Shown in pieces: positions 1 to 64,000 of a DNA stretch of 64,000 bases. How positions within the stretch are numbered: the stretch's first letter is position 1; every line of letters begins with the position of its first letter. The stretch is from NCBI GenBank assembly GCA_050014495.1, contig JBEKDF010000004.1, positions 43,939 through 107,938 on the forward strand, given 5' to 3'. A program made the position numbers and the translations under genes. Under the pieces are notes generated by a model. The model made no database searches. It saw nothing but the letters and a program-made list of their open reading frames with translations, and was not told the origin of the DNA. The DNA comes from Candidatus Bathyarchaeia archaeon. Lineage in GTDB: Archaea; Thermoproteota; Bathyarchaeia; TCS64.

Positions 1-49
1 ACTAGGTACGCGAAGTTCTGCACAAAGTGTGGAAAACCGCTCTAAACCT

Positions 50-439
50 CTATTTTCTCGGGACCTTATCAACGTCGACTAGGACGACGATTACCGCGTT
101 GACCATCAAAATTGGGTGGGTCTTCGCCTCATCCTTTGTAGAGTCGGTTGGGAACCTGAAGCCGCCTTTTATGACATTAATTCGCCTCTTCCCTTCTGGA
201 AGGGTAGAAAGAACTACTTCACCATCCACCTTTTCTGGGTCAGGCGTAGCTATGGTGACGTCAACCATAAGAGCATCTTCAATCTCGGAGAAATTTTTGA
301 TCTTAAACAGCTGACTTAGGCCGATCATGCTGCTATGGCTTATGGCGTCCTTTACGGCCCTCTGAGCGGCCTTCGTTGCGTCCTCGCCATGAAGGTCGAT
401 CCCAGTTCCTACCTCAACTAGATATCTCCTGTAGTCCAT
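50..439 (-). CDS. Lin0512-family protein
   Basis: Motif E-x-G-x-G-x-DLHG-x-D-x-TKAA-x-RAV-x-DA. Start taken as ATG at 439 (MDYRRY) rather than 496. Confidence 0.8.
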   Translation of the reverse strand: MDYRRYLVEVGTGIDLHGEDATKAAQRAVKDAISHSSMIGLSQLFKIKNFSEIEDALMVDVTIATPDPEKVDGEVVLSTLPEGKRRINVIKGGFRFPTDSTKDEAKTHPILMVNAVIVVLVDVDKVPRK

Positions 440-577
440 CCCTTCTACCTCGGGATACGGTAGGAGGAAGGAATAAAAGCCTTGGGAAAAGGCCATTTGT
501 AACTCTTATTCACCCCCGTCCGACTCTCCCGAAATTAGTAGGTAGTCTTTTCACTAGCTGGTTCTATTTTTCTCAGC

Positions 578-1135
578 ATGTCTGTAATAGAGTTCGAAGG
601 TAAGAAGCCGAAGATCCATCCAAGCGTTTTCTTGGCCCCAGGCAGCTGGGTCATTGGCGACGTTACTCTGGACGAGGACGTAAACGTCTGGACGAATGCC
701 GTGATACGTGGGGACGACGACAACGTTGTGATAGGTGCTCGCACAACCGTGCTTGAGGGATGTCTGATCGAGGCACCAACGGGCAACCCCGTCAGCATTG
801 GTAAGGATGTAATCGTGAGTCATGGAGCCACGGTTCATGGTGCCAAGATCGGGGATAACGCTATAATTGGCATTCAGGCCATCGTTCTCGATAGGGCTGA
901 GATCGGGGAGGGGGCGATGGTGGGATCCGGTGCCCTCGTGAGCCCGCGGAAGATTATTCCCCCAAGGATGGTCGCCCTCGGAATTCCTGCTGAGCCGAAG
1001 AATGATGTCACTGAGGCTACCGTCCAGTATATGGCGAAGGAGCGGGAAAGGACCCTTAGCAAGGCGAAGGTGTACAAGCAGATTTATCATGAGCTCGAGC
1101 ACGCGCGCTCGTCTGGGCACTTCTATTCTTCCTAA
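578..1135 (+). CDS. Gamma-carbonic anhydrase family (YrdA/CaiE-like) hexapeptide-repeat protein
   Basis: KPKIHPSVFLAP...VIGDVTL...AVIRGD...HGATVHGA; left-handed beta-helix repeats. Confidence 0.9.
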   Translation: MSVIEFEGKKPKIHPSVFLAPGSWVIGDVTLDEDVNVWTNAVIRGDDDNVVIGARTTVLEGCLIEAPTGNPVSIGKDVIVSHGATVHGAKIGDNAIIGIQAIVLDRAEIGEGAMVGSGALVSPRKIIPPRMVALGIPAEPKNDVTEATVQYMAKERERTLSKAKVYKQIYHELEHARSSGHFYSS

Positions 1136-1414
1136 ATCTTTACCTTTTTGAAGATAAATCGGTTCATTATGGCCTTATAGTCAGATCCAAATGATATTCA
1201 TGTAAACCTAAAATAAGTCTAGCTAATTGTCAAATTTAATAGGATTTCTAAAAGCAGATCTACACTAATTCTTGTAAGAGTTTGGAGGCTCGAGCCTCCT
1301 GATGCTGGTATCGTCAGCTACGAGGCATAAGTACAGTAACTGACATGGTAACCTTAGGAACCCATAATATAAAATCAAAGTAGGCCATTTGGGGTCTCTG
1401 GTGAGTGAAACTGG

Positions 1415-2068
1415 TTATCTCCGGTTGTGTGAAAAGGTGAATGCGGAGGGGCAAAGCTTACTGACGACGCAGTTGGCGCAGTCTGGCTTCTTAGCATCAC
1501 AGATCTTTCTCCCGTGTGTTATGAGTAGATAGTTCACCTCAAACCACTTCTTCCGGGGGATGAGTTCGAGGAGGTCTTTCTCAATTTTATCCCTGTTTTT
1601 CTGCTTGGACCAGCCGAGACGTTGACTGAGGCGAATCACGTGGGTGTCGACAGCTATGCCCTCGACGATCCCGTATGCGTTTCCCAGGACGAGGTTTGCT
1701 GTCTTTCTGGCCACACCCTTGAGGGTAAGGAGCTCATCCATTGTGTTGGGGACTACTCCGTCAAACTCATCTACTATCTGTCGAGTTGCTGCCTGTATTA
1801 GCTCGGCTTTTCTATGGAAGAAACCCGAGGACTTAATGTAGGTCTCGAGCTCGGTCCTCTCCGCTTTGGCGTAGTCAGCTGCTGTTTTATATCGTTTAAA
1901 AAGAGCGGGGGTGAGTTTGTTGATCTGCTCGTCGGTGCTTTGGGCTGACAGTATTGTGGCTACGAGGAGCTCCAAGGGGGTCTCCCAGTGGAGCATTGTC
2001 CCTTTATCAAGGGGGTACTCGACTTCTAGTAGTGCTATAATCTTCTTCGCTCTCTCCCGATCATCCAT
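1415..2068 (-). CDS. nth: Endonuclease III
   Basis: LLVATILSAQSTD, HhH motif LKGVARKTAN, AVDTHV, and C-x6-C-x2-C-x5-C Fe-S motif. Confidence 0.95.
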   Translation of the reverse strand: MDDRERAKKIIALLEVEYPLDKGTMLHWETPLELLVATILSAQSTDEQINKLTPALFKRYKTAADYAKAERTELETYIKSSGFFHRKAELIQAATRQIVDEFDGVVPNTMDELLTLKGVARKTANLVLGNAYGIVEGIAVDTHVIRLSQRLGWSKQKNRDKIEKDLLELIPRKKWFEVNYLLITHGRKICDAKKPDCANCVVSKLCPSAFTFSHNRR

Positions 2069-2153
2069 GATGCTAACTGGGTGGTCTACGTGTTTAATCC
2101 ATTCTAGGCTTGGGCAGGTTTATTGCCCTCGACGATAATGGCTTTACTCGACA

Positions 2154-2768
2154 TTGTTCTGGAGGAAGAAGAAGCCTGAGGGCCCCCGGGGCGAGCTTCC
2201 GCCACATCAGGCTCCCATCAAAGAGTTAATGAGGTGGGGTATCGACCACCCGGGCATAACCCCCATACTCCCAGTCATCGATAAGAAGGACTGGAGCCTC
2301 GTCGTCGATGGAGAAGTGGATGTGTCGTTCAAGCTTAACTGGGACGACTTCATGGCTCTACCCCAGGTAGAGGTGGTGAGTAATTTCCATTGTGTGGAGG
2401 GTTGGAGTGTGCTCTCTCAGAAATGGGGTGGTGTGCTGTTCAGTGTCCTACAGGAGAGGGTTAAGCCAAAGGAGGTGGCGAAGTACGCTTTGTTCGAGTG
2501 CGCCGATGGATATACCACCAGCCTTCCCCTATCGGATCTTCAGGGTGGAGACGTAGTTCTCGCCCACAGGCTAAACGGCGCTGACCTCAGCCAGCCTCTT
2601 GGTGGGCCGATGAGGCTCGTTGTCCCAAAGAAGTACGCTTACAAGTCCGCAATGTGGCTGACGAAGATCACGTTTGTCTCTCATGACAAGCTGGGTTTCT
2701 GGGAGCGAGGCTATTACAGTAACACGGCGGATATCTGGACTAACGACAGATACCGGAATGATAACTAG
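2154..2768 (+). CDS. Sulfite-oxidase-like molybdopterin-binding oxidoreductase (Oxidored_molyb)
   Basis: FHCVEGWS, GGPMRLVVPKKYAYKSAMW, GFWERGY. Confidence 0.9.
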   Translation: MFWRKKKPEGPRGELPPHQAPIKELMRWGIDHPGITPILPVIDKKDWSLVVDGEVDVSFKLNWDDFMALPQVEVVSNFHCVEGWSVLSQKWGGVLFSVLQERVKPKEVAKYALFECADGYTTSLPLSDLQGGDVVLAHRLNGADLSQPLGGPMRLVVPKKYAYKSAMWLTKITFVSHDKLGFWERGYYSNTADIWTNDRYRNDN

Positions 2769-2928
2769 AATCACGCTCGACTAACCATTAAAAACAGCCT
2801 AGATAAGAGAAACGGAGCACGTTTACCCCCTCAATAAGCCAATTTTCCCTAAAACCCGATAGCTTTTTAACCCAACAACAACTCATTTTAGCACACCTAT
2901 AGAAAACGAATGTCTGGAGGAGTCCAAA

Positions 2929-3204
2929 GTGGAGAGATCTAACACCGTATTCATCGGACGAAAGCCTGTACTCAACTATGTCCTCGCATGCATGACCCTT
3001 TTCAAAAGTGGTCAGGAGAGCATTTCAGTTAAGGCACGTGGACAGTCAATCAGCAGGGCTGTCGATGTCGTTGAGGTACTCAGGAACAGGTTCATGCCGA
3101 GTGTCACAGTCTTAGAGATTAAGATAGGTACTGAACAGATGCAGTCCGAGGAGCGTAGCACGCCTTCAAACGTCAGCACAATCGAGATCGTGCTCAAGCC
3201 TTAA
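2929..3204 (+). CDS. albA: Chromatin protein Alba
   Basis: [21 protein letters not shown] lies upstream of the GTG start. Confidence 0.95.
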
Positions 3205-3261
3205 AGGCGCAAACCATTAGGCTCTCGCGGCGGCTCCCCCGGATACCCGGAGGACCACTGA

Positions 3262-3771
3262 GTGCAAACGCAACTATGTGAGTTCTGTTTAAAGAGCGGC
3301 ATGCTATGCTCGAAGTGCCAGACGAAGATCAAGACAGGCGCCGTAACAAACGAGTACATGGAAGTGGCTAAGAAGCTCATTAGCTACGAGGGCCAGAACC
3401 AGTTCCTTCAAACCGTCACTCTGGATAACGTGGTAGATGCAGGGGGTTTCCTCGTACTAGTTGTTGGGAAGGGTGACTCCGCTAAATTCAACGTTAACCC
3501 TAAACCTATTCGCGATCTCGGTGACGCACTGAACAAGAGGGTTGTCGTAATTGAGGCTGGAATGAACGACAGGAAGTTCCTTGAGGACCTATTCTCAGGG
3601 CAGCAGATCGTCACAATCAATATTATTTGGCTCCCTGATGGGAGCACGGAGACTCGGGTCGTACTAGGAGCACGGGGAGCTAAGCGGTTCAGCAAGAAGC
3701 GTATCCAGGCTTTAGTCGATATTGCGAAGAAGGTTCGCAAGATGGACCTTCGCGTAGAGTATGCCTACTAG
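3262..3771 (+). CDS. Archaeal NusA-like KH-domain protein with N-terminal Zn-binding motif
   Basis: LCEFCLKSGMLCSKC N-terminus, NIIWLPDG, and position between alba and aspS. Confidence 0.75.
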   Translation: MQTQLCEFCLKSGMLCSKCQTKIKTGAVTNEYMEVAKKLISYEGQNQFLQTVTLDNVVDAGGFLVLVVGKGDSAKFNVNPKPIRDLGDALNKRVVVIEAGMNDRKFLEDLFSGQQIVTINIIWLPDGSTETRVVLGARGAKRFSKKRIQALVDIAKKVRKMDLRVEYAY

Positions 3772-3823
3772 AAGCTCGAAAGTATTTTTATACCCACCTC
3801 TCACCTAGCTGGGTAGCTTACAA

Positions 3824-5116
3824 GTGGGTTCTTTAATGTTCGACAGGGTATACATCGAGGAAGCTAAGAAAAGGCAGGACGAACAAGTCACCATTGCGGG
3901 GTGGGTCGTTCGTACGAGGGACTTAGCGAAGATCAAGTTCATCGTGATGCGTGATAGGACCGGCGAGATCCAGGTCACCGTGAAGGACCTTAACTTATAC
4001 CCTAAGGAGGGTTTCGGTAGGGAGGATGTCATCGCTGTCACTGGTAAAGCTGAGCAGAGTAAGATCGCTAATGCCGGTATGGAGTTTTTCCCTGATAAGA
4101 TTGAGGTCGTGAATAAGTCGAGGCAGCCCCTCCCTGTGGATATCACTGAGACAAGCCAGAGTGAGCTGGAGACGAGGCTGAATTGGCGTTTCTTAGACTT
4201 TAGGGCACCGCAGACCCGCGCAATATTTACTATTCAGAATAGGCTGCTCTCAACTTTCCGCAGTTGGTTGACGGAGAACTGCTATGTTGAGATACAGCCA
4301 CCCTGTATCATTGCCTCAGCGTCAGAGGGCGGCGCAGATCTATTCAGTCTGCCCTATTTCGAGAAGAAGGCGTTTCTCGCTCAGAGTCCCCAACTCTACA
4401 AACAGATGTGCGCAATCAGCTTCGAGAAGGTCTTCACAGTAACCCCAATCTGGAGGGCTGAAAAATTCAATACCCCCACCCACCTAAACGAGATTAGACA
4501 GATGGATATTGAGCAGGCTTTTGCTGATGACGAGATTGTTATGAAGGTACTCGAAAAGGTGCTTATCCACATGCTGAGGGATGTGAAGGAACACTGCCCA
4601 GAGGAACTCAAGACCCTTAATAGGGAGTTGCTCATCCCAGAGCTGCCATTCAAGCGTGTCACATATACAAAGGCGATCGAGATGCTTCAGAAGGCGGGGG
4701 AGCAGATCAAATGGGGGGACGACTTTACGAAGCCTCAGGAAAGGAAGATGATGGAGCTCGTGGGGGAACAGGCTTTTTTCCTAAAGGATTGGCCCGCAGC
4801 ACAGAAGGCGTTCTATTCTATGCCCTACGTGGATAACCCGGAGATTGTCCATGCATTCGACTGCATCTATGGTGGCATTGAGATAAGTAGCGGCACGCAG
4901 CGCATTCACATCCCCGAGTTACTCAGGGAGAGGATAAGTAATAAGGGGCTGCACCCAGAGAACTTCGAGAGCTATATCGAGGCTTTCGCTTATGGTGCTC
5001 CCCCTCACGCGGGGTGGAGCATCGGGCTGGAAAGGCTGACAATGATCGTGACTGGGAAGGACAACATCAGGGAGTGCTGTATGTTCCCGCGTGACAGGGA
5101 GAGGCTCATCCCATGA
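3824..5116 (+). CDS. aspS: Aspartate--tRNA ligase, archaeal type
   Basis: OB-fold RDRTG, LAQSPQLYKQ, WRAE...HLNE, EISSG, GAPPHAGWSIGLERL...FPRD. Confidence 0.92.
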   Translation: MGSLMFDRVYIEEAKKRQDEQVTIAGWVVRTRDLAKIKFIVMRDRTGEIQVTVKDLNLYPKEGFGREDVIAVTGKAEQSKIANAGMEFFPDKIEVVNKSRQPLPVDITETSQSELETRLNWRFLDFRAPQTRAIFTIQNRLLSTFRSWLTENCYVEIQPPCIIASASEGGADLFSLPYFEKKAFLAQSPQLYKQMCAISFEKVFTVTPIWRAEKFNTPTHLNEIRQMDIEQAFADDEIVMKVLEKVLIHMLRDVKEHCPEELKTLNRELLIPELPFKRVTYTKAIEMLQKAGEQIKWGDDFTKPQERKMMELVGEQAFFLKDWPAAQKAFYSMPYVDNPEIVHAFDCIYGGIEISSGTQRIHIPELLRERISNKGLHPENFESYIEAFAYGAPPHAGWSIGLERLTMIVTGKDNIRECCMFPRDRERLIP

Positions 5117-5487
5117 GCAGACAGAGCCAGTTCGAGTACAAGATGTGCATAGTAATACGCACTGACCTGAAGATGAGTGTCGGTAAGATGATAGCCCAGG
5201 CTTGCCATGCAGCCGTCGACTGCTCGGAGAAAGCAAAGCAGGAGAACCACGCGGGTTGGCGGAAGTGGCGAGACGAGGGAGCGAAGAAGGTTGCCCTCCA
5301 AGTCGACTCGCAGGAGGAGCTTGAGGAGCTAGCTGATAAAGCGGATAATCTCGACATCGTCTACACAGTTATTCAAGATCGGGGTCTCACCGAGGTCCCA
5401 CCAGGAAGCATTACCGCCCTAGGTCTCGGACCCGAGAGGAACGATAAGCTTGACAAGATAACAGGCAACCTCCCGTTAATGAAGTGA
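5113..5487 (+). CDS. pth2: Peptidyl-tRNA hydrolase Pth2
   Basis: YKMCIVIRTDLKMSVGKMIAQACHA, DRGLTEVPPGS, GP...DKITGNL. Confidence 0.95.
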   Translation: MSRQSQFEYKMCIVIRTDLKMSVGKMIAQACHAAVDCSEKAKQENHAGWRKWRDEGAKKVALQVDSQEELEELADKADNLDIVYTVIQDRGLTEVPPGSITALGLGPERNDKLDKITGNLPLMK

Positions 5488-5558
5488 GGATTAACTAATA
5501 TCAATTTTTGAATAAATCCATTCTATTGAGGATATTTCGAGAATTAGGAAAGTCTATT

Positions 5559-5720
5559 TTAAGGGCCTTGGAACCCGCAGGCGGGGCACCTGTAGGTGCG
5601 ACCGAAGAGCCGACATTTCTCGCAGCGCCAAATTGTGACGGCACCGCAGTTGGGGCAGCTCATCTTGACAGCTTTCTCCTCGGGTGCAACCTTCCTACCA
5701 CAGGAGATGCAAGTTGACAT
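5559..5720 (-). CDS. Small zinc-ribbon protein (DUF1610 / HVO_2753-like), 53 aa; absent from the ORF track
   Basis: Manual translation MSTCISCGRKVAPEEKAVKMSCPNCGAVTIWRCEKCRLFGRTYRCPACGFQGP: four CxxC motifs and the conserved CPxCGFxGP end. Confidence 0.9.
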   Translation of the reverse strand: MSTCISCGRKVAPEEKAVKMSCPNCGAVTIWRCEKCRLFGRTYRCPACGFQGP

Positions 5721-5754
5721 ACTTATCAGCCCACATACAACCTTGGTTCGATAT

Positions 5755-6957
5755 TTAAATGTTCACTAGGTTGCGTAATTCGGCGAAGGCGAGTCTCCCA
5801 AGTCCACTGACCATTGCCCTCATGAGTCTTGGCTCGGAGAGCGCTCGTTTTATGACTTCTCCTTGAAGGTCCATATCCCCGCCCGCGACTATTTCTTCAA
5901 CCACGTTATTGAGCCCAGAATCGTTGAAGACGCGAAGGAGCCTATTCATCCTTTCATCCGATATTCTATCAACGAGGTTGCGTAGAGTCTGCATGCTCCT
6001 GAACTCTGCCCCGTAGAGTCTCCTCCATTCATCTTCATAATGTACAAGTGATCTCTCCGAGAGATCACCGGATTCAAGTGCTTGGGATGCTACACTCCCA
6101 GCTTTGATGGCGCATAAACCACCGAGTACTATGCCGCCTCCTGTCGTCGGTTTGACTTGTCCTGCGGCGTCCCCTACTAGCAACATTCCGGGGAACGATG
6201 TTCTGCTTACCGGACCATCCACGAGCACCTGGCCAATTCTTGGAGATTGATAGGAAACAGCGCCGAAACGCCTCTTGATAAAGCGGGTCAACAACATGAT
6301 AGGGTCACCGACCCTCGTAGCGAGTCCCACCCTAGCCTCCTGGTTCGAGATTGGTATTACCCATGCAAAGAATCCTGGGGCAGTCTCTTCACCAAACCAG
6401 ACCTCAACCATTGTGGGGTCCATGTCGCACTTCACCTCTGTGTTTACGCCAAGGAGTGGTACCCGTCTGGAATTGACCAGCCCAGCCTCCTTAACAAGTC
6501 TACGTGAGGGTCCCTCTGCATCAATGATGAGGCGCGACTCTTCGGCCCACTCGGTTCCGATTACGCCTACTATTGAGCCGTTGATTAGCTTAAGCTTCTC
6601 TGCTCTTCTACCTAAGACGAGTTCAGCTCCGGCGTCGATTGCAGACTCTGCTAGATATTGGTCGAGCGCTATTCTATCTATGACATGTGCACGTGGGCGC
6701 TTATCCCTGATCTCAATGCTGTGTCCGTCAGGTGAGTAGATCCACCCTCCGACAACATCGTTTTGGACGAAACTCTTTGACGCTACCACCCCAATCCTCT
6801 TAAGTCCCTCTATACTAACGAGGCCAGCGCAGTGGCTTGGAATCCCTACTTGGCTGTGTTCTTCTAGAATCTTGACTGAGAAACCCTTGGACGCTATCTC
6901 CTTAGCCGCTAGAAGACCCGCTGATCCTGCACCCACGATGAGTGAGTCAGAGTCCAT
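5755..6957 (-). CDS. Geranylgeranyl reductase family flavoprotein (DGGGPL reductase-like)
   Basis: GAGSAG FAD motif, PSHCAG, APGFFAWVIP, LVGDAAGQVKPTTGGGI. Confidence 0.9.
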   Translation of the reverse strand: MDSDSLIVGAGSAGLLAAKEIASKGFSVKILEEHSQVGIPSHCAGLVSIEGLKRIGVVASKSFVQNDVVGGWIYSPDGHSIEIRDKRPRAHVIDRIALDQYLAESAIDAGAELVLGRRAEKLKLINGSIVGVIGTEWAEESRLIIDAEGPSRRLVKEAGLVNSRRVPLLGVNTEVKCDMDPTMVEVWFGEETAPGFFAWVIPISNQEARVGLATRVGDPIMLLTRFIKRRFGAVSYQSPRIGQVLVDGPVSRTSFPGMLLVGDAAGQVKPTTGGGIVLGGLCAIKAGSVASQALESGDLSERSLVHYEDEWRRLYGAEFRSMQTLRNLVDRISDERMNRLLRVFNDSGLNNVVEEIVAGGDMDLQGEVIKRALSEPRLMRAMVSGLGRLAFAELRNLVNI

Positions 6958-6980
6958 TGGGTCACCGTTATAGAGGGAAT

Positions 6981-7958
6981 TTAGCTGCGCTTTACGATTT
7001 CCTGGAACTCGACATCTTCGAGCTCCGGGAAGAACTTTAAAACGTCCATTGCTAGACCCCTTTTAGCGATCTGGATGTTCTCGCCGAAGAATATCTCGTC
7101 GGGGATGATGATGGTCATCTTCTTCTTCCCCATTTTCTGACCGAACTTCTCGGCGTTGACACCGACGAAGCGGCGACCGATTAAAGCGGTGACCTTCGCC
7201 TTTTCCTCCGAGATGATCTCCGTTACCTTAACGTCGTAGATGATCTTCCTGCCAGCTAATGCGTGGTTGTAGTCCACTTGGACGCGTCCAGCGCCTACGC
7301 TGCGTATAACCGCTTGTCGGCCGTCTATCTCCAACTCCGCCCCGGGTACTGGGTTGACGCCTTTACTGCGCAGAATGCGATAGGGGATCAACTGTACATT
7401 AACGGGGTCGCGCTCGCCGAATGCCTCTGCGGCCGGGATCTCTATGGATGTTTGCTCATTGGGTTTGACACCGCGTAGGCGTGCGTCGAGTCCACGTAGC
7501 ACCCAGCCCTCGCCGACTACGACGAGGCGTGGGCCATAGACGTTTCCCTCACGGTGGGTGCCCTTCTCCTTTGCTACCTCCTCATTTGTAGTGTCGAAGA
7601 CTTCACCGGTCTCCTCAGCCCTGCCGGTCATCTCCATGAGGATGAAGTCGCCCTTGTTTACGGCACCCTCTATACGCGGCTCCTCTGGTGGCTTCTCCTC
7701 TTTAGCCTCGACTGTAGCCCCTGTCTTCGTTTCCTCCGCGGGTTTTTCACCTGGAATCGCCTCAGCAATTGGTGCCTCAGCCTTTGATTCCTCTATGGGC
7801 TTTACATCTGAAATTGCCTCAACAACTGGGGCCTCGGTCTTCGTTTCCTCCACAGGCTTTTCACTTGAAATTGCTTCAACTACGGGGGTCTTGACCTTGG
7901 GCTCCTCGACTGGTTTTTCTTCTGGCTTCTCCTCGATGGGCTTCTTCTCTTCACTCAT
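6981..7958 (-). CDS. FKBP-type peptidyl-prolyl isomerase (long archaeal SlyD-like) with acidic repetitive N-terminal extension
   Basis: GEVFDTT, VVVGEGWVLRGLD, AEAFGERD, VDYNHALAG. Confidence 0.9.
   Translation of the reverse strand: MSEEKKPIEEKPEEKPVEEPKVKTPVVEAISSEKPVEETKTEAPVVEAISDVKPIEESKAEAPIAEAIPGEKPAEETKTGATVEAKEEKPPEEPRIEGAVNKGDFILMEMTGRAEETGEVFDTTNEEVAKEKGTHREGNVYGPRLVVVGEGWVLRGLDARLRGVKPNEQTSIEIPAAEAFGERDPVNVQLIPYRILRSKGVNPVPGAELEIDGRQAVIRSVGAGRVQVDYNHALAGRKIIYDVKVTEIISEEKAKVTALIGRRFVGVNAEKFGQKMGKKKMTIIIPDEIFFGENIQIAKRGLAMDVLKFFPELEDVEFQEIVKRS
7704..7916 (-). repeat. Imperfect 57-bp (19-aa) tandem repeat, about 3.7 units, in the FKBP N-terminus
   Basis: KPVEEPKVKTPVVEAISSE / KPVEETKTEAPVVEAISDV / KPIEESKAEAPIAEAIPGE / KPAEETKTGATVEA. 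Confidence 0.8.
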
Positions 7959-8132
7959 GGTTGAACACTCTGAGAGTCATTGCCCCCATTCCTGGGGGAT
8001 TCACGCAAGGAGATGCGGAGCCCGGTTTAAAGCCTTTCTGTAAAATTTGACGGCTCTTTTCCTTTGGATGATCCACACGGTTTTTAGCCAAGGGCACTTG
8101 TCTAGTGGCGGATTGCGCGCGCCAAATGTTAC

Positions 8133-8417
8133 TTACAGCTTCTTTTTCGAATTTCCTCTCCTATAGTTCAATATCGTTGACGCAGCTATCAGGACCATGA
8201 ACCAGAAGGCTGCATCTATAGCCAGGATGATTAGGTCGACTCTCCATTCGTTGGTTGAGCCCGCTACTGTGCTGAGAATATTTGCTCCCCAAGTGAGGGG
8301 TAATCCGTATCGTACCTCGATTAGGTCCGGTACCGAGTAACCTTGGTTGTATACCAGGGCGAGCGTGCCTATTACTCCAAGGATCAATAGGATTATGGTT
8401 CGAATTCCTATTTTCAT
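8133..8417 (-). CDS. Small two-TM membrane protein
   Basis: Two hydrophobic helices flanking YGLPLTW; basic C-terminal tail. Confidence 0.7.
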   Translation of the reverse strand: MKIGIRTIILLILGVIGTLALVYNQGYSVPDLIEVRYGLPLTWGANILSTVAGSTNEWRVDLIILAIDAAFWFMVLIAASTILNYRRGNSKKKL

Positions 8418-8558
8418 ATTGATCAGTCACTTTACTCCTGATCTTTAATACATATTGTTCTCTAAGAGCGTGCACATGAAGGCGCATGCTTATGAGTATT
8501 CGCTCGCGTGTGCGAGATTCTTTATTTAGTCGCAAAGACCAAAAGGGTCTCGATCAAA

Positions 8559-9068
8559 TTGGATGCGATACAGGTCATTCTTGGTAGGAGAAGCATTCGA
8601 AAGTTCACCGGGGAGACGATCCCTGAAAATGATGTAAAGTTGCTCCTCGAAGCGGCTATGGCGGCCCCCTCAGCCTGCAACCAGCAGCCCTGGCACTACA
8701 TAGTGGTGAAGGATAAGGCCACATTCGATAAGATAACCGAGGCACAGCCCTACACGAGGATGTTGCCTAAGGCCTCCATTGCGGTAATCGTGTGTGCGGA
8801 CCCGAATCTTCAGACCTGTCCAGGTTTCTGGGTTCAGGACTGCTCAGCCTCAACCGAGAACCTGCTATTGGCTGCGCATGCTATGGGTTATGGTGCTACT
8901 TGGTGTGGTATCTACCCCAATGATGATACGGTGTGGAAGATCAGGGAGTTGCTGGGGATCCCTAAGACGGTTTACCCATTGTGTGTTGTAGCTGTCGGAG
9001 TCCCCGACGAGGAGAAGCCGCCAGCTGATAGGTATAATCAAGCTCGTGTGCACACTGAGAAGTGGTGA
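8559..9068 (+). CDS. Nitroreductase family protein
   Basis: RRSIRKF, AAPSACNQQPWHYIVV, QDCSASTENLLLAAHAMGYGATWCG. Probable TTG start at 8559. Confidence 0.92.
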   Translation: MDAIQVILGRRSIRKFTGETIPENDVKLLLEAAMAAPSACNQQPWHYIVVKDKATFDKITEAQPYTRMLPKASIAVIVCADPNLQTCPGFWVQDCSASTENLLLAAHAMGYGATWCGIYPNDDTVWKIRELLGIPKTVYPLCVVAVGVPDEEKPPADRYNQARVHTEKW

Positions 9069-9089
9069 TCCCGCACACGCGAGCTGCAT

Positions 9090-9284
9090 CTAGATTTTGG
9101 CCACGTTTATTGTCTCAGAGGCGAATAAATCCTCCACCTTGAACAGGGATTCAACTAGCCCTTGCTCCGATGAGTAATTGATGAAGGCTTTGAGGATCTT
9201 GCGGTTCGCGTCCAGTTCGTAGGGCCAATAGTTCTGATCCATGATTCATATGGTCTCCTCGAGTTCAGGGATCATCCAAGGCAT
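9090..9284 (-). pseudogene. C-terminal remnant of a 4,5-dihydroxyphthalate decarboxylase-like (substrate-binding fold) gene
   Basis: Manual translation MPWMIPELEETI*IMDQNYWPYELDANRKILKAFINYSSEQGLVESLFKVEDLFASET. It has one internal stop and begins at the GCATGCGCGC tract (9281-9290). Confidence 0.7.
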
Positions 9285-9328
9285 GCGCGCTCGACACACC
9301 TTTAAGTCGGAAAATTAAAGATATCACT

Positions 9329-10189
9329 ATGGATTCTAAGTATCTAATTATTGGTCTTGTCGGATTCCTGATTGGAGGAGGTTCTATTTACTATTATATA
9401 ACTAGACAAAATGGTAATTTACCGACCAATATTAATCCCACCATAACTCTGACTCACATAAATGAAACAGAGATCAAGGTCGGGAGTGCACAAAAAATAT
9501 TGGCCATAGGCGCTGATCTCTCAACTGGAGACGCGGGTCATACACAGTTCTTCTCAAGCCTAAGATCAAAGGGATATACGGTAGACTCATTATCGAATGA
9601 TAGTGTCATAGATATTCCAACACTATCAAATTATGGTGTATTAATCATAGCCGGGAATAGAAACTATGGAATAAGTGATGGACCTCTAATAGCAGATTGG
9701 GTGAAAAAAGGTGGAAATATACTATTAATAGCCAATAATTTAGATGAAACGCGTGCCTCGTGGTGTAACCCTATGCTCGATGACTTCGGAATAGTTGTCA
9801 ACAACGATAACGTTCAAGCACCATTTTCCACCGCGGTTGGTTACATCGTTAAATATATTTACAAGCATGCTATCACAAACGGAATCACGAATATTGTTGT
9901 TCCTGTAGTTCAGGGAACACATAACACTGGATCTTGGACGGGTCCCGTTGATCTAACTATTGATTCATCAAAGGCTACAATGGTTGCACAAATTGGGGAA
10001 TCCGGTTACAGCAGCGCACATGCTATAAAACCACCCGTATTAGCTGTGTATGAGGGCACAGGGAAAGTTGTAGTAATAAGTGGAGCCGGTGATTACACTC
10101 CGTTCTCAAATGCCTACTTATCTTATGCGCAGATTGATAATTTGCAGCTTGGAATTAATATTATTGGGTGGTTCCAAAGCCCCGGTTAG
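9329..10189 (+). CDS. Membrane-anchored extracellular protein, possibly DUF4350/GATase1-like domain
   Basis: N-terminal TM, LSNYGVLIIAG, DWVKKGGNILL, GTGKVVVIS, DNLQLGINIIGW. AT-richer than its neighbours. Confidence 0.65.
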   Translation: MDSKYLIIGLVGFLIGGGSIYYYITRQNGNLPTNINPTITLTHINETEIKVGSAQKILAIGADLSTGDAGHTQFFSSLRSKGYTVDSLSNDSVIDIPTLSNYGVLIIAGNRNYGISDGPLIADWVKKGGNILLIANNLDETRASWCNPMLDDFGIVVNNDNVQAPFSTAVGYIVKYIYKHAITNGITNIVVPVVQGTHNTGSWTGPVDLTIDSSKATMVAQIGESGYSSAHAIKPPVLAVYEGTGKVVVISGAGDYTPFSNAYLSYAQIDNLQLGINIIGWFQSPG

Positions 10190-10727
10190 CCACATCAAGT
10201 TCACTAGACTATTGAAGTGCGCGATTTCTATGAACTTTTGTTCTAATTCATCGTCAGCAAGGCTCTTAAGCCCAGGCTAGCTTTGAGCAGTATTCGAGGG
10301 TGGAAATAGATAGGAGTTGCAACCTCCGCCCTTCTTTAAATCGATGGGGCTGAAGAGGCCCCCCAAAACTCGTTTAATATGGATCCTCTTTAGGGCTCCT
10401 TACCATAAGGAGTGTGTGCGTGAGGATCGGTACAAGTCTTAAGTACGCTATGAATCGATCGAATTCTAAACCAGGTGTTCACGAATTGCATAGAATAACC
10501 GCGCTAATACTGGGAATCCTATGATTATCAGCGATCGCCAACTCATTAACCATTCCTAGAGCGTCAAGCGCCAGATCGCGCGCGGATTTTGTCAATTACA
10601 TGAAGAGGACGAGACTCTTGATTTCAAGCGCCCCCGATTGAATTAATCTCAATCAGAGACACTTGTTGGAAAAAAACCATTTAACATTAATGATTGATCC
10701 CTTTAACTAGTCACTAGGTGAGTCAAA

Positions 10728-11693
10728 TTGAAGGCGACGGCCATCGCTCACCCCATTCAGGGGTTAATAAAATACCATGGGCTGAAAGACGTGGCTCTAA
10801 GAATTCCCTTCCACGATAGTATCTCCGTATGTTCAGATGCACTGGAAACCGTCACCACGGTTCAATTCGATGAGACTCTAATGGAGGATTCAGTTGTGAT
10901 CAATGATAATAGGGTCTCAGGTTCGGATCTTGATCGAATCATAGCGATTATTACCAGGCTTGCTATGATGGCGAAGAACAGCGATCACTTTAAGATAGTA
11001 TCTAAAAACAATCTTTCAAACGGTAAGGGCCTCGGTTTCTCGGCATCGGGATTCGCAGCGCTGGGGTTTGCCTCACGTGAAGCTCTTGAGCTCGACATCG
11101 ATGACATATCGCTCTCAGAGATAGTTAGGTTAGGGGCAGGTTCAGCTACTAGGAGTTTGGCTGGCGGTTTTTCGATTTGGTATGCGGATAAAGGAGGCAG
11201 GTCGTATGCTGAGCAGTTGGCGGGCCCCGATGCGATGGATTTCATGCAGGTCGTGATACCGATAGCCTCCGATGTGAAAACGGATGAGGCTCACATTGAG
11301 GTTCTCAGTTCACCCCTCTTCAAAGCTAGGTTAGATCACATCGAGGATATACTGAGTTCGATGAGGGCCGCAATTGCTAGTAAAGACGTTAAGATGATAG
11401 GCAGACTTGCTGAGGAGGACACGCTGAATCTTCACGCCATAACGATGACTGGCAAGTCTCACATAGTGTTATGGGAGCCAGATACAGTCCGGATTCTCAA
11501 GGAGGTGATTAGGATGCGGGCTGATGGTGTTTCTGCCTGGTACTCAATGGATACTGGTCCATCCGTCTTCGTGAACACCGACTCTGAGTACGTTAAGGAG
11601 GTCGCAAGGAGGATAGGTTCCCTGGATTTGTCCAATGTAATCATAAGTAGGGTTGGTGGCCCTCCAACTATATGTTATGAACACCTATTTTGA
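10728..11693 (+). CDS. mvaD: Phosphomevalonate decarboxylase, haloarchaeal type (GHMP/MvaD family)
   Basis: MKATAIAHPIQGLIKYHG...RIPFHDSISVC, KGLGFSASGFAA, RLGAGSA, SMDTGPSVFVN. Confidence 0.88.
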   Translation: MKATAIAHPIQGLIKYHGLKDVALRIPFHDSISVCSDALETVTTVQFDETLMEDSVVINDNRVSGSDLDRIIAIITRLAMMAKNSDHFKIVSKNNLSNGKGLGFSASGFAALGFASREALELDIDDISLSEIVRLGAGSATRSLAGGFSIWYADKGGRSYAEQLAGPDAMDFMQVVIPIASDVKTDEAHIEVLSSPLFKARLDHIEDILSSMRAAIASKDVKMIGRLAEEDTLNLHAITMTGKSHIVLWEPDTVRILKEVIRMRADGVSAWYSMDTGPSVFVNTDSEYVKEVARRIGSLDLSNVIISRVGGPPTICYEHLF

Positions 11694-11741
11694 ATCTAGT
11701 AAAAGAAGGCGCAGAGGATACGTGCGGGCGAAAAAAGGAGA

Positions 11742-12914
11742 CTAAGATGCTGTGACCTTGAAGGTCTTGAAACCCTCACTCATTAAATGAATCGTGTAGC
11801 TGTTTCCCTTGACCGGTGTCACAGCTACCTTGGGAGATTTATCTCGGCCATCAACATGTAGACTTATAACCCCGTTGAAGGTTAGCGTCGCCGAATTACC
11901 CGGCTTTAGGACCAATCTTGATGTGCCCCAGTCACCCATCGGATTCATGTCACCGAATATAGGAGTCAGGGTGTCACCACTGATTTTGAAGGGTATGGAG
12001 TCGGGTCTGTCCATCCCCATGAAGCCCCATGGCATACCACCCATGCCTGGCTTACCCGACTTGTCCTTTCCATTCTGCTGTCCATAACCTGCGATGGTAG
12101 AGGTGACGTTGAAGTCGCCACTGAGAGTGATGCTGGAGATCGTTGCGTTGGCTTTGCCAATGTTCTTGATGGTCACACTGAGAGTTGTGACGTTGCCCTT
12201 GACTGAGAGACTCGACGAAGTCACCGTAATGTTGTTCGAGGCTCTGCGGTACTCCTGACTCAGCTTGTTGTTATCATCATCGCCTATCCTCCATTTTGCG
12301 CCGACTTGTGTCTGAGTATCGAGAACGTTAGATTTGACTATCGCTGTTGCGCTCGGAGATAAAACGAAGTAGCTCACCAAGCTTCCAGTCGAGTTCATCG
12401 CGTTGATCTGGACGAGTGTTGGCCTTAGATCGATCAGGGCACCAGTCTTCGTTCCATTCAACTTCGTTTCTCTTAGTGAGACCAGTAGATTATCGGAGAG
12501 CATCGTCACTGGGTATACTTTATCGCTTACCTTCGCCTCAGCTGCGGAGATCTCGAACTGAAGTTTATCCACTGTTGAGCCTGTGGGAAGACTTAGAGTA
12601 GCAATTGTTTGGGTCATGTTTACAAGTGAGAGTAGATTTACCCTACCCGACTCTTGGGCTGCAACCCAATTTGATGAGCCGTCGCTGGCTACAACGTGGA
12701 GCTGGATGCTTGAATAGGTCACGTTAAGTTGAGTAGTTCCCCTTGGAACGTTTGGTGGGTCAGTTAGCATGACGAGGAAACTCGTCTGACCTGTTTGTGT
12801 TGTCATACTCGTTGGATTCAACGCCGTGTTGGCGTAGAGGGATGTCCCGATGATGGCCAGAGCCACAATAACCGCGGCTGCACCATACTTCAAGGAAAGT
12901 CTCTTCGTTGCCAT
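11742..12914 (-). CDS. Secreted DUF4382-like domain protein
   Basis: Signal/TM followed by VMLTDPP...LNVTYSSIQLH; Ig-like C-terminal domain. Confidence 0.7.
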   Translation of the reverse strand: MATKRLSLKYGAAAVIVALAIIGTSLYANTALNPTSMTTQTGQTSFLVMLTDPPNVPRGTTQLNVTYSSIQLHVVASDGSSNWVAAQESGRVNLLSLVNMTQTIATLSLPTGSTVDKLQFEISAAEAKVSDKVYPVTMLSDNLLVSLRETKLNGTKTGALIDLRPTLVQINAMNSTGSLVSYFVLSPSATAIVKSNVLDTQTQVGAKWRIGDDDNNKLSQEYRRASNNITVTSSSLSVKGNVTTLSVTIKNIGKANATISSITLSGDFNVTSTIAGYGQQNGKDKSGKPGMGGMPWGFMGMDRPDSIPFKISGDTLTPIFGDMNPMGDWGTSRLVLKPGNSATLTFNGVISLHVDGRDKSPKVAVTPVKGNSYTIHLMSEGFKTFKVTAS

Positions 12915-13021
12915 CTACATTTACCTAAACAATAGGCGTCTCGACTTTGTATATGATGCTACACATTTTAATGACTTTTCAGGGTATTTGAAGACCCGTT
13001 CAAGATCCTTGAATGGCGTTG

Positions 13022-13468
13022 TTAATCATTTGTTTGCCTGTTAGCGGAGTCAACAACTAGCCTACGCCACAACCTGAGAGACTCATACCAGAGGAGAACG
13101 ACCATCGCTAGGGAAGCTGTGATGAGATAAATCGTGAATCCAGTGGATAGGAGGGATTCAAGTGAAAAGAATACGATCAGGATCGTGAACAGAACGGCGA
13201 AGAAGAGGAACTGTGGAACCAGGGCAGTTCCCACCTTAACATATCCCTCCAAGATCTCGGTGGATGACTCCTCCGAGGCAACGTACCTGCCCTCCTCATC
13301 TTGTCTCACGTATCCGGCTTCGACGAGTCTACTAAGGTGGTACGATGCCAATGAAGGAGTTGATAGTCCTACGCCCCTCTGAACATCCCTGAGACCACTT
13401 GGACCATGTGTGACAAGGTAAAGGTACGTCCTTAGGGCGTTTCCTGTGATCTCTTTAGTTTTTTTCAA
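13022..13468 (-). CDS. Membrane-bound winged-HTH transcription regulator (HTH plus 2 TM)
   Basis: YLYLV...GLRDVQRGVGLSTPSLASYHLSRLVEAGYV followed by two TM helices. Confidence 0.8.
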   Translation of the reverse strand: MKKTKEITGNALRTYLYLVTHGPSGLRDVQRGVGLSTPSLASYHLSRLVEAGYVRQDEEGRYVASEESSTEILEGYVKVGTALVPQFLFFAVLFTILIVFFSLESLLSTGFTIYLITASLAMVVLLWYESLRLWRRLVVDSANRQTND

Positions 13469-13818
13469 GGCTGTTCACCTGGCGTACGTGATACCGTTTA
13501 TTACTTGAGTCGAGATCGATAGGGTGTCTCTTTCCAGTCCAATACGCCTACCATACCGTTCACGTTTGCGTAGCGTTGATGCCTGACCTCCGAGAGTAAC
13601 GCTTTGGTGAACAAGTTTTGGAGATGCTCCTATTGTTATAATATAAATCCCACAATGGAACAAGGTACCTTATAGCGTCTTCTGAATCAGAATATGTATC
13701 TAAAATCAATCAAATATCCACTTCTTAACTATAGTGTGTTCACGCTTTGGTAGTCTGAATCTTGGGTTTTCCTGTGGACAATATTTAGTGTTTATTTGTG
13801 GCTCTGTCGAGTGGCTAC

Positions 13819-14721
13819 TTAAATAACAACTTGCTCCCCAGGTACTCTTCTGAAAATTTGTACATCACCGACATGGCTAGCCTTTGTCAGGAACCTTACG
13901 AGTCTCTCGATCCCGAAGCCTGCTCCAGCTGAGGGTATAAATCCCTTCTTTGCCTCAGCGACGTAGGCGTCGTATATTCTCATGTTAAGTCTGTCTTTTC
14001 CCATCCTCTCAATGATGCGCTTGTAATCGTATTCTCGTTCCGCGCCGGATAGGGCTTCACCAAATCCCTGTGGGTATACGAGATCGTAGTTCAGGTAATG
14101 ACCGGGATTTGATTCATCCTCCTTATCGTAGAATTCTCTCTTGTGGCATAGAGCCCAGAATGGTTGTTCATTTGCAATCGATGCCTCTTTCTCCCAGTCT
14201 TTACCGTATTTGCTCTCTAATTCATGGGTTGTGTAAACCTTGAATGGTGTTTTGAACTCGAAGGGACGGACACCGATGCTCTCAAAGAGATCAAGGTAAT
14301 TCTTCAGCTTCTCACCTAGAAATTCGAAGTATTTACCCATCAAAGACATCACATCCTCCTTTTTACCATTCGCGATCTCAAAGTCTAGCTGGGTAAACTC
14401 AAACAGATGCTTTCCCGATACTATTCTCTCGGCCTTCTCTAGTCTAATGTTGGGAGAGAAGATGAAGATCTTACCGAGGTTCTTGACGGCAACCTGCTTG
14501 TGTAGAATCATCGAATTCATAGTGTAGAGAAGCATTCCATTGTACTCAATCTCAGGAGTCTTGATTATTGACGATCCTGGATCAGGGCCAAGGGGATCGG
14601 TGCTTCTACCCAGTATGACGGGTAGCAATTGAACAAAGCCTTGTTCGTGGAAGAAGTCCGAAGTAAGCTTTAGTACCGCACTTCCGATCTCGATTCTCGT
14701 TGTTAATTCTGGTACTTGCAT
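13819..14721 (-). CDS. Archaeal asparagine synthetase A (AsnRS-related, lacking the anticodon domain)
   Basis: TDPLGPD, SMILHKQ, SPNIRLE, HLFEFTQLDFE, REFYD, GEALSGAERE, SAGAGFGIERL. Confidence 0.88.
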   Translation of the reverse strand: MQVPELTTRIEIGSAVLKLTSDFFHEQGFVQLLPVILGRSTDPLGPDPGSSIIKTPEIEYNGMLLYTMNSMILHKQVAVKNLGKIFIFSPNIRLEKAERIVSGKHLFEFTQLDFEIANGKKEDVMSLMGKYFEFLGEKLKNYLDLFESIGVRPFEFKTPFKVYTTHELESKYGKDWEKEASIANEQPFWALCHKREFYDKEDESNPGHYLNYDLVYPQGFGEALSGAEREYDYKRIIERMGKDRLNMRIYDAYVAEAKKGFIPSAGAGFGIERLVRFLTKASHVGDVQIFRRVPGEQVVI

Positions 14722-15031
14722 CTAGATCTCAGAAAAACGTATCATCGCTGCATATTAAGATTTATACAATAATATTGGAGTAATTTCATTATAATAGTTT
14801 TTTTCATCATTGGAATTGTAATAAATACAAAAAATGATGCGAAGTTAAGAAACATGTATGGAGGCAAATTAGGATTTTTAATTGCGTTGAACATGTGCAC
14901 ACGAACTGTTATGAAGTTATTATTAGACCTTGTCGCTCACTATTCACAGCGATTATTTTACATGCTTTATTCTATTTTTAAGGGGCGTTCGTGCTTGCGA
15001 CACATGAATTTAGACTAGGTGATGATTGATA

Positions 15032-16135
15032 CTAGACATTGTTGATGATGTGCGAGAAAGCTGCTAGAATAATTGAGGTCATTATTAAGAATAATCCGGA
15101 GATGACCCCTATTATCAAAACGAATGCAGCTGGGAGGCTTAGTGTTTGGAGATTCAGGTATGTGGTGAGTAGGTAAGCTCCGGCGGAGATTCCGATAGCC
15201 AATGCGAATAGACCGGGGAGCCCGAAGAAGAGGTAAGATTTATTCGACATGGTTATTATGAAGCTTTGAGATGTTCCCTGGTCCTTCGGCTTTTCCTGGG
15301 TTTTTGATTGTTGAGTGACTCCTGTTTGGGATATGGGTGCCTCTTCCGTTTGTGTCTCGTAATCGTTTGTATTGAATGGTTCTCTCTGTATCTCGATCGG
15401 GACCTCCCTTAGGATGAGTCCGTTACCGGAGGCTATTCCAAGGATCCTAGAGTGGCTCTCTAGGACTTCTGTGGGGGCTGAGAGGAAGGCTCTTAGGGAT
15501 TTCTGGGAAAACGCCATGAAGATGCTCGGTAGATCATCTTCGTCGACTGTCTCGGATCGATTTGTTCCATTTGGTTGTTGGGTTCCAAAGACCACGTCTG
15601 CCTCTCTCGATTTGATTAGGGAGAGGATCTTCGGTATCTCTGAGGGTTGAAGGTTGGGGTCTACATCCATTATCAGGATCATTGCTGGGTCCAGTTCGAG
15701 TGAGCGTTCAAGGAGGGTTCGGAGTGTCGCGAGGCGTCCGAGGCTGGTCTCGTGTCGGATCACTGTGGCGCCTAGGCCTGCGGCTACTTGCCCCATGAGA
15801 TCTTCGGAGCCGTCATCGCATACTAGAATTCGGTCAAAGTATTGCTTAGATTTGATGATAAGTGGTCCTATCTCCTTCTCTTCGTTGTAGGCTGGGATGC
15901 AGAGAAGGGTTGTGATTGGTTTAATCGGGGGTTGTGGGGAGTGTATCAGTTGAGGCATGTATGTGGCCTCGTTTCTCGCTTCAACCATCTCAACACGTTG
16001 TGATGGGTTCGGAGGAGCCTCCGCTGAGGTTTTTGATTTTTTAGTTACTCGTTTTCTGTCTGGCTTTGAGATTGACTGCATCTTCTTTTTTACTACCTTC
16101 GTTTTAACGAAGTTTAATCCGCTATCTGTGTCCAT
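15032..16135 (-). CDS. Degenerate family-2 glycosyltransferase-like protein with two C-terminal TMs
   Basis: CIPAYNEE, VCDDGSED, VIRH; the usual DADGQH motif reads DVDPNL; low-complexity inserts. Confidence 0.7.
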   Translation of the reverse strand: MDTDSGLNFVKTKVVKKKMQSISKPDRKRVTKKSKTSAEAPPNPSQRVEMVEARNEATYMPQLIHSPQPPIKPITTLLCIPAYNEEKEIGPLIIKSKQYFDRILVCDDGSEDLMGQVAAGLGATVIRHETSLGRLATLRTLLERSLELDPAMILIMDVDPNLQPSEIPKILSLIKSREADVVFGTQQPNGTNRSETVDEDDLPSIFMAFSQKSLRAFLSAPTEVLESHSRILGIASGNGLILREVPIEIQREPFNTNDYETQTEEAPISQTGVTQQSKTQEKPKDQGTSQSFIITMSNKSYLFFGLPGLFALAIGISAGAYLLTTYLNLQTLSLPAAFVLIIGVISGLFLIMTSIILAAFSHIINNV

Positions 16136-16325
16136 GTATTAAACCCCTTAGAATTTCTTTACTGTTGGACCTGATTTTCCCCTAGTTCCATTTACTTGAT
16201 TAGAATAAAATGCATTATGGATATGTAATAGCTAATACGGATTTCAAAATAATGAATTGTATATCATGCGCGCGCGCACGTTGATTATAATTACGTCACA
16301 CAATCTTACTAGAGAAGTTGACCTT

Positions 16326-16571
16326 ATAAGTGCCACCGCAACTACCAAGAAAACCGACTATATCGCTGTGCTAGTCGCTTACATGAGCTTCGTCGTGCTG
16401 GGGATACCAAGCGCGATGCGCGCGCGCATCGGTATAGGTGTCTTTCCCGGCATCGCAGGGGTTCTTGCCGACCGCAGTAGCTTGGAGGCAATACTCTTCG
16501 TATTATTTGCGCTGTCAATCATGATGATGATCTTATACGAGTTGACTATTCGAGCGCATTTGGGGGTGTAG
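16326..16571 (+). pseudogene. MFS transporter remnant: TM1 fused directly to the last two TMs across a (GC)5 palindrome
   Basis: YIAVLVAYMSFVVLGIPSAM | RAR | IGIGVFPGIAGVLADRSSLEAILFVLFALSIMMMILYEL*. The probable start codon reads ATA. Confidence 0.7.
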
Positions 16572-16750
16572 CGGTCATTGAAGGATCGCGTTGATGAGTT
16601 TTAGGATGCGTATACGTGCGCGTAAACTATTACCTCACGTTTACAGGACCCTATATGATAACTCCGAGTTTTTTATATATACCGAGGTTTTCTCCAGTCT
16701 GTGATACGCGCGCGCATTTTATCTATTTGTAGGTGAGGCGCGCGCTCTGC

Positions 16751-17873
16751 TTATGTAGCATATGATAAGTTGAAGGCATTTGTGAGGCTTACTTTCGGTG
16801 TGATGCCATCACTTTTTACGAGGTCCCATGTCCACGACATTGTCCCCTTCCAGCCCCAGAAGTAGGCGGCGTTTACGCCCATGCTGTTGAGTTTAGCAAT
16901 GTGGCCACTCATGTAGTTGGCGGTTACTACGGGTGTGGTCGCGTAGCCATTCCACTCAGTCACATCGACCTTCTTCCCATTGGCGTGAGCCGTGTTGATG
17001 TAACTCTGGAGGTCATTCCACCCTGATCCCCAGACGGTGTAACTTGGGTTCCGGTGGTCTAGATACTCATTCACGAAGGCGACATCGAGGGTGTCAATAG
17101 TCTGTGATGTTGTGAATTTTTTAAGCCCAGAGAGGTCGAATCTGACTCCTACCAATACATCTGGCTTAATAGACTTGACGAATGCTCTCGCATCAGTCCA
17201 TAGCTGGACTGTCTGCGTCTTCTGTGTCGTCGTCATTGTGTATCTTGAGGGCTCATTCAGCACGGAAACGGATTCGATGGGAAGGTCGGATATCTTCTGT
17301 ATTGTATACCTGATCCAGTTGAGATACTGTGTCTTTCCTGATCCGTTGAGGATTAACCTAGTATTTCCTCCCAGATTGGTGGGGGTGGCGAATCCGCTAG
17401 TGCTTGATGGGAAGAGTGTGTGGAAGTCAAGATGGGCCTTGAGTTCGGCTGTAGCGGCGGCTTGTAGGACGTGGCGGAGTTTGGTATATTCGCTGGCGAT
17501 GTAGTTGTCATTTGATGATTCGTAGGTTCCCCAGTAGAGTACCACGCTCACTCGGTCCATTCCCGCTGACTTGAAGAGCTCGAAGTTGGCCGCGAAGCGG
17601 GTTGGTGAGTCTGACTCGTAGTCGGTCCGGTAGTTGACACCGAGGTCAATGCTTGAGTCTGTCGTTTTAATTGGGGTGATCGAGCTCTGCGTGTACACCG
17701 CCTTTAGAGTGTGAGATGAGCCCATTGTTATATAAATTGGGTTCAAGCTCACTGCGTTGTCCCCATCCTTGATCCAGTGGTCGAAATGGTACCTAGTAGA
17801 GAGTGTTGCTGTGACTTTTACGCTAGGTCCGCTTTGGTAAGTTCTTACGCCTGTTCCTGGGCTGGTTGAGCCA
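16751..17873 (-). pseudogene. 5'-truncated clan GH-A-like glycoside hydrolase preceded by a partial InlB-B-like repeat
   Basis: VLNEP acid/base and VDVTEW nucleophile motifs. The frame stays open upstream of 17752 as GSTSPGTGVRTYQSGPSVKVTATLSTRYHFDHWIKDG up to the (GC)5 at 17874, with no signal peptide. Confidence 0.7.
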
Positions 17874-18148
17874 GCGCGCGCGCACGTTTAAAATAATAAT
17901 AAAATATTAATATTAAAGGGACAAAATATGTTTAAATTTCATTTATTTGATAATTTCCCATTTTTCACGTTATTTTATTCGCGTGCGTTTGTAATAAGTG
18001 AGCGTGAGTGAATAACTGGGTCAGATTTTATAGTTATCCCCACCATCTCACGTTGGTCTTCCCAAGGCGTTCGGGCAAATGTATCCAGTGAGAATCTTTA
18101 TCCAGCTGTGCTTGTGTGGTAAGTCGGGTAGTCTTCTATAAGCATTTT

Positions 18149-18892
18149 TTAGAACGTGATATGGCAGGGGATATTCAGCTTCCCGAATTTCAATGAGAGC
18201 TCCTGTCCCATTTGATGGAAGTATTCATCACTGCGCTTATCCTCCAAGCCATATTTCCGATACACCCAGTCAGCGTAGTGGTAATTCATTCGATCAACCA
18301 AAACGTAGTCCACCTTCCCGGCTAGGAGTTCCGGGAGAGTCTCTGCCCCCGGGAGGATTGGCGCGATCATGGCGTAGGTCTTCACTTCGGCTCTATGGAA
18401 CTCGTCGAGGACCTTTATCCTTTCACCGATTGGGGGCGCGTTGGGCTCGAATAGCTTCCTAGTCTCATCCTCGGAGGTGGTCACCGTGAATCCGACCTCG
18501 AACTCCCTAGCCTCCTTGATGATGTCCATGTCACGTAAGACTAGTGGTGAACGCGTCTGAATTACCACCGGCCAATTGTGTTGCTTAAGTATCTCGAGGC
18601 ATCTCCGCGTTAGTTCGTATTTCTCTTCCAGCGGTTGGTATGGGTCGCAGACGCCGCTCACCCAGACTCTTCCACGCCTCTTCTTGCTGATCTCCACTCT
18701 TAGCAGGTCTGGGGCGTTTATCTTCACGTCGACGAATTCTCCCCAAGGCTCCCTGTGTCCGCTGAATCTCTTAATGAAGCGGGCGTAGCAGTAGGAGCAC
18801 CCGTGTTGGCAACCCGTGTAGGGGTTGATGACGTAGGTGTAGACCTTTGAGACGTTGAGGATTGATTTTGCCTGGACTTCCTTTACCATCAT
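18149..18892 (-). CDS. Radical SAM protein, spore-photoproduct-lyase-like family
   Basis: NPYTGCQHGCSYCYA, DPYQPLE, QTRSPLVLRD, FEPNAP. Confidence 0.9.
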   Translation of the reverse strand: MMVKEVQAKSILNVSKVYTYVINPYTGCQHGCSYCYARFIKRFSGHREPWGEFVDVKINAPDLLRVEISKKRRGRVWVSGVCDPYQPLEEKYELTRRCLEILKQHNWPVVIQTRSPLVLRDMDIIKEAREFEVGFTVTTSEDETRKLFEPNAPPIGERIKVLDEFHRAEVKTYAMIAPILPGAETLPELLAGKVDYVLVDRMNYHYADWVYRKYGLEDKRSDEYFHQMGQELSLKFGKLNIPCHITF

Positions 18893-18903
18893 GTCTTATC
18901 GTC

Positions 18904-19929
18904 TCAGGTTGGTGGGCTCAAGCCCTCGATTGGTGCCGGGAACCAGCCCCCTAATTTAGTCTTTGCGTCGGCGAGTAACTCAGGAGTGTAGGTCCCAAAC
19001 ATGTTGTTCCCAGAGGAGATGTAGAGCATCTTCCCGAGGTCGAATCCCGCAACTTGGCAAATTAAAGCGTCGAGCTGAGCCACGCTGCTGCTAACTCCGA
19101 TGTCCCGTGTGAACGGGGTTGGTCCGTCTCCACGGGTTGCCTCGAATAATCTAATGAGGTTGAAGAGGGCCCCATATACCTTATCCATGTCGAGTATGCT
19201 GTTATCCAGCCTCTTATTCTTGTAGCCATGCCACCACGCTCTCACGGGGTCCGATGTTAAGCCAAATAGGTTCTTCATCGTGAGGCTCGGGTACTCCTTG
19301 CGTTTGCTCAGGCTGATGAGGGTGGAGTCGCGGTGCCTGAATAGTTTCTCGGGGACGAGGCCGTAGACTTTCTCGATTTTTGCGGGTGGGTATTTTGACT
19401 CTACGGCCTCCTTGACGATCTTCGGATCAGCGACATATCCCGCCCATGTCTCGTCGGTGGCGTTGACATACTCGATGCCGTTATCCTTGAAGAAGTCGAG
19501 GTAACCGTATTTCTTCAGGTAGAGGTTATTCTCCTTCATCAAGTGGCTCCAGTGGGGCCCGTTTATGAACCAGTCCCAGTCGGGGTTCTTTAACAGCCAC
19601 CTCCAACCTCTGCCCTTAAGGAGCTGGTTCCAGTCCAGCTCCACGCCGTCTGCCATGAATCGTAGGCCGTTTGGATCCAGTATCCTCGGTCTCCAGAGGA
19701 GGTGTCCCTCGGTGACGATGATCTTGCCCTTGGCTGCCGCCGTGATGCATTGTAGAACATCGAGGTTCTTCGGGTAAATTTTTTCAACTGCTACCATGTC
19801 GACTTTGACGATGAGTGGGTCCGAACCTGGTATCTTATTCTTTAGTAGACTCGTCAGTTCTGCGGGCTTATATACCCTTGAGAACGTCGAATCTCCGATT
19901 TGGATGTAGAAGTCATCAAGGGTTAACAA
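18904..19929 (-). CDS. DUF362-like protein
   Basis: LISLSKRK...SLTMKNLFGL...HG motif. Confidence 0.6.
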   Translation of the reverse strand: MLTLDDFYIQIGDSTFSRVYKPAELTSLLKNKIPGSDPLIVKVDMVAVEKIYPKNLDVLQCITAAAKGKIIVTEGHLLWRPRILDPNGLRFMADGVELDWNQLLKGRGWRWLLKNPDWDWFINGPHWSHLMKENNLYLKKYGYLDFFKDNGIEYVNATDETWAGYVADPKIVKEAVESKYPPAKIEKVYGLVPEKLFRHRDSTLISLSKRKEYPSLTMKNLFGLTSDPVRAWWHGYKNKRLDNSILDMDKVYGALFNLIRLFEATRGDGPTPFTRDIGVSSSVAQLDALICQVAGFDLGKMLYISSGNNMFGTYTPELLADAKTKLGGWFPAPIEGLSPPT

Positions 19930-20676
19930 TTTGTTTCGTTTATAAAATGTTTTATGAAAAAGCCTTTGCTTGTATCAAAAGGGCGCGCCTCTGAGCTAAT
20001 TATGACTTCATCTCCTTACACATCTCCATGATCAATGGGATGAGTTCCCCTAGGTTTGCCCAGTTCCACTCACCTGCACTAAGGTAAATATCCTCATTAG
20101 ACTCTGAAGATATATCCGCACGGTTTCGTATACGTTCTAGGATTTCCTTGGCCTGCTTAGGAGTCATCTTCCATCCCCTAAACTTGTACTATTCTCGAAC
20201 GCACGCTCCGTGGACCCCATGTGAGTGGTAATCCTCCGCATGTGCGACGTGCCATTCCCGTAATAGTCGCAGCAGAATTTTTTACTTCCTGCTTCGCTGT
20301 GTATAACGTTTCGCATGTTTATGCAATCCTTTACTCAAGTAGTCGAGTACCAGTAATTAAGACATCCAAATTCGCCTAAATGCTATTGTATACGCTGTGT
20401 CGGGCCCACAATCTAATCTACCAGACAGCCATATAGCGTGCACGATTTACACATGTATTTTATTTATTGGTGATATCAGTTTCGCGCGCGCATATGGATT
20501 CGAGACTGCGCGCGTGCATGGCCCCCAACCCAATGATTATTCCACTTTCTAATTCTTCCCTTCCTCTACTCATCTAATCTTCGTGCCGCGATGTATCATT
20601 AATCTGGTTTTCAGTATCTACTATTATTATAGCCTTACATTTTCCATTTTGTTTAGATATGGAGAAGAACTGATCT

Positions 20677-20856
20677 ATGGTTCAGGTTTTAATTGATATT
20701 CCCGATGAGCTGGTTCACGACATGGAGGATACTATGAATATCTATGAGCTGAGCATTGATGAGCTAGTTGTGACGGCTGTTAGGCATCTGGTGAATAAGC
20801 GCCAGCGTAAATCCTCTGCTCCGTTGATTCGTACTCGGCCCCTAGAATTCTTGTAG
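20677..20856 (+). CDS. Small ribbon-helix-helix-like protein, 59 aa; absent from the ORF track
   Basis: MVQVLIDIPDELVHDMEDTMNIYELSIDELVVTAVRHLVNK: beta-strand plus two-helix pattern. Confidence 0.5.
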   Translation: MVQVLIDIPDELVHDMEDTMNIYELSIDELVVTAVRHLVNKRQRKSSAPLIRTRPLEFL

Positions 20857-20914
20857 CTTTGCGCGCGCTGCACATGCACAGAGTTATCTATGATTCCGAA
20901 CATATTCACAGTTA

Positions 20915-21601
20915 ATGGATACCAAGAAGAATCCCTCGAAGAGTACTGCAAAAATAAAAGTGACTGAGAACGGTCCTTACATAGTCACAGGGAGTATTCT
21001 CCTCTCCGAACAGATAATTGGTACCGACGAGGACGGATTCAGTGCCGTGTGGTGCTCAGGGAAGGAGTATCCCCTACAGGAGAGCTACTCGCTCTGTCGT
21101 TGTGGTAAGTCGAAGAACAAGCCTTACTGCGACGGAAGCCACATCACCACCTGGTTTAATGGTAGGGAGACTGCGAGCCACGAGCCCTACAGCAAACTCG
21201 CAAACAGAATTGATGGTCCCGACCTGAGGCTCATGGACGCCCCTGACCTCTGTGCCTTCGCAAGGTTCTGCGACCGCGGCGAAAGCGTCTGGAGCTATAC
21301 ACGAGACTCTAACGATCCAGAGGCGAAGAAGATTGCCATCGCCCAGGCACGCAACTGCCCCTCGGGTCGCCTCGTCACCTTGGAAAAGAAGACAAACCAA
21401 GTTTACGATGAGGGCATCGAGAAGTCTATAGTGGTTGTCGAGGACCCTCAGATGGGGTGCCCTGGGCCGATATGGGTCCGCGGAGGTATACCCATAGAGG
21501 ATGCGAATGGGAAGCCCTATGAGATCAGGAACCGCGTCACTCTCTGCCGGTGTGGGAAATCGGGGAACAAGCCATTATGCGATGGCTCACACGCTCGTTA
21601 G
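20915..21601 (+). CDS. CDGSH iron-sulfur protein (two CDGSH domains around a divergent 4Fe-4S domain)
   Basis: LCRCGKSKNKPYCDGSH and LCRCGKSGNKPLCDGSH; CAFARFC...CPSGRL. Confidence 0.92.
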   Translation: MDTKKNPSKSTAKIKVTENGPYIVTGSILLSEQIIGTDEDGFSAVWCSGKEYPLQESYSLCRCGKSKNKPYCDGSHITTWFNGRETASHEPYSKLANRIDGPDLRLMDAPDLCAFARFCDRGESVWSYTRDSNDPEAKKIAIAQARNCPSGRLVTLEKKTNQVYDEGIEKSIVVVEDPQMGCPGPIWVRGGIPIEDANGKPYEIRNRVTLCRCGKSGNKPLCDGSHAR

Positions 21602-21686
21602 TCTCTTGCGCATCGTACGCGAGATTCTGGTAAGACTCTTAGCATAAAGTGAGGATTTTTAATAGAAACCGACATTAAATAGTATT

Positions 21687-22028
21687 ATGGCGGACCTCAA
21701 CCAGGCGATAATCGTTATAATAGCAGGCATAGCAGTGGCCATCGCTGATGGCCTCATTAAGAAGACGGCCATCGGCGCTTCCCTAACCGATGCGCTAAAG
21801 AACCCTCTCATGATAGGCGTCGTGTTTCTGTATCTCGCCCAGATTGCATTTTTCACCTACGTCTTCGTGAATGGTTGGCAGCTGGGGGTTGTCGGGATTC
21901 TACAGATGGTGGCTTACTCCGTGTTTGTGCTGATCACAGGCGTCTTCATATTCAAGGAGAGCTTCACCGTGACTCAGTACTTAGGTTTTGTTTTGGCTAT
22001 TAGTGGCGCTGTGCTGATCAATTTATGA
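21687..22028 (+). CDS. Small 4-TM DMT/SMR-like membrane protein
   Basis: Four TMs; GVFIFKESFTVTQYLG. Confidence 0.7.
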   Translation: MADLNQAIIVIIAGIAVAIADGLIKKTAIGASLTDALKNPLMIGVVFLYLAQIAFFTYVFVNGWQLGVVGILQMVAYSVFVLITGVFIFKESFTVTQYLGFVLAISGAVLINL

Positions 22029-22176
22029 ATTCAAATGCGCTCCGTTATCTTATCCCTTAAACCCCAATATATTCTGTAGACATCTGTTTCCTCGAATTCT
22101 TGGGCGTGCGTATAAGCGGCCCGCGAGTCACGATATAACGGTAGAAGAATCAAGAGCAGTGTCTGCGTTATGCACT

Positions 22177-22359
22177 TTATTCTATCAGATGCTTTCCTTC
22201 ATCCATGATCTTGCTACCGTCGACTCAAATCGATGACTTCGCAATGGCGCGTCCGACTTCCACTGTGAGGCGGTCTGTGAGAATGAGAACATGTTCACCT
22301 CTATTCATCGACATGCAAACCTCCACAACGTTTCTGGCGCCTTGTTCTAATGTTCCCAA
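22177..22359 (-). pseudogene. M29-like aminopeptidase remnant: N-terminus fused to C-terminus
   Basis: Manual translation MGTLEQGARNVVEVCMSMNRGEHVLILTDRLTVEVGRAIAKS | SI*VDGSKIMDEGKHLIE*. Confidence 0.65.
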
Positions 22360-22552
22360 ATCAATAACACACTTACAGGATTTTCTTATATGTTATATAA
22401 TATGTATACGCGCGCGCCACACCACCACACACCTTTGTCATCCCGGCTAAAACCATAAGCCATCCGAGATCATCATTGCAAAATAGTTAAAGTGAAAGCT
22501 AACAAGGAAAACGTTTAAGACTAACCTGAACCTTTGCCGCCGTCGAATAAGA

Positions 22553-23353
22553 ATGCCGAAACCCAAGAAATCCTTAAGCGAACTCGTCTCCCTCAAGGGG
22601 AGGGAGGCCCTCATCACAGGTTCAGCCGTAGGCATAGGAAGAGCCATAGCCAACCGCTATGCTGAGGCGGGAGCCGACCTCATACTAGTGGACATCAATA
22701 AGGAGAAGCTTGAGGAGGCTGCCGAAGAACTCAAGGAGTGGGGCGTAGACGTTGCGCCGAAGAGGATCGACCTATCCAAAAAAGCTGAAATCGACCACTT
22801 ATGGGTGGAACTCGAGGGCTCGGAGCCCGACACCCTCGTCAACAACGCGGGCATCTACCCATTCTGCGACTTCCTCGACATCGATGAGGCCCTCTTCGAG
22901 AAGGTCCACTCCATCAATCTCGAGGCCGTGCTATGGATGTGCCAAAACATGTTAAGTGCCCGGAAGAGGATGGGTGGCGTCATCATCAACGTCAGCAGCA
23001 TCGAGGCCGTCCTCCCGTTTAAGAAGGGAATGATCCACTACGACGCCTCGAAAGCGGGGATCATCGGCCTCACACGTGGTCTCGCCCGAGACTTCAGCGA
23101 CAAGGGTTTCCGGGTAAACGCCCTCCTCCCCGGTGGCATAGTTACCCCAGGCACAAAGGGGGCGGCCACAGAGTTCTTCAAGGGGAATATTGGCCTAGCT
23201 AAAACGGGATACGATTTCATGAGTAGGTTACCCATGGGGCGTGTGGGTGATCCAGACGAGGTCGCCCGCGCGGCGCTGTTCCTCGCCTCCGACCTATCCA
23301 GTTATGTGACGGGGGTCCTACTCCCAGTCGATGGTGGCTTTCTCTCCGCCTGA
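22553..23353 (+). CDS. Short-chain dehydrogenase/reductase
   Basis: ITGSAVGIG, LVNNAG, YDASK, RVNALLPG, PVDGG. Confidence 0.93.
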   Translation: MPKPKKSLSELVSLKGREALITGSAVGIGRAIANRYAEAGADLILVDINKEKLEEAAEELKEWGVDVAPKRIDLSKKAEIDHLWVELEGSEPDTLVNNAGIYPFCDFLDIDEALFEKVHSINLEAVLWMCQNMLSARKRMGGVIINVSSIEAVLPFKKGMIHYDASKAGIIGLTRGLARDFSDKGFRVNALLPGGIVTPGTKGAATEFFKGNIGLAKTGYDFMSRLPMGRVGDPDEVARAALFLASDLSSYVTGVLLPVDGGFLSA

Positions 23354-23530
23354 TCCGCTTTTGCAAATGCTAATAGCTCCCTCCTCAGCTCCACCTGATT
23401 TAGTCAGGTGAATGATTGTTGGTTGATTTGGCTGAGATTCACGAAACTTTATAATTGGGTAGAATTTAAGTAAAATTTTCTTCACTTACCTAGTTAAATC
23501 TCCTCATGCCTCACCCATACTTGATGAACG

Positions 23531-24008
23531 ATGACTGAGGATCACTCAGAGAGCCTCGAGGAGCGGGTCTTCAAATCGTTGAGCAACGAGAACGGAGAGA
23601 AATCATACGGTACCTCGGCAAGAGAAGCGGAGCAAGGTTCAATGAGGTGAAGAAGGACCTCGACTTTGATGACGGTGCCTCACTAACCTATCACTTGACC
23701 TCCCTGGATCCCCTGATAACACAGGAAGAGGGTGGTTATGGGCTCTCACCAGCTGGTCGAGATGCCTACAACTTGATGAATAAAATCACCTCGGTTACCA
23801 AAGCAACAGCCATGATAAGCTCCGTGAGGAGGCAGGTCGTGGCTATGATAATAGTAATGCTATTTTATGGGCTGTCGCCATACTGAGCGTACGACTTAAT
23901 GAAGGAAACCTACAGGGAGCTACTCTCTATAGCTTCTTTGCACTTTGGTTCATCAGCAACATTTTCCTATACACCATTTCTCAACGTTTAAGCAGAGCCT
24001 CGAGGTAG
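23531..24008 (+). pseudogene. Frameshifted ArsR/wHTH plus 2-TM regulator
   Basis: MTEDHSESLEERVFKSLSNE / RREIIRYLG...ASLTYHLTSL / NAILWAVAIL...LWFISNIFLY*; two frame changes near 23590 and 23855. Confidence 0.75.
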
Positions 24009-24178
24009 AACTCGTATTTCGTGCACTCGTAACTCAACAGCAGCTACCTTTGGTGACTCAATATCCTTATCCTAAGCTCCACCTGATACTCAAAATCTTA
24101 CTACAAAGATGCTTTTGCTAAACCTCATTTAACGTACAAAAGATTCCCGCATACAAGCCGGTTTCCTTAATCATTGAT

Positions 24179-25021
24179 CTAATTCAAAGACTTTCTACCC
24201 ACACACAAAATGTAGCCCAGGTACTTGTTTGCCACCCTATCCCTCAACAGTACATCCTTAACCTCATTGATCTTACCGAAGCGTCGCCGCATCTTTGCAC
24301 TCCTCAACGCGAGGACAAACACTCCCCAAAGCGTGCCCATAAGTTTACTCCACCCCCCAAACTCGTTCACAAGACTCAACGAATAGGACTGCTGCGAGAC
24401 ATTGTAGTACTCCTCCAAAGACACATTACCGAACCCAGCAGACTCAAATGCCGAGCACCAGGAAGCAGGGCTGCGAATGTTGAGGGGAAGGTCAGTCAGC
24501 TCCCTGAAGACCCTTTCACCATAGGCGACGCGATCTAAGGCATCAGGGGGCACATGATCGGCCTTGTACATCTCGTTAACTCCGAGGATCCCACCCACCT
24601 TAAGGATCCTATAGAACTCGGGGAAGGCCCTGGCTGGATCTAGAAACTGGGACACGAATACGGTCAGCACCACGTCGAAACTTCCATCGGGGTAGTTCAG
24701 TCTATAGGCGTCTCCCGGCATGAACTTGACATGATCTGTTAGACCCAGATCCGTGGCCTGTTTCTGTGCGTAGATAACCATGTGCTTGGCGTTGTCGACG
24801 CCCACGATGCTGCACCCATACCTTTTTGCTAGGTAGCAGGCGTTGGTCCCCGTCCCGCAGCCCACCTCAAGTATTCTGGTGTGCTCCGTGATTTGGCAGA
24901 GCTCTGCCAGTCTGTCAATGCTGGCTAGGCCTCCTGTGTTGAAGAATGGAACACCCATGTAGCCCATGAAATCGTAGTAGCTGAGGTCCTCGATCTCGTT
25001 GAGCTTAAGGTTGCCAGGCAT
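24179..25021 (-). CDS. Class I SAM-dependent methyltransferase
   Basis: RILEVGCGTG, GDAYRLNYPDGSFDVV, RILKVGG. Confidence 0.88.
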   Translation of the reverse strand: MPGNLKLNEIEDLSYYDFMGYMGVPFFNTGGLASIDRLAELCQITEHTRILEVGCGTGTNACYLAKRYGCSIVGVDNAKHMVIYAQKQATDLGLTDHVKFMPGDAYRLNYPDGSFDVVLTVFVSQFLDPARAFPEFYRILKVGGILGVNEMYKADHVPPDALDRVAYGERVFRELTDLPLNIRSPASWCSAFESAGFGNVSLEEYYNVSQQSYSLSLVNEFGGWSKLMGTLWGVFVLALRSAKMRRRFGKINEVKDVLLRDRVANKYLGYILCVGRKSLN

Positions 25022-25128
25022 TCAATCATCTAAAGAATTGTCTGGGGATTAAAATATGTGTCAAACGCGTACGCATTTCGGGTTCTAGTATTTTGATGGT
25101 CTCCTCGCTAAAATTCGCGCAGGTTTGA

Positions 25129-26100
25129 CTAGCTATCTTTCAATATTTTTCGGAGCATATCTGAGGTGAGGTTTCCGCCGCTGAGAACCACACCCACCCT
25201 TTTACCTCTCAGACCATCACGCATCTTAATAGCAGCTGCGAGGGAAGCGGCTCCCGCCCCCTCAGCTATCGTATGAGCCTTCTCGACGTAAAGTCTAATG
25301 GCCGCCTTCATCTCATCCTCTGACACTAGTACGAAATCGTCTAATTTCTCCCTCATAATTTCTAGGGGGAGCTCAAAAGCACTCCTCGTTGCCAACCCAT
25401 CAGCGAAGGTCTTTGACTTCCCGGTACTCTCCATGTTACCACTTCTCCAGCTAAGGTAGACACTCTGCGCCTCCTCAGCTTGAACACCAATTATCTTCGT
25501 CTCAGGCGACATAGTCTTATAGACTGTTGAAATTCCTGAAGCACCAGATCCTCCACCCACCGGAACAATAACAGCGTCAAGGTTTTGCTGATCCTCAATC
25601 ATCTCGAGACCGATTGTCCCAACTCCTGCTATGAGGTGCGGTTCATTTCCACTGTGAATGTACTTGTATCCATGTTCCAGAGCTAGCCTCTCAGCGTTTT
25701 CCTTGGCTTCCTCAAAATCCTTTCCCTCTTCAACGATCTCCGCTCCAAAGCTCTTGATGGCGCAGATTTTATCGGGGTTAGGGTTCCTCGGGACACATAT
25801 GATCGCCTTCACGCCAAACATCCTAGATGCCAAAGCTATAGACTGGCCGTGATTACCGGTGGATGCGGTGATGACTCCGTGCCCCTTCTCCTCGGTGGTA
25901 AGCTGACTGACTAGATTGATTCCACCCCTAATCTTGAACGCACAGGTGGGTTGATGATTTTCATGCTTGACATAAACATCGCAACCTACTGCCTCTGAGA
26001 GGGCACTATACTCACGCAGGGGGGTCTTCGCCAGATAGGGTTGAATCCGCTTTCTAGCAGCTAAAACATCTTTGAGGGTTGGCTTGTACATTCTACTCAC
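25129..26100 (-). CDS. Threonine/serine dehydratase (PLP, no ACT domain)
   Basis: KHENHQPTCAFKIRGG, STGNHG, VPVGGGSG, EGAGA, LSGGN. Confidence 0.92.
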   Translation of the reverse strand: MSRMYKPTLKDVLAARKRIQPYLAKTPLREYSALSEAVGCDVYVKHENHQPTCAFKIRGGINLVSQLTTEEKGHGVITASTGNHGQSIALASRMFGVKAIICVPRNPNPDKICAIKSFGAEIVEEGKDFEEAKENAERLALEHGYKYIHSGNEPHLIAGVGTIGLEMIEDQQNLDAVIVPVGGGSGASGISTVYKTMSPETKIIGVQAEEAQSVYLSWRSGNMESTGKSKTFADGLATRSAFELPLEIMREKLDDFVLVSEDEMKAAIRLYVEKAHTIAEGAGAASLAAAIKMRDGLRGKRVGVVLSGGNLTSDMLRKILKDS

Positions 26101-26156
26101 TATAATTTGGGTGTGTAGATTATTATGCGTGCGCTAGGTTTTAATGGCGCGCATGA

Positions 26157-26546
26157 TCAGGTTTCCTTGTTCTCAGGATACCATCCGCCACTTGGGGGTT
26201 TTGTGTTCGGAGACGGAGGGTTAGGCATTCCGATCCTGAAGTGTTTCCCAGTCTTCTTCTCCTTCCATCTCACATTTTCCGCTATGGGGTAGTTCATTTT
26301 GATGGCACCCTGAAGCGCTCTCGGACAAGCGTGCACGCAACAACCGCAGTCACAACACTCATCGGAGTAGATTGTGAGCGGTGGCTTCCCCGGCTCTGGG
26401 TTCTTAACCAGCATATCCATCCTACAGGCCTTGACACACCGTGGCTCCTCGAGCGTCGGACAGCCATTGCAGACCTTGGGATCGAACTCAATGAACTTCG
26501 TTGCCTCGAAGGGCACATAGATCTTCCTCACACTCATGGCAATCAC
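26157..26546 (-). CDS. Ferredoxin, AprB-like small subunit
   Basis: CNGC...CVKACRMD and DECCDCGCCVHACP; overlaps the stop of the flavoprotein gene. Confidence 0.75.
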   Translation of the reverse strand: MIAMSVRKIYVPFEATKFIEFDPKVCNGCPTLEEPRCVKACRMDMLVKNPEPGKPPLTIYSDECCDCGCCVHACPRALQGAIKMNYPIAENVRWKEKKTGKHFRIGMPNPPSPNTKPPSGGWYPENKET

Positions 26547-28495
26547 CAGGGCTTGTGCTCCTCATAGTTCTCCCTGTACGTGGGGGCGTACGGTGGCATC
26601 AGCCAAAACCCGAATGGATGCTCCCCGACCACGACCTTCCCGTCCGCCTGCTTGAGCGTCACGAACTTGTTCCACTCAGTGGGGTCATCCTGCGAATAAT
26701 CGAGTCTGCGTAGGTTGAGCGCCTTCGAGCTCGCCTTCCTACTTAGCGCTGACTCTATGATTATCTGGGAGACCGTGAGAAGGTCAAGTGTCTCCAGGCT
26801 CCTCATGAGCTCGTGGGGATTCGAGGCTACCAGCTCCTTGGCCTCCTTACTCTCAAGCTCCCTGAGCCAGGTCTGCCCGATTTCGAGCAACTCCTCGTTC
26901 ACATACTCGCCAAAGTAGGTCCTCAGGACACTGCTGATGCCGGTGTTCAGGTCCTTCCAGTCGATGCCCTCCGTCCTCTCCGTTGGGGCATAGATCCTCG
27001 TCATCCCTTGTTGGACTTGGGACTCATCGAGCTCGGAACTCGAGGCATGTTTAGCATACTCTGCTGCTTTGGCGCCTGCCCACCTGCCGCCAGTCGCAGC
27101 TGCGGAGTGGAAGTTGCTGCCGAAGATTGTGTCACCGGCGCCATAGAAGCCATCGAGGGTCGTCTTCAGATCCCAGTCGACTATCAGCCCGCTGCCAGTT
27201 GACATCGTCCAGCCCCGCTTAGAAGTGGCGTCGAGGGAGGGACCACTGCTGAACCAGTCTCCGTAGTACTGGAGTAGGTCTTTGTCGGGGTCAAAGCCGG
27301 CCTGCGTGAGATTGCGGTACACGATCCAAGTCTTACCCTCCTGGGCAACCATTAGGCCAAAAATCGCCTTCCTCTCATATTCAGACATAGAGGTAAGGTC
27401 AGCATAGAGTGGAAGCTTATACTCCCCCTTCCTGACTAGCTCCTCGAACTCGGGTCTGTCGGAGAGGCAGACGGGCATGTCACTCTCGAGGGCCTTGCCA
27501 GTCATTGCCATAGGGATCCCCGGCATTATGATTCTCTTACCCCGTGTGGAGGGCTTTACGCGCTGATCAAATGACGTGAGTGTCTTGCCGTCGAGGCTTA
27601 TGTAGGGTATCTCCTTGCCGTTGGCATCGACGATTGTGCACGGGTACCAGGTGTTCCGTGGATTGCCCGTGCCATAGGCGGGGTGCCTTGAAATTCCCGT
27701 TACTCTCTTTCCCTCAAGCTGGGTGAGCTCCGCTCCCGCCCTCCAAGCCATGGCGAATCCGCTCCCTACGAGATTAGGCGCCCTAAGGCCGTTGATCCTG
27801 TAGCCGGAGTAGAGCCAGGGCCTGTCAGAGGCCTTGCCCGTGCAGAGTACCGTAGCCTTCGCCTTGAAGACATAGTACTCGCCCGTGCGGACATTCACCG
27901 CCGTCGCACCGACGACCCTCGCCCCCTGCTTGCCCCCCTCAGTGAGTAGACCTGTAGCGTAGACCCTGTTGATTAGCTCGACGTCGCTTCTCAGCATCTC
28001 TCCGTAGAGGGCAAGTTTGAAGGTTTGTCCCCAGACCCTGAGGGTGTGCCTGTTCTCGTAGTCGTAGGCGAAGAGCAGCTTCGTGTCCTCGTCCCTGAAC
28101 GGGGCACCCTTGAACTCGTCGGCGTCGTCCCTTATTTTGCCCCCCATCTTCTCAAGCTCGAGGAGGGCGCGGTAGCCATCGTTGCAGTTTATGTACTCCA
28201 TGATGCCGTTTATGTAGCCTCTGTAGCCGGGGTCAACGATCTCTAGGTACTCGTCAGGGGTGATCTTGGCGCAGGGGTTGTCCAGGGCGGGGCCCCAGTG
28301 GTCGCACCCGGAGGGTCCGGATGATATGTTATCGGACTCCTCGATGAGGGTGACGCGGGTACCTCTCCTCGCTGCCTCGATGGCGGCCCATGGCCCAGCG
28401 ATGCCTCCTCCAATCACGAGTACATCGGTTTCGACGCGGTTCACTGTACCGTACCTTAACTCGTACGGCCACTCGACTACTCCCTTGAAAGACAT
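26543..28495 (-). CDS. SdhA/AprA-family FAD-binding oxidoreductase large subunit
   Basis: DVLVIGGGIAG, AKATVLCTG, GFAMAWRAGAEL, TTLDGFYGAGD, NPHELMRSLE...SRKAS. Confidence 0.85.
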   Translation of the reverse strand: MSFKGVVEWPYELRYGTVNRVETDVLVIGGGIAGPWAAIEAARRGTRVTLIEESDNISSGPSGCDHWGPALDNPCAKITPDEYLEIVDPGYRGYINGIMEYINCNDGYRALLELEKMGGKIRDDADEFKGAPFRDEDTKLLFAYDYENRHTLRVWGQTFKLALYGEMLRSDVELINRVYATGLLTEGGKQGARVVGATAVNVRTGEYYVFKAKATVLCTGKASDRPWLYSGYRINGLRAPNLVGSGFAMAWRAGAELTQLEGKRVTGISRHPAYGTGNPRNTWYPCTIVDANGKEIPYISLDGKTLTSFDQRVKPSTRGKRIIMPGIPMAMTGKALESDMPVCLSDRPEFEELVRKGEYKLPLYADLTSMSEYERKAIFGLMVAQEGKTWIVYRNLTQAGFDPDKDLLQYYGDWFSSGPSLDATSKRGWTMSTGSGLIVDWDLKTTLDGFYGAGDTIFGSNFHSAAATGGRWAGAKAAEYAKHASSSELDESQVQQGMTRIYAPTERTEGIDWKDLNTGISSVLRTYFGEYVNEELLEIGQTWLRELESKEAKELVASNPHELMRSLETLDLLTVSQIIIESALSRKASSKALNLRRLDYSQDDPTEWNKFVTLKQADGKVVVGEHPFGFWLMPPYAPTYRENYEEHKPW

Positions 28496-28718
28496 GAACT
28501 CACAGCCTAGTTAGAGGATTAATGGATTAGCGTGAAGTGATAAGTTTTCGGCTTCCAAGGAATGCCTCATCCAGATGAGCACCCTTATTTATCATTAAAA
28601 GAGATTCAACGCTCTGCTTCATGGCATGCGCGCGCTCATGGAGGTGGGCGGGAACGCGGGGGTCACATTATTTGCCTAGTTTATCGGGGGGACGATCCCT
28701 GCCTCAAGCGTGTTAGCC

Positions 28719-30653
28719 TTAATTCCCCACTGCAACGATTCGACAGAGAGAAGACTTCATGCCGGGGCTTCCCGTCCCCGGGTCAAAGTACTCGCTGCTG
28801 ACCAGGGTATTGGCATTCATATCACTGAATCCATGGTAGACCTGAAGAACGTTCTCGAGCAGATCGGAGCTGGTCCTGAGGCTCCCCGATAAACGGCCTG
28901 AGGGGCTCTCGACGGTTACCCGATTCCCATCCTTTAACATGTAGTGAGACGCGGTCGCCGGATTCAGGGTGAAGTAATTTTCTGGCATAAGCTTTCGCAG
29001 GCTAGGTATGTTCCTGAACTGGGAGTGAGTGTACATAGGCACCTTTGCACTGGTAGAGAGAATAAGTGGGTAATGTGCACCCCATTTGCTGAGCGGGCTC
29101 TCAGCCGGCTCGACGAACTCGGGCAGGGGACTTAACCCACATTTCCTCAGCTTCTCGGAGTAAAACTCCACCTTCCCAGAGCTGGTCTGGAACCCGTTCT
29201 TCAGGTACTTCCTGTACCCTGACGAGGTTGCTCCCCTCGCCTGGCTTGACTCCATGACAAGTTCCCCCTCACCATACCCCATCTTTCTTGCCAGCTCTAG
29301 TATGATCTTCTCCTCGGGCCAGGCTTCACCAGGAGGATCTAATACCTTCTCACCACCCCTATAGGAATCCGTTTCGAGGAAGCTGGCTGCGGGTAACACG
29401 ATGTCCGCGAATCTGGCAGTCTCCGTCATGAATAGGTCCACCACGACTAGGAACTCGACTTCACTCAGGGCCTCTCTGACGAGCTTGGTGTCACAGTCGG
29501 TCAAGACGGGGTTGGTACCATACATTATCATTCCACGTATCCTATATGGTTCCCCTGTCAGTATGGATCTCCAAAACGAAGGCATGTGGCCCCTCTCAGC
29601 CAGTGGGAACCGCTCCTGACCTATGGCTTCCCTCGGACTCCTCTCCACGAGATGCCCCGTTTGATTCGGTTGATAGGTGAGTAGGTTTCCCCCAGGGACG
29701 TCGAGGTTCCCACTAACCGCTATCAGCGACGCGATTGCTCTTATCATCTGGAAATTGTTTGTGTGCTGGTCCAGACCGTTGCCCAGATCGATGGATGAGG
29801 GGCCCCTTGTGGCGTAGGTCTTCGCAGCCTCAATGATGTCGTCTTCATCCAGCCAGGTTATCTTCGACGCCTTATCCAGGGGGTATCTCCCAGCAAGCTC
29901 TTTAAGCTCGTCGAACCCGACTGTCCATCTCTCTATGAAGTCTTCGTCGTGAAGCCCTTCGTTTACTATCACGTTTATCATCGACAGCGCCAATGCGCCG
30001 TCGGTCCCCGGCCTCAGCTGAAGGTGCAGGTCCGCCTTCTTGGCGAAGGGTGTCTTTCTTGGATCGACCACTATCAGCGTTTTTCCTTCCTCTAACAATT
30101 TTGTGATTGTTCTTATTCTCGGCGGGTCATGCGCGGGGTTGATCCCCCATAGCACTAAGCAGTTTGAGTTAGTGACGTCAGCGGAGCGCCACGGATCCAT
30201 GTTCCCGACAACATAGCTAAGCCCCAGTTTTCTAGGCCTCGAGCAGGTATGGTCTACCACCGTGAGGTTTGGGGTTCCGATCAGTCCACCGAGCTTGTCG
30301 TAGTACCTTCTGACTTCCTGTATATGCTCTCTGGAATATCCTGATCCTATGGCGATCGATTTGGCACCGTACTTCTCCTTTAAAGAGAGCAAATTCTTGG
30401 CAGCTAATGAGAGAGCCTCATCCCATGATGCAGGCCTCCACTCGTCGTTGCTGTTCTTTATGAGCGGTTTCTTGAGACGCTCCTCGGATTGAGTTATGTC
30501 GCCTATGTGTAAGCCCTGTGGGCATAGGTCCCCTCTGGTCCGTGGGTCGTCTTTGTCTCCCTCAACCTCTATGATCCTTCCAGAGTCTACGGTTATTTTC
30601 AGTGAGCAGTCGGCGTGTCCGCAGATGTCACAGGCTGTTTTTACTATCTTCAT
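28719..30653 (-). CDS. Molybdopterin (bis-MGD) oxidoreductase with N-terminal Fe-S cluster
   Basis: CDICGHADC...LCPQG, VVDPR, LRPGTDGAL, ETARFADIVLPAA, THSQFRN. Confidence 0.9.
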   Translation of the reverse strand: MKIVKTACDICGHADCSLKITVDSGRIIEVEGDKDDPRTRGDLCPQGLHIGDITQSEERLKKPLIKNSNDEWRPASWDEALSLAAKNLLSLKEKYGAKSIAIGSGYSREHIQEVRRYYDKLGGLIGTPNLTVVDHTCSRPRKLGLSYVVGNMDPWRSADVTNSNCLVLWGINPAHDPPRIRTITKLLEEGKTLIVVDPRKTPFAKKADLHLQLRPGTDGALALSMINVIVNEGLHDEDFIERWTVGFDELKELAGRYPLDKASKITWLDEDDIIEAAKTYATRGPSSIDLGNGLDQHTNNFQMIRAIASLIAVSGNLDVPGGNLLTYQPNQTGHLVERSPREAIGQERFPLAERGHMPSFWRSILTGEPYRIRGMIMYGTNPVLTDCDTKLVREALSEVEFLVVVDLFMTETARFADIVLPAASFLETDSYRGGEKVLDPPGEAWPEEKIILELARKMGYGEGELVMESSQARGATSSGYRKYLKNGFQTSSGKVEFYSEKLRKCGLSPLPEFVEPAESPLSKWGAHYPLILSTSAKVPMYTHSQFRNIPSLRKLMPENYFTLNPATASHYMLKDGNRVTVESPSGRLSGSLRTSSDLLENVLQVYHGFSDMNANTLVSSEYFDPGTGSPGMKSSLCRIVAVGN

Positions 30654-30828
30654 GGCGTTTCCCTAGGGTTGTTGAACGTGTTGTGTATCACTTTGTAAAG
30701 TGAAATATAAATGAGCACTCGCGTGCTAGGTATTTTGTGGTTGGAAATGAGGCTATGATTCTAGAACCCAACGTTATGAATCGTAGATTCATAATTAATT
30801 AATACATATACAACATTTCTTTTTACTA

Positions 30829-31023
30829 TTGCTAAATGATGAAAAAACGATTTGCCCCTATTTCAACGAGGATCTATGCTATTCAAACACGCCGGGAGAC
30901 GATCTAGTAGGAGAAACTCCCCCAATGCAATACAGAGGCCTCTGCGAATCCGAGTATTGGGAGCAGTGTCTTAGATATCGGAAATCCGATGTTTTCAAGG
31001 ATGCTGAAGAATACCCTTCTTAG
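30829..31023 (+). CDS. Small Cys-rich protein
   Basis: CPYF...C...LCESEYWEQCLRY; AT-rich promoter-like region upstream. Confidence 0.5.
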   Translation: MLNDEKTICPYFNEDLCYSNTPGDDLVGETPPMQYRGLCESEYWEQCLRYRKSDVFKDAEEYPS

Positions 31024-31144
31024 TCCTTCGGTGTTGGCTGCGAGGTTTCCGGGGTATGAGGGGCTTCTAGATGTTTTTCTTGTGCGTGTGTTTTGTCGCG
31101 TAATCGTTTAAGGGTGCGACGAGGCCTTTGTCCGCACACGAAGA

Positions 31145-32686
31145 TTATGTGACTTTGAAGATATTGGAGGCTGAGGCTGACTGGTATCCTGTCTTAGATG
31201 CGGTGGCGGTTACTGTGTATGTTCCCTTCTGAGCAAAGATGCTCAGTTTGTATTTAATCATCGCGTTGCCGTACTGATCGGTCGTCGCGGAGTATGTTAA
31301 GGTTGAGCCCCCTGGGTTCTTAACCTTAACACTCACCGACGCCCCCCGAACAGCGATCCCACCACTCATCACACTCACCGTTATGCTGACTGTCTGCCCC
31401 CGACTGTAAGACGACTTATCCGTCTTCACTGTGGCGCTGAGTAGGGAGGTGGTGGTCGTCTGCACGTTCACGTTGATGGTGGTGGAGTGGATGAGGCTGC
31501 CACTTGTGCCCGTCACAGCGATGGGGTAGGTTCCTGCGATTGTACTAGCGGGGATGGTCACAATCATGACCGAGGTCCCATATCCGGGTAGTGAAGATGG
31601 GGTTAGCGTTGTGGTGAATTGCGATGACGCCGTCAGCGTGACTGTGCCCGTGAAGCCGTTGAGGGCGCTGATGATCATGGTTGAGGTCACTGAGCCTCCC
31701 GCCGTCACCGTCGAGGTTGATGGGCTAGCTGAGATGGTGAAGTCGGGCAGTGGATAGGTCCTTATATCTTGGTAGAGCACGGGTGTGGACTCGGCTGAGA
31801 TCTCCACCAGGTTGAAGTTGTTCATGGTTATCCAGTTTCCTAGTCCTGACCCCTCCGGGGGCTGGGAGGCTATTGCGGAATATTGCTGGGAGGCGTCGTA
31901 CTTGTAGCATAGGGGGTGTGAGGAGTCTACGCTCTTCTTGTAGCCCCACATCGTTGTTCCATCTGATAGTAGGAAGTTTGCGTTTGAGGAGCTGTCGGTC
32001 GCGTATATCTGAGTCTCCGCCTTCGCGATGCCCGCCTTCACGTTCCCGTTGGAATCTTCGACGCACTTGATTATGTAGATCAGGTAGAGGTCGCTGTCGA
32101 CGACGTTAGGGTCGTTCCAGTTTGAGCCCACCGTGGGCGTGAAGTAGGAGAGGTACGTCGGTCCGATCAGGGTCTTGAGGTTAGCTATGTTTAGGCCTCC
32201 GTTGTGGGCTAGGGTCCACGTAATGTCCCCACGCACCCTGATGAAAGGGTGGGGGTCGGGTATGTTTACCGCGCCGGAGGCTGCGTTTCGGACGTGTCCC
32301 ATCCCCACCCCAGCGCCGCTCGAGGCAAGCGTCTGGGCCGCGGCGTCGAACTTGATATCCGTGTAGGCCTCGGGCTGCCCCCTCGCTACTATAAGGGTTC
32401 CTGAGGCGTAGTAGATCAAGCCCCAGCCATTCACGTTGCCGGGTCCATCGGGGCCTCCTCCCAGATTCTTAAGGGAGTCTGGGAGGCTAACCAGTTGATT
32501 CATCACGACTTCCTTGGGGAGGTAGGGTGAGACCATTCCCCACATGCGGCAATGCTCAATTACGCCATTAGTGCTCGACGGCGTACGCGTTTCAGGAGGG
32601 GCTTGTGATATGCTAACAAACGTAGAAGCTAAGATTATGATGACTAAAACACTGAATAATGGGATTGTTCTCAAGAGCGTAACCAC
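31145..32686 (-). CDS. Secreted class II glutamine amidotransferase-like (Ntn, YafJ/EgtC-like) domain plus two Ig-like domains
   Basis: Signal peptide, HCRMWG, NGWG, HVRNA, PHPF, AHNG, DSD, NFLLSDG; then DFTISASP... and TDKSSYSRGQTV domains. Confidence 0.8.
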   Translation of the reverse strand: MVTLLRTIPLFSVLVIIILASTFVSISQAPPETRTPSSTNGVIEHCRMWGMVSPYLPKEVVMNQLVSLPDSLKNLGGGPDGPGNVNGWGLIYYASGTLIVARGQPEAYTDIKFDAAAQTLASSGAGVGMGHVRNAASGAVNIPDPHPFIRVRGDITWTLAHNGGLNIANLKTLIGPTYLSYFTPTVGSNWNDPNVVDSDLYLIYIIKCVEDSNGNVKAGIAKAETQIYATDSSSNANFLLSDGTTMWGYKKSVDSSHPLCYKYDASQQYSAIASQPPEGSGLGNWITMNNFNLVEISAESTPVLYQDIRTYPLPDFTISASPSTSTVTAGGSVTSTMIISALNGFTGTVTLTASSQFTTTLTPSSLPGYGTSVMIVTIPASTIAGTYPIAVTGTSGSLIHSTTINVNVQTTTTSLLSATVKTDKSSYSRGQTVSITVSVMSGGIAVRGASVSVKVKNPGGSTLTYSATTDQYGNAMIKYKLSIFAQKGTYTVTATASKTGYQSASASNIFKVT

Positions 32687-32904
32687 CTCTTATCCGAACC
32701 AATGATTGACTTTACAAAAGTAAGTTAATTAATCTATTGAGTCCCTGCTGCCTGGCTTACCCCAGTGCGCGCGAGAGAGTCAGTCAATAATTTAGGTATA
32801 ATATGCGTGTGTGCGCGCGGAGTTAGGAGAAATTAAGATGATAGGAGTCTTTGGAAATTTGAAATATGCGGAAAAAGAAATGATTGTGATGTAAAATTTT
32901 ATGA

Positions 32905-34749
32905 CTACGGTTTGTCGGTAATTGCTTCAACGCCCTTCTCTTCTTTGAATTGCATCTTGTAGAATGAGCTGTATAGTCCATTAAGCTTCATTAGTTCAAA
33001 GTGTGATCCCTTCTCGACGATTCTCCCAAGATCTATGACCAGGATCTCATCACACAGCCTGATCGTTGAGAGTCTGTGGGCTATTATTATGGCCATCCTG
33101 TTTTCAAGGAGTTTCTTCAATGCGTTCTGTAACACCAGTTCGGTGTAGGGGTCTATGCTTGAGGTGGCCTCGTCCAGGATCAATAGCTTGGGGTTCAGTA
33201 GAAGGGTTCTTGCGAAGCTTATCAGCTGTCTCTGCCCTATCGAAATATTTGATGAACCTTCTTGTATGATGTAGTCGTATCCACCTGGTAGTCTCATTAT
33301 GAATTCGTGTGCGCCGACGGTCTTAGCTGCCTCAATCACCGCCTCATCGGATGCGCCGGGTTTTCCGAATCTTATGTTATCCTTTACGCTTATGGCAAAT
33401 AGGAAGGAGTCCTGGAGAACCGTGCTCATGTTACTGCGAAGAGATGCAATCGTTATGTCCTTGATGTCGTGTCCGTTTACGAGTATTCTCCCACCAACGG
33501 GGTCGTAGAACCTCTCCAGGAGATTGATTATTGTGCTCTTGCCAGCGCCCGTGGGTCCGACTATGGCCAGCTTCTTTGACCCTTCTAAGTCTAGGTTTAC
33601 GTCGTGTATGACTGGGTTTTGAGGGTCGTATCCGAAGGTGACATCCTCAAATTTCACATCGTTTATCGTATCAATTACTACCGCCTTGTCGGGTGAAGGA
33701 TCATCCACTTCAACTTTAGTGTCTATTAAGTCGAAGATTCTTTCTAATGCGGACATGCATGACTGGTATTGGTCGTATGCGGTTAGGAAGGTGGTGAGTG
33801 GCCCGAAGTAGTTGAATTGGTACTCTAAGAATGCTGCGAGTATTCCTAAGTTGATCTGTCCGTTTATGACGAGTATTGTGCCGTACCATAGTATTAGTAT
33901 CGTTCCAATAATCCTCATAGTCATTATGAGTGGTGTGTATATTGTTGATAGGAGGATGGTGCGTTTGTATGATTGAACAGTCTTTTTGTTAACTTCATCG
34001 AATTCTTTTTCGGCCTTATCTTCTTTTACGAATGCTTTTATAATCTTCATTCCTGCGAAGTTCTCTTGCATCTTGGCAATCAAGCCTGCAAGATTTGTGA
34101 GAGTTCTCCTATACTGTTTTCTTGATAGTCCTCCCATGATCCATGTCATGATTACTGCTATTGGAAGGATTGAGACTGCGAGTAGTGCAAGTTGCCAGTT
34201 TAGGAAGAATATTATTACCAGGGCACCTGCTATTGAGGCTGCATCCAGAATCATCGCCGTTAATCCCATTCTTAGAAATATTCTGACCTGGTTTGCGTCT
34301 GTTGTTGGCCTTGACATTATGCGCCCGATCTCGCCTTCTGAGAAGTATTTTAGTGATATTTTCTGTAATTTGACAGTGCACTGGTTTCTAAGGTTCATTA
34401 CGACGTGTTCACCGACTATTCTCATCTGATATATCTGAATATATTGGAAGACGTAGGTTGCTACTGTTACCCCGATGAATAGAGGGACCCACCAGATGAA
34501 CGCTGAGATATAGGAGCTGTCGTGATTCTGTATTGTTGGGGTTATTATATCGTTTATGGCGATTAGGTGGAGGTATGGTGTGACAAGCCCTGTGAATGCA
34601 CCTCCGGCGATGGCGATTGTGCCCAGTATCAAGTTCTTCTTGTAGGCTATTATGTACTCATAGAGCCTACCGATTAGAACTCTATCAGCGACTTTTCTCT
34701 TCCCTCTCTCCTCCACTTTTGTTGAGAAGGTATTATGTTCGTCAGACAA
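32905..34749 (-). CDS. ABC exporter TMD-NBD subunit 2
   Basis: GPTGAGKST, ISIGQRQ, LILDEATSSID, IAHRLST. Probable TTG start at 34749. Confidence 0.92.
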   Translation of the reverse strand: MSDEHNTFSTKVEERGKRKVADRVLIGRLYEYIIAYKKNLILGTIAIAGGAFTGLVTPYLHLIAINDIITPTIQNHDSSYISAFIWWVPLFIGVTVATYVFQYIQIYQMRIVGEHVVMNLRNQCTVKLQKISLKYFSEGEIGRIMSRPTTDANQVRIFLRMGLTAMILDAASIAGALVIIFFLNWQLALLAVSILPIAVIMTWIMGGLSRKQYRRTLTNLAGLIAKMQENFAGMKIIKAFVKEDKAEKEFDEVNKKTVQSYKRTILLSTIYTPLIMTMRIIGTILILWYGTILVINGQINLGILAAFLEYQFNYFGPLTTFLTAYDQYQSCMSALERIFDLIDTKVEVDDPSPDKAVVIDTINDVKFEDVTFGYDPQNPVIHDVNLDLEGSKKLAIVGPTGAGKSTIINLLERFYDPVGGRILVNGHDIKDITIASLRSNMSTVLQDSFLFAISVKDNIRFGKPGASDEAVIEAAKTVGAHEFIMRLPGGYDYIIQEGSSNISIGQRQLISFARTLLLNPKLLILDEATSSIDPYTELVLQNALKKLLENRMAIIIAHRLSTIRLCDEILVIDLGRIVEKGSHFELMKLNGLYSSFYKMQFKEEKGVEAITDKP

Positions 34750-34750
34750 T

Positions 34751-36595
34751 TTATTGATCGACCTCCAGTATCTCTTCTGGGGTCTTCTCAAGGAACTGTG
34801 TCTCGTATATTTTCTTGTATACCCTTCCTTTAGCCATCAGTTCGTTATGTGTTCCAAACTCGATGATTTCACCATTATCAAGAACCATTATTCTATCGGC
34901 ATTCTTTATTGTTGAGAGTCTCTGGGCGATTATGAAGCATGTTCTACCCTTCAAAGCTTCATCGATTGCATCTTGTATTGCCTGTTCAGTCTTTGCGTCC
35001 ACGAATGAGAGTGAGTCATCTAGGATCAGGATCTTGGGGTTCGTTAACAGGGCTCTTGCGATCGTCAGTCTTTGTTTTTGGCCACCTGAAAGCGTTACCC
35101 CTCTCTCCCCCACTGGTGTATCATACCCATCTGGGAGTGTCTCAATGAAGTCATCTATCTTAGCCATCTTTGCTGCAGATTTGACCTCATCGAGGGATGC
35201 GTCGTCTCTTCCGAATGCAATATTACTTCTTATTGTGCCTGAGAATAAGAATACGTCTTGAAGGACTAATCCTACCTGTTTTCTCAGGAAGGAGACGTTA
35301 AAATCCCTGATGTCTGTTCCATCTATTAATATGCTCCCTGAGTTGATGTCATAGAATCGTGGGATAAGATATACTATAGATGTTTTTCCAGTTCCTGTGG
35401 CGCCGAGAATGGCTATTTTTTCCCCTGGTTCAGCCTTGAAACTGATGTTTTTTAGTATAGGTCTGTCCTTAACGTATCCGAAGGTCACGTCTCGGAATTC
35501 AACTTCTCCTTTTTCTATCTTGACGTCTTTTGCATCTGGTCTGTTTACAACGTCTCCAGGCAGATCGATTATATCGAAGAGTCTTTCGGATGCTGCCGTT
35601 GCGTTGTTAAGACCACCTATAAAGGAAAGCGCAAAATCGCGAATAGGCCCGGTCGCTCTCATAACATACCTCGCATAGATCAGAATCAGACCCAGTGATA
35701 ATCCTAAAGATAATATCATATTCGTCCCGTAGACGTAGACAAATGTGATGCTCAGCGTTAGGATGGCCGTTGCAGAAGGCATGTATGTTGCTTGAAACTT
35801 TCCTGCTCTGATTGCAATATCGACGTATTTTTCATTAATTTCTCTATCACCTTCCTGCATTTCGTCTTCTCTTTGGAATATTCGGATATTTTTCATTCCT
35901 ACGATGTTCTGTTGTACATAGGAGCCGATTCGTCCTAGGATTAGCTGCATCTTTCTGAAGAGAGGCATCGTAAGCATGAAGTTCTTGGACTGGAAATAGA
36001 ATATGAAGGGTATGGGTATCATCGCTATTAAAGCCATGACTGGATTTAATGTATAACATACCCAAAATACGAAGATCAACGTGAAAACAAGATTAGTTAA
36101 GGTGCTGACCCAGACTCTGAGGAATCCATCGACGAACATCAGTTCCTGCGTTGGCCTCGAGGTAAGGTCTCCCACAGGATTGATGTCAAAAAATGTGAAG
36201 GATTTTTCTTGGCATGATCTGTAGTATTCCTTTCTTATATTTCCCATAACCATCTGCGAGACGATGCCATTTAGGTATACGATTATCCAATTGGCTATTG
36301 CGAAACCTACTACCGCCAAAAATATGTACAGGAGTAAAGTTGGAAGAAGAGTAACATTACTAGTTGCTGGAGGGTTACTTCCAATGACGTAATCTATGAG
36401 TTGAGCAGTATATAGAGGCTCAAGAAGAAATAAGAACGATCTTAAGATAGCTAGCGCAGAAATGAAGGCGATGATAGGAACATAGGGTTTATGATAGACC
36501 ATGAGTCTTTTAAAAGCCTTTATTTGAGTAGAGAGAGCTTTTCGATTCTCCTCAATGGAATCGATATACCTAAGTATCGGTTTGGCGACAGCCAT
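34751..36595 (-). CDS. ABC exporter TMD-NBD subunit 1 (degenerate-site partner of a heterodimer)
   Basis: GATGTGKTS, LSGGQKQ, LILDD (D in place of E), IAQR (Q in place of H). Confidence 0.92.
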   Translation of the reverse strand: MAVAKPILRYIDSIEENRKALSTQIKAFKRLMVYHKPYVPIIAFISALAILRSFLFLLEPLYTAQLIDYVIGSNPPATSNVTLLPTLLLYIFLAVVGFAIANWIIVYLNGIVSQMVMGNIRKEYYRSCQEKSFTFFDINPVGDLTSRPTQELMFVDGFLRVWVSTLTNLVFTLIFVFWVCYTLNPVMALIAMIPIPFIFYFQSKNFMLTMPLFRKMQLILGRIGSYVQQNIVGMKNIRIFQREDEMQEGDREINEKYVDIAIRAGKFQATYMPSATAILTLSITFVYVYGTNMILSLGLSLGLILIYARYVMRATGPIRDFALSFIGGLNNATAASERLFDIIDLPGDVVNRPDAKDVKIEKGEVEFRDVTFGYVKDRPILKNISFKAEPGEKIAILGATGTGKTSIVYLIPRFYDINSGSILIDGTDIRDFNVSFLRKQVGLVLQDVFLFSGTIRSNIAFGRDDASLDEVKSAAKMAKIDDFIETLPDGYDTPVGERGVTLSGGQKQRLTIARALLTNPKILILDDSLSFVDAKTEQAIQDAIDEALKGRTCFIIAQRLSTIKNADRIMVLDNGEIIEFGTHNELMAKGRVYKKIYETQFLEKTPEEILEVDQ

Positions 36596-36958
36596 TTTTA
36601 GGACTTCGTTAAACAATAATCGATTTGTAATTACTTATAGGGTTATCGTTTAGGATAACTGAGTAGCATGGACTCAAATTGCATAAATGTGCGCGCTTTT
36701 TTACATCATTTGACTGAAAAGCATTACAAATCAGAAGCGACCGTATAACACTTCGAGTAAGAGCTCATTCCGGTCTTCACCCTGTCCCCATGCACGAATA
36801 GACTCACTCAACTTTGAGTTACTGCTGACGCGCGTATGGGTAGTGGTTTCTGAGAATGTACCAGTGTCTGAGTTTTAGAATTTCTAAATAACACAGTGCT
36901 GGTTTAGTAAACTTGAAATATGTAGGGCTGAATTACACATAAATCATCGGTGGTAGAC

Positions 36959-37057
36959 TTGTCGAAACGGCTTGAAGGCTTTGTATATTACTTTCTGAGC
37001 GTTGTTGTTGTGGTTATAGTCGTTGTTCTCATAACCTCCATTAATATTGCGGCATAA
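36959..37057 (+). CDS. Possible 32-aa single-TM peptide
   Basis: MSKRLEGFVYYFLSVVVVVIVVVLITSINIAA* from a TTG start. Confidence 0.3.
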   Translation: MSKRLEGFVYYFLSVVVVVIVVVLITSINIAA

Positions 37058-37131
37058 AGGCAGGCGCGCGTGGAAGTTTAGCTCAAATTGTATGCATAAG
37101 TTTATTAAAATTGAAAAATTAATTAAAATTA

Positions 37132-37728
37132 ATGGAGTCCTCTTCTAGATTTTCGATTTTCGTTATCATATTGGTGCTCAGTGCTATTTTAGGATTAGTT
37201 GAGGGTTTTGCTATATGCTATATCTTCTCATATAATTCATCATATCTGGCGGCTACACTCGGTTTCGGTCTTCTATTGGTTGGTAGCTCGGTTTGGCTCT
37301 ACTATTATTTCAAAAAAGTTGAACCCCATTCCTTGAATGGTATGAAGTTGGCACCCTTGATGCATAGGCCCATTGCCCGAGAATTTGTGAGTGTTGACAC
37401 TACAGTCCTTAGGATTCCAATGTCTCTCCTGGAGGCCCAGGAGGGTAGAGAACAACTCGTAGACGTAATTGATGATAAGGACACCATTCGTGTTGTAGCT
37501 GAGCTTCCAATCGTTGGTGTGAATGATGTCAACTTCGACTGTTTAGGAAGGATGCTCACGATATACTTCGACATTGGGAATTATAGATACTATAAGGAGA
37601 TTGGGCTTCCGTTTGCAGTTTATTCCAAAAATGGTAAGGTAAAATTACGTAATTGGATCGTTGAATTAGATTTGACGAAGATTAAAGTAGAGAATTCTGA
37701 GGAAAGCCATCTGAAGCAAGAGCTATGA
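37132..37728 (+). CDS. Hsp20/alpha-crystallin-like domain with two N-terminal TMs
   Basis: LVDVIDDKDTIRVVAELP...YYKEIGLP...RNWIVELDLTK. Confidence 0.7.
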   Translation: MESSSRFSIFVIILVLSAILGLVEGFAICYIFSYNSSYLAATLGFGLLLVGSSVWLYYYFKKVEPHSLNGMKLAPLMHRPIAREFVSVDTTVLRIPMSLLEAQEGREQLVDVIDDKDTIRVVAELPIVGVNDVNFDCLGRMLTIYFDIGNYRYYKEIGLPFAVYSKNGKVKLRNWIVELDLTKIKVENSEESHLKQEL

Positions 37729-37884
37729 CTATTTAAGAATGAACTCTCGCGCGCGGATGGTAAAAAGTTATGTGCGTGCACTTTTTAATAATTGAAACCA
37801 ATGGCTCTGTTTTCTTGATGTATTTCTATCTGGCTTGTCGTGTAGTCGGTGGTCTTTAATTTGGGGTTGAAGTAAAAATATTCT

Positions 37885-38094
37885 ATGTCATCGGGTCGGG
37901 TTCGTAACAAGATATTTGCTCAGGAACGCATTATCGGTTTGATTGTTATTTTTGTGGGGCTATTTGCGATTATTTACTCTGCTATGAATTACGGGGTGAC
38001 TTCAATATTATTCATAGTCAGTGCGGCTATAGGTCTGCTCATTCTTCTGTTCGGCTTCGGTATGGCCTTCCGTAGGGCCATGCTTTTTAGATGA
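37885..38094 (+). CDS. Small two-TM membrane protein
   Basis: Two hydrophobic helices. Confidence 0.55.
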   Translation: MSSGRVRNKIFAQERIIGLIVIFVGLFAIIYSAMNYGVTSILFIVSAAIGLLILLFGFGMAFRRAMLFR

Positions 38095-38120
38095 TAACAT
38101 GCGCTGCGGGATGAAGCATC

Positions 38121-38519
38121 TTAAACCAGTCTACGTTTATTTGATTGGATTCTCTGGTTAATTTTCTTCGATTCTGCGTATTGATTATTGTAGTTCTTGG
38201 CGTCTTTCTCCGCCTTTTCGTAGTCGAGATACGTCCTGAGAACGGTGATTTTCACCGCGTCTTTGTGCTGTTTTAGAATCTTGGGGGCTTCTCTTGTTCT
38301 AAACTGTTTCAGGGCGTTCATTAGATTCTTCTCATCGTCAGGCTTTGTTAGCACGGGTATTTCGGTTGAGTGTTTCTTTACGTGGTAGGTTGAATCCTCG
38401 ACTGGTCTTCTATTGACTATATAAAGAATCCAATAGGTCTGGGAGGATATTAGCGGTTTTTTGAGTAATTCTTTAGCTCCATCTTGAATTGCATTGGGGT
38501 TTGATCCGTCTCCGCTCAT
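38121..38519 (-). CDS. Hypothetical basic protein
   Basis: 132-aa ORF with protein-like composition; no recognised motif. Confidence 0.5.
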   Translation of the reverse strand: MSGDGSNPNAIQDGAKELLKKPLISSQTYWILYIVNRRPVEDSTYHVKKHSTEIPVLTKPDDEKNLMNALKQFRTREAPKILKQHKDAVKITVLRTYLDYEKAEKDAKNYNNQYAESKKINQRIQSNKRRLV

Positions 38520-38776
38520 TTTAAGTCGAATTGGATTCAGCTGTTAGTGTTGATTAAATTTGTGATTACGCGCGCGTGACTGTTTAAGAATGAGATAAAT
38601 TAGTGTTCAATGTTGTGTTCTGTCTTATCACTAAATTTATAATAAATTTATCTAGGCAATAAGGTTCGGCGTCATCCTATGAGGCGATATAGGCAGTTGA
38701 TACGATTAATAAACATGTAATATAAGGAAACAGTCGGTGAATAGTTTTAAGCGTTAAATCCTCTGGCATCGCACCG

Positions 38777-39708
38777 ATATCAAAAGCTAAGAATAATGCT
38801 CTTTTAGCGATTGGAAACACACCTCTAGTGAAACTAGGCAAAATCAAGGGTGACATACCCGCAAATGTCTACATAAAACTAGAGTTCTACAACCCAACCG
38901 GAAGCTACAAAGACAGAATGGCTCTCGCAATGATTGAGGGAGCGGAGAGAGACGGACTCCTGAGGAAGGGAGACACGGTCATCGAATATACCGGCGGAAG
39001 CACAGGTTCCTCACTGGCCTTCGTCTGCACGGTGAAGGGCTACAAGATAAAAATCGTGACATCCGATGCCTTCTCTGAGGAAAAGATAAACACGATGCGG
39101 GCCTTTGGCACTGGCTGACCATAGTACCCAGCGTAGGTGGCAAGACCACTCCCGATCTGATACCTAAAATGATGAAAGTCGCTGGGGAAATGGGTAAAGA
39201 GCCTCACACATACCAGACAAATCAGTTTTACAACAAGCATATGCTGAAGGGCTACAATGAGTTGGGGACTGAAATCCTAGATCAACTTGATGGCAAAGTT
39301 GACGCCTTCGTTGCCTCTTTTGGAACCGCTGGTTGTGCGATGGGCGTGGCTGAGGTTCTGAAGGCAAGGAGCAAGGGTATCGGAGTTTATCTTGTGGAGC
39401 CAGCGGAATCACCCACAGTATCAAGAGGAATCCAGGGGACACATGGCATAGAGGGCATAGGAGCCGGGTTTGTTCCACCACTCCTCAGGAAGGAGCTCTA
39501 TGATGATATCTTAACGGTGTCGACAGAGAAATCGAATGAGATGGCCAGGAGACTTGCAAGGGAGGAAGGAATATTCTCCGGTTCGTCTACGGGGGCTAAC
39601 GTCGTGGCTTCTCTCGAGGTTGCGAGGAAGTTAGGTGCAGGGAAAAACGTGGTGACGGTTGCTGTGGACAGCGGGCTCAAGTACCTTTCTACGGAAGTAT
39701 ACCGGTGA
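38777..39708 (+). pseudogene. Frameshifted cysteine synthase family (PLP) gene
   Basis: IGNTPLV, KLEFYNPTGSYKDR, GTAG, HGIEGIG. One base is missing near 39113 (AFG-x / LTIVPS), and the probable start codon reads ATA at 38777. Confidence 0.85.
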
Positions 39709-39829
39709 AGATTCGGATATCTTTAGACGGTTAGGGTTTTAATCGTCTTTCAACTCATCGAGTTAGCTCGTGTAGTTGACATCCTATCCTTAATAGGAAG
39801 AGGGCTCGTCAGATTGCAAGTAGTTCGCT

Positions 39830-40714
39830 TTGAAGAATCTTAGGAACCTGGTGCTGCTGCTCATCGTCGTGTTCATCTGGGGTGCTAATTGGGCGAATAT
39901 GAAGATCGGTCTGCAGTACGTCACTCCCATGAATTATCTTTGGCAGAGGCTGTTCTTCTCGACATTGATGATTGCGCCGTTCCTCCTCCTGGCGAGGGGT
40001 GGTATGAAGAGGGAGCCAAGGGTTCTGGGGATAGTGGTGGTCTCGGCCTCGGCGTGGGTCATAAGCAACATCTTCATGATGTACGCCCTCGGGTCGACCA
40101 GTTCGGGTATCAGCGCCATCCTCACGTACACTCAGCCTCTCTTCGTCTTCGGTATGTCCGCGCTGCTGCTGAGGGGTGAGGTGACTGTTCTTAAGGTGGG
40201 GAGTTCGGTGTTCGGTTTCATTGGGATCGCCGTTATTTACTTGAATAGTCTCGGTGGTGGCCTCGGCTCGGCTCAGGCTGTGATCTATCTGCTTGTGGCT
40301 GCTTTTCTCTGGGCGGCGTCCATCGTGGGGTATAAGATGGTTTCAGGTGAGGTTCACCCGTATTGGTTCAGCTTCGTCGAGGTGGCGATCGGCTCCGTGC
40401 TGGTTTTGCCGTTCGCCCTCGCATCGGGTGGTTTGGTTGTGCCCCTTGAGCCTGGTTATCTCCTCTCGATTGGGTATCTTGCTGTTCTCTCGACGGTTGT
40501 CGCGTTCTTCATCTGGTTCAGACTGCTGCAGAATGAGGATGCTGTTACGGTTTCGACCTCGAGTCTCCTCGTCCCGATCATCGCGTTTGCCGTCGGCGCC
40601 GTGACGCTTGGGGAGGTGCTGAGTTTGAATGAGGTTGTCGGGGTGGTGATGGTTCTGATCTCAGTCTACTTCGTCAACTACTCGCCCTTTAAAGGCCCAA
40701 CTAACAAACCCTAA
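39830..40714 (+). CDS. EamA/DMT family transporter
   Basis: IWGANW, LTYTQPLFV, about 10 TMs, LGEVLS. Confidence 0.9.
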   Translation: MKNLRNLVLLLIVVFIWGANWANMKIGLQYVTPMNYLWQRLFFSTLMIAPFLLLARGGMKREPRVLGIVVVSASAWVISNIFMMYALGSTSSGISAILTYTQPLFVFGMSALLLRGEVTVLKVGSSVFGFIGIAVIYLNSLGGGLGSAQAVIYLLVAAFLWAASIVGYKMVSGEVHPYWFSFVEVAIGSVLVLPFALASGGLVVPLEPGYLLSIGYLAVLSTVVAFFIWFRLLQNEDAVTVSTSSLLVPIIAFAVGAVTLGEVLSLNEVVGVVMVLISVYFVNYSPFKGPTNKP

Positions 40715-40854
40715 GGTGATTCTGTGGTTCAGCAGTCTAGTTAATGCGTGTGGCGCGCATTATTATTTGTCGTAAACTGGTCTTTGTCATACGGGTCATG
40801 ACTCCATAATCGATTTACTGTTTTATTCGCCATTCAGTTTGGCCAGTGTTTACC

Positions 40855-41316
40855 ATGAGTGTGAAGGTGGAGGACGTCATGCACGCGAATGTCGTCACCA
40901 TCGACGGTAAGTATACGGCGAGGCAGGCGGCGAAGATTATGGATTATCGTGGCGTTAGCAGCCTCGTCGTTATGTCTGATAAGAAGGTTTCAGGTATTGT
41001 CACCGAGAAGGATCTCTGTACGAGGGTCGTCGCGAAGGGTGGGGACCCTGAGCGCGTGAAAGTAGAGGAGATAATGACTCAGCCCGTCATCTTCGTAAGG
41101 CCTGATTCGCTGCTTGAGGGCGCGATTCAGGTCATGCTGATTCAGGGGATCAAGAAGTTACCGGTGCTTGGCGGTGAGTTTGGGGAGGAACTCGTCGGCA
41201 TACTGTCGCTGACGGATGTCGCAATGTTGTACCCTGCGGTGTATGCGACTATGAAGCAGTTGCAGGAGAGTCAGCCGCTACCCGTGGAGAAAGGCGAGGA
41301 CTTCTACATTAGTTAG
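40855..41316 (+). CDS. CBS-domain pair protein
   Basis: KVEDVM, GIVTEKDL, IKKLPVL, GILSLTDV. Confidence 0.92.
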   Translation: MSVKVEDVMHANVVTIDGKYTARQAAKIMDYRGVSSLVVMSDKKVSGIVTEKDLCTRVVAKGGDPERVKVEEIMTQPVIFVRPDSLLEGAIQVMLIQGIKKLPVLGGEFGEELVGILSLTDVAMLYPAVYATMKQLQESQPLPVEKGEDFYIS

Positions 41317-41508
41317 TCGTTCATCCTTCCACACGCGTGAATTGAAATAAAAATAAAAAAGCTTTAAATTAATACATATTATCCCAATTAACCACTCAAT
41401 AAAATTTGCAGAATACAAGGTTATACGGCTCTAACTTCAAAAAAATTAAATAAATATCAGGGATCCACAACCCTTTTTTAAAATAAAAAGGCTTCAAAAT
41501 ACACAAAT

Positions 41509-43815
41509 TTGTGGATAGTCACTAGAAGAAGAGCCGTCATTACGACGACACAAGCATTGATCATAATCCTAGCCGCATTTATGGTCGGAGTAGGCGTTAG
41601 CCTAAGTGGCGTCCTCACAACAAACAACGCGGGAAATAGAGTTGGGGGGACAACACAGCAAAACACAAGCGTTAACGTGACCAATCCACAGCAAACGATC
41701 CCTACCCAGAACACGACTTTACCAAATAAAACAAACACGTCAAACTCCACAACCCAGAAACCGGCTAATAATAAACAGACGATAAACTACACGCTGACGG
41801 TCGAGGCACCGGATGGGAAAGGCACCCAAAACCTAGAAGAGGGCATTCACTACTACCCGGCGAACAGTACGGTTCAGGTATACGCAAACTCTTCGCTTGG
41901 CTGGGAGTTCACATACTGGACACTTGATAACCAGAAGGAGGTCGGGAACCCGATCACAGTCACGATGAATGCACCGCATACCCTTAAGGCGATGTTCACG
42001 GAGACCCGATACAACCTCACGATCACCATTGAAGGGTCAGGAACAACAGACCCGGTCCCTGGAATACACTCCTACGCCAAAGGAGCTGACGTGACGGTAA
42101 ACGCGACGGCGGCTGAGGGATGGCAATTCAAATGTTGGACACAGAATAGCGAGAACACCACTACAAATCCAATAAAGATAAGCGTAAACCGAGACACCGA
42201 GCTGAAGGCCACATTCATAGAAACCTCGGCGCAACCCGCTCCAGTGCCACCGATGCCCACCCCCTCCTCGAACTACACACTCACAGTGAACACCGTGGGC
42301 CAGGGCAGCGTAGCCAGGAACCCAAGCAAAGCATCCTACTCAACAGGTGAAAGCATCCAACTCACCGCAACGCCGGCTACTGGCTACACATTCACGGGGT
42401 GGAGCGGCGACGCCTCCGGCTCAAGCAACCCGCTGACCGTGTCGATAACCGGGAATATGATAATCACAGCAACATTCGACCTTACCCAATACACGGTGAC
42501 CTCCTCGGCTGGCTCCGGTGGCTCCATCTCGCCCCTGGGCGCCACTCAGGTGACTCAGGGCTCCACTCAGGCATTCACCATCACAGCGAACACCGGGTAC
42601 TTGGTGTCTAGCGTCGTTGTTGATGGGTTTTCAGTCGGGGTCGTGTCCAGTTATACCTTCAGCAATGTTCAGGCTGACCATACGATAGCGGCCACCTTCG
42701 CCCAGATCCAGTACACGGTCACCGTGAACACCTCCGGCCAGGGGACGGTGGCCAAGAGCCCGAGCCAGTCGACCTACCACTACGGGGACTCGGTTCAGCT
42801 TCAGGCTACTCCCTCCGCTGGCTGGGTCTTTTCAGCATGGAGCGGAGCCTTGACGGGCTCGGTTAACCCCTCCACTTTGACGGTGAACGGGAACATGGAT
42901 GTCACGGCCAGCTTCACGCTGACCCAATTCACCATTACTTCCTCAGCGGGTTCAGGTGGCTCCATCTCCCCAAGCGGGGGCGTGGTCGTCAGCTACGGTT
43001 CGAGTCAGGCATTCACCATCTCTCCCAGCACCGGGTACCAGGTTTCGGATGTGCTTGTTGACGGCGTCTCGGTGGGGGCGGTGTCTAGCTACACCTTCAG
43101 CGGCGTGCAGGTCGACCATACCCTCTCCGCCACATTCGCCCCGATCCAGTTCACAATCACGGCCTCAGCGGGCTCGGGTGGCTCAATCTCACCCAGCGGT
43201 AGTTTAGTCGTTAACTACGGTGGCAGCCAGAGCTACACGATCACTGCGAACACGGGTTACTCAGTGTCCAGTGTCGATGTAGATGGGTCGTCTGTTGGTG
43301 CGGTGACGAGCTACCAGTTCAGCAATGTTCAGGACAACCACACGATAACGGCCAGCTTCGCGCTGCTGGCCCAGTTCACCATCACCTCCTCAGCTGGCTC
43401 AGGTGGCTCGATCTCGCCCCTGGGCGCCACTCAGGTGACTCAGGGTGGGAGCCAGGTCTACACGATTTCTCCCAGCACCGGGTACCAGGTTTCGGATGTG
43501 CTTGTTGACGGCGTCTCGGTGGAGGCGGTGTCTAGCTACACATTCAGCAGCGTTCAGGATAACCACACCATAGTGGCCAGCTTTACCCAGACAGTTTGCA
43601 CGCTCTCCATCATGGTCAGTCCGACGGATGGGGGCACCGTGTCAACCAGCATATCTCCTCCGTATCACTACGGGGACGTGGTAACACTCACGGAGTCCCC
43701 CGGCGCTGACTACACGTTCTCATCGTGGTCAGGTGACGGCTTGGGGACAGACACGACTTGCACAATCACCATCATGGGAAACATGGCCGTGACCGCCACA
43801 TTCACGTTAAATTAA
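41509..43815 (+). CDS. Membrane-anchored surface protein made of tandem divergent InlB-B-repeat/Ig-like domains
   Basis: N-terminal TM, T/N/Q-rich linker, about nine 70-75-aa repeats (YTLTV...G.G.V...GY.F..WSGD; ITSSAGSGGSISP...VDG..VG..SSYTFS.V..DHTI.A.F). Confidence 0.85.
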   Translation: MWIVTRRRAVITTTQALIIILAAFMVGVGVSLSGVLTTNNAGNRVGGTTQQNTSVNVTNPQQTIPTQNTTLPNKTNTSNSTTQKPANNKQTINYTLTVEAPDGKGTQNLEEGIHYYPANSTVQVYANSSLGWEFTYWTLDNQKEVGNPITVTMNAPHTLKAMFTETRYNLTITIEGSGTTDPVPGIHSYAKGADVTVNATAAEGWQFKCWTQNSENTTTNPIKISVNRDTELKATFIETSAQPAPVPPMPTPSSNYTLTVNTVGQGSVARNPSKASYSTGESIQLTATPATGYTFTGWSGDASGSSNPLTVSITGNMIITATFDLTQYTVTSSAGSGGSISPLGATQVTQGSTQAFTITANTGYLVSSVVVDGFSVGVVSSYTFSNVQADHTIAATFAQIQYTVTVNTSGQGTVAKSPSQSTYHYGDSVQLQATPSAGWVFSAWSGALTGSVNPSTLTVNGNMDVTASFTLTQFTITSSAGSGGSISPSGGVVVSYGSSQAFTISPSTGYQVSDVLVDGVSVGAVSSYTFSGVQVDHTLSATFAPIQFTITASAGSGGSISPSGSLVVNYGGSQSYTITANTGYSVSSVDVDGSSVGAVTSYQFSNVQDNHTITASFALLAQFTITSSAGSGGSISPLGATQVTQGGSQVYTISPSTGYQVSDVLVDGVSVEAVSSYTFSSVQDNHTIVASFTQTVCTLSIMVSPTDGGTVSTSISPPYHYGDVVTLTESPGADYTFSSWSGDGLGTDTTCTITIMGNMAVTATFTLN

Positions 43816-44063
43816 TGGTAAGCTGCCGATTCATACCCCTTGCTCAAACATCCTAGACTCCTACAATAATGTGGTCCACTTGATGCCTCTGATGGTGGCG
43901 GTTGGTGCGGCGGGTGTTGATGCTCCTGGGGTGAAGATACATGGCAGCTGGACCTGGGAATGGGCGCCTACGAGTTGAAATGACCATATATTTTGCATGA
44001 CGCGCGCTTCAGAGGTGGGTAGTTGATAAGCGAGATAAATGAAAACACTCTTGATCAACTCGT

Positions 44064-45830
44064 ATGGTTCTAAGCGAATTCGAGAAGCAGGCACTCACCC
44101 AAGTATCCAAAGAAAGGAGCTGGGAACACGTACAATGGTTCGCCCGCACCGGGCAGAAACTATCAGGTACACTGGAAAACGAGAGAGCCGTCGACTACGT
44201 CCTAGAGACCCTGAAGAAAATAGGGATCAGGGCACAGGCACCCGAGTATCAGTCGTGGCTCGACTTCCCAAAACTATTCGACGCTGAGCTCAGAGTGACC
44301 TCACCAGTTGATCTACACATCGAGGCAATGCCACTAGCCCAGATGGCACCAACGGGATCTGATGGAGTTGAGGGGGAGCTAGTCTACGTGGGTGGAGGAG
44401 GCCTCGCTGACTATGAGGAGAAGAATGTACGGGGAAAAATAGTCCTGGTCGAATTTGAAAAGGCCCCCGCTAGGCCCTGGAAGAACTACATCGCGGGGGT
44501 CCTCAAGGGTGCCGCGGGCCTCATAGTGATCAGCTACAGCGCACCTAAGAGGGTCTTCAACAGGGGCACCGTCAAATCTGTCTGGGGGAACCCGACGCCT
44601 GAGAACATAGATGAGATCGGCAGGATACCCGCACTCCTAATCACCTCGGAGGACGGGGTGAGACTTGAGGAGATGCTAGCGAGGGGACCCGTCAGGGTTT
44701 GGATGCGGGGTGATAGTGAGAGGGGCTGGGCTCGAACTAGGCAGCCAATGGCCTCGATTCCAGGTCAGGAGGAGGGTTTTGTCCTGTTGGGGAGCCACAT
44801 GGATGCCTGGGCTAGCGCGGGAAGCTGCAACGCTGTGGGCTGCGCATGTACCCTCGAGCTCGCAAGGGTTCTATCCAGCATCAAGCCTCTTAGGAGATGC
44901 GTAGAGTTCCTCTGGTTCCAGGGTCACGAGACGGGGATCATGACTGGCTCAACATGGTACCTAGACACTCATTGGGACAGGATCCAGAGGAACTGCATCG
45001 CTTACCTGAACGATGATACCCCCTGCATGGTTGGTACAACCGTCTACTCGGTGGATGCGGATCCAGTGTACCACGATTTCATGGAGTCAACAATAAAGGA
45101 GCTCGCCGAATACGAGGGCGCGCCCTTCAAGAGAATAGATGGATACACACCATGGAAGGCGGGAGACCAATCTTTCCTAGGAGTCGGGGTCCCCTCAGCG
45201 AGGGTCCTCACAGTCACGCCACCGGGAGAGGAGGAGAAGCCGGGGGGATGGTGGTACCACAGCGACCACGATACCATCGATAAGTGCGACCCTGAGACCC
45301 TCTACATGGCTAACAAGGCGCACCTCCTCGTCATACTCCGACTCTGCACACTGCCCATCATACCCTACAGCATCACCCCTGTGGCGGACTGGACTCTGGC
45401 GGCTTTGAATGACTTACAGAACAGGGCCAAGGGAACTATTGACCTCACGAGCCTGATAGAGAGGGGGAAAGACTTCAGGACAGTGGCCCGGCGGTTCGAC
45501 GCTCTCACATCTGAAATTGCTGAGACCATCAAAAGCGTTGGGGCTGCGAAGAAGGATGAGGGTAGAATAGCCGTGACGAATCGGGTCATGGTTAAGATCT
45601 GTCGGACGCTCAACCCCATCAACTACACGCTCAGTGGCAGGTACGGGCAGGACCACTATGGTGCAGAGTACATCAAACCGATACCCGTCCTACAACCGTT
45701 GTCGGAGTTAGCCAAGCTAAACCCGGATACGAGCCAATACAAGGCTCTGAGGACCAAGTTGGTCAGGGAGAGAAACCGCGTAGCGGACGCACTAGAGGAA
45801 GCCCAGTGGCTTGCTGAGCATGTATTATGA
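44064..45830 (+). CDS. M28-family peptidase-like protein with PA domain
   Basis: VEGELVYVG, NVRGKIVLV, GSHMDAW, GHETG, YLNDD, WYHSDHDTIDK. Confidence 0.85.
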   Translation: MVLSEFEKQALTQVSKERSWEHVQWFARTGQKLSGTLENERAVDYVLETLKKIGIRAQAPEYQSWLDFPKLFDAELRVTSPVDLHIEAMPLAQMAPTGSDGVEGELVYVGGGGLADYEEKNVRGKIVLVEFEKAPARPWKNYIAGVLKGAAGLIVISYSAPKRVFNRGTVKSVWGNPTPENIDEIGRIPALLITSEDGVRLEEMLARGPVRVWMRGDSERGWARTRQPMASIPGQEEGFVLLGSHMDAWASAGSCNAVGCACTLELARVLSSIKPLRRCVEFLWFQGHETGIMTGSTWYLDTHWDRIQRNCIAYLNDDTPCMVGTTVYSVDADPVYHDFMESTIKELAEYEGAPFKRIDGYTPWKAGDQSFLGVGVPSARVLTVTPPGEEEKPGGWWYHSDHDTIDKCDPETLYMANKAHLLVILRLCTLPIIPYSITPVADWTLAALNDLQNRAKGTIDLTSLIERGKDFRTVARRFDALTSEIAETIKSVGAAKKDEGRIAVTNRVMVKICRTLNPINYTLSGRYGQDHYGAEYIKPIPVLQPLSELAKLNPDTSQYKALRTKLVRERNRVADALEEAQWLAEHVL

Positions 45831-46067
45831 AAAGAGAATGATGCGCGCTTGGGATTAAGCGTGCGTCTGCAGCTTTCCTCCTGAATGAGGACCCGTGCGT
45901 GCATACGATGATTTAAAGAATCGATTGACTGAGGTAGAGTTGTGGTCCGATGGCTAGGTTTTTGAGGTATAAGGTTGTCGGCGCGCGCGCAATCCGCGGT
46001 TACCTTTTTTCGTCGAATAGGTTTACGAGTCGATAGTCTAATGATTTAACTTAACGTGGGTTAAGAT

Positions 46068-46856
46068 ATGGCTATGGATAAGCGGCTCGTACTGTTCCTG
46101 CTGAGCTGCGTGCTCGTCTCAAGCTTCCTAGGGTACGCGGCGGGGTACCTCGCGCTCAGGCCGAGTGTGGCTTCTCTGACCTCTGAGCTCTCTGATTCGA
46201 AGTCGAGCCTCGCGGCTGCCCAGGCGGAGGCGGCGGCGAAGAGCTTGGAGGCGGCTAAGCTGAATGATACTGTAGCCGCCCAGTCGGCCCAGATAGCTGA
46301 TATATCGAAGCAGTTCGCAGACTATAGGCAGACGGTGTCCGGTGGGGCGAACTCCACGATCTCGAAGCTGACGGCGCAGCTCCTCAACGCCACGGAGACG
46401 CTGAGGGTCGTGAGGTCTCAGCTGACTGCGATGGAGACGAGGAACATCACCCTGGTCGCGAATGGCTCCGGGCTCGTGAAGGACAGCGGCCTAGACGTCG
46501 ATACCAACAGGACCCTGATCCTGAGCCTGGGGTGGACGAGGGCGGGGGGTTGGAGTGGCTACGGGTTCTACACGGTCGTCGCGTCCAAGAACGTCACCTC
46601 GATAGGCTTGGAGGCTGGCTACGTGTACCTGTTGGAGGTGATGAGGTTTGACAACGTCACGTTGGTGGGTAGTCAGCTGGACGCGAGGGGGTTCGTCTAC
46701 CAGTCCGATAGGGCGAACCTCATCATCGGGGGGGACGTCCAGGTGCTCTGCACCCCGAACTCGAGTGGCGGAGACGATGTGGTTGTCAACTGGCCTTCCC
46801 TGGACACCAGCGTGTCAATGAGCGGTGTCCTCGCGGTGAATACAGGTCCACCTTAG
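46068..46856 (+). CDS. Membrane-anchored coiled-coil protein with C-terminal beta domain
   Basis: N-terminal TM followed by a heptad-rich segment. Confidence 0.7.
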   Translation: MAMDKRLVLFLLSCVLVSSFLGYAAGYLALRPSVASLTSELSDSKSSLAAAQAEAAAKSLEAAKLNDTVAAQSAQIADISKQFADYRQTVSGGANSTISKLTAQLLNATETLRVVRSQLTAMETRNITLVANGSGLVKDSGLDVDTNRTLILSLGWTRAGGWSGYGFYTVVASKNVTSIGLEAGYVYLLEVMRFDNVTLVGSQLDARGFVYQSDRANLIIGGDVQVLCTPNSSGGDDVVVNWPSLDTSVSMSGVLAVNTGPP

Positions 46857-46931
46857 AATAGCCCGAACTCAATGGAGCGTTGATTCGGATACTGTTCAGT
46901 CTTTTGTCACGGCTGCTTGGAGGAGTAGCTA

Positions 46932-47246
46932 GTGGGCTCATACCACGATATAGTGTGCCCAGAGCACAAAGCGGTCTTGCGACTCTGGAAAGTTGATGAA
47001 TTATGGAGCGAACTTAACGGTTTGATTGATGAAGGCAAGACAACTGAAGAGTCCGCTGAACCTTTTGGACGGCATTTTATTGTTATTTCGCCCTCTATCT
47101 TTAAAACGGTTATTGAGTTTGTGCCAACAGATACAACAAAACAATAGCTCGAAAAGTATAAGGCATGTAAACTGTTTTTCATTGATTCTGAGTACGCTGA
47201 TACATTCAATTATTATGAGAGCTTTGAGAAAACGGATGGTTATTAG
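46932..47246 (+). pseudogene. Hypothetical gene with one in-frame TAG
   Basis: The frame continues past TAG at 47145-47147 as LEKYKACKLFFIDSEYADTFNYYESFEKTDGY*. Confidence 0.5.
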
Positions 47247-47280
47247 TTTACTCCCTTTTTAAAAAAAGCTTTTATGGTAA

Positions 47281-48033
47281 ATGACAAATAAGAAAAAACA
47301 CGGCAATTCTAACGGATGAGGAAAAGCAAGGGATACGCGCAAGAGCCAATATAATTGTTGGTAACAATGAGAGTTTAAAAAATAAGGAAATTGAATTACA
47401 AGCAGCATTGCGAATAATAGAGAAACTGCTAGGAATAAACTGGTATAGCAAGGCCTGGGAAAACAATTCTACATTTCGCGCGCGCGAACGATAAACATCC
47501 CAAAACTTCCAGAGAAATCAACAGTCGTCCAATACTCCGAAGAGACTTACCAAATGCGTGACTCTTATCCCATAGATGTCAATATAATGTCTAAAATCTG
47601 GGCGAGAGAGATTGATTTACCAGTCTCTAACTATAGGCGAGTAGTGATTTATTCACCATTTATGGCAACTAAATCTCAAAGCGTCTTGCACTCCATTGAG
47701 GACGCAAGTAATCAACTTCTGAAATCAAGCGGGTATGGTATTGTGGCGATTGACATATCAGACATCTTGCGTACTAAAGAAGATGAAGAAAAAATTCAAA
47801 AAGAGCTTTCTGAGGTTGTCAACTGTTTATCTGAGCGGTTTGAGAGTATGCCTCATGTTAGTGCGATATTGTTCTTTTTTACACAAAGAATCATGAAAGA
47901 TGAACATATTAAGCTATTCACTAAGATTTTAATGTGTTCAAATCTTTTAGCAACCCACAGATTACCTCCTGATATGAAGGAAGCTTTGAAGAAGGGCGGA
48001 GAGATTGGTTATAAGTCCTTGCTTGACGAATAA
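47281..48033 (+). pseudogene. Broken gene: N-terminal fragment joined out of frame at (CG)5 to a C-terminal fragment resembling a PD-(D/E)XK nuclease tail
   Basis: ...RIIEKLLGINWYSKAWENNSTF | CGCGCGCGCG | INIPKLPEKSTVVQYSEETYQMRD...IEDASNQL...GIVAIDIS. Confidence 0.5.
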
Positions 48034-48465
48034 TATTTTCTTGTCGCTTCTAGACGTTTACGTGTCCTTTGATTGTTTTCTCCCATTCAGATTGTGTTAG
48101 TACACCTTTCTTTTCCAGTAGTTCTACAAGGCGCGCGCGCATTGGGGTTATAAGGACTCATCATTTTCTTCTTGGTTTTCGTCTTGTATACGCACTTATT
48201 GTAACAACCCGTCTTTCCCCGCCTTTTTTACGCCTTTTATAAGAACTGATTTTTTTCGGCATTGGTTAACCAATTTACTAATTATATAAGCCATTATTTA
48301 GCTTTGTTCTGTGTTTCATTTCCAAAAATGGCCCATTTTAATTTTATAAAGCTATAATAGCTATATTATGATAAGATATGTTGTATAACAGAATGATTTA
48401 GAGTAATAGCTATTTAAAATACATAACTACTTTACATAAACCTATTATTAATGTATGCATAATAA

Positions 48466-48546
48466 CAAACACGCGGATAAGTCCTGTCCGAAGCAATGAA
48501 ACCCGTGGATGCGGTGTGGGAGTGTGTAGGACAGGCACGCAACTAT
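48466..48546 (-). ncRNA. Candidate structured RNA immediately 3' of the DUF3800 gene
   Basis: CCTGTCC (48483-48489) pairs with GGACAGG (48529-48535) around an inner stem. It is a GC-rich islet in AT-rich DNA, and DUF3800-associated RNA motifs are a described class. Confidence 0.5.
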
Positions 48547-49203
48547 TCATCTATGCCACAAATATGTTTCCTTTGTAATCCTCGTATTAATTATATCTAG
48601 AAAAGTAGAGTTGCCACGTTCGTATCTTTGAAATGCCGCCCCTGCAATGAAGTCAGCAACTTGAACACATTTGTTACTATGAGAATAACAATGTTCGACA
48701 GTGAGATTTCCGAGATTAAATGGTGTTTTCCTTTTCAGAACTTGTTGCCAAATATAAGAAGCCTTATCAAAGGCGTACAAGTTGAAAGCTTCAGCTCTAG
48801 TCCTGTCCTTGCTCCTATCAATATGAATATTTATTGGTGCGATATTATCGTAGAAACTTAAAAGATCCCTCATAAGGAATTCTAAAATCGTGTAATTATA
48901 AAGTACATCCGGAATCTTCCTAAGGTTGGCTTTAACCTGATCTTTTTCCAGTATGATCAAGCCAGCCGTCCATTCAACATTTAATAGTTTAGTTAATATC
49001 TGTTCCCTGATTTCAGAACGAGACCCTGAAAACTTCAGTTCTTTTCCTGCGTATCTCTTTTTCGTTTTACTACGCCCAAGGAACCTCTTCATGACCCGCA
49101 CAATCGGCGTTGAATTATCACATATAAGATAGGATACGATGAAGAACCGACTGCTACCTAAGCTGAAACCTAAGTCACCCGATTCATCTACGTAAATATC
49201 CAC
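48547..49203 (-). CDS. DUF3800 domain protein
   Basis: IYVDESGDLG, ELKFS, VQVADFIAGA. Confidence 0.88.
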   Translation of the reverse strand: MDIYVDESGDLGFSLGSSRFFIVSYLICDNSTPIVRVMKRFLGRSKTKKRYAGKELKFSGSRSEIREQILTKLLNVEWTAGLIILEKDQVKANLRKIPDVLYNYTILEFLMRDLLSFYDNIAPINIHIDRSKDRTRAEAFNLYAFDKASYIWQQVLKRKTPFNLGNLTVEHCYSHSNKCVQVADFIAGAAFQRYERGNSTFLDIINTRITKETYLWHR

Positions 49204-49351
49204 GTCGAAGTAAAGCTACCTTTGAGATTAAAAATACCTTTGGTGAAAATTTCTAGGCTTGAAAGTTTAAACACCCATGACAAATAACTTAACAGTATCG
49301 TTGATTCGTATCCCTTAAATAGCTATTAACAGTTGGAGTAGATGATATAGT

Positions 49352-49831
49352 TTGAAGGTTAAGGGGTTATTCGTAGTCTCGTGTTTGCTGCTATTTACGT
49401 TAGCTTTAGCGTTGCCGGTGGTTGCCCCTGTTTCGGCTAATAGTAGTTATGACAAGTGTGATAGGCGTGATAGCTTCGGCCGGCTCAAGCCGGTTGTGGT
49501 GGCACCCAAAATTGTGTTTGAGAAGTGGGTTAGATCCACAAATGGGGTGCGGTTCTACTACATCGTGACCGCCGGCTCAAAGGATGTAACAACATGGAGC
49601 CTGACGAGCCTAGCATTCATGAGGACACCGCCGGTTGGCACCTCTGAGACGCCTTATGTCTATAATCAGAAGCTGTTGACCCTAAAGTTTGAGAAGCCCA
49701 TCAAGGCGGGGCAGTGCAGGGAATTCTGGTTCGACCTGAAGCTCGACTACAGGGGATTCAAGCTAGGCCCTTGCCTGTACGATATTACTGCGAACCTACC
49801 CTACCTCGGGTTAGTTAAGGGGCCCATTTAG
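49352..49831 (+). CDS. Secreted hypothetical protein
   Basis: Signal peptide ending VSA followed by a basic beta-rich domain. Confidence 0.65.
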   Translation: MKVKGLFVVSCLLLFTLALALPVVAPVSANSSYDKCDRRDSFGRLKPVVVAPKIVFEKWVRSTNGVRFYYIVTAGSKDVTTWSLTSLAFMRTPPVGTSETPYVYNQKLLTLKFEKPIKAGQCREFWFDLKLDYRGFKLGPCLYDITANLPYLGLVKGPI

Positions 49832-49853
49832 CACTGCGGTTAGGAGGCCATTC

Positions 49854-50272
49854 GTCCCTATTATATGCTTTAACTGTAGTCCACCCCCGTCCAAGGGTTT
49901 CCAGGTTATTTTAGCGATTTGTCCAGAGTTCCATGCGTATTTCATGTGTCCCATCTCAGTCCATTAGTCCGTCTTTTGTCCATTAGTCCAAGTTGGGATC
50001 ACACCTCACCTCCTCTTTTGATTTCCTGAGCCTCCCTAGCTATAGGAGCTAATGTAGGGTAGTGGTCAAGTATGCTGGTGGTTAGGTGTAGTGGGACAGG
50101 GGGATGGGCTCGCTGGAATATTCAGAGTATTGGACCTGGGGTAGTTTTAGTGTAAAAATGATGGACGGGGAGGACTGACTTGAGACTCGGTGGACATCCA
50201 TCGTACTTGGTGGACGGAAGTGATAGATACTCACAATTGCGAGAAAAATTGTATGCGCCTGGACTTTAGGAC
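49854..50272. repeat. Polarised short-repeat array: 9 GTCC(A) left and 8 (T)GGAC right of a central hairpin
   Basis: GTCC at 49854, 49879, 49889, 49921, 49948, 49959, 49967, 49978, 49986. GGAC at 50094, 50132, 50163, 50172, 50192, 50212, 50261, 50269. Confidence 0.7.
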
Positions 50273-51135
50273 AAGTTTCCAAGCTCATCGCTTATTAGAG
50301 AAATTAGATGAGAGTCGGACTCCCTGGCGATTCTGATCAATTCAAGTTTGATGTCGGATACCTTCTCTGGATATTTGGATTGTAGAAGGGTTCTAGCCGA
50401 TCCTCGGAAAGTTGAACCTTCCCGTAACAATTGGAGATAAGCGTCTTTTACTATCGCGTACTTCTCCGATGGCGCCACGATCTCAGCGAGGACCCTGAGG
50501 GTATCCATCCGGATAGCCTCCGTTTTATCAGTCTTTTGCAGCTCCGCGTAGAATAGTTTCAGGAGGTCTTTCCTGAAGATTTCGTCGAGTGTTCTTAGCT
50601 TGGCTTCGTCGGATATTCTTGAGAGGTTTAGTACAATTTGTATGAGCTCGTTTTGATGATTGCTTTTTGTTTTGTCGAATATTTTCTCTTTAAGTTTCTC
50701 CAGATATTCATCGGCGGGATAATTCCTTTTTGTGCTCTCCGCGGATAAACCGGAGATAGCCATCTCGATCATTTGCTCGTTGCTTGAATCTAACATGTTG
50801 AAGTACTCTTTTAGTACCCTATCGTCGGAGTATTCATTCTCAGCCAGTCTCTTACCCAGATAACCATCTACTATGCTGTATAACCGGAAGCTGATATCAG
50901 ATAACTTGATTATCTTCTGGGGCTTACCCCTCCCCTTTTTCTCCTCCTCTAAAATTATAAGATCCGATTCTATCATGGAGTTAACGGCTTTTGAAAGGGT
51001 GCCCTGGTCCCACTCCGTGAGGACAGCTAGTTGGCTAATCGAATAACTCCTATCGGGATATAACACAGATATTATCTTTAGATTCTGACTGAATTGCTTG
51101 AGAAGCTGCCTTTTATCTTCGCTGTATCCCGCCAT
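50266..51135 (-). CDS. Winged-HTH protein with all-helical (HEAT-like) C-terminal domain
   Basis: YSISQLAVLTEWDQGTLSKAVNSM...GRGKPQK wing. Confidence 0.75.
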   Translation of the reverse strand: MAGYSEDKRQLLKQFSQNLKIISVLYPDRSYSISQLAVLTEWDQGTLSKAVNSMIESDLIILEEEKKGRGKPQKIIKLSDISFRLYSIVDGYLGKRLAENEYSDDRVLKEYFNMLDSSNEQMIEMAISGLSAESTKRNYPADEYLEKLKEKIFDKTKSNHQNELIQIVLNLSRISDEAKLRTLDEIFRKDLLKLFYAELQKTDKTEAIRMDTLRVLAEIVAPSEKYAIVKDAYLQLLREGSTFRGSARTLLQSKYPEKVSDIKLELIRIARESDSHLISLISDELGNLS

Positions 51136-51220
51136 GAATAGGTAGTTTGTATCAATCCCCTTATAAATATTATAAAAAGGTTTATAATATTAGGGGAATA
51201 CTCCATATTTAGGTGCGATA

Positions 51221-52657
51221 ATGGTAAGTAAAGTCGATCAGATACTCGAGCAAATGAGAGAAGGAGTATCAGTCGAGGAGATAGACGACAGCAGTAAGTC
51301 GAGTTACTATAAGGCATGGGGCATCTTCAAGCACGAGGCCGACGCCATCTATACGAGGATCACCAGCGACATAAAGGGAGCCAAGTCCCAGAAAGCAGCA
51401 ATAGACAACGAAGTCGCTCAGGGCAAATCAGAGCTCAGTGCTGTTAGTAAAGCTCTCGAAGCCAAGAAGAAGGACCTCGAGAGGACAACGGTGGCCAGGG
51501 ACGCTGCCAAGAAGGAGACAGACGCTCTTCAGGCTAAGTCGGCTGCTATCAACTCCAGGTTATCAGACATGGCGAAGAGAGGCATCACGGAGAGCACCAT
51601 AGAGGCAGTTGCGTCCACCGACGCTACCAGCCCAGTCGAGCTACTCGACAGGGTCCGCACAGCCGCGGAGAATCAGCTACTGACAAAGGCCAATGAGGAG
51701 CTGAAGGTGAAGAACACAAAGCTCTCCAATGGTCTCAACTTAATGACTGCGACACAGGAGGTAATCAAGAAGCAGACACAGTCAGAGGAGAACAAGCGTG
51801 ACGAGTTCAGGAGGGTTAACGCACTCTACATAGTTCTGCTTGATCTAATCTTCGACTTTTTTAAGCGGGGCTACACCGAGGACCACTTCAAGATGCTGCT
51901 CAACGGGCTGAGGAAGCTCGAGATCATCGGGCAGCCCAGGGCCTCGGTGATACGCCTCCTCAAGGCCTTGGAGAAGATCAGGACGCTTGAGGAGCTTGAC
52001 TCGGCCATCCAGGTGAAGGAGGCCACGCTCGCAGCACTCCAGGGGAAAGTCAACGAGCTTAGTGGAGTCATCAATGCCTACAAGAATGTGGCGATCAGCG
52101 CGTTGAATGAGGTCTCCGGGGCTGCGATCAAGAGGATCAATGACCTTCTTGGCCAGTACGTTGCATCACTGAATGTGCTGCAGGACAAGATGGTCAAAGG
52201 ATTAAACGCGATGAGTGCAGCGACCGACGCCGACAGAGCCACCACTGCTCGATTCTTCTACAACGAGGTGAAGAATGCGAAGAACGAGGTCCTTACACTT
52301 CACTCCACAGTGACTCAGGCCCTGCAGGTGTACAAGAACGAGGTGACTCAATGGGGAACTATTAGGGAGGAGAGCGGGCGATACGAGAAGCTAATCGAGT
52401 ACACGTCGGTGCTTCTCGCAGTGAAAAAGGACCCAAACGTTATCTCGCAGCTCCCGCCGGAGAGCATCGTCTCCATATTAAAGAGCATTGACATCTATAT
52501 TCAGACCAAGCTACCCGACGCCGATAGCCTACCCTCTGCCGAGCTATACCAGAGGGAGAGATGGGCGTTCAACTCCATATATAAGGCTAAGATCCGAAAC
52601 GTGTCCGCCTGGCTCCTCGAGGACCTTACCAGGCGCCTCTATGAGGGGCGACTATGA
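51221..52657 (+). CDS. Long coiled-coil protein, possibly with a small N-terminal HTH
   Basis: Extended heptad repeats; transcribed divergently from the wHTH gene. Confidence 0.75.
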   Translation: MVSKVDQILEQMREGVSVEEIDDSSKSSYYKAWGIFKHEADAIYTRITSDIKGAKSQKAAIDNEVAQGKSELSAVSKALEAKKKDLERTTVARDAAKKETDALQAKSAAINSRLSDMAKRGITESTIEAVASTDATSPVELLDRVRTAAENQLLTKANEELKVKNTKLSNGLNLMTATQEVIKKQTQSEENKRDEFRRVNALYIVLLDLIFDFFKRGYTEDHFKMLLNGLRKLEIIGQPRASVIRLLKALEKIRTLEELDSAIQVKEATLAALQGKVNELSGVINAYKNVAISALNEVSGAAIKRINDLLGQYVASLNVLQDKMVKGLNAMSAATDADRATTARFFYNEVKNAKNEVLTLHSTVTQALQVYKNEVTQWGTIREESGRYEKLIEYTSVLLAVKKDPNVISQLPPESIVSILKSIDIYIQTKLPDADSLPSAELYQRERWAFNSIYKAKIRNVSAWLLEDLTRRLYEGRL

Positions 52658-53136
52658 CCTTCAACACCGTGAGGAAGGCCCTGGACGAGCTCGACGCGGT
52701 CGCGACCCATGACAAACTTGTCACCGACGTTGGGAAGCTACAGAAACAGAGCCAGCAGCGGGGGAAGGATATCGATCAGCTTCGCTCCGAGTTATTTAGG
52801 GTGGAGGACGAGATCAGTAAACTTCGGGCCAAGGCTAACCTTAAGGAAGTGGAGATTCAGAGGCGAGCGCAGATCCTCGCTAACAGCCTGGTGAGCCGGT
52901 GGCATGCTGAGGAGAAGCCTTGGGTCGTCGCATCCGCCGTCGAGGAGGAGATTAAGGGTTATCCCTCGCGCTGCTCAGCCTCGACCAAAGTGGTGGTGGA
53001 TGCGAGGGTTGATGTAGTCGTCCAGGAGAGACTCAAAGAGGGGTGGACCCCAATCGTCCTAGCGGTTTCAAATATAATAAAAGCCTCAACTAATCGCGAG
53101 GCCGGTGGGAAAAGCGACGGTAATAAGTGTCAGTAA
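52654..53136 (+). CDS. Coiled-coil hypothetical protein, possibly 3'-decayed
   Basis: ATGA overlap with the upstream gene. Confidence 0.6.
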   Translation: MTFNTVRKALDELDAVATHDKLVTDVGKLQKQSQQRGKDIDQLRSELFRVEDEISKLRAKANLKEVEIQRRAQILANSLVSRWHAEEKPWVVASAVEEEIKGYPSRCSASTKVVVDARVDVVVQERLKEGWTPIVLAVSNIIKASTNREAGGKSDGNKCQ

Positions 53137-53236
53137 ACCCGAAGAACCCAAGAAGAAAACCTCTCCGTAATTAATCGGGTGTATTCCCTTTTGTTACGGG
53201 TGTGCGGAGCTCGCACGCGGTTCAACATTTATTTTT

Positions 53237-54943
53237 TTACACGATATTGGCTAAGCTTCTCAGCTGGTAGGCGATGAGACTGAGGGATATGAAGATGGGT
53301 ATGATGGTCTTCAGATCCCTGTCCTCCGTCTTCTGGAAGACCATGAGGCCCATTGCTGCAAGTAATCCCCACGGGTAATTGTAGAGGAACCTTTTCTTCA
53401 CATCCATGTCGACGAGGAGGTATCCAATAGTGGTAGTGAATAGGAAGGATGTGAGGAAAATTGCCGGGATCTTTCTTAATTTAGTTATGATGATGCCAAC
53501 GGCTGCGAGTGTGAGGAGGAGCAGGTTGGCCAGGAGTCCGCTGTAGTAGAACTGGGAGTTGTAGGTGCTTGGGAGTATGTCGTCTAGTGTGGTGATTCCA
53601 CTGGTGAAGGTTTTGAACGCGTCGAAGCCTCCGACAAATTGCGGTGCTAGTTGGGTTGCTCCCAGGATTAGTATGGCTCCGATTATCGCTAGGCGGGAGA
53701 GGGTCTTGATCTGCTTAGACTCTGATGTGATTGCCAAATAGACGATGAGGGGTGCGAGTGCTGCGGCGTATTGTATGAAGGTCCAGGGGTGTGTTAGCAG
53801 AAGGAGACCCATAAACAGGGCAGATGAGATGAGTTGTTTCCAATCGTTGAGGCGGATGCCTCTGAAGAATAGTGTTAGGGCGAGGAATGTGAAGGAGAGC
53901 CCAAGCATGTCTGTGAGGAAAAATGAGTACATGCCGACGACGATGTGGAACCCGGCTACCGTGAAGAATGAGGCCCAGAGGGCGTAGGCGTCATCCTGCA
54001 GCACCTCACGTGATAGGAAGAACACCGAGATGACTAGAATTGGAGCGATTAGTATGGGGATTAGATTCACTACCGCGAGGTTACTGAGTCCGAAGAGCCT
54101 CTGAAATGCTTCGAGTACCAGGAAGAATAGTGGCCTGGAACCGTCATTCGCATTGAAGATCGTCAGTGTCCCATTGTTAATCCCACCGAGATCACTAACA
54201 TATTGGCTGACATCGGTACCAACGTTGTTGTTCTGTGGATTTATACCTGGGAGACTCGGGTACAGAACCGAGAAAACCGTGAACACGATAATTAGGGATA
54301 AGTAAAGGAGGATATTCCTCGATTTGCTGGTGGGGATATTTTCTTCTGATTGAACTATGCTCGTTTTGTTCCGCCAGAATAATCTGACTGGTGCGATCAA
54401 CGAGGCACATATGATTGCAATGAGTACTATGATGGATAGGGGGCTGGTTAGGAAGAATATCACCTCGTCGAGATTCACGAGATTCGCCAATGGAAACGCT
54501 ATCTGTAGAGGCGCGAAGACCAACCAGTAGACAATAGCGGTTAGCTCAACAGCTGAGAGTGCGGCTAATATCCAAAACAATGTTCGCCTAGCATTCTTGA
54601 AGGAGACGATCCCTACCAAGAAGGATGCGAGGGAGACAATTGAGACGGTTAATGCAAAGCCTAGTATTGGGAGTAAAATCAGTCCGAGCAGAGGCAGTAT
54701 TGAGTATTGTTTTTTCTTCGTAAATATGAGGATCGTTGAAACGATGATTAGTATAATCAGGGGTATCGTGAGATCTAAACCTAGACTCAGGCCAGAGTCA
54801 AACCATACCCTATGCTCCATCAACTGAATGGTGAGTCCAAGTGATGATACTAGTTGTAGTGTAGTTAGGATACTCTGAGTCACGAAGAGGGACAATGAGA
54901 AATTGTCTAAGCTGATCTTAGCCTTCATTCGCACTAACTTCAC
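53237..54943 (-). CDS. Polytopic membrane protein, GT-C/oligosaccharyl-transfer-like
   Basis: About 15 TMs, luminal GTDVSQY...SRPLFF, LLTHPWTF, KRFLYNYP; lies in the glycosylation cluster. Confidence 0.65.
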   Translation of the reverse strand: MKLVRMKAKISLDNFSLSLFVTQSILTTLQLVSSLGLTIQLMEHRVWFDSGLSLGLDLTIPLIILIIVSTILIFTKKKQYSILPLLGLILLPILGFALTVSIVSLASFLVGIVSFKNARRTLFWILAALSAVELTAIVYWLVFAPLQIAFPLANLVNLDEVIFFLTSPLSIIVLIAIICASLIAPVRLFWRNKTSIVQSEENIPTSKSRNILLYLSLIIVFTVFSVLYPSLPGINPQNNNVGTDVSQYVSDLGGINNGTLTIFNANDGSRPLFFLVLEAFQRLFGLSNLAVVNLIPILIAPILVISVFFLSREVLQDDAYALWASFFTVAGFHIVVGMYSFFLTDMLGLSFTFLALTLFFRGIRLNDWKQLISSALFMGLLLLTHPWTFIQYAAALAPLIVYLAITSESKQIKTLSRLAIIGAILILGATQLAPQFVGGFDAFKTFTSGITTLDDILPSTYNSQFYYSGLLANLLLLTLAAVGIIITKLRKIPAIFLTSFLFTTTIGYLLVDMDVKKRFLYNYPWGLLAAMGLMVFQKTEDRDLKTIIPIFISLSLIAYQLRSLANIV

Positions 54944-55138
54944 GATCCGTTCATCAATGAGACCTACGACTTTATTCGCAACTCATAACATAAGATTATC
55001 CCCTTATCGTTTATAGAGAACGTGCGCACTCGAGGATGTTTAATCTCTTTCAGGATCGGATTTAATTTATCTACTTGAGTCGTTAGCTATCTTGTCGTTA
55101 TTTAGGGTGGATTTAAGCTGTCTGAGGATTCTTCGGAG

Positions 55139-56320
55139 TTGATGCGTGGTTCGGCCCGGGGTAGCCTGGTCTTGATGGTGGGGCAGGTGGTCACCACCCT
55201 CATCTCCGCCGTCACCGTCATCTGGATGGCGCGTTTCCTCGGCTCAACGGCTTACGGGGAGTACACGATCGCCCTGTTCCCCGTCTCCATTGCACTTCTC
55301 TTCCAGGACCTCGGCATGAACGCGTCTCTGACGAGGTTCTGCGCCATGTACAGGTATGAGGGGCGGAACGATGAGCTCAAGTCGGTTGTTGTGACGGGGC
55401 TCGTCTTCAGCATCGTGACTTCTCTGGTTATCAGTGGGCTCATGATTATCTTTGCTGGGCCCATCGCCACAATCTATCTGAAGCGGCCGGAGATCGAGCC
55501 GTTGGTCAGGGCTGCGGCGCTTGCTGTTCTGGGTGGCGGGGGCCTACTCACAACGATTCAGGCCATCCTGGTTGGGTATGAGATAATGAGCCTGATGAGC
55601 TTTACCCAGATCCTCTGGTCCGCAACGCGCACGTTACTCAGCGTCGTTTTGCTGCTGGTCGGTCTCGGAGCCTTCGGAGCAGTGTTGGCCAACACCGCCT
55701 CCCAGGTAGTCGCTGGTTTAGTCGGCGTACTCCTTCTCTATATCTTCATAAAGTTCGAGAAGGGCTCCAAGGGGGGCTTTGATTTTGGTATGCTCAGGAC
55801 CTTCCTCGGCTATGGGTTACCCTTGTCGATGAGCTCGCTACTAATCGGCGTCCTGAATCAGATCTACAATTACATCATGGTCCTCTACGTCGCGACGGAC
55901 CTCATCGGCAACTATGGCGCGGCTAGCAGCTTCGGCGTACTCCTCTCCTTCCTCACGGTCCCAATAGCTACATCTCTCTTCCCACTCTACAGTAAATTCA
56001 AGAAGGATAGTCCACAGCTGAAGAGGATCTTCCAGATGTCGGTGAAGTACACGGCGATAGTGACCCTACCCGTCGTGTTAGTAATTATTGTTGTTGCTTC
56101 CCCCCTGTCGAGGTTATTGTATGGGGCGAGTGATTACCCGTATGTACCCCTGTATCTCAGCATATTCATCTTGAACTATTCTTTTGAGGGACTAGGTGGC
56201 ATGTCTCTGAGTAACCTCATATCCGGCGTGGGCGAGTCAAGGACCACCCTCTTGTCGAGCATCTTTACCTTCTTCACTGGGATCAGCTTAATGCTCGTTT
56301 GCGCGCGCGCGCACGCCTAA
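55139..56320 (+). pseudogene. Wzx/MOP-family polysaccharide flippase truncated at (GC)6
   Basis: ARFLGSTAYGEY, QDLGMNASLTRF, IGNYGAA, LFPLYSK. Ends abruptly ...GISLMLV-CARAHA*, missing the last TMs. Confidence 0.8.
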
Positions 56321-57457
56321 GGGGAGACTCTCAGCCTTGATGATCGATGACCCCTCCAATGTCCACGCAGGAACGTTGATGGTGGTCACGAATGTACCAC
56401 CCTCAGCAGAGACCAGGGGGGTGACTGAGCCAAACGCAGCCAACTCCAGAGCCATCCCACCCAAGGGGATGCTTCCATTGCTGATCATCCCCGACACCGT
56501 GAAGGACTTCCCGGGGTAGACCTCATCTGGTAAACTCAACTTTATGCCGGGAGTAAACCAAATTAAGCCAACTTGGACGATGTTGGAGGCTGATGGGAGG
56601 TAGACTCCGACATCCGTTCGTGAGGGCCAATACTCCGCCGAGACCGAGACATAATCCTTGTATAGGAACGGCAGATCGAATCGCCATGTGAACCCCCCAT
56701 ACGAATCCGTTCTCAGACGGGTGAACACCCTCCCATCTACGTACACCGTAACGACCCTCATCTGAACCGGATTGCCAGACGAATCAGTTAGGATCCCACT
56801 GAGCTCCACCTCGGAGCCCAGCAGACCCTTCGAGGGGGTCACCTCAATGCTGACCTGAGTCCTCATGGCGCTGCTCTGAACGGGGTTCTTGATGGCCTCA
56901 GACTGACCCTGAAGAACCTTAATCTCCTCAAGCTGCTTCAGAATCAGCGCCGAGACCTCATCACTTCCGGACAATAACTTCGAAGGAGACCCCTTCAGAG
57001 ATTGACCAAGTGTAACTGAATAGGACCTCAACTCACCGAGCGTGGTGTTCGAGTCGTGGAGCTCCGAGAGCGCCACCTTAATCAAACTATCAGCGTCAGA
57101 GACCCTCAGATGCTGAAGGTACCCCCTGATGAGGTCAATATCAGCCCGGGTCAAGTTCAGGCTACCAATCTCTCGCCCGAGCAACTCATGATAATTTCCA
57201 AGGGTGGCATTCAGGCCGCCCGGCGCGTAAACGAGCTTGGCCCAGCCGAGCCAGCTGAGTGCACTCGGGTAGTTCTCAGCCGCGGTTGTGTTGAAGATGA
57301 CGCCGTAGAGATCAAATAGAGTAGTCGCATCTGGGGGCTGCGGCCCGAACGTGTTCGGATCCTGGTGCCTAGGCAGCTGCTGAGCCAAAGCAATCGGCAT
57401 GAAGGCCTGCAACAAGAAGCACACACAGACGAAGGATGCTTTCAGAACCGCTCTCAT
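56288..57457 (-). pseudogene. Secreted helical plus Ig-like protein of the DUF1616 cluster, truncated at the same (GC)6
   Basis: Signal peptide, PRHQDP, helical bundle, Ig-like domains. Ends mid-domain ...ESLPLGV-RARANEH*. Confidence 0.7.
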
Positions 57458-57738
57458 AGGAGGATCTCCAGGACCTTCACCGAGACTATGAGGCAGAACG
57501 AGACGAAGAGCACGCCCCCGACCAAGTCAAAGAAACGCCTCCTGGGCTTGAACAGCGCAGAGCAAGCAAAGTAGCACACCGTGAAGAGGCTGACGTAGAC
57601 CTCAATCCTCCACTCATCCAGAGCTGCGAGGCTCACCGTCGTGAGCACGATGAGGAACGCGAGCGAGACGACGAAGACCTTGTGCCTATCCAAACTAATC
57701 AAAAACCTTGAAGGAGGAGATGGTGGTCTTCCTCCCAC
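57454..57738 (-). CDS. Small 3-TM membrane protein
   Basis: EVYVSLFTVCYF...FKPRRR; overlaps its neighbours in an operon. Confidence 0.7.
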   Translation of the reverse strand: MGGRPPSPPSRFLISLDRHKVFVVSLAFLIVLTTVSLAALDEWRIEVYVSLFTVCYFACSALFKPRRRFFDLVGGVLFVSFCLIVSVKVLEILL

Positions 57739-58468
57739 TCAGATCCTCGTTAACCAGCGCAACCGGCTTCCCCAGCACAGAGGCGAGGATGCAACCCGCT
57801 ATACTCGTGGGCAGCGAGCCCAGGACCAACTCAAACCTCGGGAACCTCGTCTCCACCCTGGCCCCAGACATCTCAAGAATGTACCTATCACCCGACCTCA
57901 CGGCCTTCACCGACTCAACCGCCTCAAGGAAATCCACGAGGATGTAGGATAGGGCCTCGTCGACGCTGGAGTCCTTCTCCAGGGACGCGATCCTGACGAC
58001 CTCCGACCCCGGTGGGAAGATCATCAGCGCCCTCCCCCCACCGGCGTCGCTGAAGACCCTTATCGGAGCTGCCATCGCGGCCGAGACCCCCTCATACCCG
58101 GGATTCGCCGAGAGGGGAGCGTAAGCGTATATAAGCCCCTGCCTCGGGGGCAGATACACGGCCCTCCACCTCGCGTCGAACTCCTCCAGAAGAGCCTCGA
58201 CGTTGAGGCACGAGCCCTCAACCATGGCCCAAACTGTCTCCTTCGGCACGGGGCTCGAGGGAATAAGCATCAGCGTCGAACCGATGATGAGGCAGCCCAA
58301 GCCGAGTGCCGAAAGAGGCGTGTTAAGCAGCACGAAGTAGGCGAAGAGGGCGAAGGGGACGCCGAATACGACCAGGAGAAGCCCAAGTCCAGTGTATCGG
58401 TCAAGCATCCTATCGAGAGGACTCAGCTCAGGCCCTCCGAGCGAGTTGAGCCAGCCGCCAGTAGCCAT
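57695..58468 (-). CDS. Two-TM membrane protein with soluble C-terminal domain (DUF1616-cluster associated)
   Basis: NVEALLEEF...AVYLPP, FPPGSE, LGSLPTSIAG. Confidence 0.7.
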   Translation of the reverse strand: MATGGWLNSLGGPELSPLDRMLDRYTGLGLLLVVFGVPFALFAYFVLLNTPLSALGLGCLIIGSTLMLIPSSPVPKETVWAMVEGSCLNVEALLEEFDARWRAVYLPPRQGLIYAYAPLSANPGYEGVSAAMAAPIRVFSDAGGGRALMIFPPGSEVVRIASLEKDSSVDEALSYILVDFLEAVESVKAVRSGDRYILEMSGARVETRFPRFELVLGSLPTSIAGCILASVLGKPVALVNEDLSGRKTTISSFKVFD

Positions 58469-59093
58469 ATTTCCGATAAACACCCACAACCCCGAGGACC
58501 ACCGTCAACGCCGCCAAAGAGACGAGCGCGGGGTCGAGCCGAATCCCCCAGGGAGTGTAATTAAGCACAAGCCCCACGAGTGGCACAACGGCTATGCTCA
58601 ACCCTACACTCAACGCGAACCTCTCGAGCCTCTCAAGCTCATCCCTCTTCGAGTAAAGGGCCTCAATCAGAGTGTAACCCGGCACGTAGAGGATTAAGAT
58701 GGCGCCAGCCACCATCCTAAGATAGTAGAGTGGGTAGACCTGAGGCATCAGGTAGATCGAGTAGAGCAGAAGTGCAATGAACGCCAATACCCCCCAGAAC
58801 CAGCCACTGTAGCTGAATGAGAAGAACCCCACGAAACCCGACGGCGGGGAGGGATCCACGAACCTAACCTTATCCTCCATAATCGCCCTGTAAACCCCAC
58901 GCGACGCCTCCTCCATCGAGACATGCCGCTCAGACGAGATCTTCCCAACCAGCTCACCCACCTCACGCCCCGAGCCGGCGACGACGTCCCCCTCCAGGAG
59001 GTTAGGCTCCTCGACCTCCTCCTCGAGCTCGGGCTCCTCAACCTCATCACCCGAGCCCAGCCTATCCCGAAACTTATCCAAAATAGAAGGCAA
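58428..59093 (-). CDS. DUF1616 domain membrane protein
   Basis: YVPGYTLIEAL...LERFALSVGLSIAVVPLVGLVLNYTPWGIRL. Confidence 0.85.
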   Translation of the reverse strand: MPSILDKFRDRLGSGDEVEEPELEEEVEEPNLLEGDVVAGSGREVGELVGKISSERHVSMEEASRGVYRAIMEDKVRFVDPSPPSGFVGFFSFSYSGWFWGVLAFIALLLYSIYLMPQVYPLYYLRMVAGAILILYVPGYTLIEALYSKRDELERLERFALSVGLSIAVVPLVGLVLNYTPWGIRLDPALVSLAALTVVLGVVGVYRKYGYWRLAQLARRA

Positions 59094-59101
59094 GACTCAA
59101 C

Positions 59102-59587
59102 CTAACCCGTCAAAGTGACGTTTAACCAGAGCTGCGTCCACCGCTCATCATACACGAATCCATGAGAGGCGAGGTCATACTTCCACAGCTCTAAGACGAG
59201 CCTCCTGTTCAAACCCGCGGAATCCATACTCACCCTAATCGGAATGGTGTTGTTTCCCTCGCTCGGTAGAACCGTCTCCCAACTCGCCCTCACCGACGCA
59301 TCCAGTGGAACCACATCACTGACGTTACTATTCTGATCCCCAACCTTCTCCACGACCCGGTAATACTCACATCTCCCCTCGTGGTTACCAACGTAGATGA
59401 AGAGGTCGAAGCCCTGACCAACCGCGACCTCACGTGTATAGTTACCGAGCTTCCCCGTCGGCCCAAGGATCCCTAACTCGGAGAAGGGCTCAACGATCCT
59501 CCCCTCACTAATCACCGGGTAGACCGATATGACCGCTGACGCGAGGAGGATGATCAGCGCCACGGCCTTGAACTCGTCATCAATCAT
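59102..59587 (-). CDS. DUF1616 C-terminal-like extracellular domain protein
   Basis: EPFSELGILGP, VGNHEG, RLVLELW, QLWLNVT. Confidence 0.8.
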   Translation of the reverse strand: MIDDEFKAVALIILLASAVISVYPVISEGRIVEPFSELGILGPTGKLGNYTREVAVGQGFDLFIYVGNHEGRCEYYRVVEKVGDQNSNVSDVVPLDASVRASWETVLPSEGNNTIPIRVSMDSAGLNRRLVLELWKYDLASHGFVYDERWTQLWLNVTLTG

Positions 59588-59596
59588 TGCGCTCGA

Positions 59597-60803
59597 CCGT
59601 TCTCCAAAACTTATCCATCTAGGACATCTCCCGAATGGCGTTTGGTTCCTGATTCACAGAGTCGGCTTGCATCACAGTTGCCTCAGTAGCGGCCAACTCT
59701 CCACAGGCGTTTAACGTCTCCCTGAAACTCAGGGCGACTGCTTCCAGATTCCTAGCAGCGTTCAAATGTCTGCTCATTGTATTTCCACAGTCACAGGTAT
59801 AGATTTCCTGACCAAGTGGAATCTCATTTATCTTCCCGCACTCACAGCACTTCTTCGTGGACGGGAACCACCTGTCAGCAACCACTATTCTCGATCCATA
59901 CCACTTTGCCTTATACTCCAACTGCCTCCTGAACTCCCCGAAACTGGCATCCGATATGGCTTTTGCCAGCTTGTGGTTCCTCACCAAATTCTTCACAGCC
60001 AAATCCTCCACACCAATTACTGACTTGGTTTTCGTCAGCATTGTTGTGGCTTTGTGCTGTGCATCACCACGAATGTCAGCTATCCTATTATGAATTTTTG
60101 CTACTCTCTGCCTCGCCTTGTTCCTGTTGCTGCTTCCTTTCCTCTTCCTCGACAGGCTCATCTGGAGCCTCTTCAGCTTCCTCTCATTCCTTCTGAGTGC
60201 CTTTGGATTGGCAAATTCTGTTTTATCGCTCACCACAGCCAGTGGAGCAATGTTGAGATCGACACCGACCACAGGACCGTTGTTCTCTGGGACTTTGATT
60301 TCCTCCCTCACGAGGACTGACACAAACCATCTTCCTGCCTTCTCAGAAACTGTTGCGGAGAGGATATGTTGATCTATAGGAAGGTAATTTCTTTCCTTTA
60401 ACCTAACGTCACCGATTCTCGGTATCTGGATTCTGTCTGAACTAACCTTTGTATAGGAGAATGTGAATGAACCAGCACCGTTCTTCTTGGATTTGAATGT
60501 CGGATGTCCAGAAACGCCTTTGAAGAACCTCTGGTAGGCGACCTCCAAGTCCCTGAGTGCTTCCTGCGGGCAGCACTTTGAAACTTCCAGCATCCACGGA
60601 AACTCCGTCCTCTTGATGCCGTTCAGTTCTCTCCGCAGGGCAAGGCAGGTGGAAGACTTGCCAGTCTGCTCGAACTGCTCCTGCATCTTGGCAAGACCCC
60701 AGTTGTAGGCGAAGCGTGCCGTGCCAGCGGACTTGAGGAGGAGAGTCCTCTGGACGTTGTTGGAGTCCAACTCTGTCTTATATGCTTTCATCTGCGCGCG
60801 CGA
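59597..60803 (-). mobile_element. Decapitated IS607-like element: tnpB and right end only; left end and tnpA absent
   Basis: The right end reads ...AAGTTTTGGAGAACGG. Removing 59597-60803 restores TGG AGG GTC GAG CGC AAT GAT TGA (WRVERND*), overlapping the next ATG. Confidence 0.7.
59619..60791 (-). CDS. tnpB: RNA-guided endonuclease TnpB, 390 aa, with RuvC-III Asp replaced by His
   Basis: KAYKTELD...ARFAYNWGL, VGVDL, VEDL, FRRQLEYKA, FPSTKKC-x2-CG, SRHLNAARNL. Confidence 0.92.
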   Translation of the reverse strand: MKAYKTELDSNNVQRTLLLKSAGTARFAYNWGLAKMQEQFEQTGKSSTCLALRRELNGIKRTEFPWMLEVSKCCPQEALRDLEVAYQRFFKGVSGHPTFKSKKNGAGSFTFSYTKVSSDRIQIPRIGDVRLKERNYLPIDQHILSATVSEKAGRWFVSVLVREEIKVPENNGPVVGVDLNIAPLAVVSDKTEFANPKALRRNERKLKRLQMSLSRKRKGSSNRNKARQRVAKIHNRIADIRGDAQHKATTMLTKTKSVIGVEDLAVKNLVRNHKLAKAISDASFGEFRRQLEYKAKWYGSRIVVADRWFPSTKKCCECGKINEIPLGQEIYTCDCGNTMSRHLNAARNLEAVALSFRETLNACGELAATEATVMQADSVNQEPNAIREMS

Positions 60804-61182
60804 CCCTCCAACCACTGTGAGTCCTGAGCCACAGCCCCCAGAACCACCGGGAGCCACGGGTATACACGGCCACACCGAGGGCAGCGATGACGATGAGTAC
60901 TCCCGCTACAACTATGAGACGACTCGTAATCCTCAGACTACCCTGGGTTTCAGCGACGGGCGCCTTAGCAAGCACGTCGTCGAGCGTCGACTTGTAGGTC
61001 GCAAGTGAATCGGGGGAAGCCCCAGGTAGCTTACGGGCGATATCATCAAGCTGAGAAACCAAAGCCGTCACATTTCCGCCTGCGACCTCCGCCTTAGCAA
61101 CGGCCTCGTAAGCGGTAGCCAGCTCAGTCCTAACATCGGACTCAGTCAAAGCCGAAACCACCGGAACACTGGAGAGCACCAC
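60778..61182 (-). CDS. Secreted/membrane helical protein of the DUF1616 cluster, with 3' end altered by the IS
   Basis: AYEAVAKAEVAGGNVTALV, C-terminal TM, WRV. The frame with a signal-like stretch is open to about 61224. Confidence 0.75.
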   Translation of the reverse strand: MVLSSVPVVSALTESDVRTELATAYEAVAKAEVAGGNVTALVSQLDDIARKLPGASPDSLATYKSTLDDVLAKAPVAETQGSLRITSRLIVVAGVLIVIAALGVAVYTRGSRWFWGLWLRTHSGWRVARADESI

Positions 61183-61220
61183 GACCAGCAGCAGTACCGC
61201 AATAACCCGAGTACTACTCG

Positions 61221-61589
61221 CTACGACTGATAGATCCTCCAGCCAACCGGCTGATTATAGTCGAGGAACATCAAGTACCTGATGAAACCAAGGTCCCCCG
61301 AAAGCGCCTCAGCGCCACGATAACCCAGGCTAACCGCCTCCCTCTGAACCACACGAACCCTCTCAACCCCATAACGCTCCAGGTGCCGCACAAACCCCGA
61401 CTTACAGGCGTCCCTGAGCTTCGCAATGATCCTCACTAACTGAACATTCAGCACTGTGCTCTTGACGTCGTCTATGATCCTAGCCGAGATCGATAGGATC
61501 CCCCTCTCAAGCCCATCAAGCGCGCTGTACCAGACACGCCTACGAAGCGCCTGCCGCCTGACCCCCGAGAGGAACTCCCCCGTGAACAA
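61221..61589 (-). CDS. Archaeal hypothetical protein
   Basis: ALRRRVWYSALDGLERGIL...A.SLGY...FIRYL. Confidence 0.7.
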   Translation of the reverse strand: MFTGEFLSGVRRQALRRRVWYSALDGLERGILSISARIIDDVKSTVLNVQLVRIIAKLRDACKSGFVRHLERYGVERVRVVQREAVSLGYRGAEALSGDLGFIRYLMFLDYNQPVGWRIYQS

Positions 61590-61927
61590 GTTGAGAAGAA
61601 CCCACCTACACCAATTATTCCTATGTAAGAAACAAAGTACGTTAAATGGCTTTATATCATCTTCTTAACAACGATAAGTATCAATAATAAGAAACAATTG
61701 TTAGTTTAAAATGGGTTCAACATTGAATATGATTAAAAATAAATCAGACATAGCCGAAAAACACACTAGAATCATCTTACTATCTGCCCGCGTTTGATAA
61801 TGCCCTCGAATAGCATAGCCCTCTCATCTATGAGAAGGTCGACAAACATTGAAACTAGAACCGCGCGCGCGTTGGAGACCAACATCTGTTAATAGTTTTA
61901 CCTACCGAGTAATTATTTGGAACTCTC

Positions 61928-62410
61928 ATGTCTGAAGTGGTTCAGCATATTGGGAAGAACGTTAAACTGGGTAAGAACGTCCGAATGTGGCACTTCACCT
62001 ATATCGGCGACAACACTGTCATCGGCGACGACACGAAGATTGGCTCACTGGTCCACATCGACTACAACGTTAAGATTGGGAGTAGGTGCAAGATCGAGGG
62101 CTCGGCCTACATCCCGCCCCTGACGGTGATTGGCGACGACGTGTTCATTGGGCCCGGCGTGATATTCACGAATGACCCCTTCCCGATGTCCCCGAAGATG
62201 GTTGGTGTCACGGTTGGTGATGGGGCCATCATATGCGCTGGCTCGATGCTTAAGGCGGGTGTGAGGGTTGGTGAGAGGGCGGTGGTTGGCTTCGGCTCCG
62301 TCGTGACTCGGGATGTTCCGCCTAGGACGGTTGTGTTTGGGAACCCTGCGAGGGAGAGGTACTCGCTTGAGGAGTATCTGGATAAGAAGTGTAGGTGGGA
62401 GGAATCCTAG
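61928..62410 (+). CDS. Sugar N-acetyltransferase, WbpD/WlbB-like hexapeptide-repeat
   Basis: WHFTYIG, CKIEG, VFIGPGVIFTND, VTRDVP...GNPAR. Confidence 0.9.
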   Translation: MSEVVQHIGKNVKLGKNVRMWHFTYIGDNTVIGDDTKIGSLVHIDYNVKIGSRCKIEGSAYIPPLTVIGDDVFIGPGVIFTNDPFPMSPKMVGVTVGDGAIICAGSMLKAGVRVGERAVVGFGSVVTRDVPPRTVVFGNPARERYSLEEYLDKKCRWEES

Positions 62411-62426
62411 CCGGGATTTCTCTGGC

Positions 62427-63797
62427 TTAACGTTGATTGGCTGTTTTCTTTGGGAGACCTACTCCTCTAAAGCTGAATCCTAACTCGAGGAACTTCTGCT
62501 GGTCGTAGACGTTTCTTCCATCCACGAGGGTCGGTGTCCTCATTCGCTCCTTGAACCAACTGGGGGTCAGTTCGTAGTATTGTTTGTGTCTCGTCACGAG
62601 GATCACGCAGTCCCTCCCTCGGACAGCTTCCTCCAGGTTGTTTGTCAGCTTCATTGCGGGGAATTCTTTGATGTATGGGTCGTGCACGATGACGTCTTGG
62701 CACTTGCCCTTTAGGGAGGTGTAGAGGGGTAGCGTAGGCGTGTTTCTGGTGTCGTCGCTGTCCTCGAGGAAGGCTAACCCGAGTATGGCTATGGAAGCAT
62801 TCGCCATCTCGACTCCTTTCTCGTTGAGCACCTCGAGTGTGAGTGCCTCGATGTGGCTCGGCATACCGTCGTTTACCCTCCTGCTTGCGGTGATTATCTC
62901 GGGGCTTATCTGGGTGGAGCCGTATTCGTCGAGTCCGTATTTGAGGAGCCAGCTGTCCTTGGGTAGGCAGTGGCCGCCGACTCCGGCTCCCGGTACGTGC
63001 ATGTTGCGGTAGGGGTTAGCGGATGGGTTTGAGGAGTCGTTGGGTAGGTTGTTGACGAATCTGCGGACGTCGTGGACGTTGACCCCGAGGGACTCGCAGA
63101 TGAGTGCTATCTCGTTCGCGAATGCTATGTTGACGTCCCTGTAGGCGTTCTCCGTGACCTTGGCGACCTCGGCCGTCAAGGCGTCTGTGGCGTGTAGCTT
63201 CGCCTTGACTATGTTGCGGTATAGTTCTATTCCCCTCTTTGTGCATGCGGGGGTCACTCCGCCGACTATGCGGTCGTACATCGTCAGGTTGTGGAGGAGC
63301 CTTCCAACCATGACTCGTTCGTAGCTGAAGACGAGGTTGAAGTCGACTCCAGCCTTCATTCCCGAGTTGTCCTCAAGCAGGGGCTTGGCGAGGTGGGTGG
63401 TCGTGCCCGGTGCTATGGTTGACTCGAGGCAGACCAGTGAACCGTGTTTCATCCTCTTGCCTGTGTCGGTTAGAACCGTCTTCAGGGAGTCGTACATGGG
63501 GATGTGGTTTTCGTCGACTGGTGTCTGCACCGCTATGAGGATGGCGTCGGCATCCTCGTATGCGGTGGGGTCGTCGGTTACGCTGAATGAGCCTTTTTCG
63601 ACGACTCGCTTCAGGAGCTCGTCTAGGCCTGGTTCGTAGCTGTCGAATGTTGAGATGCCTCGGTTGAGTTGGTCAATTTTCCACCCCGACCTTCGGGATC
63701 TCCTCTGTAGTCCGGTGACTTTGAATCCGGGTACATCTGCGAATAGAGCTGCGACTGGTATGCCGACGTACCCCATGCCGACGACTACGAGATTCAT
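62427..63797 (-). CDS. Nucleotide-sugar dehydrogenase (UDP-GlcNAc/ManNAc 6-dehydrogenase family)
   Basis: GMGYVG, ESTIAPGTT, AKVTENAYRDVNIAFANE, PGAGVGGHCLPKD. Confidence 0.93.
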   Translation of the reverse strand: MNLVVVGMGYVGIPVAALFADVPGFKVTGLQRRSRRSGWKIDQLNRGISTFDSYEPGLDELLKRVVEKGSFSVTDDPTAYEDADAILIAVQTPVDENHIPMYDSLKTVLTDTGKRMKHGSLVCLESTIAPGTTTHLAKPLLEDNSGMKAGVDFNLVFSYERVMVGRLLHNLTMYDRIVGGVTPACTKRGIELYRNIVKAKLHATDALTAEVAKVTENAYRDVNIAFANEIALICESLGVNVHDVRRFVNNLPNDSSNPSANPYRNMHVPGAGVGGHCLPKDSWLLKYGLDEYGSTQISPEIITASRRVNDGMPSHIEALTLEVLNEKGVEMANASIAILGLAFLEDSDDTRNTPTLPLYTSLKGKCQDVIVHDPYIKEFPAMKLTNNLEEAVRGRDCVILVTRHKQYYELTPSWFKERMRTPTLVDGRNVYDQQKFLELGFSFRGVGLPKKTANQR

Positions 63798-64000
63798 GTA
63801 TCAGCTACCTAGATTCAACTGTGATATTAAATTTAACTCACACACTGCGCGGGGTTTGGGGCTATAGCCTTATCCCCCAAACCCAAACCTTCCAGTGACG
63901 CGCAGGCACAAGTTGTAAATATGTCATATCGTCTGGGTAGAAATCGGAGACGAAAAGTTTGTTTATATATTTTGCTCGATGGCGTGTCCCTAAAGCGAAC

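Follow-up and report, generated by a model that had tools for sequence, protein, structure and literature searches.

Alternating GC tracts in the window and the genome

The window, that is, the whole stretch of 64,000 nucleotides analysed here, comes from a peat archaeon; tracts of the kind described below also occur in scattered relatives (counts of the tract pattern by class and phylum were made without control for GC content). We refer to the genome holding the window as G000, to its contigs by C-numbers, and to compared genomes by other G-numbers. Between 8115 and 61871 the window contains 19 perfect alternating C/G runs of at least 8 bp (seven of 8 bp, four of 9 bp, seven of 10 bp, and one of 12 bp), several of which lie at the ends of genes or gene fragments (Table 1). 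The initial annotation had set this number against roughly one or two expected, and the excess held against Markov backgrounds, which gave means of 0.6 (order 1) and 1.8 (order 3) and a maximum of five runs in 60 simulations each.

Table 1. Tracts, interrupted genes, and strain-specific losses in the window
Feature	Position	Strand	Observation
(GC)4 tract	8115..8122	.	left-flank homology stops; three sister genomes run on without tract; bridged in X4, X13
(CG)4 tract	10577..10584	.	C52 paralogue stops at tract
(GC)5 tract	16268..16277	.	left edge of 140-bp gene remnant; G011 orthologue lacks tract
Gene remnant, tract at each end	16278..16417	.	74-76% identity to G011, G016
(GC)5 tract in place of ~970 bp	16418..16427	.	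parental contribution per side is GC only
9-bp tract, intergenic	16707..16715	.	no parent found in search
(GC)4 tract, intergenic	16738..16745	.	no parent found in search
(GC)5 tract at break-off of gene fragment	17874..17883	.	tblastx homology to L009 stops at tract
9-bp tract, intergenic	20483..20491	.	bridged in X4, X9
(GC)4 tract, intergenic	20861..20868	.	bridged in X4, X9
9-bp tract	22409..22417	.	C24 paralogue stops here and has no tract
(GC)4 tract, intergenic	28628..28635	.	no parent found in search
(CG)4 tract, intergenic	37748..37755	.	no parent found in search
(CG)4 tract, intergenic	38569..38576	.	no parent found in search
(GC)5 tract, intergenic	45981..45990	.	no parent found in search
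(CG)5 tract	47477..47486	.	reading frame stops just beyond; no homologue or parent found in search; bridged in X17
(GC)5 tract, intergenic	48131..48140	.	no parent found in search
Polysaccharide flippase cut short by tract	55139..56320	+	~387 aa versus 514 aa in paralogue
(GC)6 tract	56301..56312	.	two convergent reading frames both end across tract; C83 paralogue runs on without tract
9-bp tract	60794..60802	.	2 bp upstream of likely TnpB start codon
(CG)5 tract	61862..61871	.	C52 parent, 98% identical, has one base in common with tract
Interval lost in strain X13	14389..17089	.	sealed by inserted GCGCGC; run of 8 including parental C and G
Interval lost in strain X12	17441..17959	.	sealed by inserted CGCGCGCG; run of 10 including parental G and C

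Genome-wide, 459 such runs were present, with 192, 144, and 111 of them being 8, 9, and 10 bp long, respectively, and only 12 exceeding 10 bp; GCGCGCGC was the commonest 8-mer. The limit at 10 bp was sharp, as five 11-mers were found versus about 69 expected under blunt ligation of a 10-mer. Runs of even length that start with G predominated in both G000 and the distant relative G103, and the phase of the tracts varied between species. The tracts were also clustered, with 21% of gaps being shorter than 500 bp versus 7% expected. An Rfam search returned DUF3800-X as its sole match.

Like these tracts, HIP1 of cyanobacteria, DNA uptake sequences, and REP/MITE families are over-represented short palindromes, but those elements occur inside conserved genes or possess conserved arms, whereas the tracts avoid genes, show no relatedness between their flanks, and are not retained at orthologous positions. 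Specifically, the interiors of open reading frames of at least 200 aa, which make up 61% of bases, contained just 13 of the 459 runs, the flank logos were flat, and a single tract was spanned by high-scoring segment pairs (HSPs), in agreement with the earlier view that this is not a MITE or REP family.

Tracts mark junctions and are mostly absent from parental sequences

HSPs ended at 100 of the 459 tracts, versus 13-30 at six control offsets, while 69-87 crossed at control offsets where only the one just mentioned crossed a tract. The initial annotation had placed tracts where recognisable genes break off, and at 16418 this was borne out on both sides by the G016 and G011 orthologues. At 17874 and 56301 one side was confirmed, with homology stopping at the tract and the flippase cut short; at 60794 the neighbouring reading frame runs into the tract, with weak support from homologues. 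The accompanying claim that flanks are unrelated and lack terminal repeats stood for the 19 window tracts, at which none was recognised, but needs amending genome-wide, where 28 of 918 tract sides adjoin the terminal repeats of an insertion sequence (IS).

Junction properties were examined in G000, G002, G016, G021, and G103. Among 90 non-IS flanks having a close paralogue, the parent shared no base with the tract in 35, one in 33, two in 12, and more in 10, and a GC hexamer (at most one mismatch) was present in just 10 of the 90 parents. Across 143 ends, identity to the parent was 0.74-0.80 over positions -6 to -1, fell to 0.59 where the tract begins, and was 0.24-0.32 beyond that base, such that the first base was parental at between about 0.59 and two thirds of ends versus 0.28 by chance, with no overall excess at the second. 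In G000, G002, G016, and G021, eight distinct colinear deletions (44-970 bp), at least three of them inside transposase genes, contained a tract for which the parent interval had no run of at least 8 bp; the parents in these cases are 74-91% identical and therefore not direct ancestors. Losses at tract junctions overall spanned 3 to 2,699 bp, and the filler comprised 6-10 bases.

Of the three origins put forward in the initial annotation, namely untemplated filler added during end joining, cutting at GCGC or GCGCGC followed by fill-in, and breakage at pre-existing Z-DNA-prone tracts, alignment to orthologues favoured the first, with filler absent at both parental ends. The restriction route requires GCGC(GC) in the parent, but 80 of the 90 flanks overlapped by 0-2 bases, and the fragile-site route fails as an origin because the parents are without the tract, although existing tracts are nonetheless reused, as described below. 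The prevalence of even-length, G-initial runs in G000 and G103 would suit these routes or an assembly or library artefact, but the parents lack the site, and the tracts are bridged in contigs from other runs, present in single-contig genomes (G021 and G103), decayed in places, different in phase, and interrupted by IS insertions, so that we assign this whole group of explanations a negligible probability. The bridging evidence consists of contigs, as opposed to raw reads, from other public runs, which span the tracts at 8115, 10577, 16268, 16418, 16707, 16738, 17874, 20483, 20861, 22409, and 47477. These runs stem from different years and habitats. A read overlay of 44000-63999, where coverage was thin, revealed no joints.

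New junctions in near-identical strains

Two strains approximately 99% identical to the window carried new deletions, one closed with an insertion of GCGCGC (X13) and the other with CGCGCGCG (X12; Table 1). The X13 joint was on a 24-kb contig at depth 33 and interrupts a gene found intact both in the window and in G016; the X12 joint was on one contig at depth 5, with 57 bases on its short side. Each lost interval had included an older tract, and carry-over or copying of that tract is possible in both cases. More generally, tracts might be made rarely and then propagate, either with an existing tract serving as a protected or recombining end that acquires a new neighbour on a single side per event, or with the tract being copied as a templated insertion. 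About six tracts that were common to both sequences on one side only, a 1.4-kb loss or gain bounded exactly by two identical 9-mers, and the clustering of tracts all fit such propagation. However, one-sided sharing was rare (9 of 153 anchored ends), the deletions in transposase genes and replacements of 3, 9, and 44 bp had no tract in the parent interval, and propagation leaves unaccounted for both the origin of the 8-10-mers and their excess over 6-7-mers, all of which renders it improbable as the general explanation. Because parents mostly lack the tract and new deletions in near-identical strains were sealed by inserted GC, we consider it highly probable that the filler is synthesised where the ends are joined. 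Overall, the tracts are located at homology breakpoints and mostly absent from parents, new ones are present in near-identical strains, and both Ku and the IS are dispensable for them.

An IS1182-like element targets existing tracts

G000 encodes an element with DUF772 and DDE_Tnp_1 domains, terminal inverted repeats, and a target duplication, consistent with IS1182-like elements, and its full-length copies are flanked by GCGCGC on both sides. As 55 of 70 terminal-repeat-like ends adjoin an alternating run of at least 6 bp, tracts could be viewed as target sites and excision scars of such elements. Yet such an element needs a GCGCGC target, variants flanking identical copies having shown the hexamer to be target-derived, and 80 of the 90 parents lack it; nor can 8-10-mers come from a 6-bp duplication. 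Moreover, only two of five genomes searched had a DUF772 match, with none in tract-rich G103, G110, or G190, and G103 lacks a repeated flank. We therefore find an IS origin very improbable. Since the element adjoins so few tract sides and G103 gave no match to it, it exploits the scars but does not make them, and accounts for the IS-flanking runs only.

Tracts in a distant relative

G103, a single contig of 40% GC, of which 1.58 of 1.98 Mb was examined, holds 356 tracts. No repeated 12-bp flank was found among 710 tract sides, and neither Ku nor a DUF772 transposase was found in the examined part. Its junctions replace 3, 9, and 945 bp; at 9 of 17 ends the run is preceded by an A that is not parental. 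Nine of 41 anchored flanks had the tract in common with a paralogue.

Candidate enzymes

Ku/LigD had been proposed as a correlate of tract abundance, but only three of eight tract-rich genomes searched (G000, G016, and G116) had Ku, as did tract-free G001; the other five (G021, G103, G110, G161, and G139) gave no Ku match. A complete Pol-Ku-Lig/PE operon is located on C3 of G000; the same operon in G001, together with its not being found in five tract-rich genomes, led us to reject it as the writer. Ku-LigD end joining in bacteria and Methanocella paludicola resembles the tracts in permitting untemplated additions, although those of LigD amount to one to a few bases. PolX, also suggested as a correlate, fared no better (18 of 34 tract-rich versus 14 of 41 tract-poor genomes); of 21 tract-rich genomes outside the family, 16 gave no PolX match. 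Non-parental GC-rich bases at deletion junctions are likewise left by TdT, Pol mu, and Pol theta, but these enzymes insert random sequence or copy neighbouring DNA, whereas the tracts consist of a single self-complementary dinucleotide repeated up to a limited length.

Further candidates were set aside: an extra PriS-like protein of 439 aa next to AglB (with a full homologue in 4 of 17 genus members), reverse transcriptase (PF00078) and PolY (PF00817) (neither in five genomes), and extra AEP copies (no pattern with tracts). A nucleotidyltransferase of the Pol-beta type, about 350 aa long and present in 66 of 76 genomes, and NurA (five of five) were not decisive. The proteomes of G000 and the examined 1.58 of 1.98 Mb of G103 shared 859 reciprocal best hits, 365 of them low-copy and soluble. 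This intersection, which left out multi-copy, membrane, and more than 58%-identical proteins and the remaining 20% of G103, yielded no new polymerase-like candidate on screening (141 of the 365 scanned with NCBIfam, 41 of those also with Pfam, and the remainder assessed by visual inspection of N-termini).

By analogy with published GC-annealing end joining, the replicative primase PriSL is the most likely candidate. Passages on the Saccharolobus enzyme describe terminal transferase activity, annealing of ends through 2-4 G:C pairs, and Ku-free break repair (PMC12019639; PMC3333859), with approximately 85% of repair products being 1-2-bp indels, along with single C insertions (PMC12019639); a stereotyped 6-10-base alternating filler is absent from these passages on PriSL products (PMC12019639; PMC3333859). 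In G000 and G103, PriS is intact (DxD, SGxRGYH, and HRLIR motifs) and PriL is adjacent. Joining by PriSL (primase-promoted microhomology end joining, pp-MMEJ/PADT) resembles the tracts in being archaeal and Ku-independent, with optional terminal transfer and G/C-biased insertions, but its products are mainly small indels, versus long filler with losses of up to kilobases here. PriS was present in 74 of 75 profiled genomes, including tract-free ones, and an alignment from eight genomes showed no feature distinguishing the two tract-rich from the six others, so PriSL leaves the patchiness of the tracts unexplained.

A partial match to the tract-rich genomes is offered by PolB2, which, with a RadA-like partner, might write the filler as a proofreading-free extender slipping on 1-2 bp of G:C pairing. 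Its homologues were present in 26 of 34 tract-rich versus 16 of 41 tract-poor genomes (Fisher p 0.002, with kin not independent) and are common to G000 and G103, and a passage on Dpo2 describes extension of mispaired termini (PMC8764526). A re-query added a second PolB in three further tract-rich genomes and in all three tract-rich g102 members, a tally that is biased because only some genomes were re-queried. Against this, PolB2 also occurs in tract-free G001, G010, G058, and G091 and in five of nine tract-poor g102 genomes, was not found in G099 (96% complete) or G005 (92%), and is frameshifted in tract-rich G016, such that scars written by PolB2 seem unlikely overall.

Proposed origin and later use of the tracts

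Taken as a whole, the 8-10-bp GC runs are probably non-parental filler from Ku-independent double-strand break repair, with PriSL as the likeliest source of self-complementary (GC)n tails. If the filler is indeed written at the junction, PriSL and an unrecognised enzyme each have a plausible claim, somewhat short of even, and PolB2 a lesser one. In the proposed course, a double-strand break would be resected by zero to a few thousand bases, and a 3′ end, preferably terminating in G or C, would gain alternating G and C via terminal transfer and repeated re-annealing of both ends through 2-4 G:C pairs; the tails would then pair, followed by gap filling and ligation. As such tails would match one another on any pair of ends, this step could also capture fragments and join unrelated DNA. 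More tentatively, a dedicated, patchily distributed archaeal enzyme may heal ends with template-free (A)GCGCGCGC of counted length, acting as a universal linker. If true, such a linker would drive accessory-genome shuffling in Bathyarchaeia, with an IS family exploiting it for safe insertion.

How double-strand breaks are rejoined in most archaea, without Ku, is described as an open question (PMC12019639). We found no literature description of (GC)n junction filler in archaea, judging from titles and the starts of abstracts. The scars would mark every past rearrangement and provide a countable, datable record of break repair in an abundant uncultured group. The in vitro product that they predict is precisely defined, namely (GC)4-5 tails, and candidate enzymes are therefore directly testable; addition of a self-complementary linker to DNA ends would represent a new polymerase chemistry, and an enzyme capable of it might be useful for cloning or library construction.

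Older tracts would later act as microhomology for gene loss or gain, as seen once in the 1.4-kb event, and as targets for IS1182-like elements, as seen at the copies in G000, revealing an IS family specialised on host repair scars. Finally, some tracts in paralogue pairs have decayed through point change.

GC tracts are abundant and lie at breakpoints

The initial annotation noted 19 stretches of 8-12 bp in which C and G alternate perfectly, and all were recovered at the stated positions; Markov simulations of the window (60 runs per order) yielded 0.6-1.8, with a maximum of 5. The window belongs to contig C4 of the source genome (G000), an archaeal assembly of 3.1 Mb, and public sequencing runs matching it were for the most part peat metagenomes. 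The whole genome contained 459 such runs of at least 8 bp (tracts), comprising 192 of 8 bp, 144 of 9 bp, 111 of 10 bp, and only 12 that were longer; GCGCGCGC was the most frequent 8-mer among them, and a T preceding runs that start with G was the sole flank motif. Just 13 of the 459 fell within ORFs of at least 200 aa, the interiors of which make up 61% of the genome. Additionally, GGCGCGCC was over-represented (36 versus 12.6 expected), as were the decay forms GCGTGC and GCACGC, an excess that is consistent with shorter or aged scars.

In self-BLAST of the source genome, alignments ended at 100 of the 459 tracts, compared with 13-30 at six offset controls, and crossed a single tract, compared with 69-87 at the controls. 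Several window tracts had been proposed to sit where genes break off. This was confirmed from both sides at 16418, where the tract stands in place of ~970 bp retained in two other genomes (G016 and G011) and where the parents, that is, homologous sequences without the junction, contribute only GC per side. One-sided confirmation was obtained for 17874 and 56301, as well as for 61862, 22409, 10577, 8115, and 16268; the proposed junction at 60794 was weakly supported, and our search for a usable parent returned none for 47477 and ten other window tracts.

The tracts are not an artefact. Eleven of those in the window were bridged by contigs, the level at which spanning was assessed, from other runs and years; tracts were present in two single-contig genomes (G021 and G103, the latter from a distant family), their phase varied among species, and they bore insertions of an insertion sequence (IS). 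The feature is real.

The runs are largely absent from parental sequences

We compared 90 non-IS flanks with paralogues that were identical at 16 or more of the 20 positions beside the tract. Parental sequence ran into the tract by 0 bases in 35 flanks, 1 in 33, and 2 in 12, with a longer overlap in the remaining 10. A GC hexamer (at most one mismatch) was found in 10 of the 90 parents. Once sister-genome stretches were added, 12 colinear rows were available, in which identity to the parents was only 74-91%. These held eight distinct deletions of 44-970 bp (one listed twice), each marked by a new tract where the parental interval had no run reaching 8 bp. They also held one 1.4 kb loss or gain flanked by a pair of identical 9-mers, as well as two shared tracts that differed by a point change. 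Transposase genes housed at least three of the eight deletions. An ORF of G002 that lies between two tracts, set against a lone tract in G000, is a cassette-like loss or gain.

The closest evidence for a non-parental run is that from strain junctions in public runs. In strain X13 (~99% identical; 24 kb contig, depth 33), position 14389 was joined to 17089 by GCGCGC, and in strain X12 (one contig, depth 5) 17441 was joined to 17959 by CGCGCGCG. The inserted letters were absent from the window sequence at either joined end, and parental C/G bases lengthened the runs to 8 and 10, respectively. The gene cut in X13 is intact in the window and has a match in G016, which makes X13 the derived form. 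An older tract was present in both lost intervals, and this counts against de novo writing. Two further X13 joints contained 41 and 3,543 unseen letters. Overall, the proposal that an end-joining polymerase writes the filler at the junction was supported, since the run is non-parental and located at breakpoints. In this the tracts resemble end joining with nucleotide addition, and they belong neither with restriction fill-in products nor with HIP/REP. A literature search, made mainly from listings, returned no description of such GC junction filler.

When 143 anchored ends were compared with their parents, identity was 0.74-0.80 at positions -6 to -1, fell to 0.59 at the base that begins the tract, and was at chance thereafter, such that about two thirds of ends would finish in the G or C that opens the run. 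Five 11-mers were seen in G000 versus ~69 expected from a blunt 10-mer linker; therefore, either the length cap includes parental bases or longer runs get removed.

An insertion sequence exploits the tracts

The source genome harbored many copies of an IS1182-like element with DUF772 and DDE domains. Full-length copies had GCGCGC at either side, in keeping with a target duplication of 6 bp. Of 70 terminal-repeat-like ends, 55 adjoined a run of at least 6 bp. As an origin of the tracts this element failed: IS ends accounted for only 28 of 918 tract sides, the parents were without the target sequence, and the 1.58 Mb of G103 that was analysed contained 356 tracts with no repeated 12-bp flank, while a search of the whole G103 genome found no DUF772 match. 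The tracts are thus unlike IS footprints, and the element exploits the scars rather than being their source. The family had several terminal-repeat types, all with GCGCGC as target, and some copies were nested within the end of a second IS.

Tract distribution is patchy

The G-start 10-mer occurred in 15 of 17 genus members and was missing from G001 and G010. Over 251 genomes of the class, GC-uncorrected counts of the A/T-flanked 8-mer ranged from 0 to 166 copies in a patchy manner, and strong phase bias was frequent (e.g., 166 vs 7). Beyond the class, 10 or more flanked 10-mers were present in 5 of 222 genomes, again by GC-uncorrected counts. Three of these five came from one genus, g102, whose nine other members had 0-2; this genus offers the best-matched genomes in which to look for the responsible gene. 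The three genomes (G260, G288, and G316) had many A-GCGCGCGCGC-T sites, similar to G103.

The junction test was repeatable in G103, in which alignments ended at 21 of 356 tracts (1-10 in controls) and spanned 7 (24-39 in controls). Here, tracts stood in place of 3-, 9- and 945-bp intervals, 9 of 41 anchored flanks shared the tract with a paralogue, and the A before the run was often non-parental (9 of 17 ends).

Candidate writer enzymes

Complete Ku-LigD operons are rare in archaea. The LigD-Pol/Ku/ligase operon was complete in G000 and likewise in tract-free G001, and Ku was sought but not found in G021, G103, G110, G161, and G139; Ku/LigD, which had been suggested for checking, did not fit as the writer, and the tracts fall outside Ku-LigD NHEJ. 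Nor did the presence of PolX, PolY, RT, extra AEPs, or a Pol-beta-type transferase track the tracts. PolB2 did so in part, being present in 26 of 34 tract-rich versus 16 of 41 tract-poor genomes, sets hand-picked from GC-uncorrected tract counts, and, within g102, in each of the 3 rich genomes and in 5 of the 9 poor ones. A screened subset of the intersection between G000 and 80% of the G103 proteome contained no new polymerase. A dedicated new enzyme behind the tracts is possible but less likely than not.

By elimination and from the literature, the primase PriSL is the best candidate writer. Primases typically start on purines and make 8-10-base products. According to two studies (PMC12019639; PMC3333859), PriSL adds untemplated bases, anneals two 3' ends via 2-4 G:C pairs and repairs breaks independently of Ku. 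Because alternating GC is self-complementary, two ends bearing the same tail would always pair, and repeated terminal re-annealing would lengthen the tail. However, nearly all genomes have PriS, with no visible difference between tract-rich and tract-poor ones, and the products reported for PriSL are 1-2-bp indels, unlike the tracts, so that the product differs from that of primase-promoted microhomology end joining. PolB2, described as a mismatch extender in PMC8764526, is the second candidate. G000 also encoded three NurA homologues (C2, C9, and C35), two within HerA-Mre11-Rad50 operons.

Locations of candidate-enzyme genes, tract-related loci and other features (bare positions, window; L, extracted stretch; C, contig)
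Feature	Location	Remarks
Ku-LigD operon (Prim-Pol, Ku, ligase fused to 3'-phosphoesterase)	L041:4207-7464, G000 C3	Also in G001, G016
Second PriS-like primase, 439 aa	L044:4048-5367	Beside AglB/STT3 gene; close homologues in 4/17 genus members
PriS and PriL	G000 C1:125087-127611	PriL beside PriS
PolB2 and its partner	G000 C8:32877-36029	
PolB2, frameshifted into pieces	G016 C21:144145-146243	Tract-rich genome
IS1182-like copy	L001:2603-3903 = G000 C5:82602-83902	Others in L012-L040
G002 ORF, 434 aa	L085:1300-2724	Between two identical 9-bp tracts
Single G000 tract	C51:4494-4502	Gene absent
Class II tRNA-synthetase core	13819-14721	No anticodon domain; cut short in X13
DUF3800-X RNA	48471-48542	Adjoins DUF3800 gene
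DUF3800 gene	48547-49203	
TnpB (Cas12f-like) gene	59619-60791	No adjoining transposase; tract 2 bp before likely start
~40 bp repeat	about 63852-63893	Numerous copies, in G000 as well as sister genomes; site of loose ends in other runs
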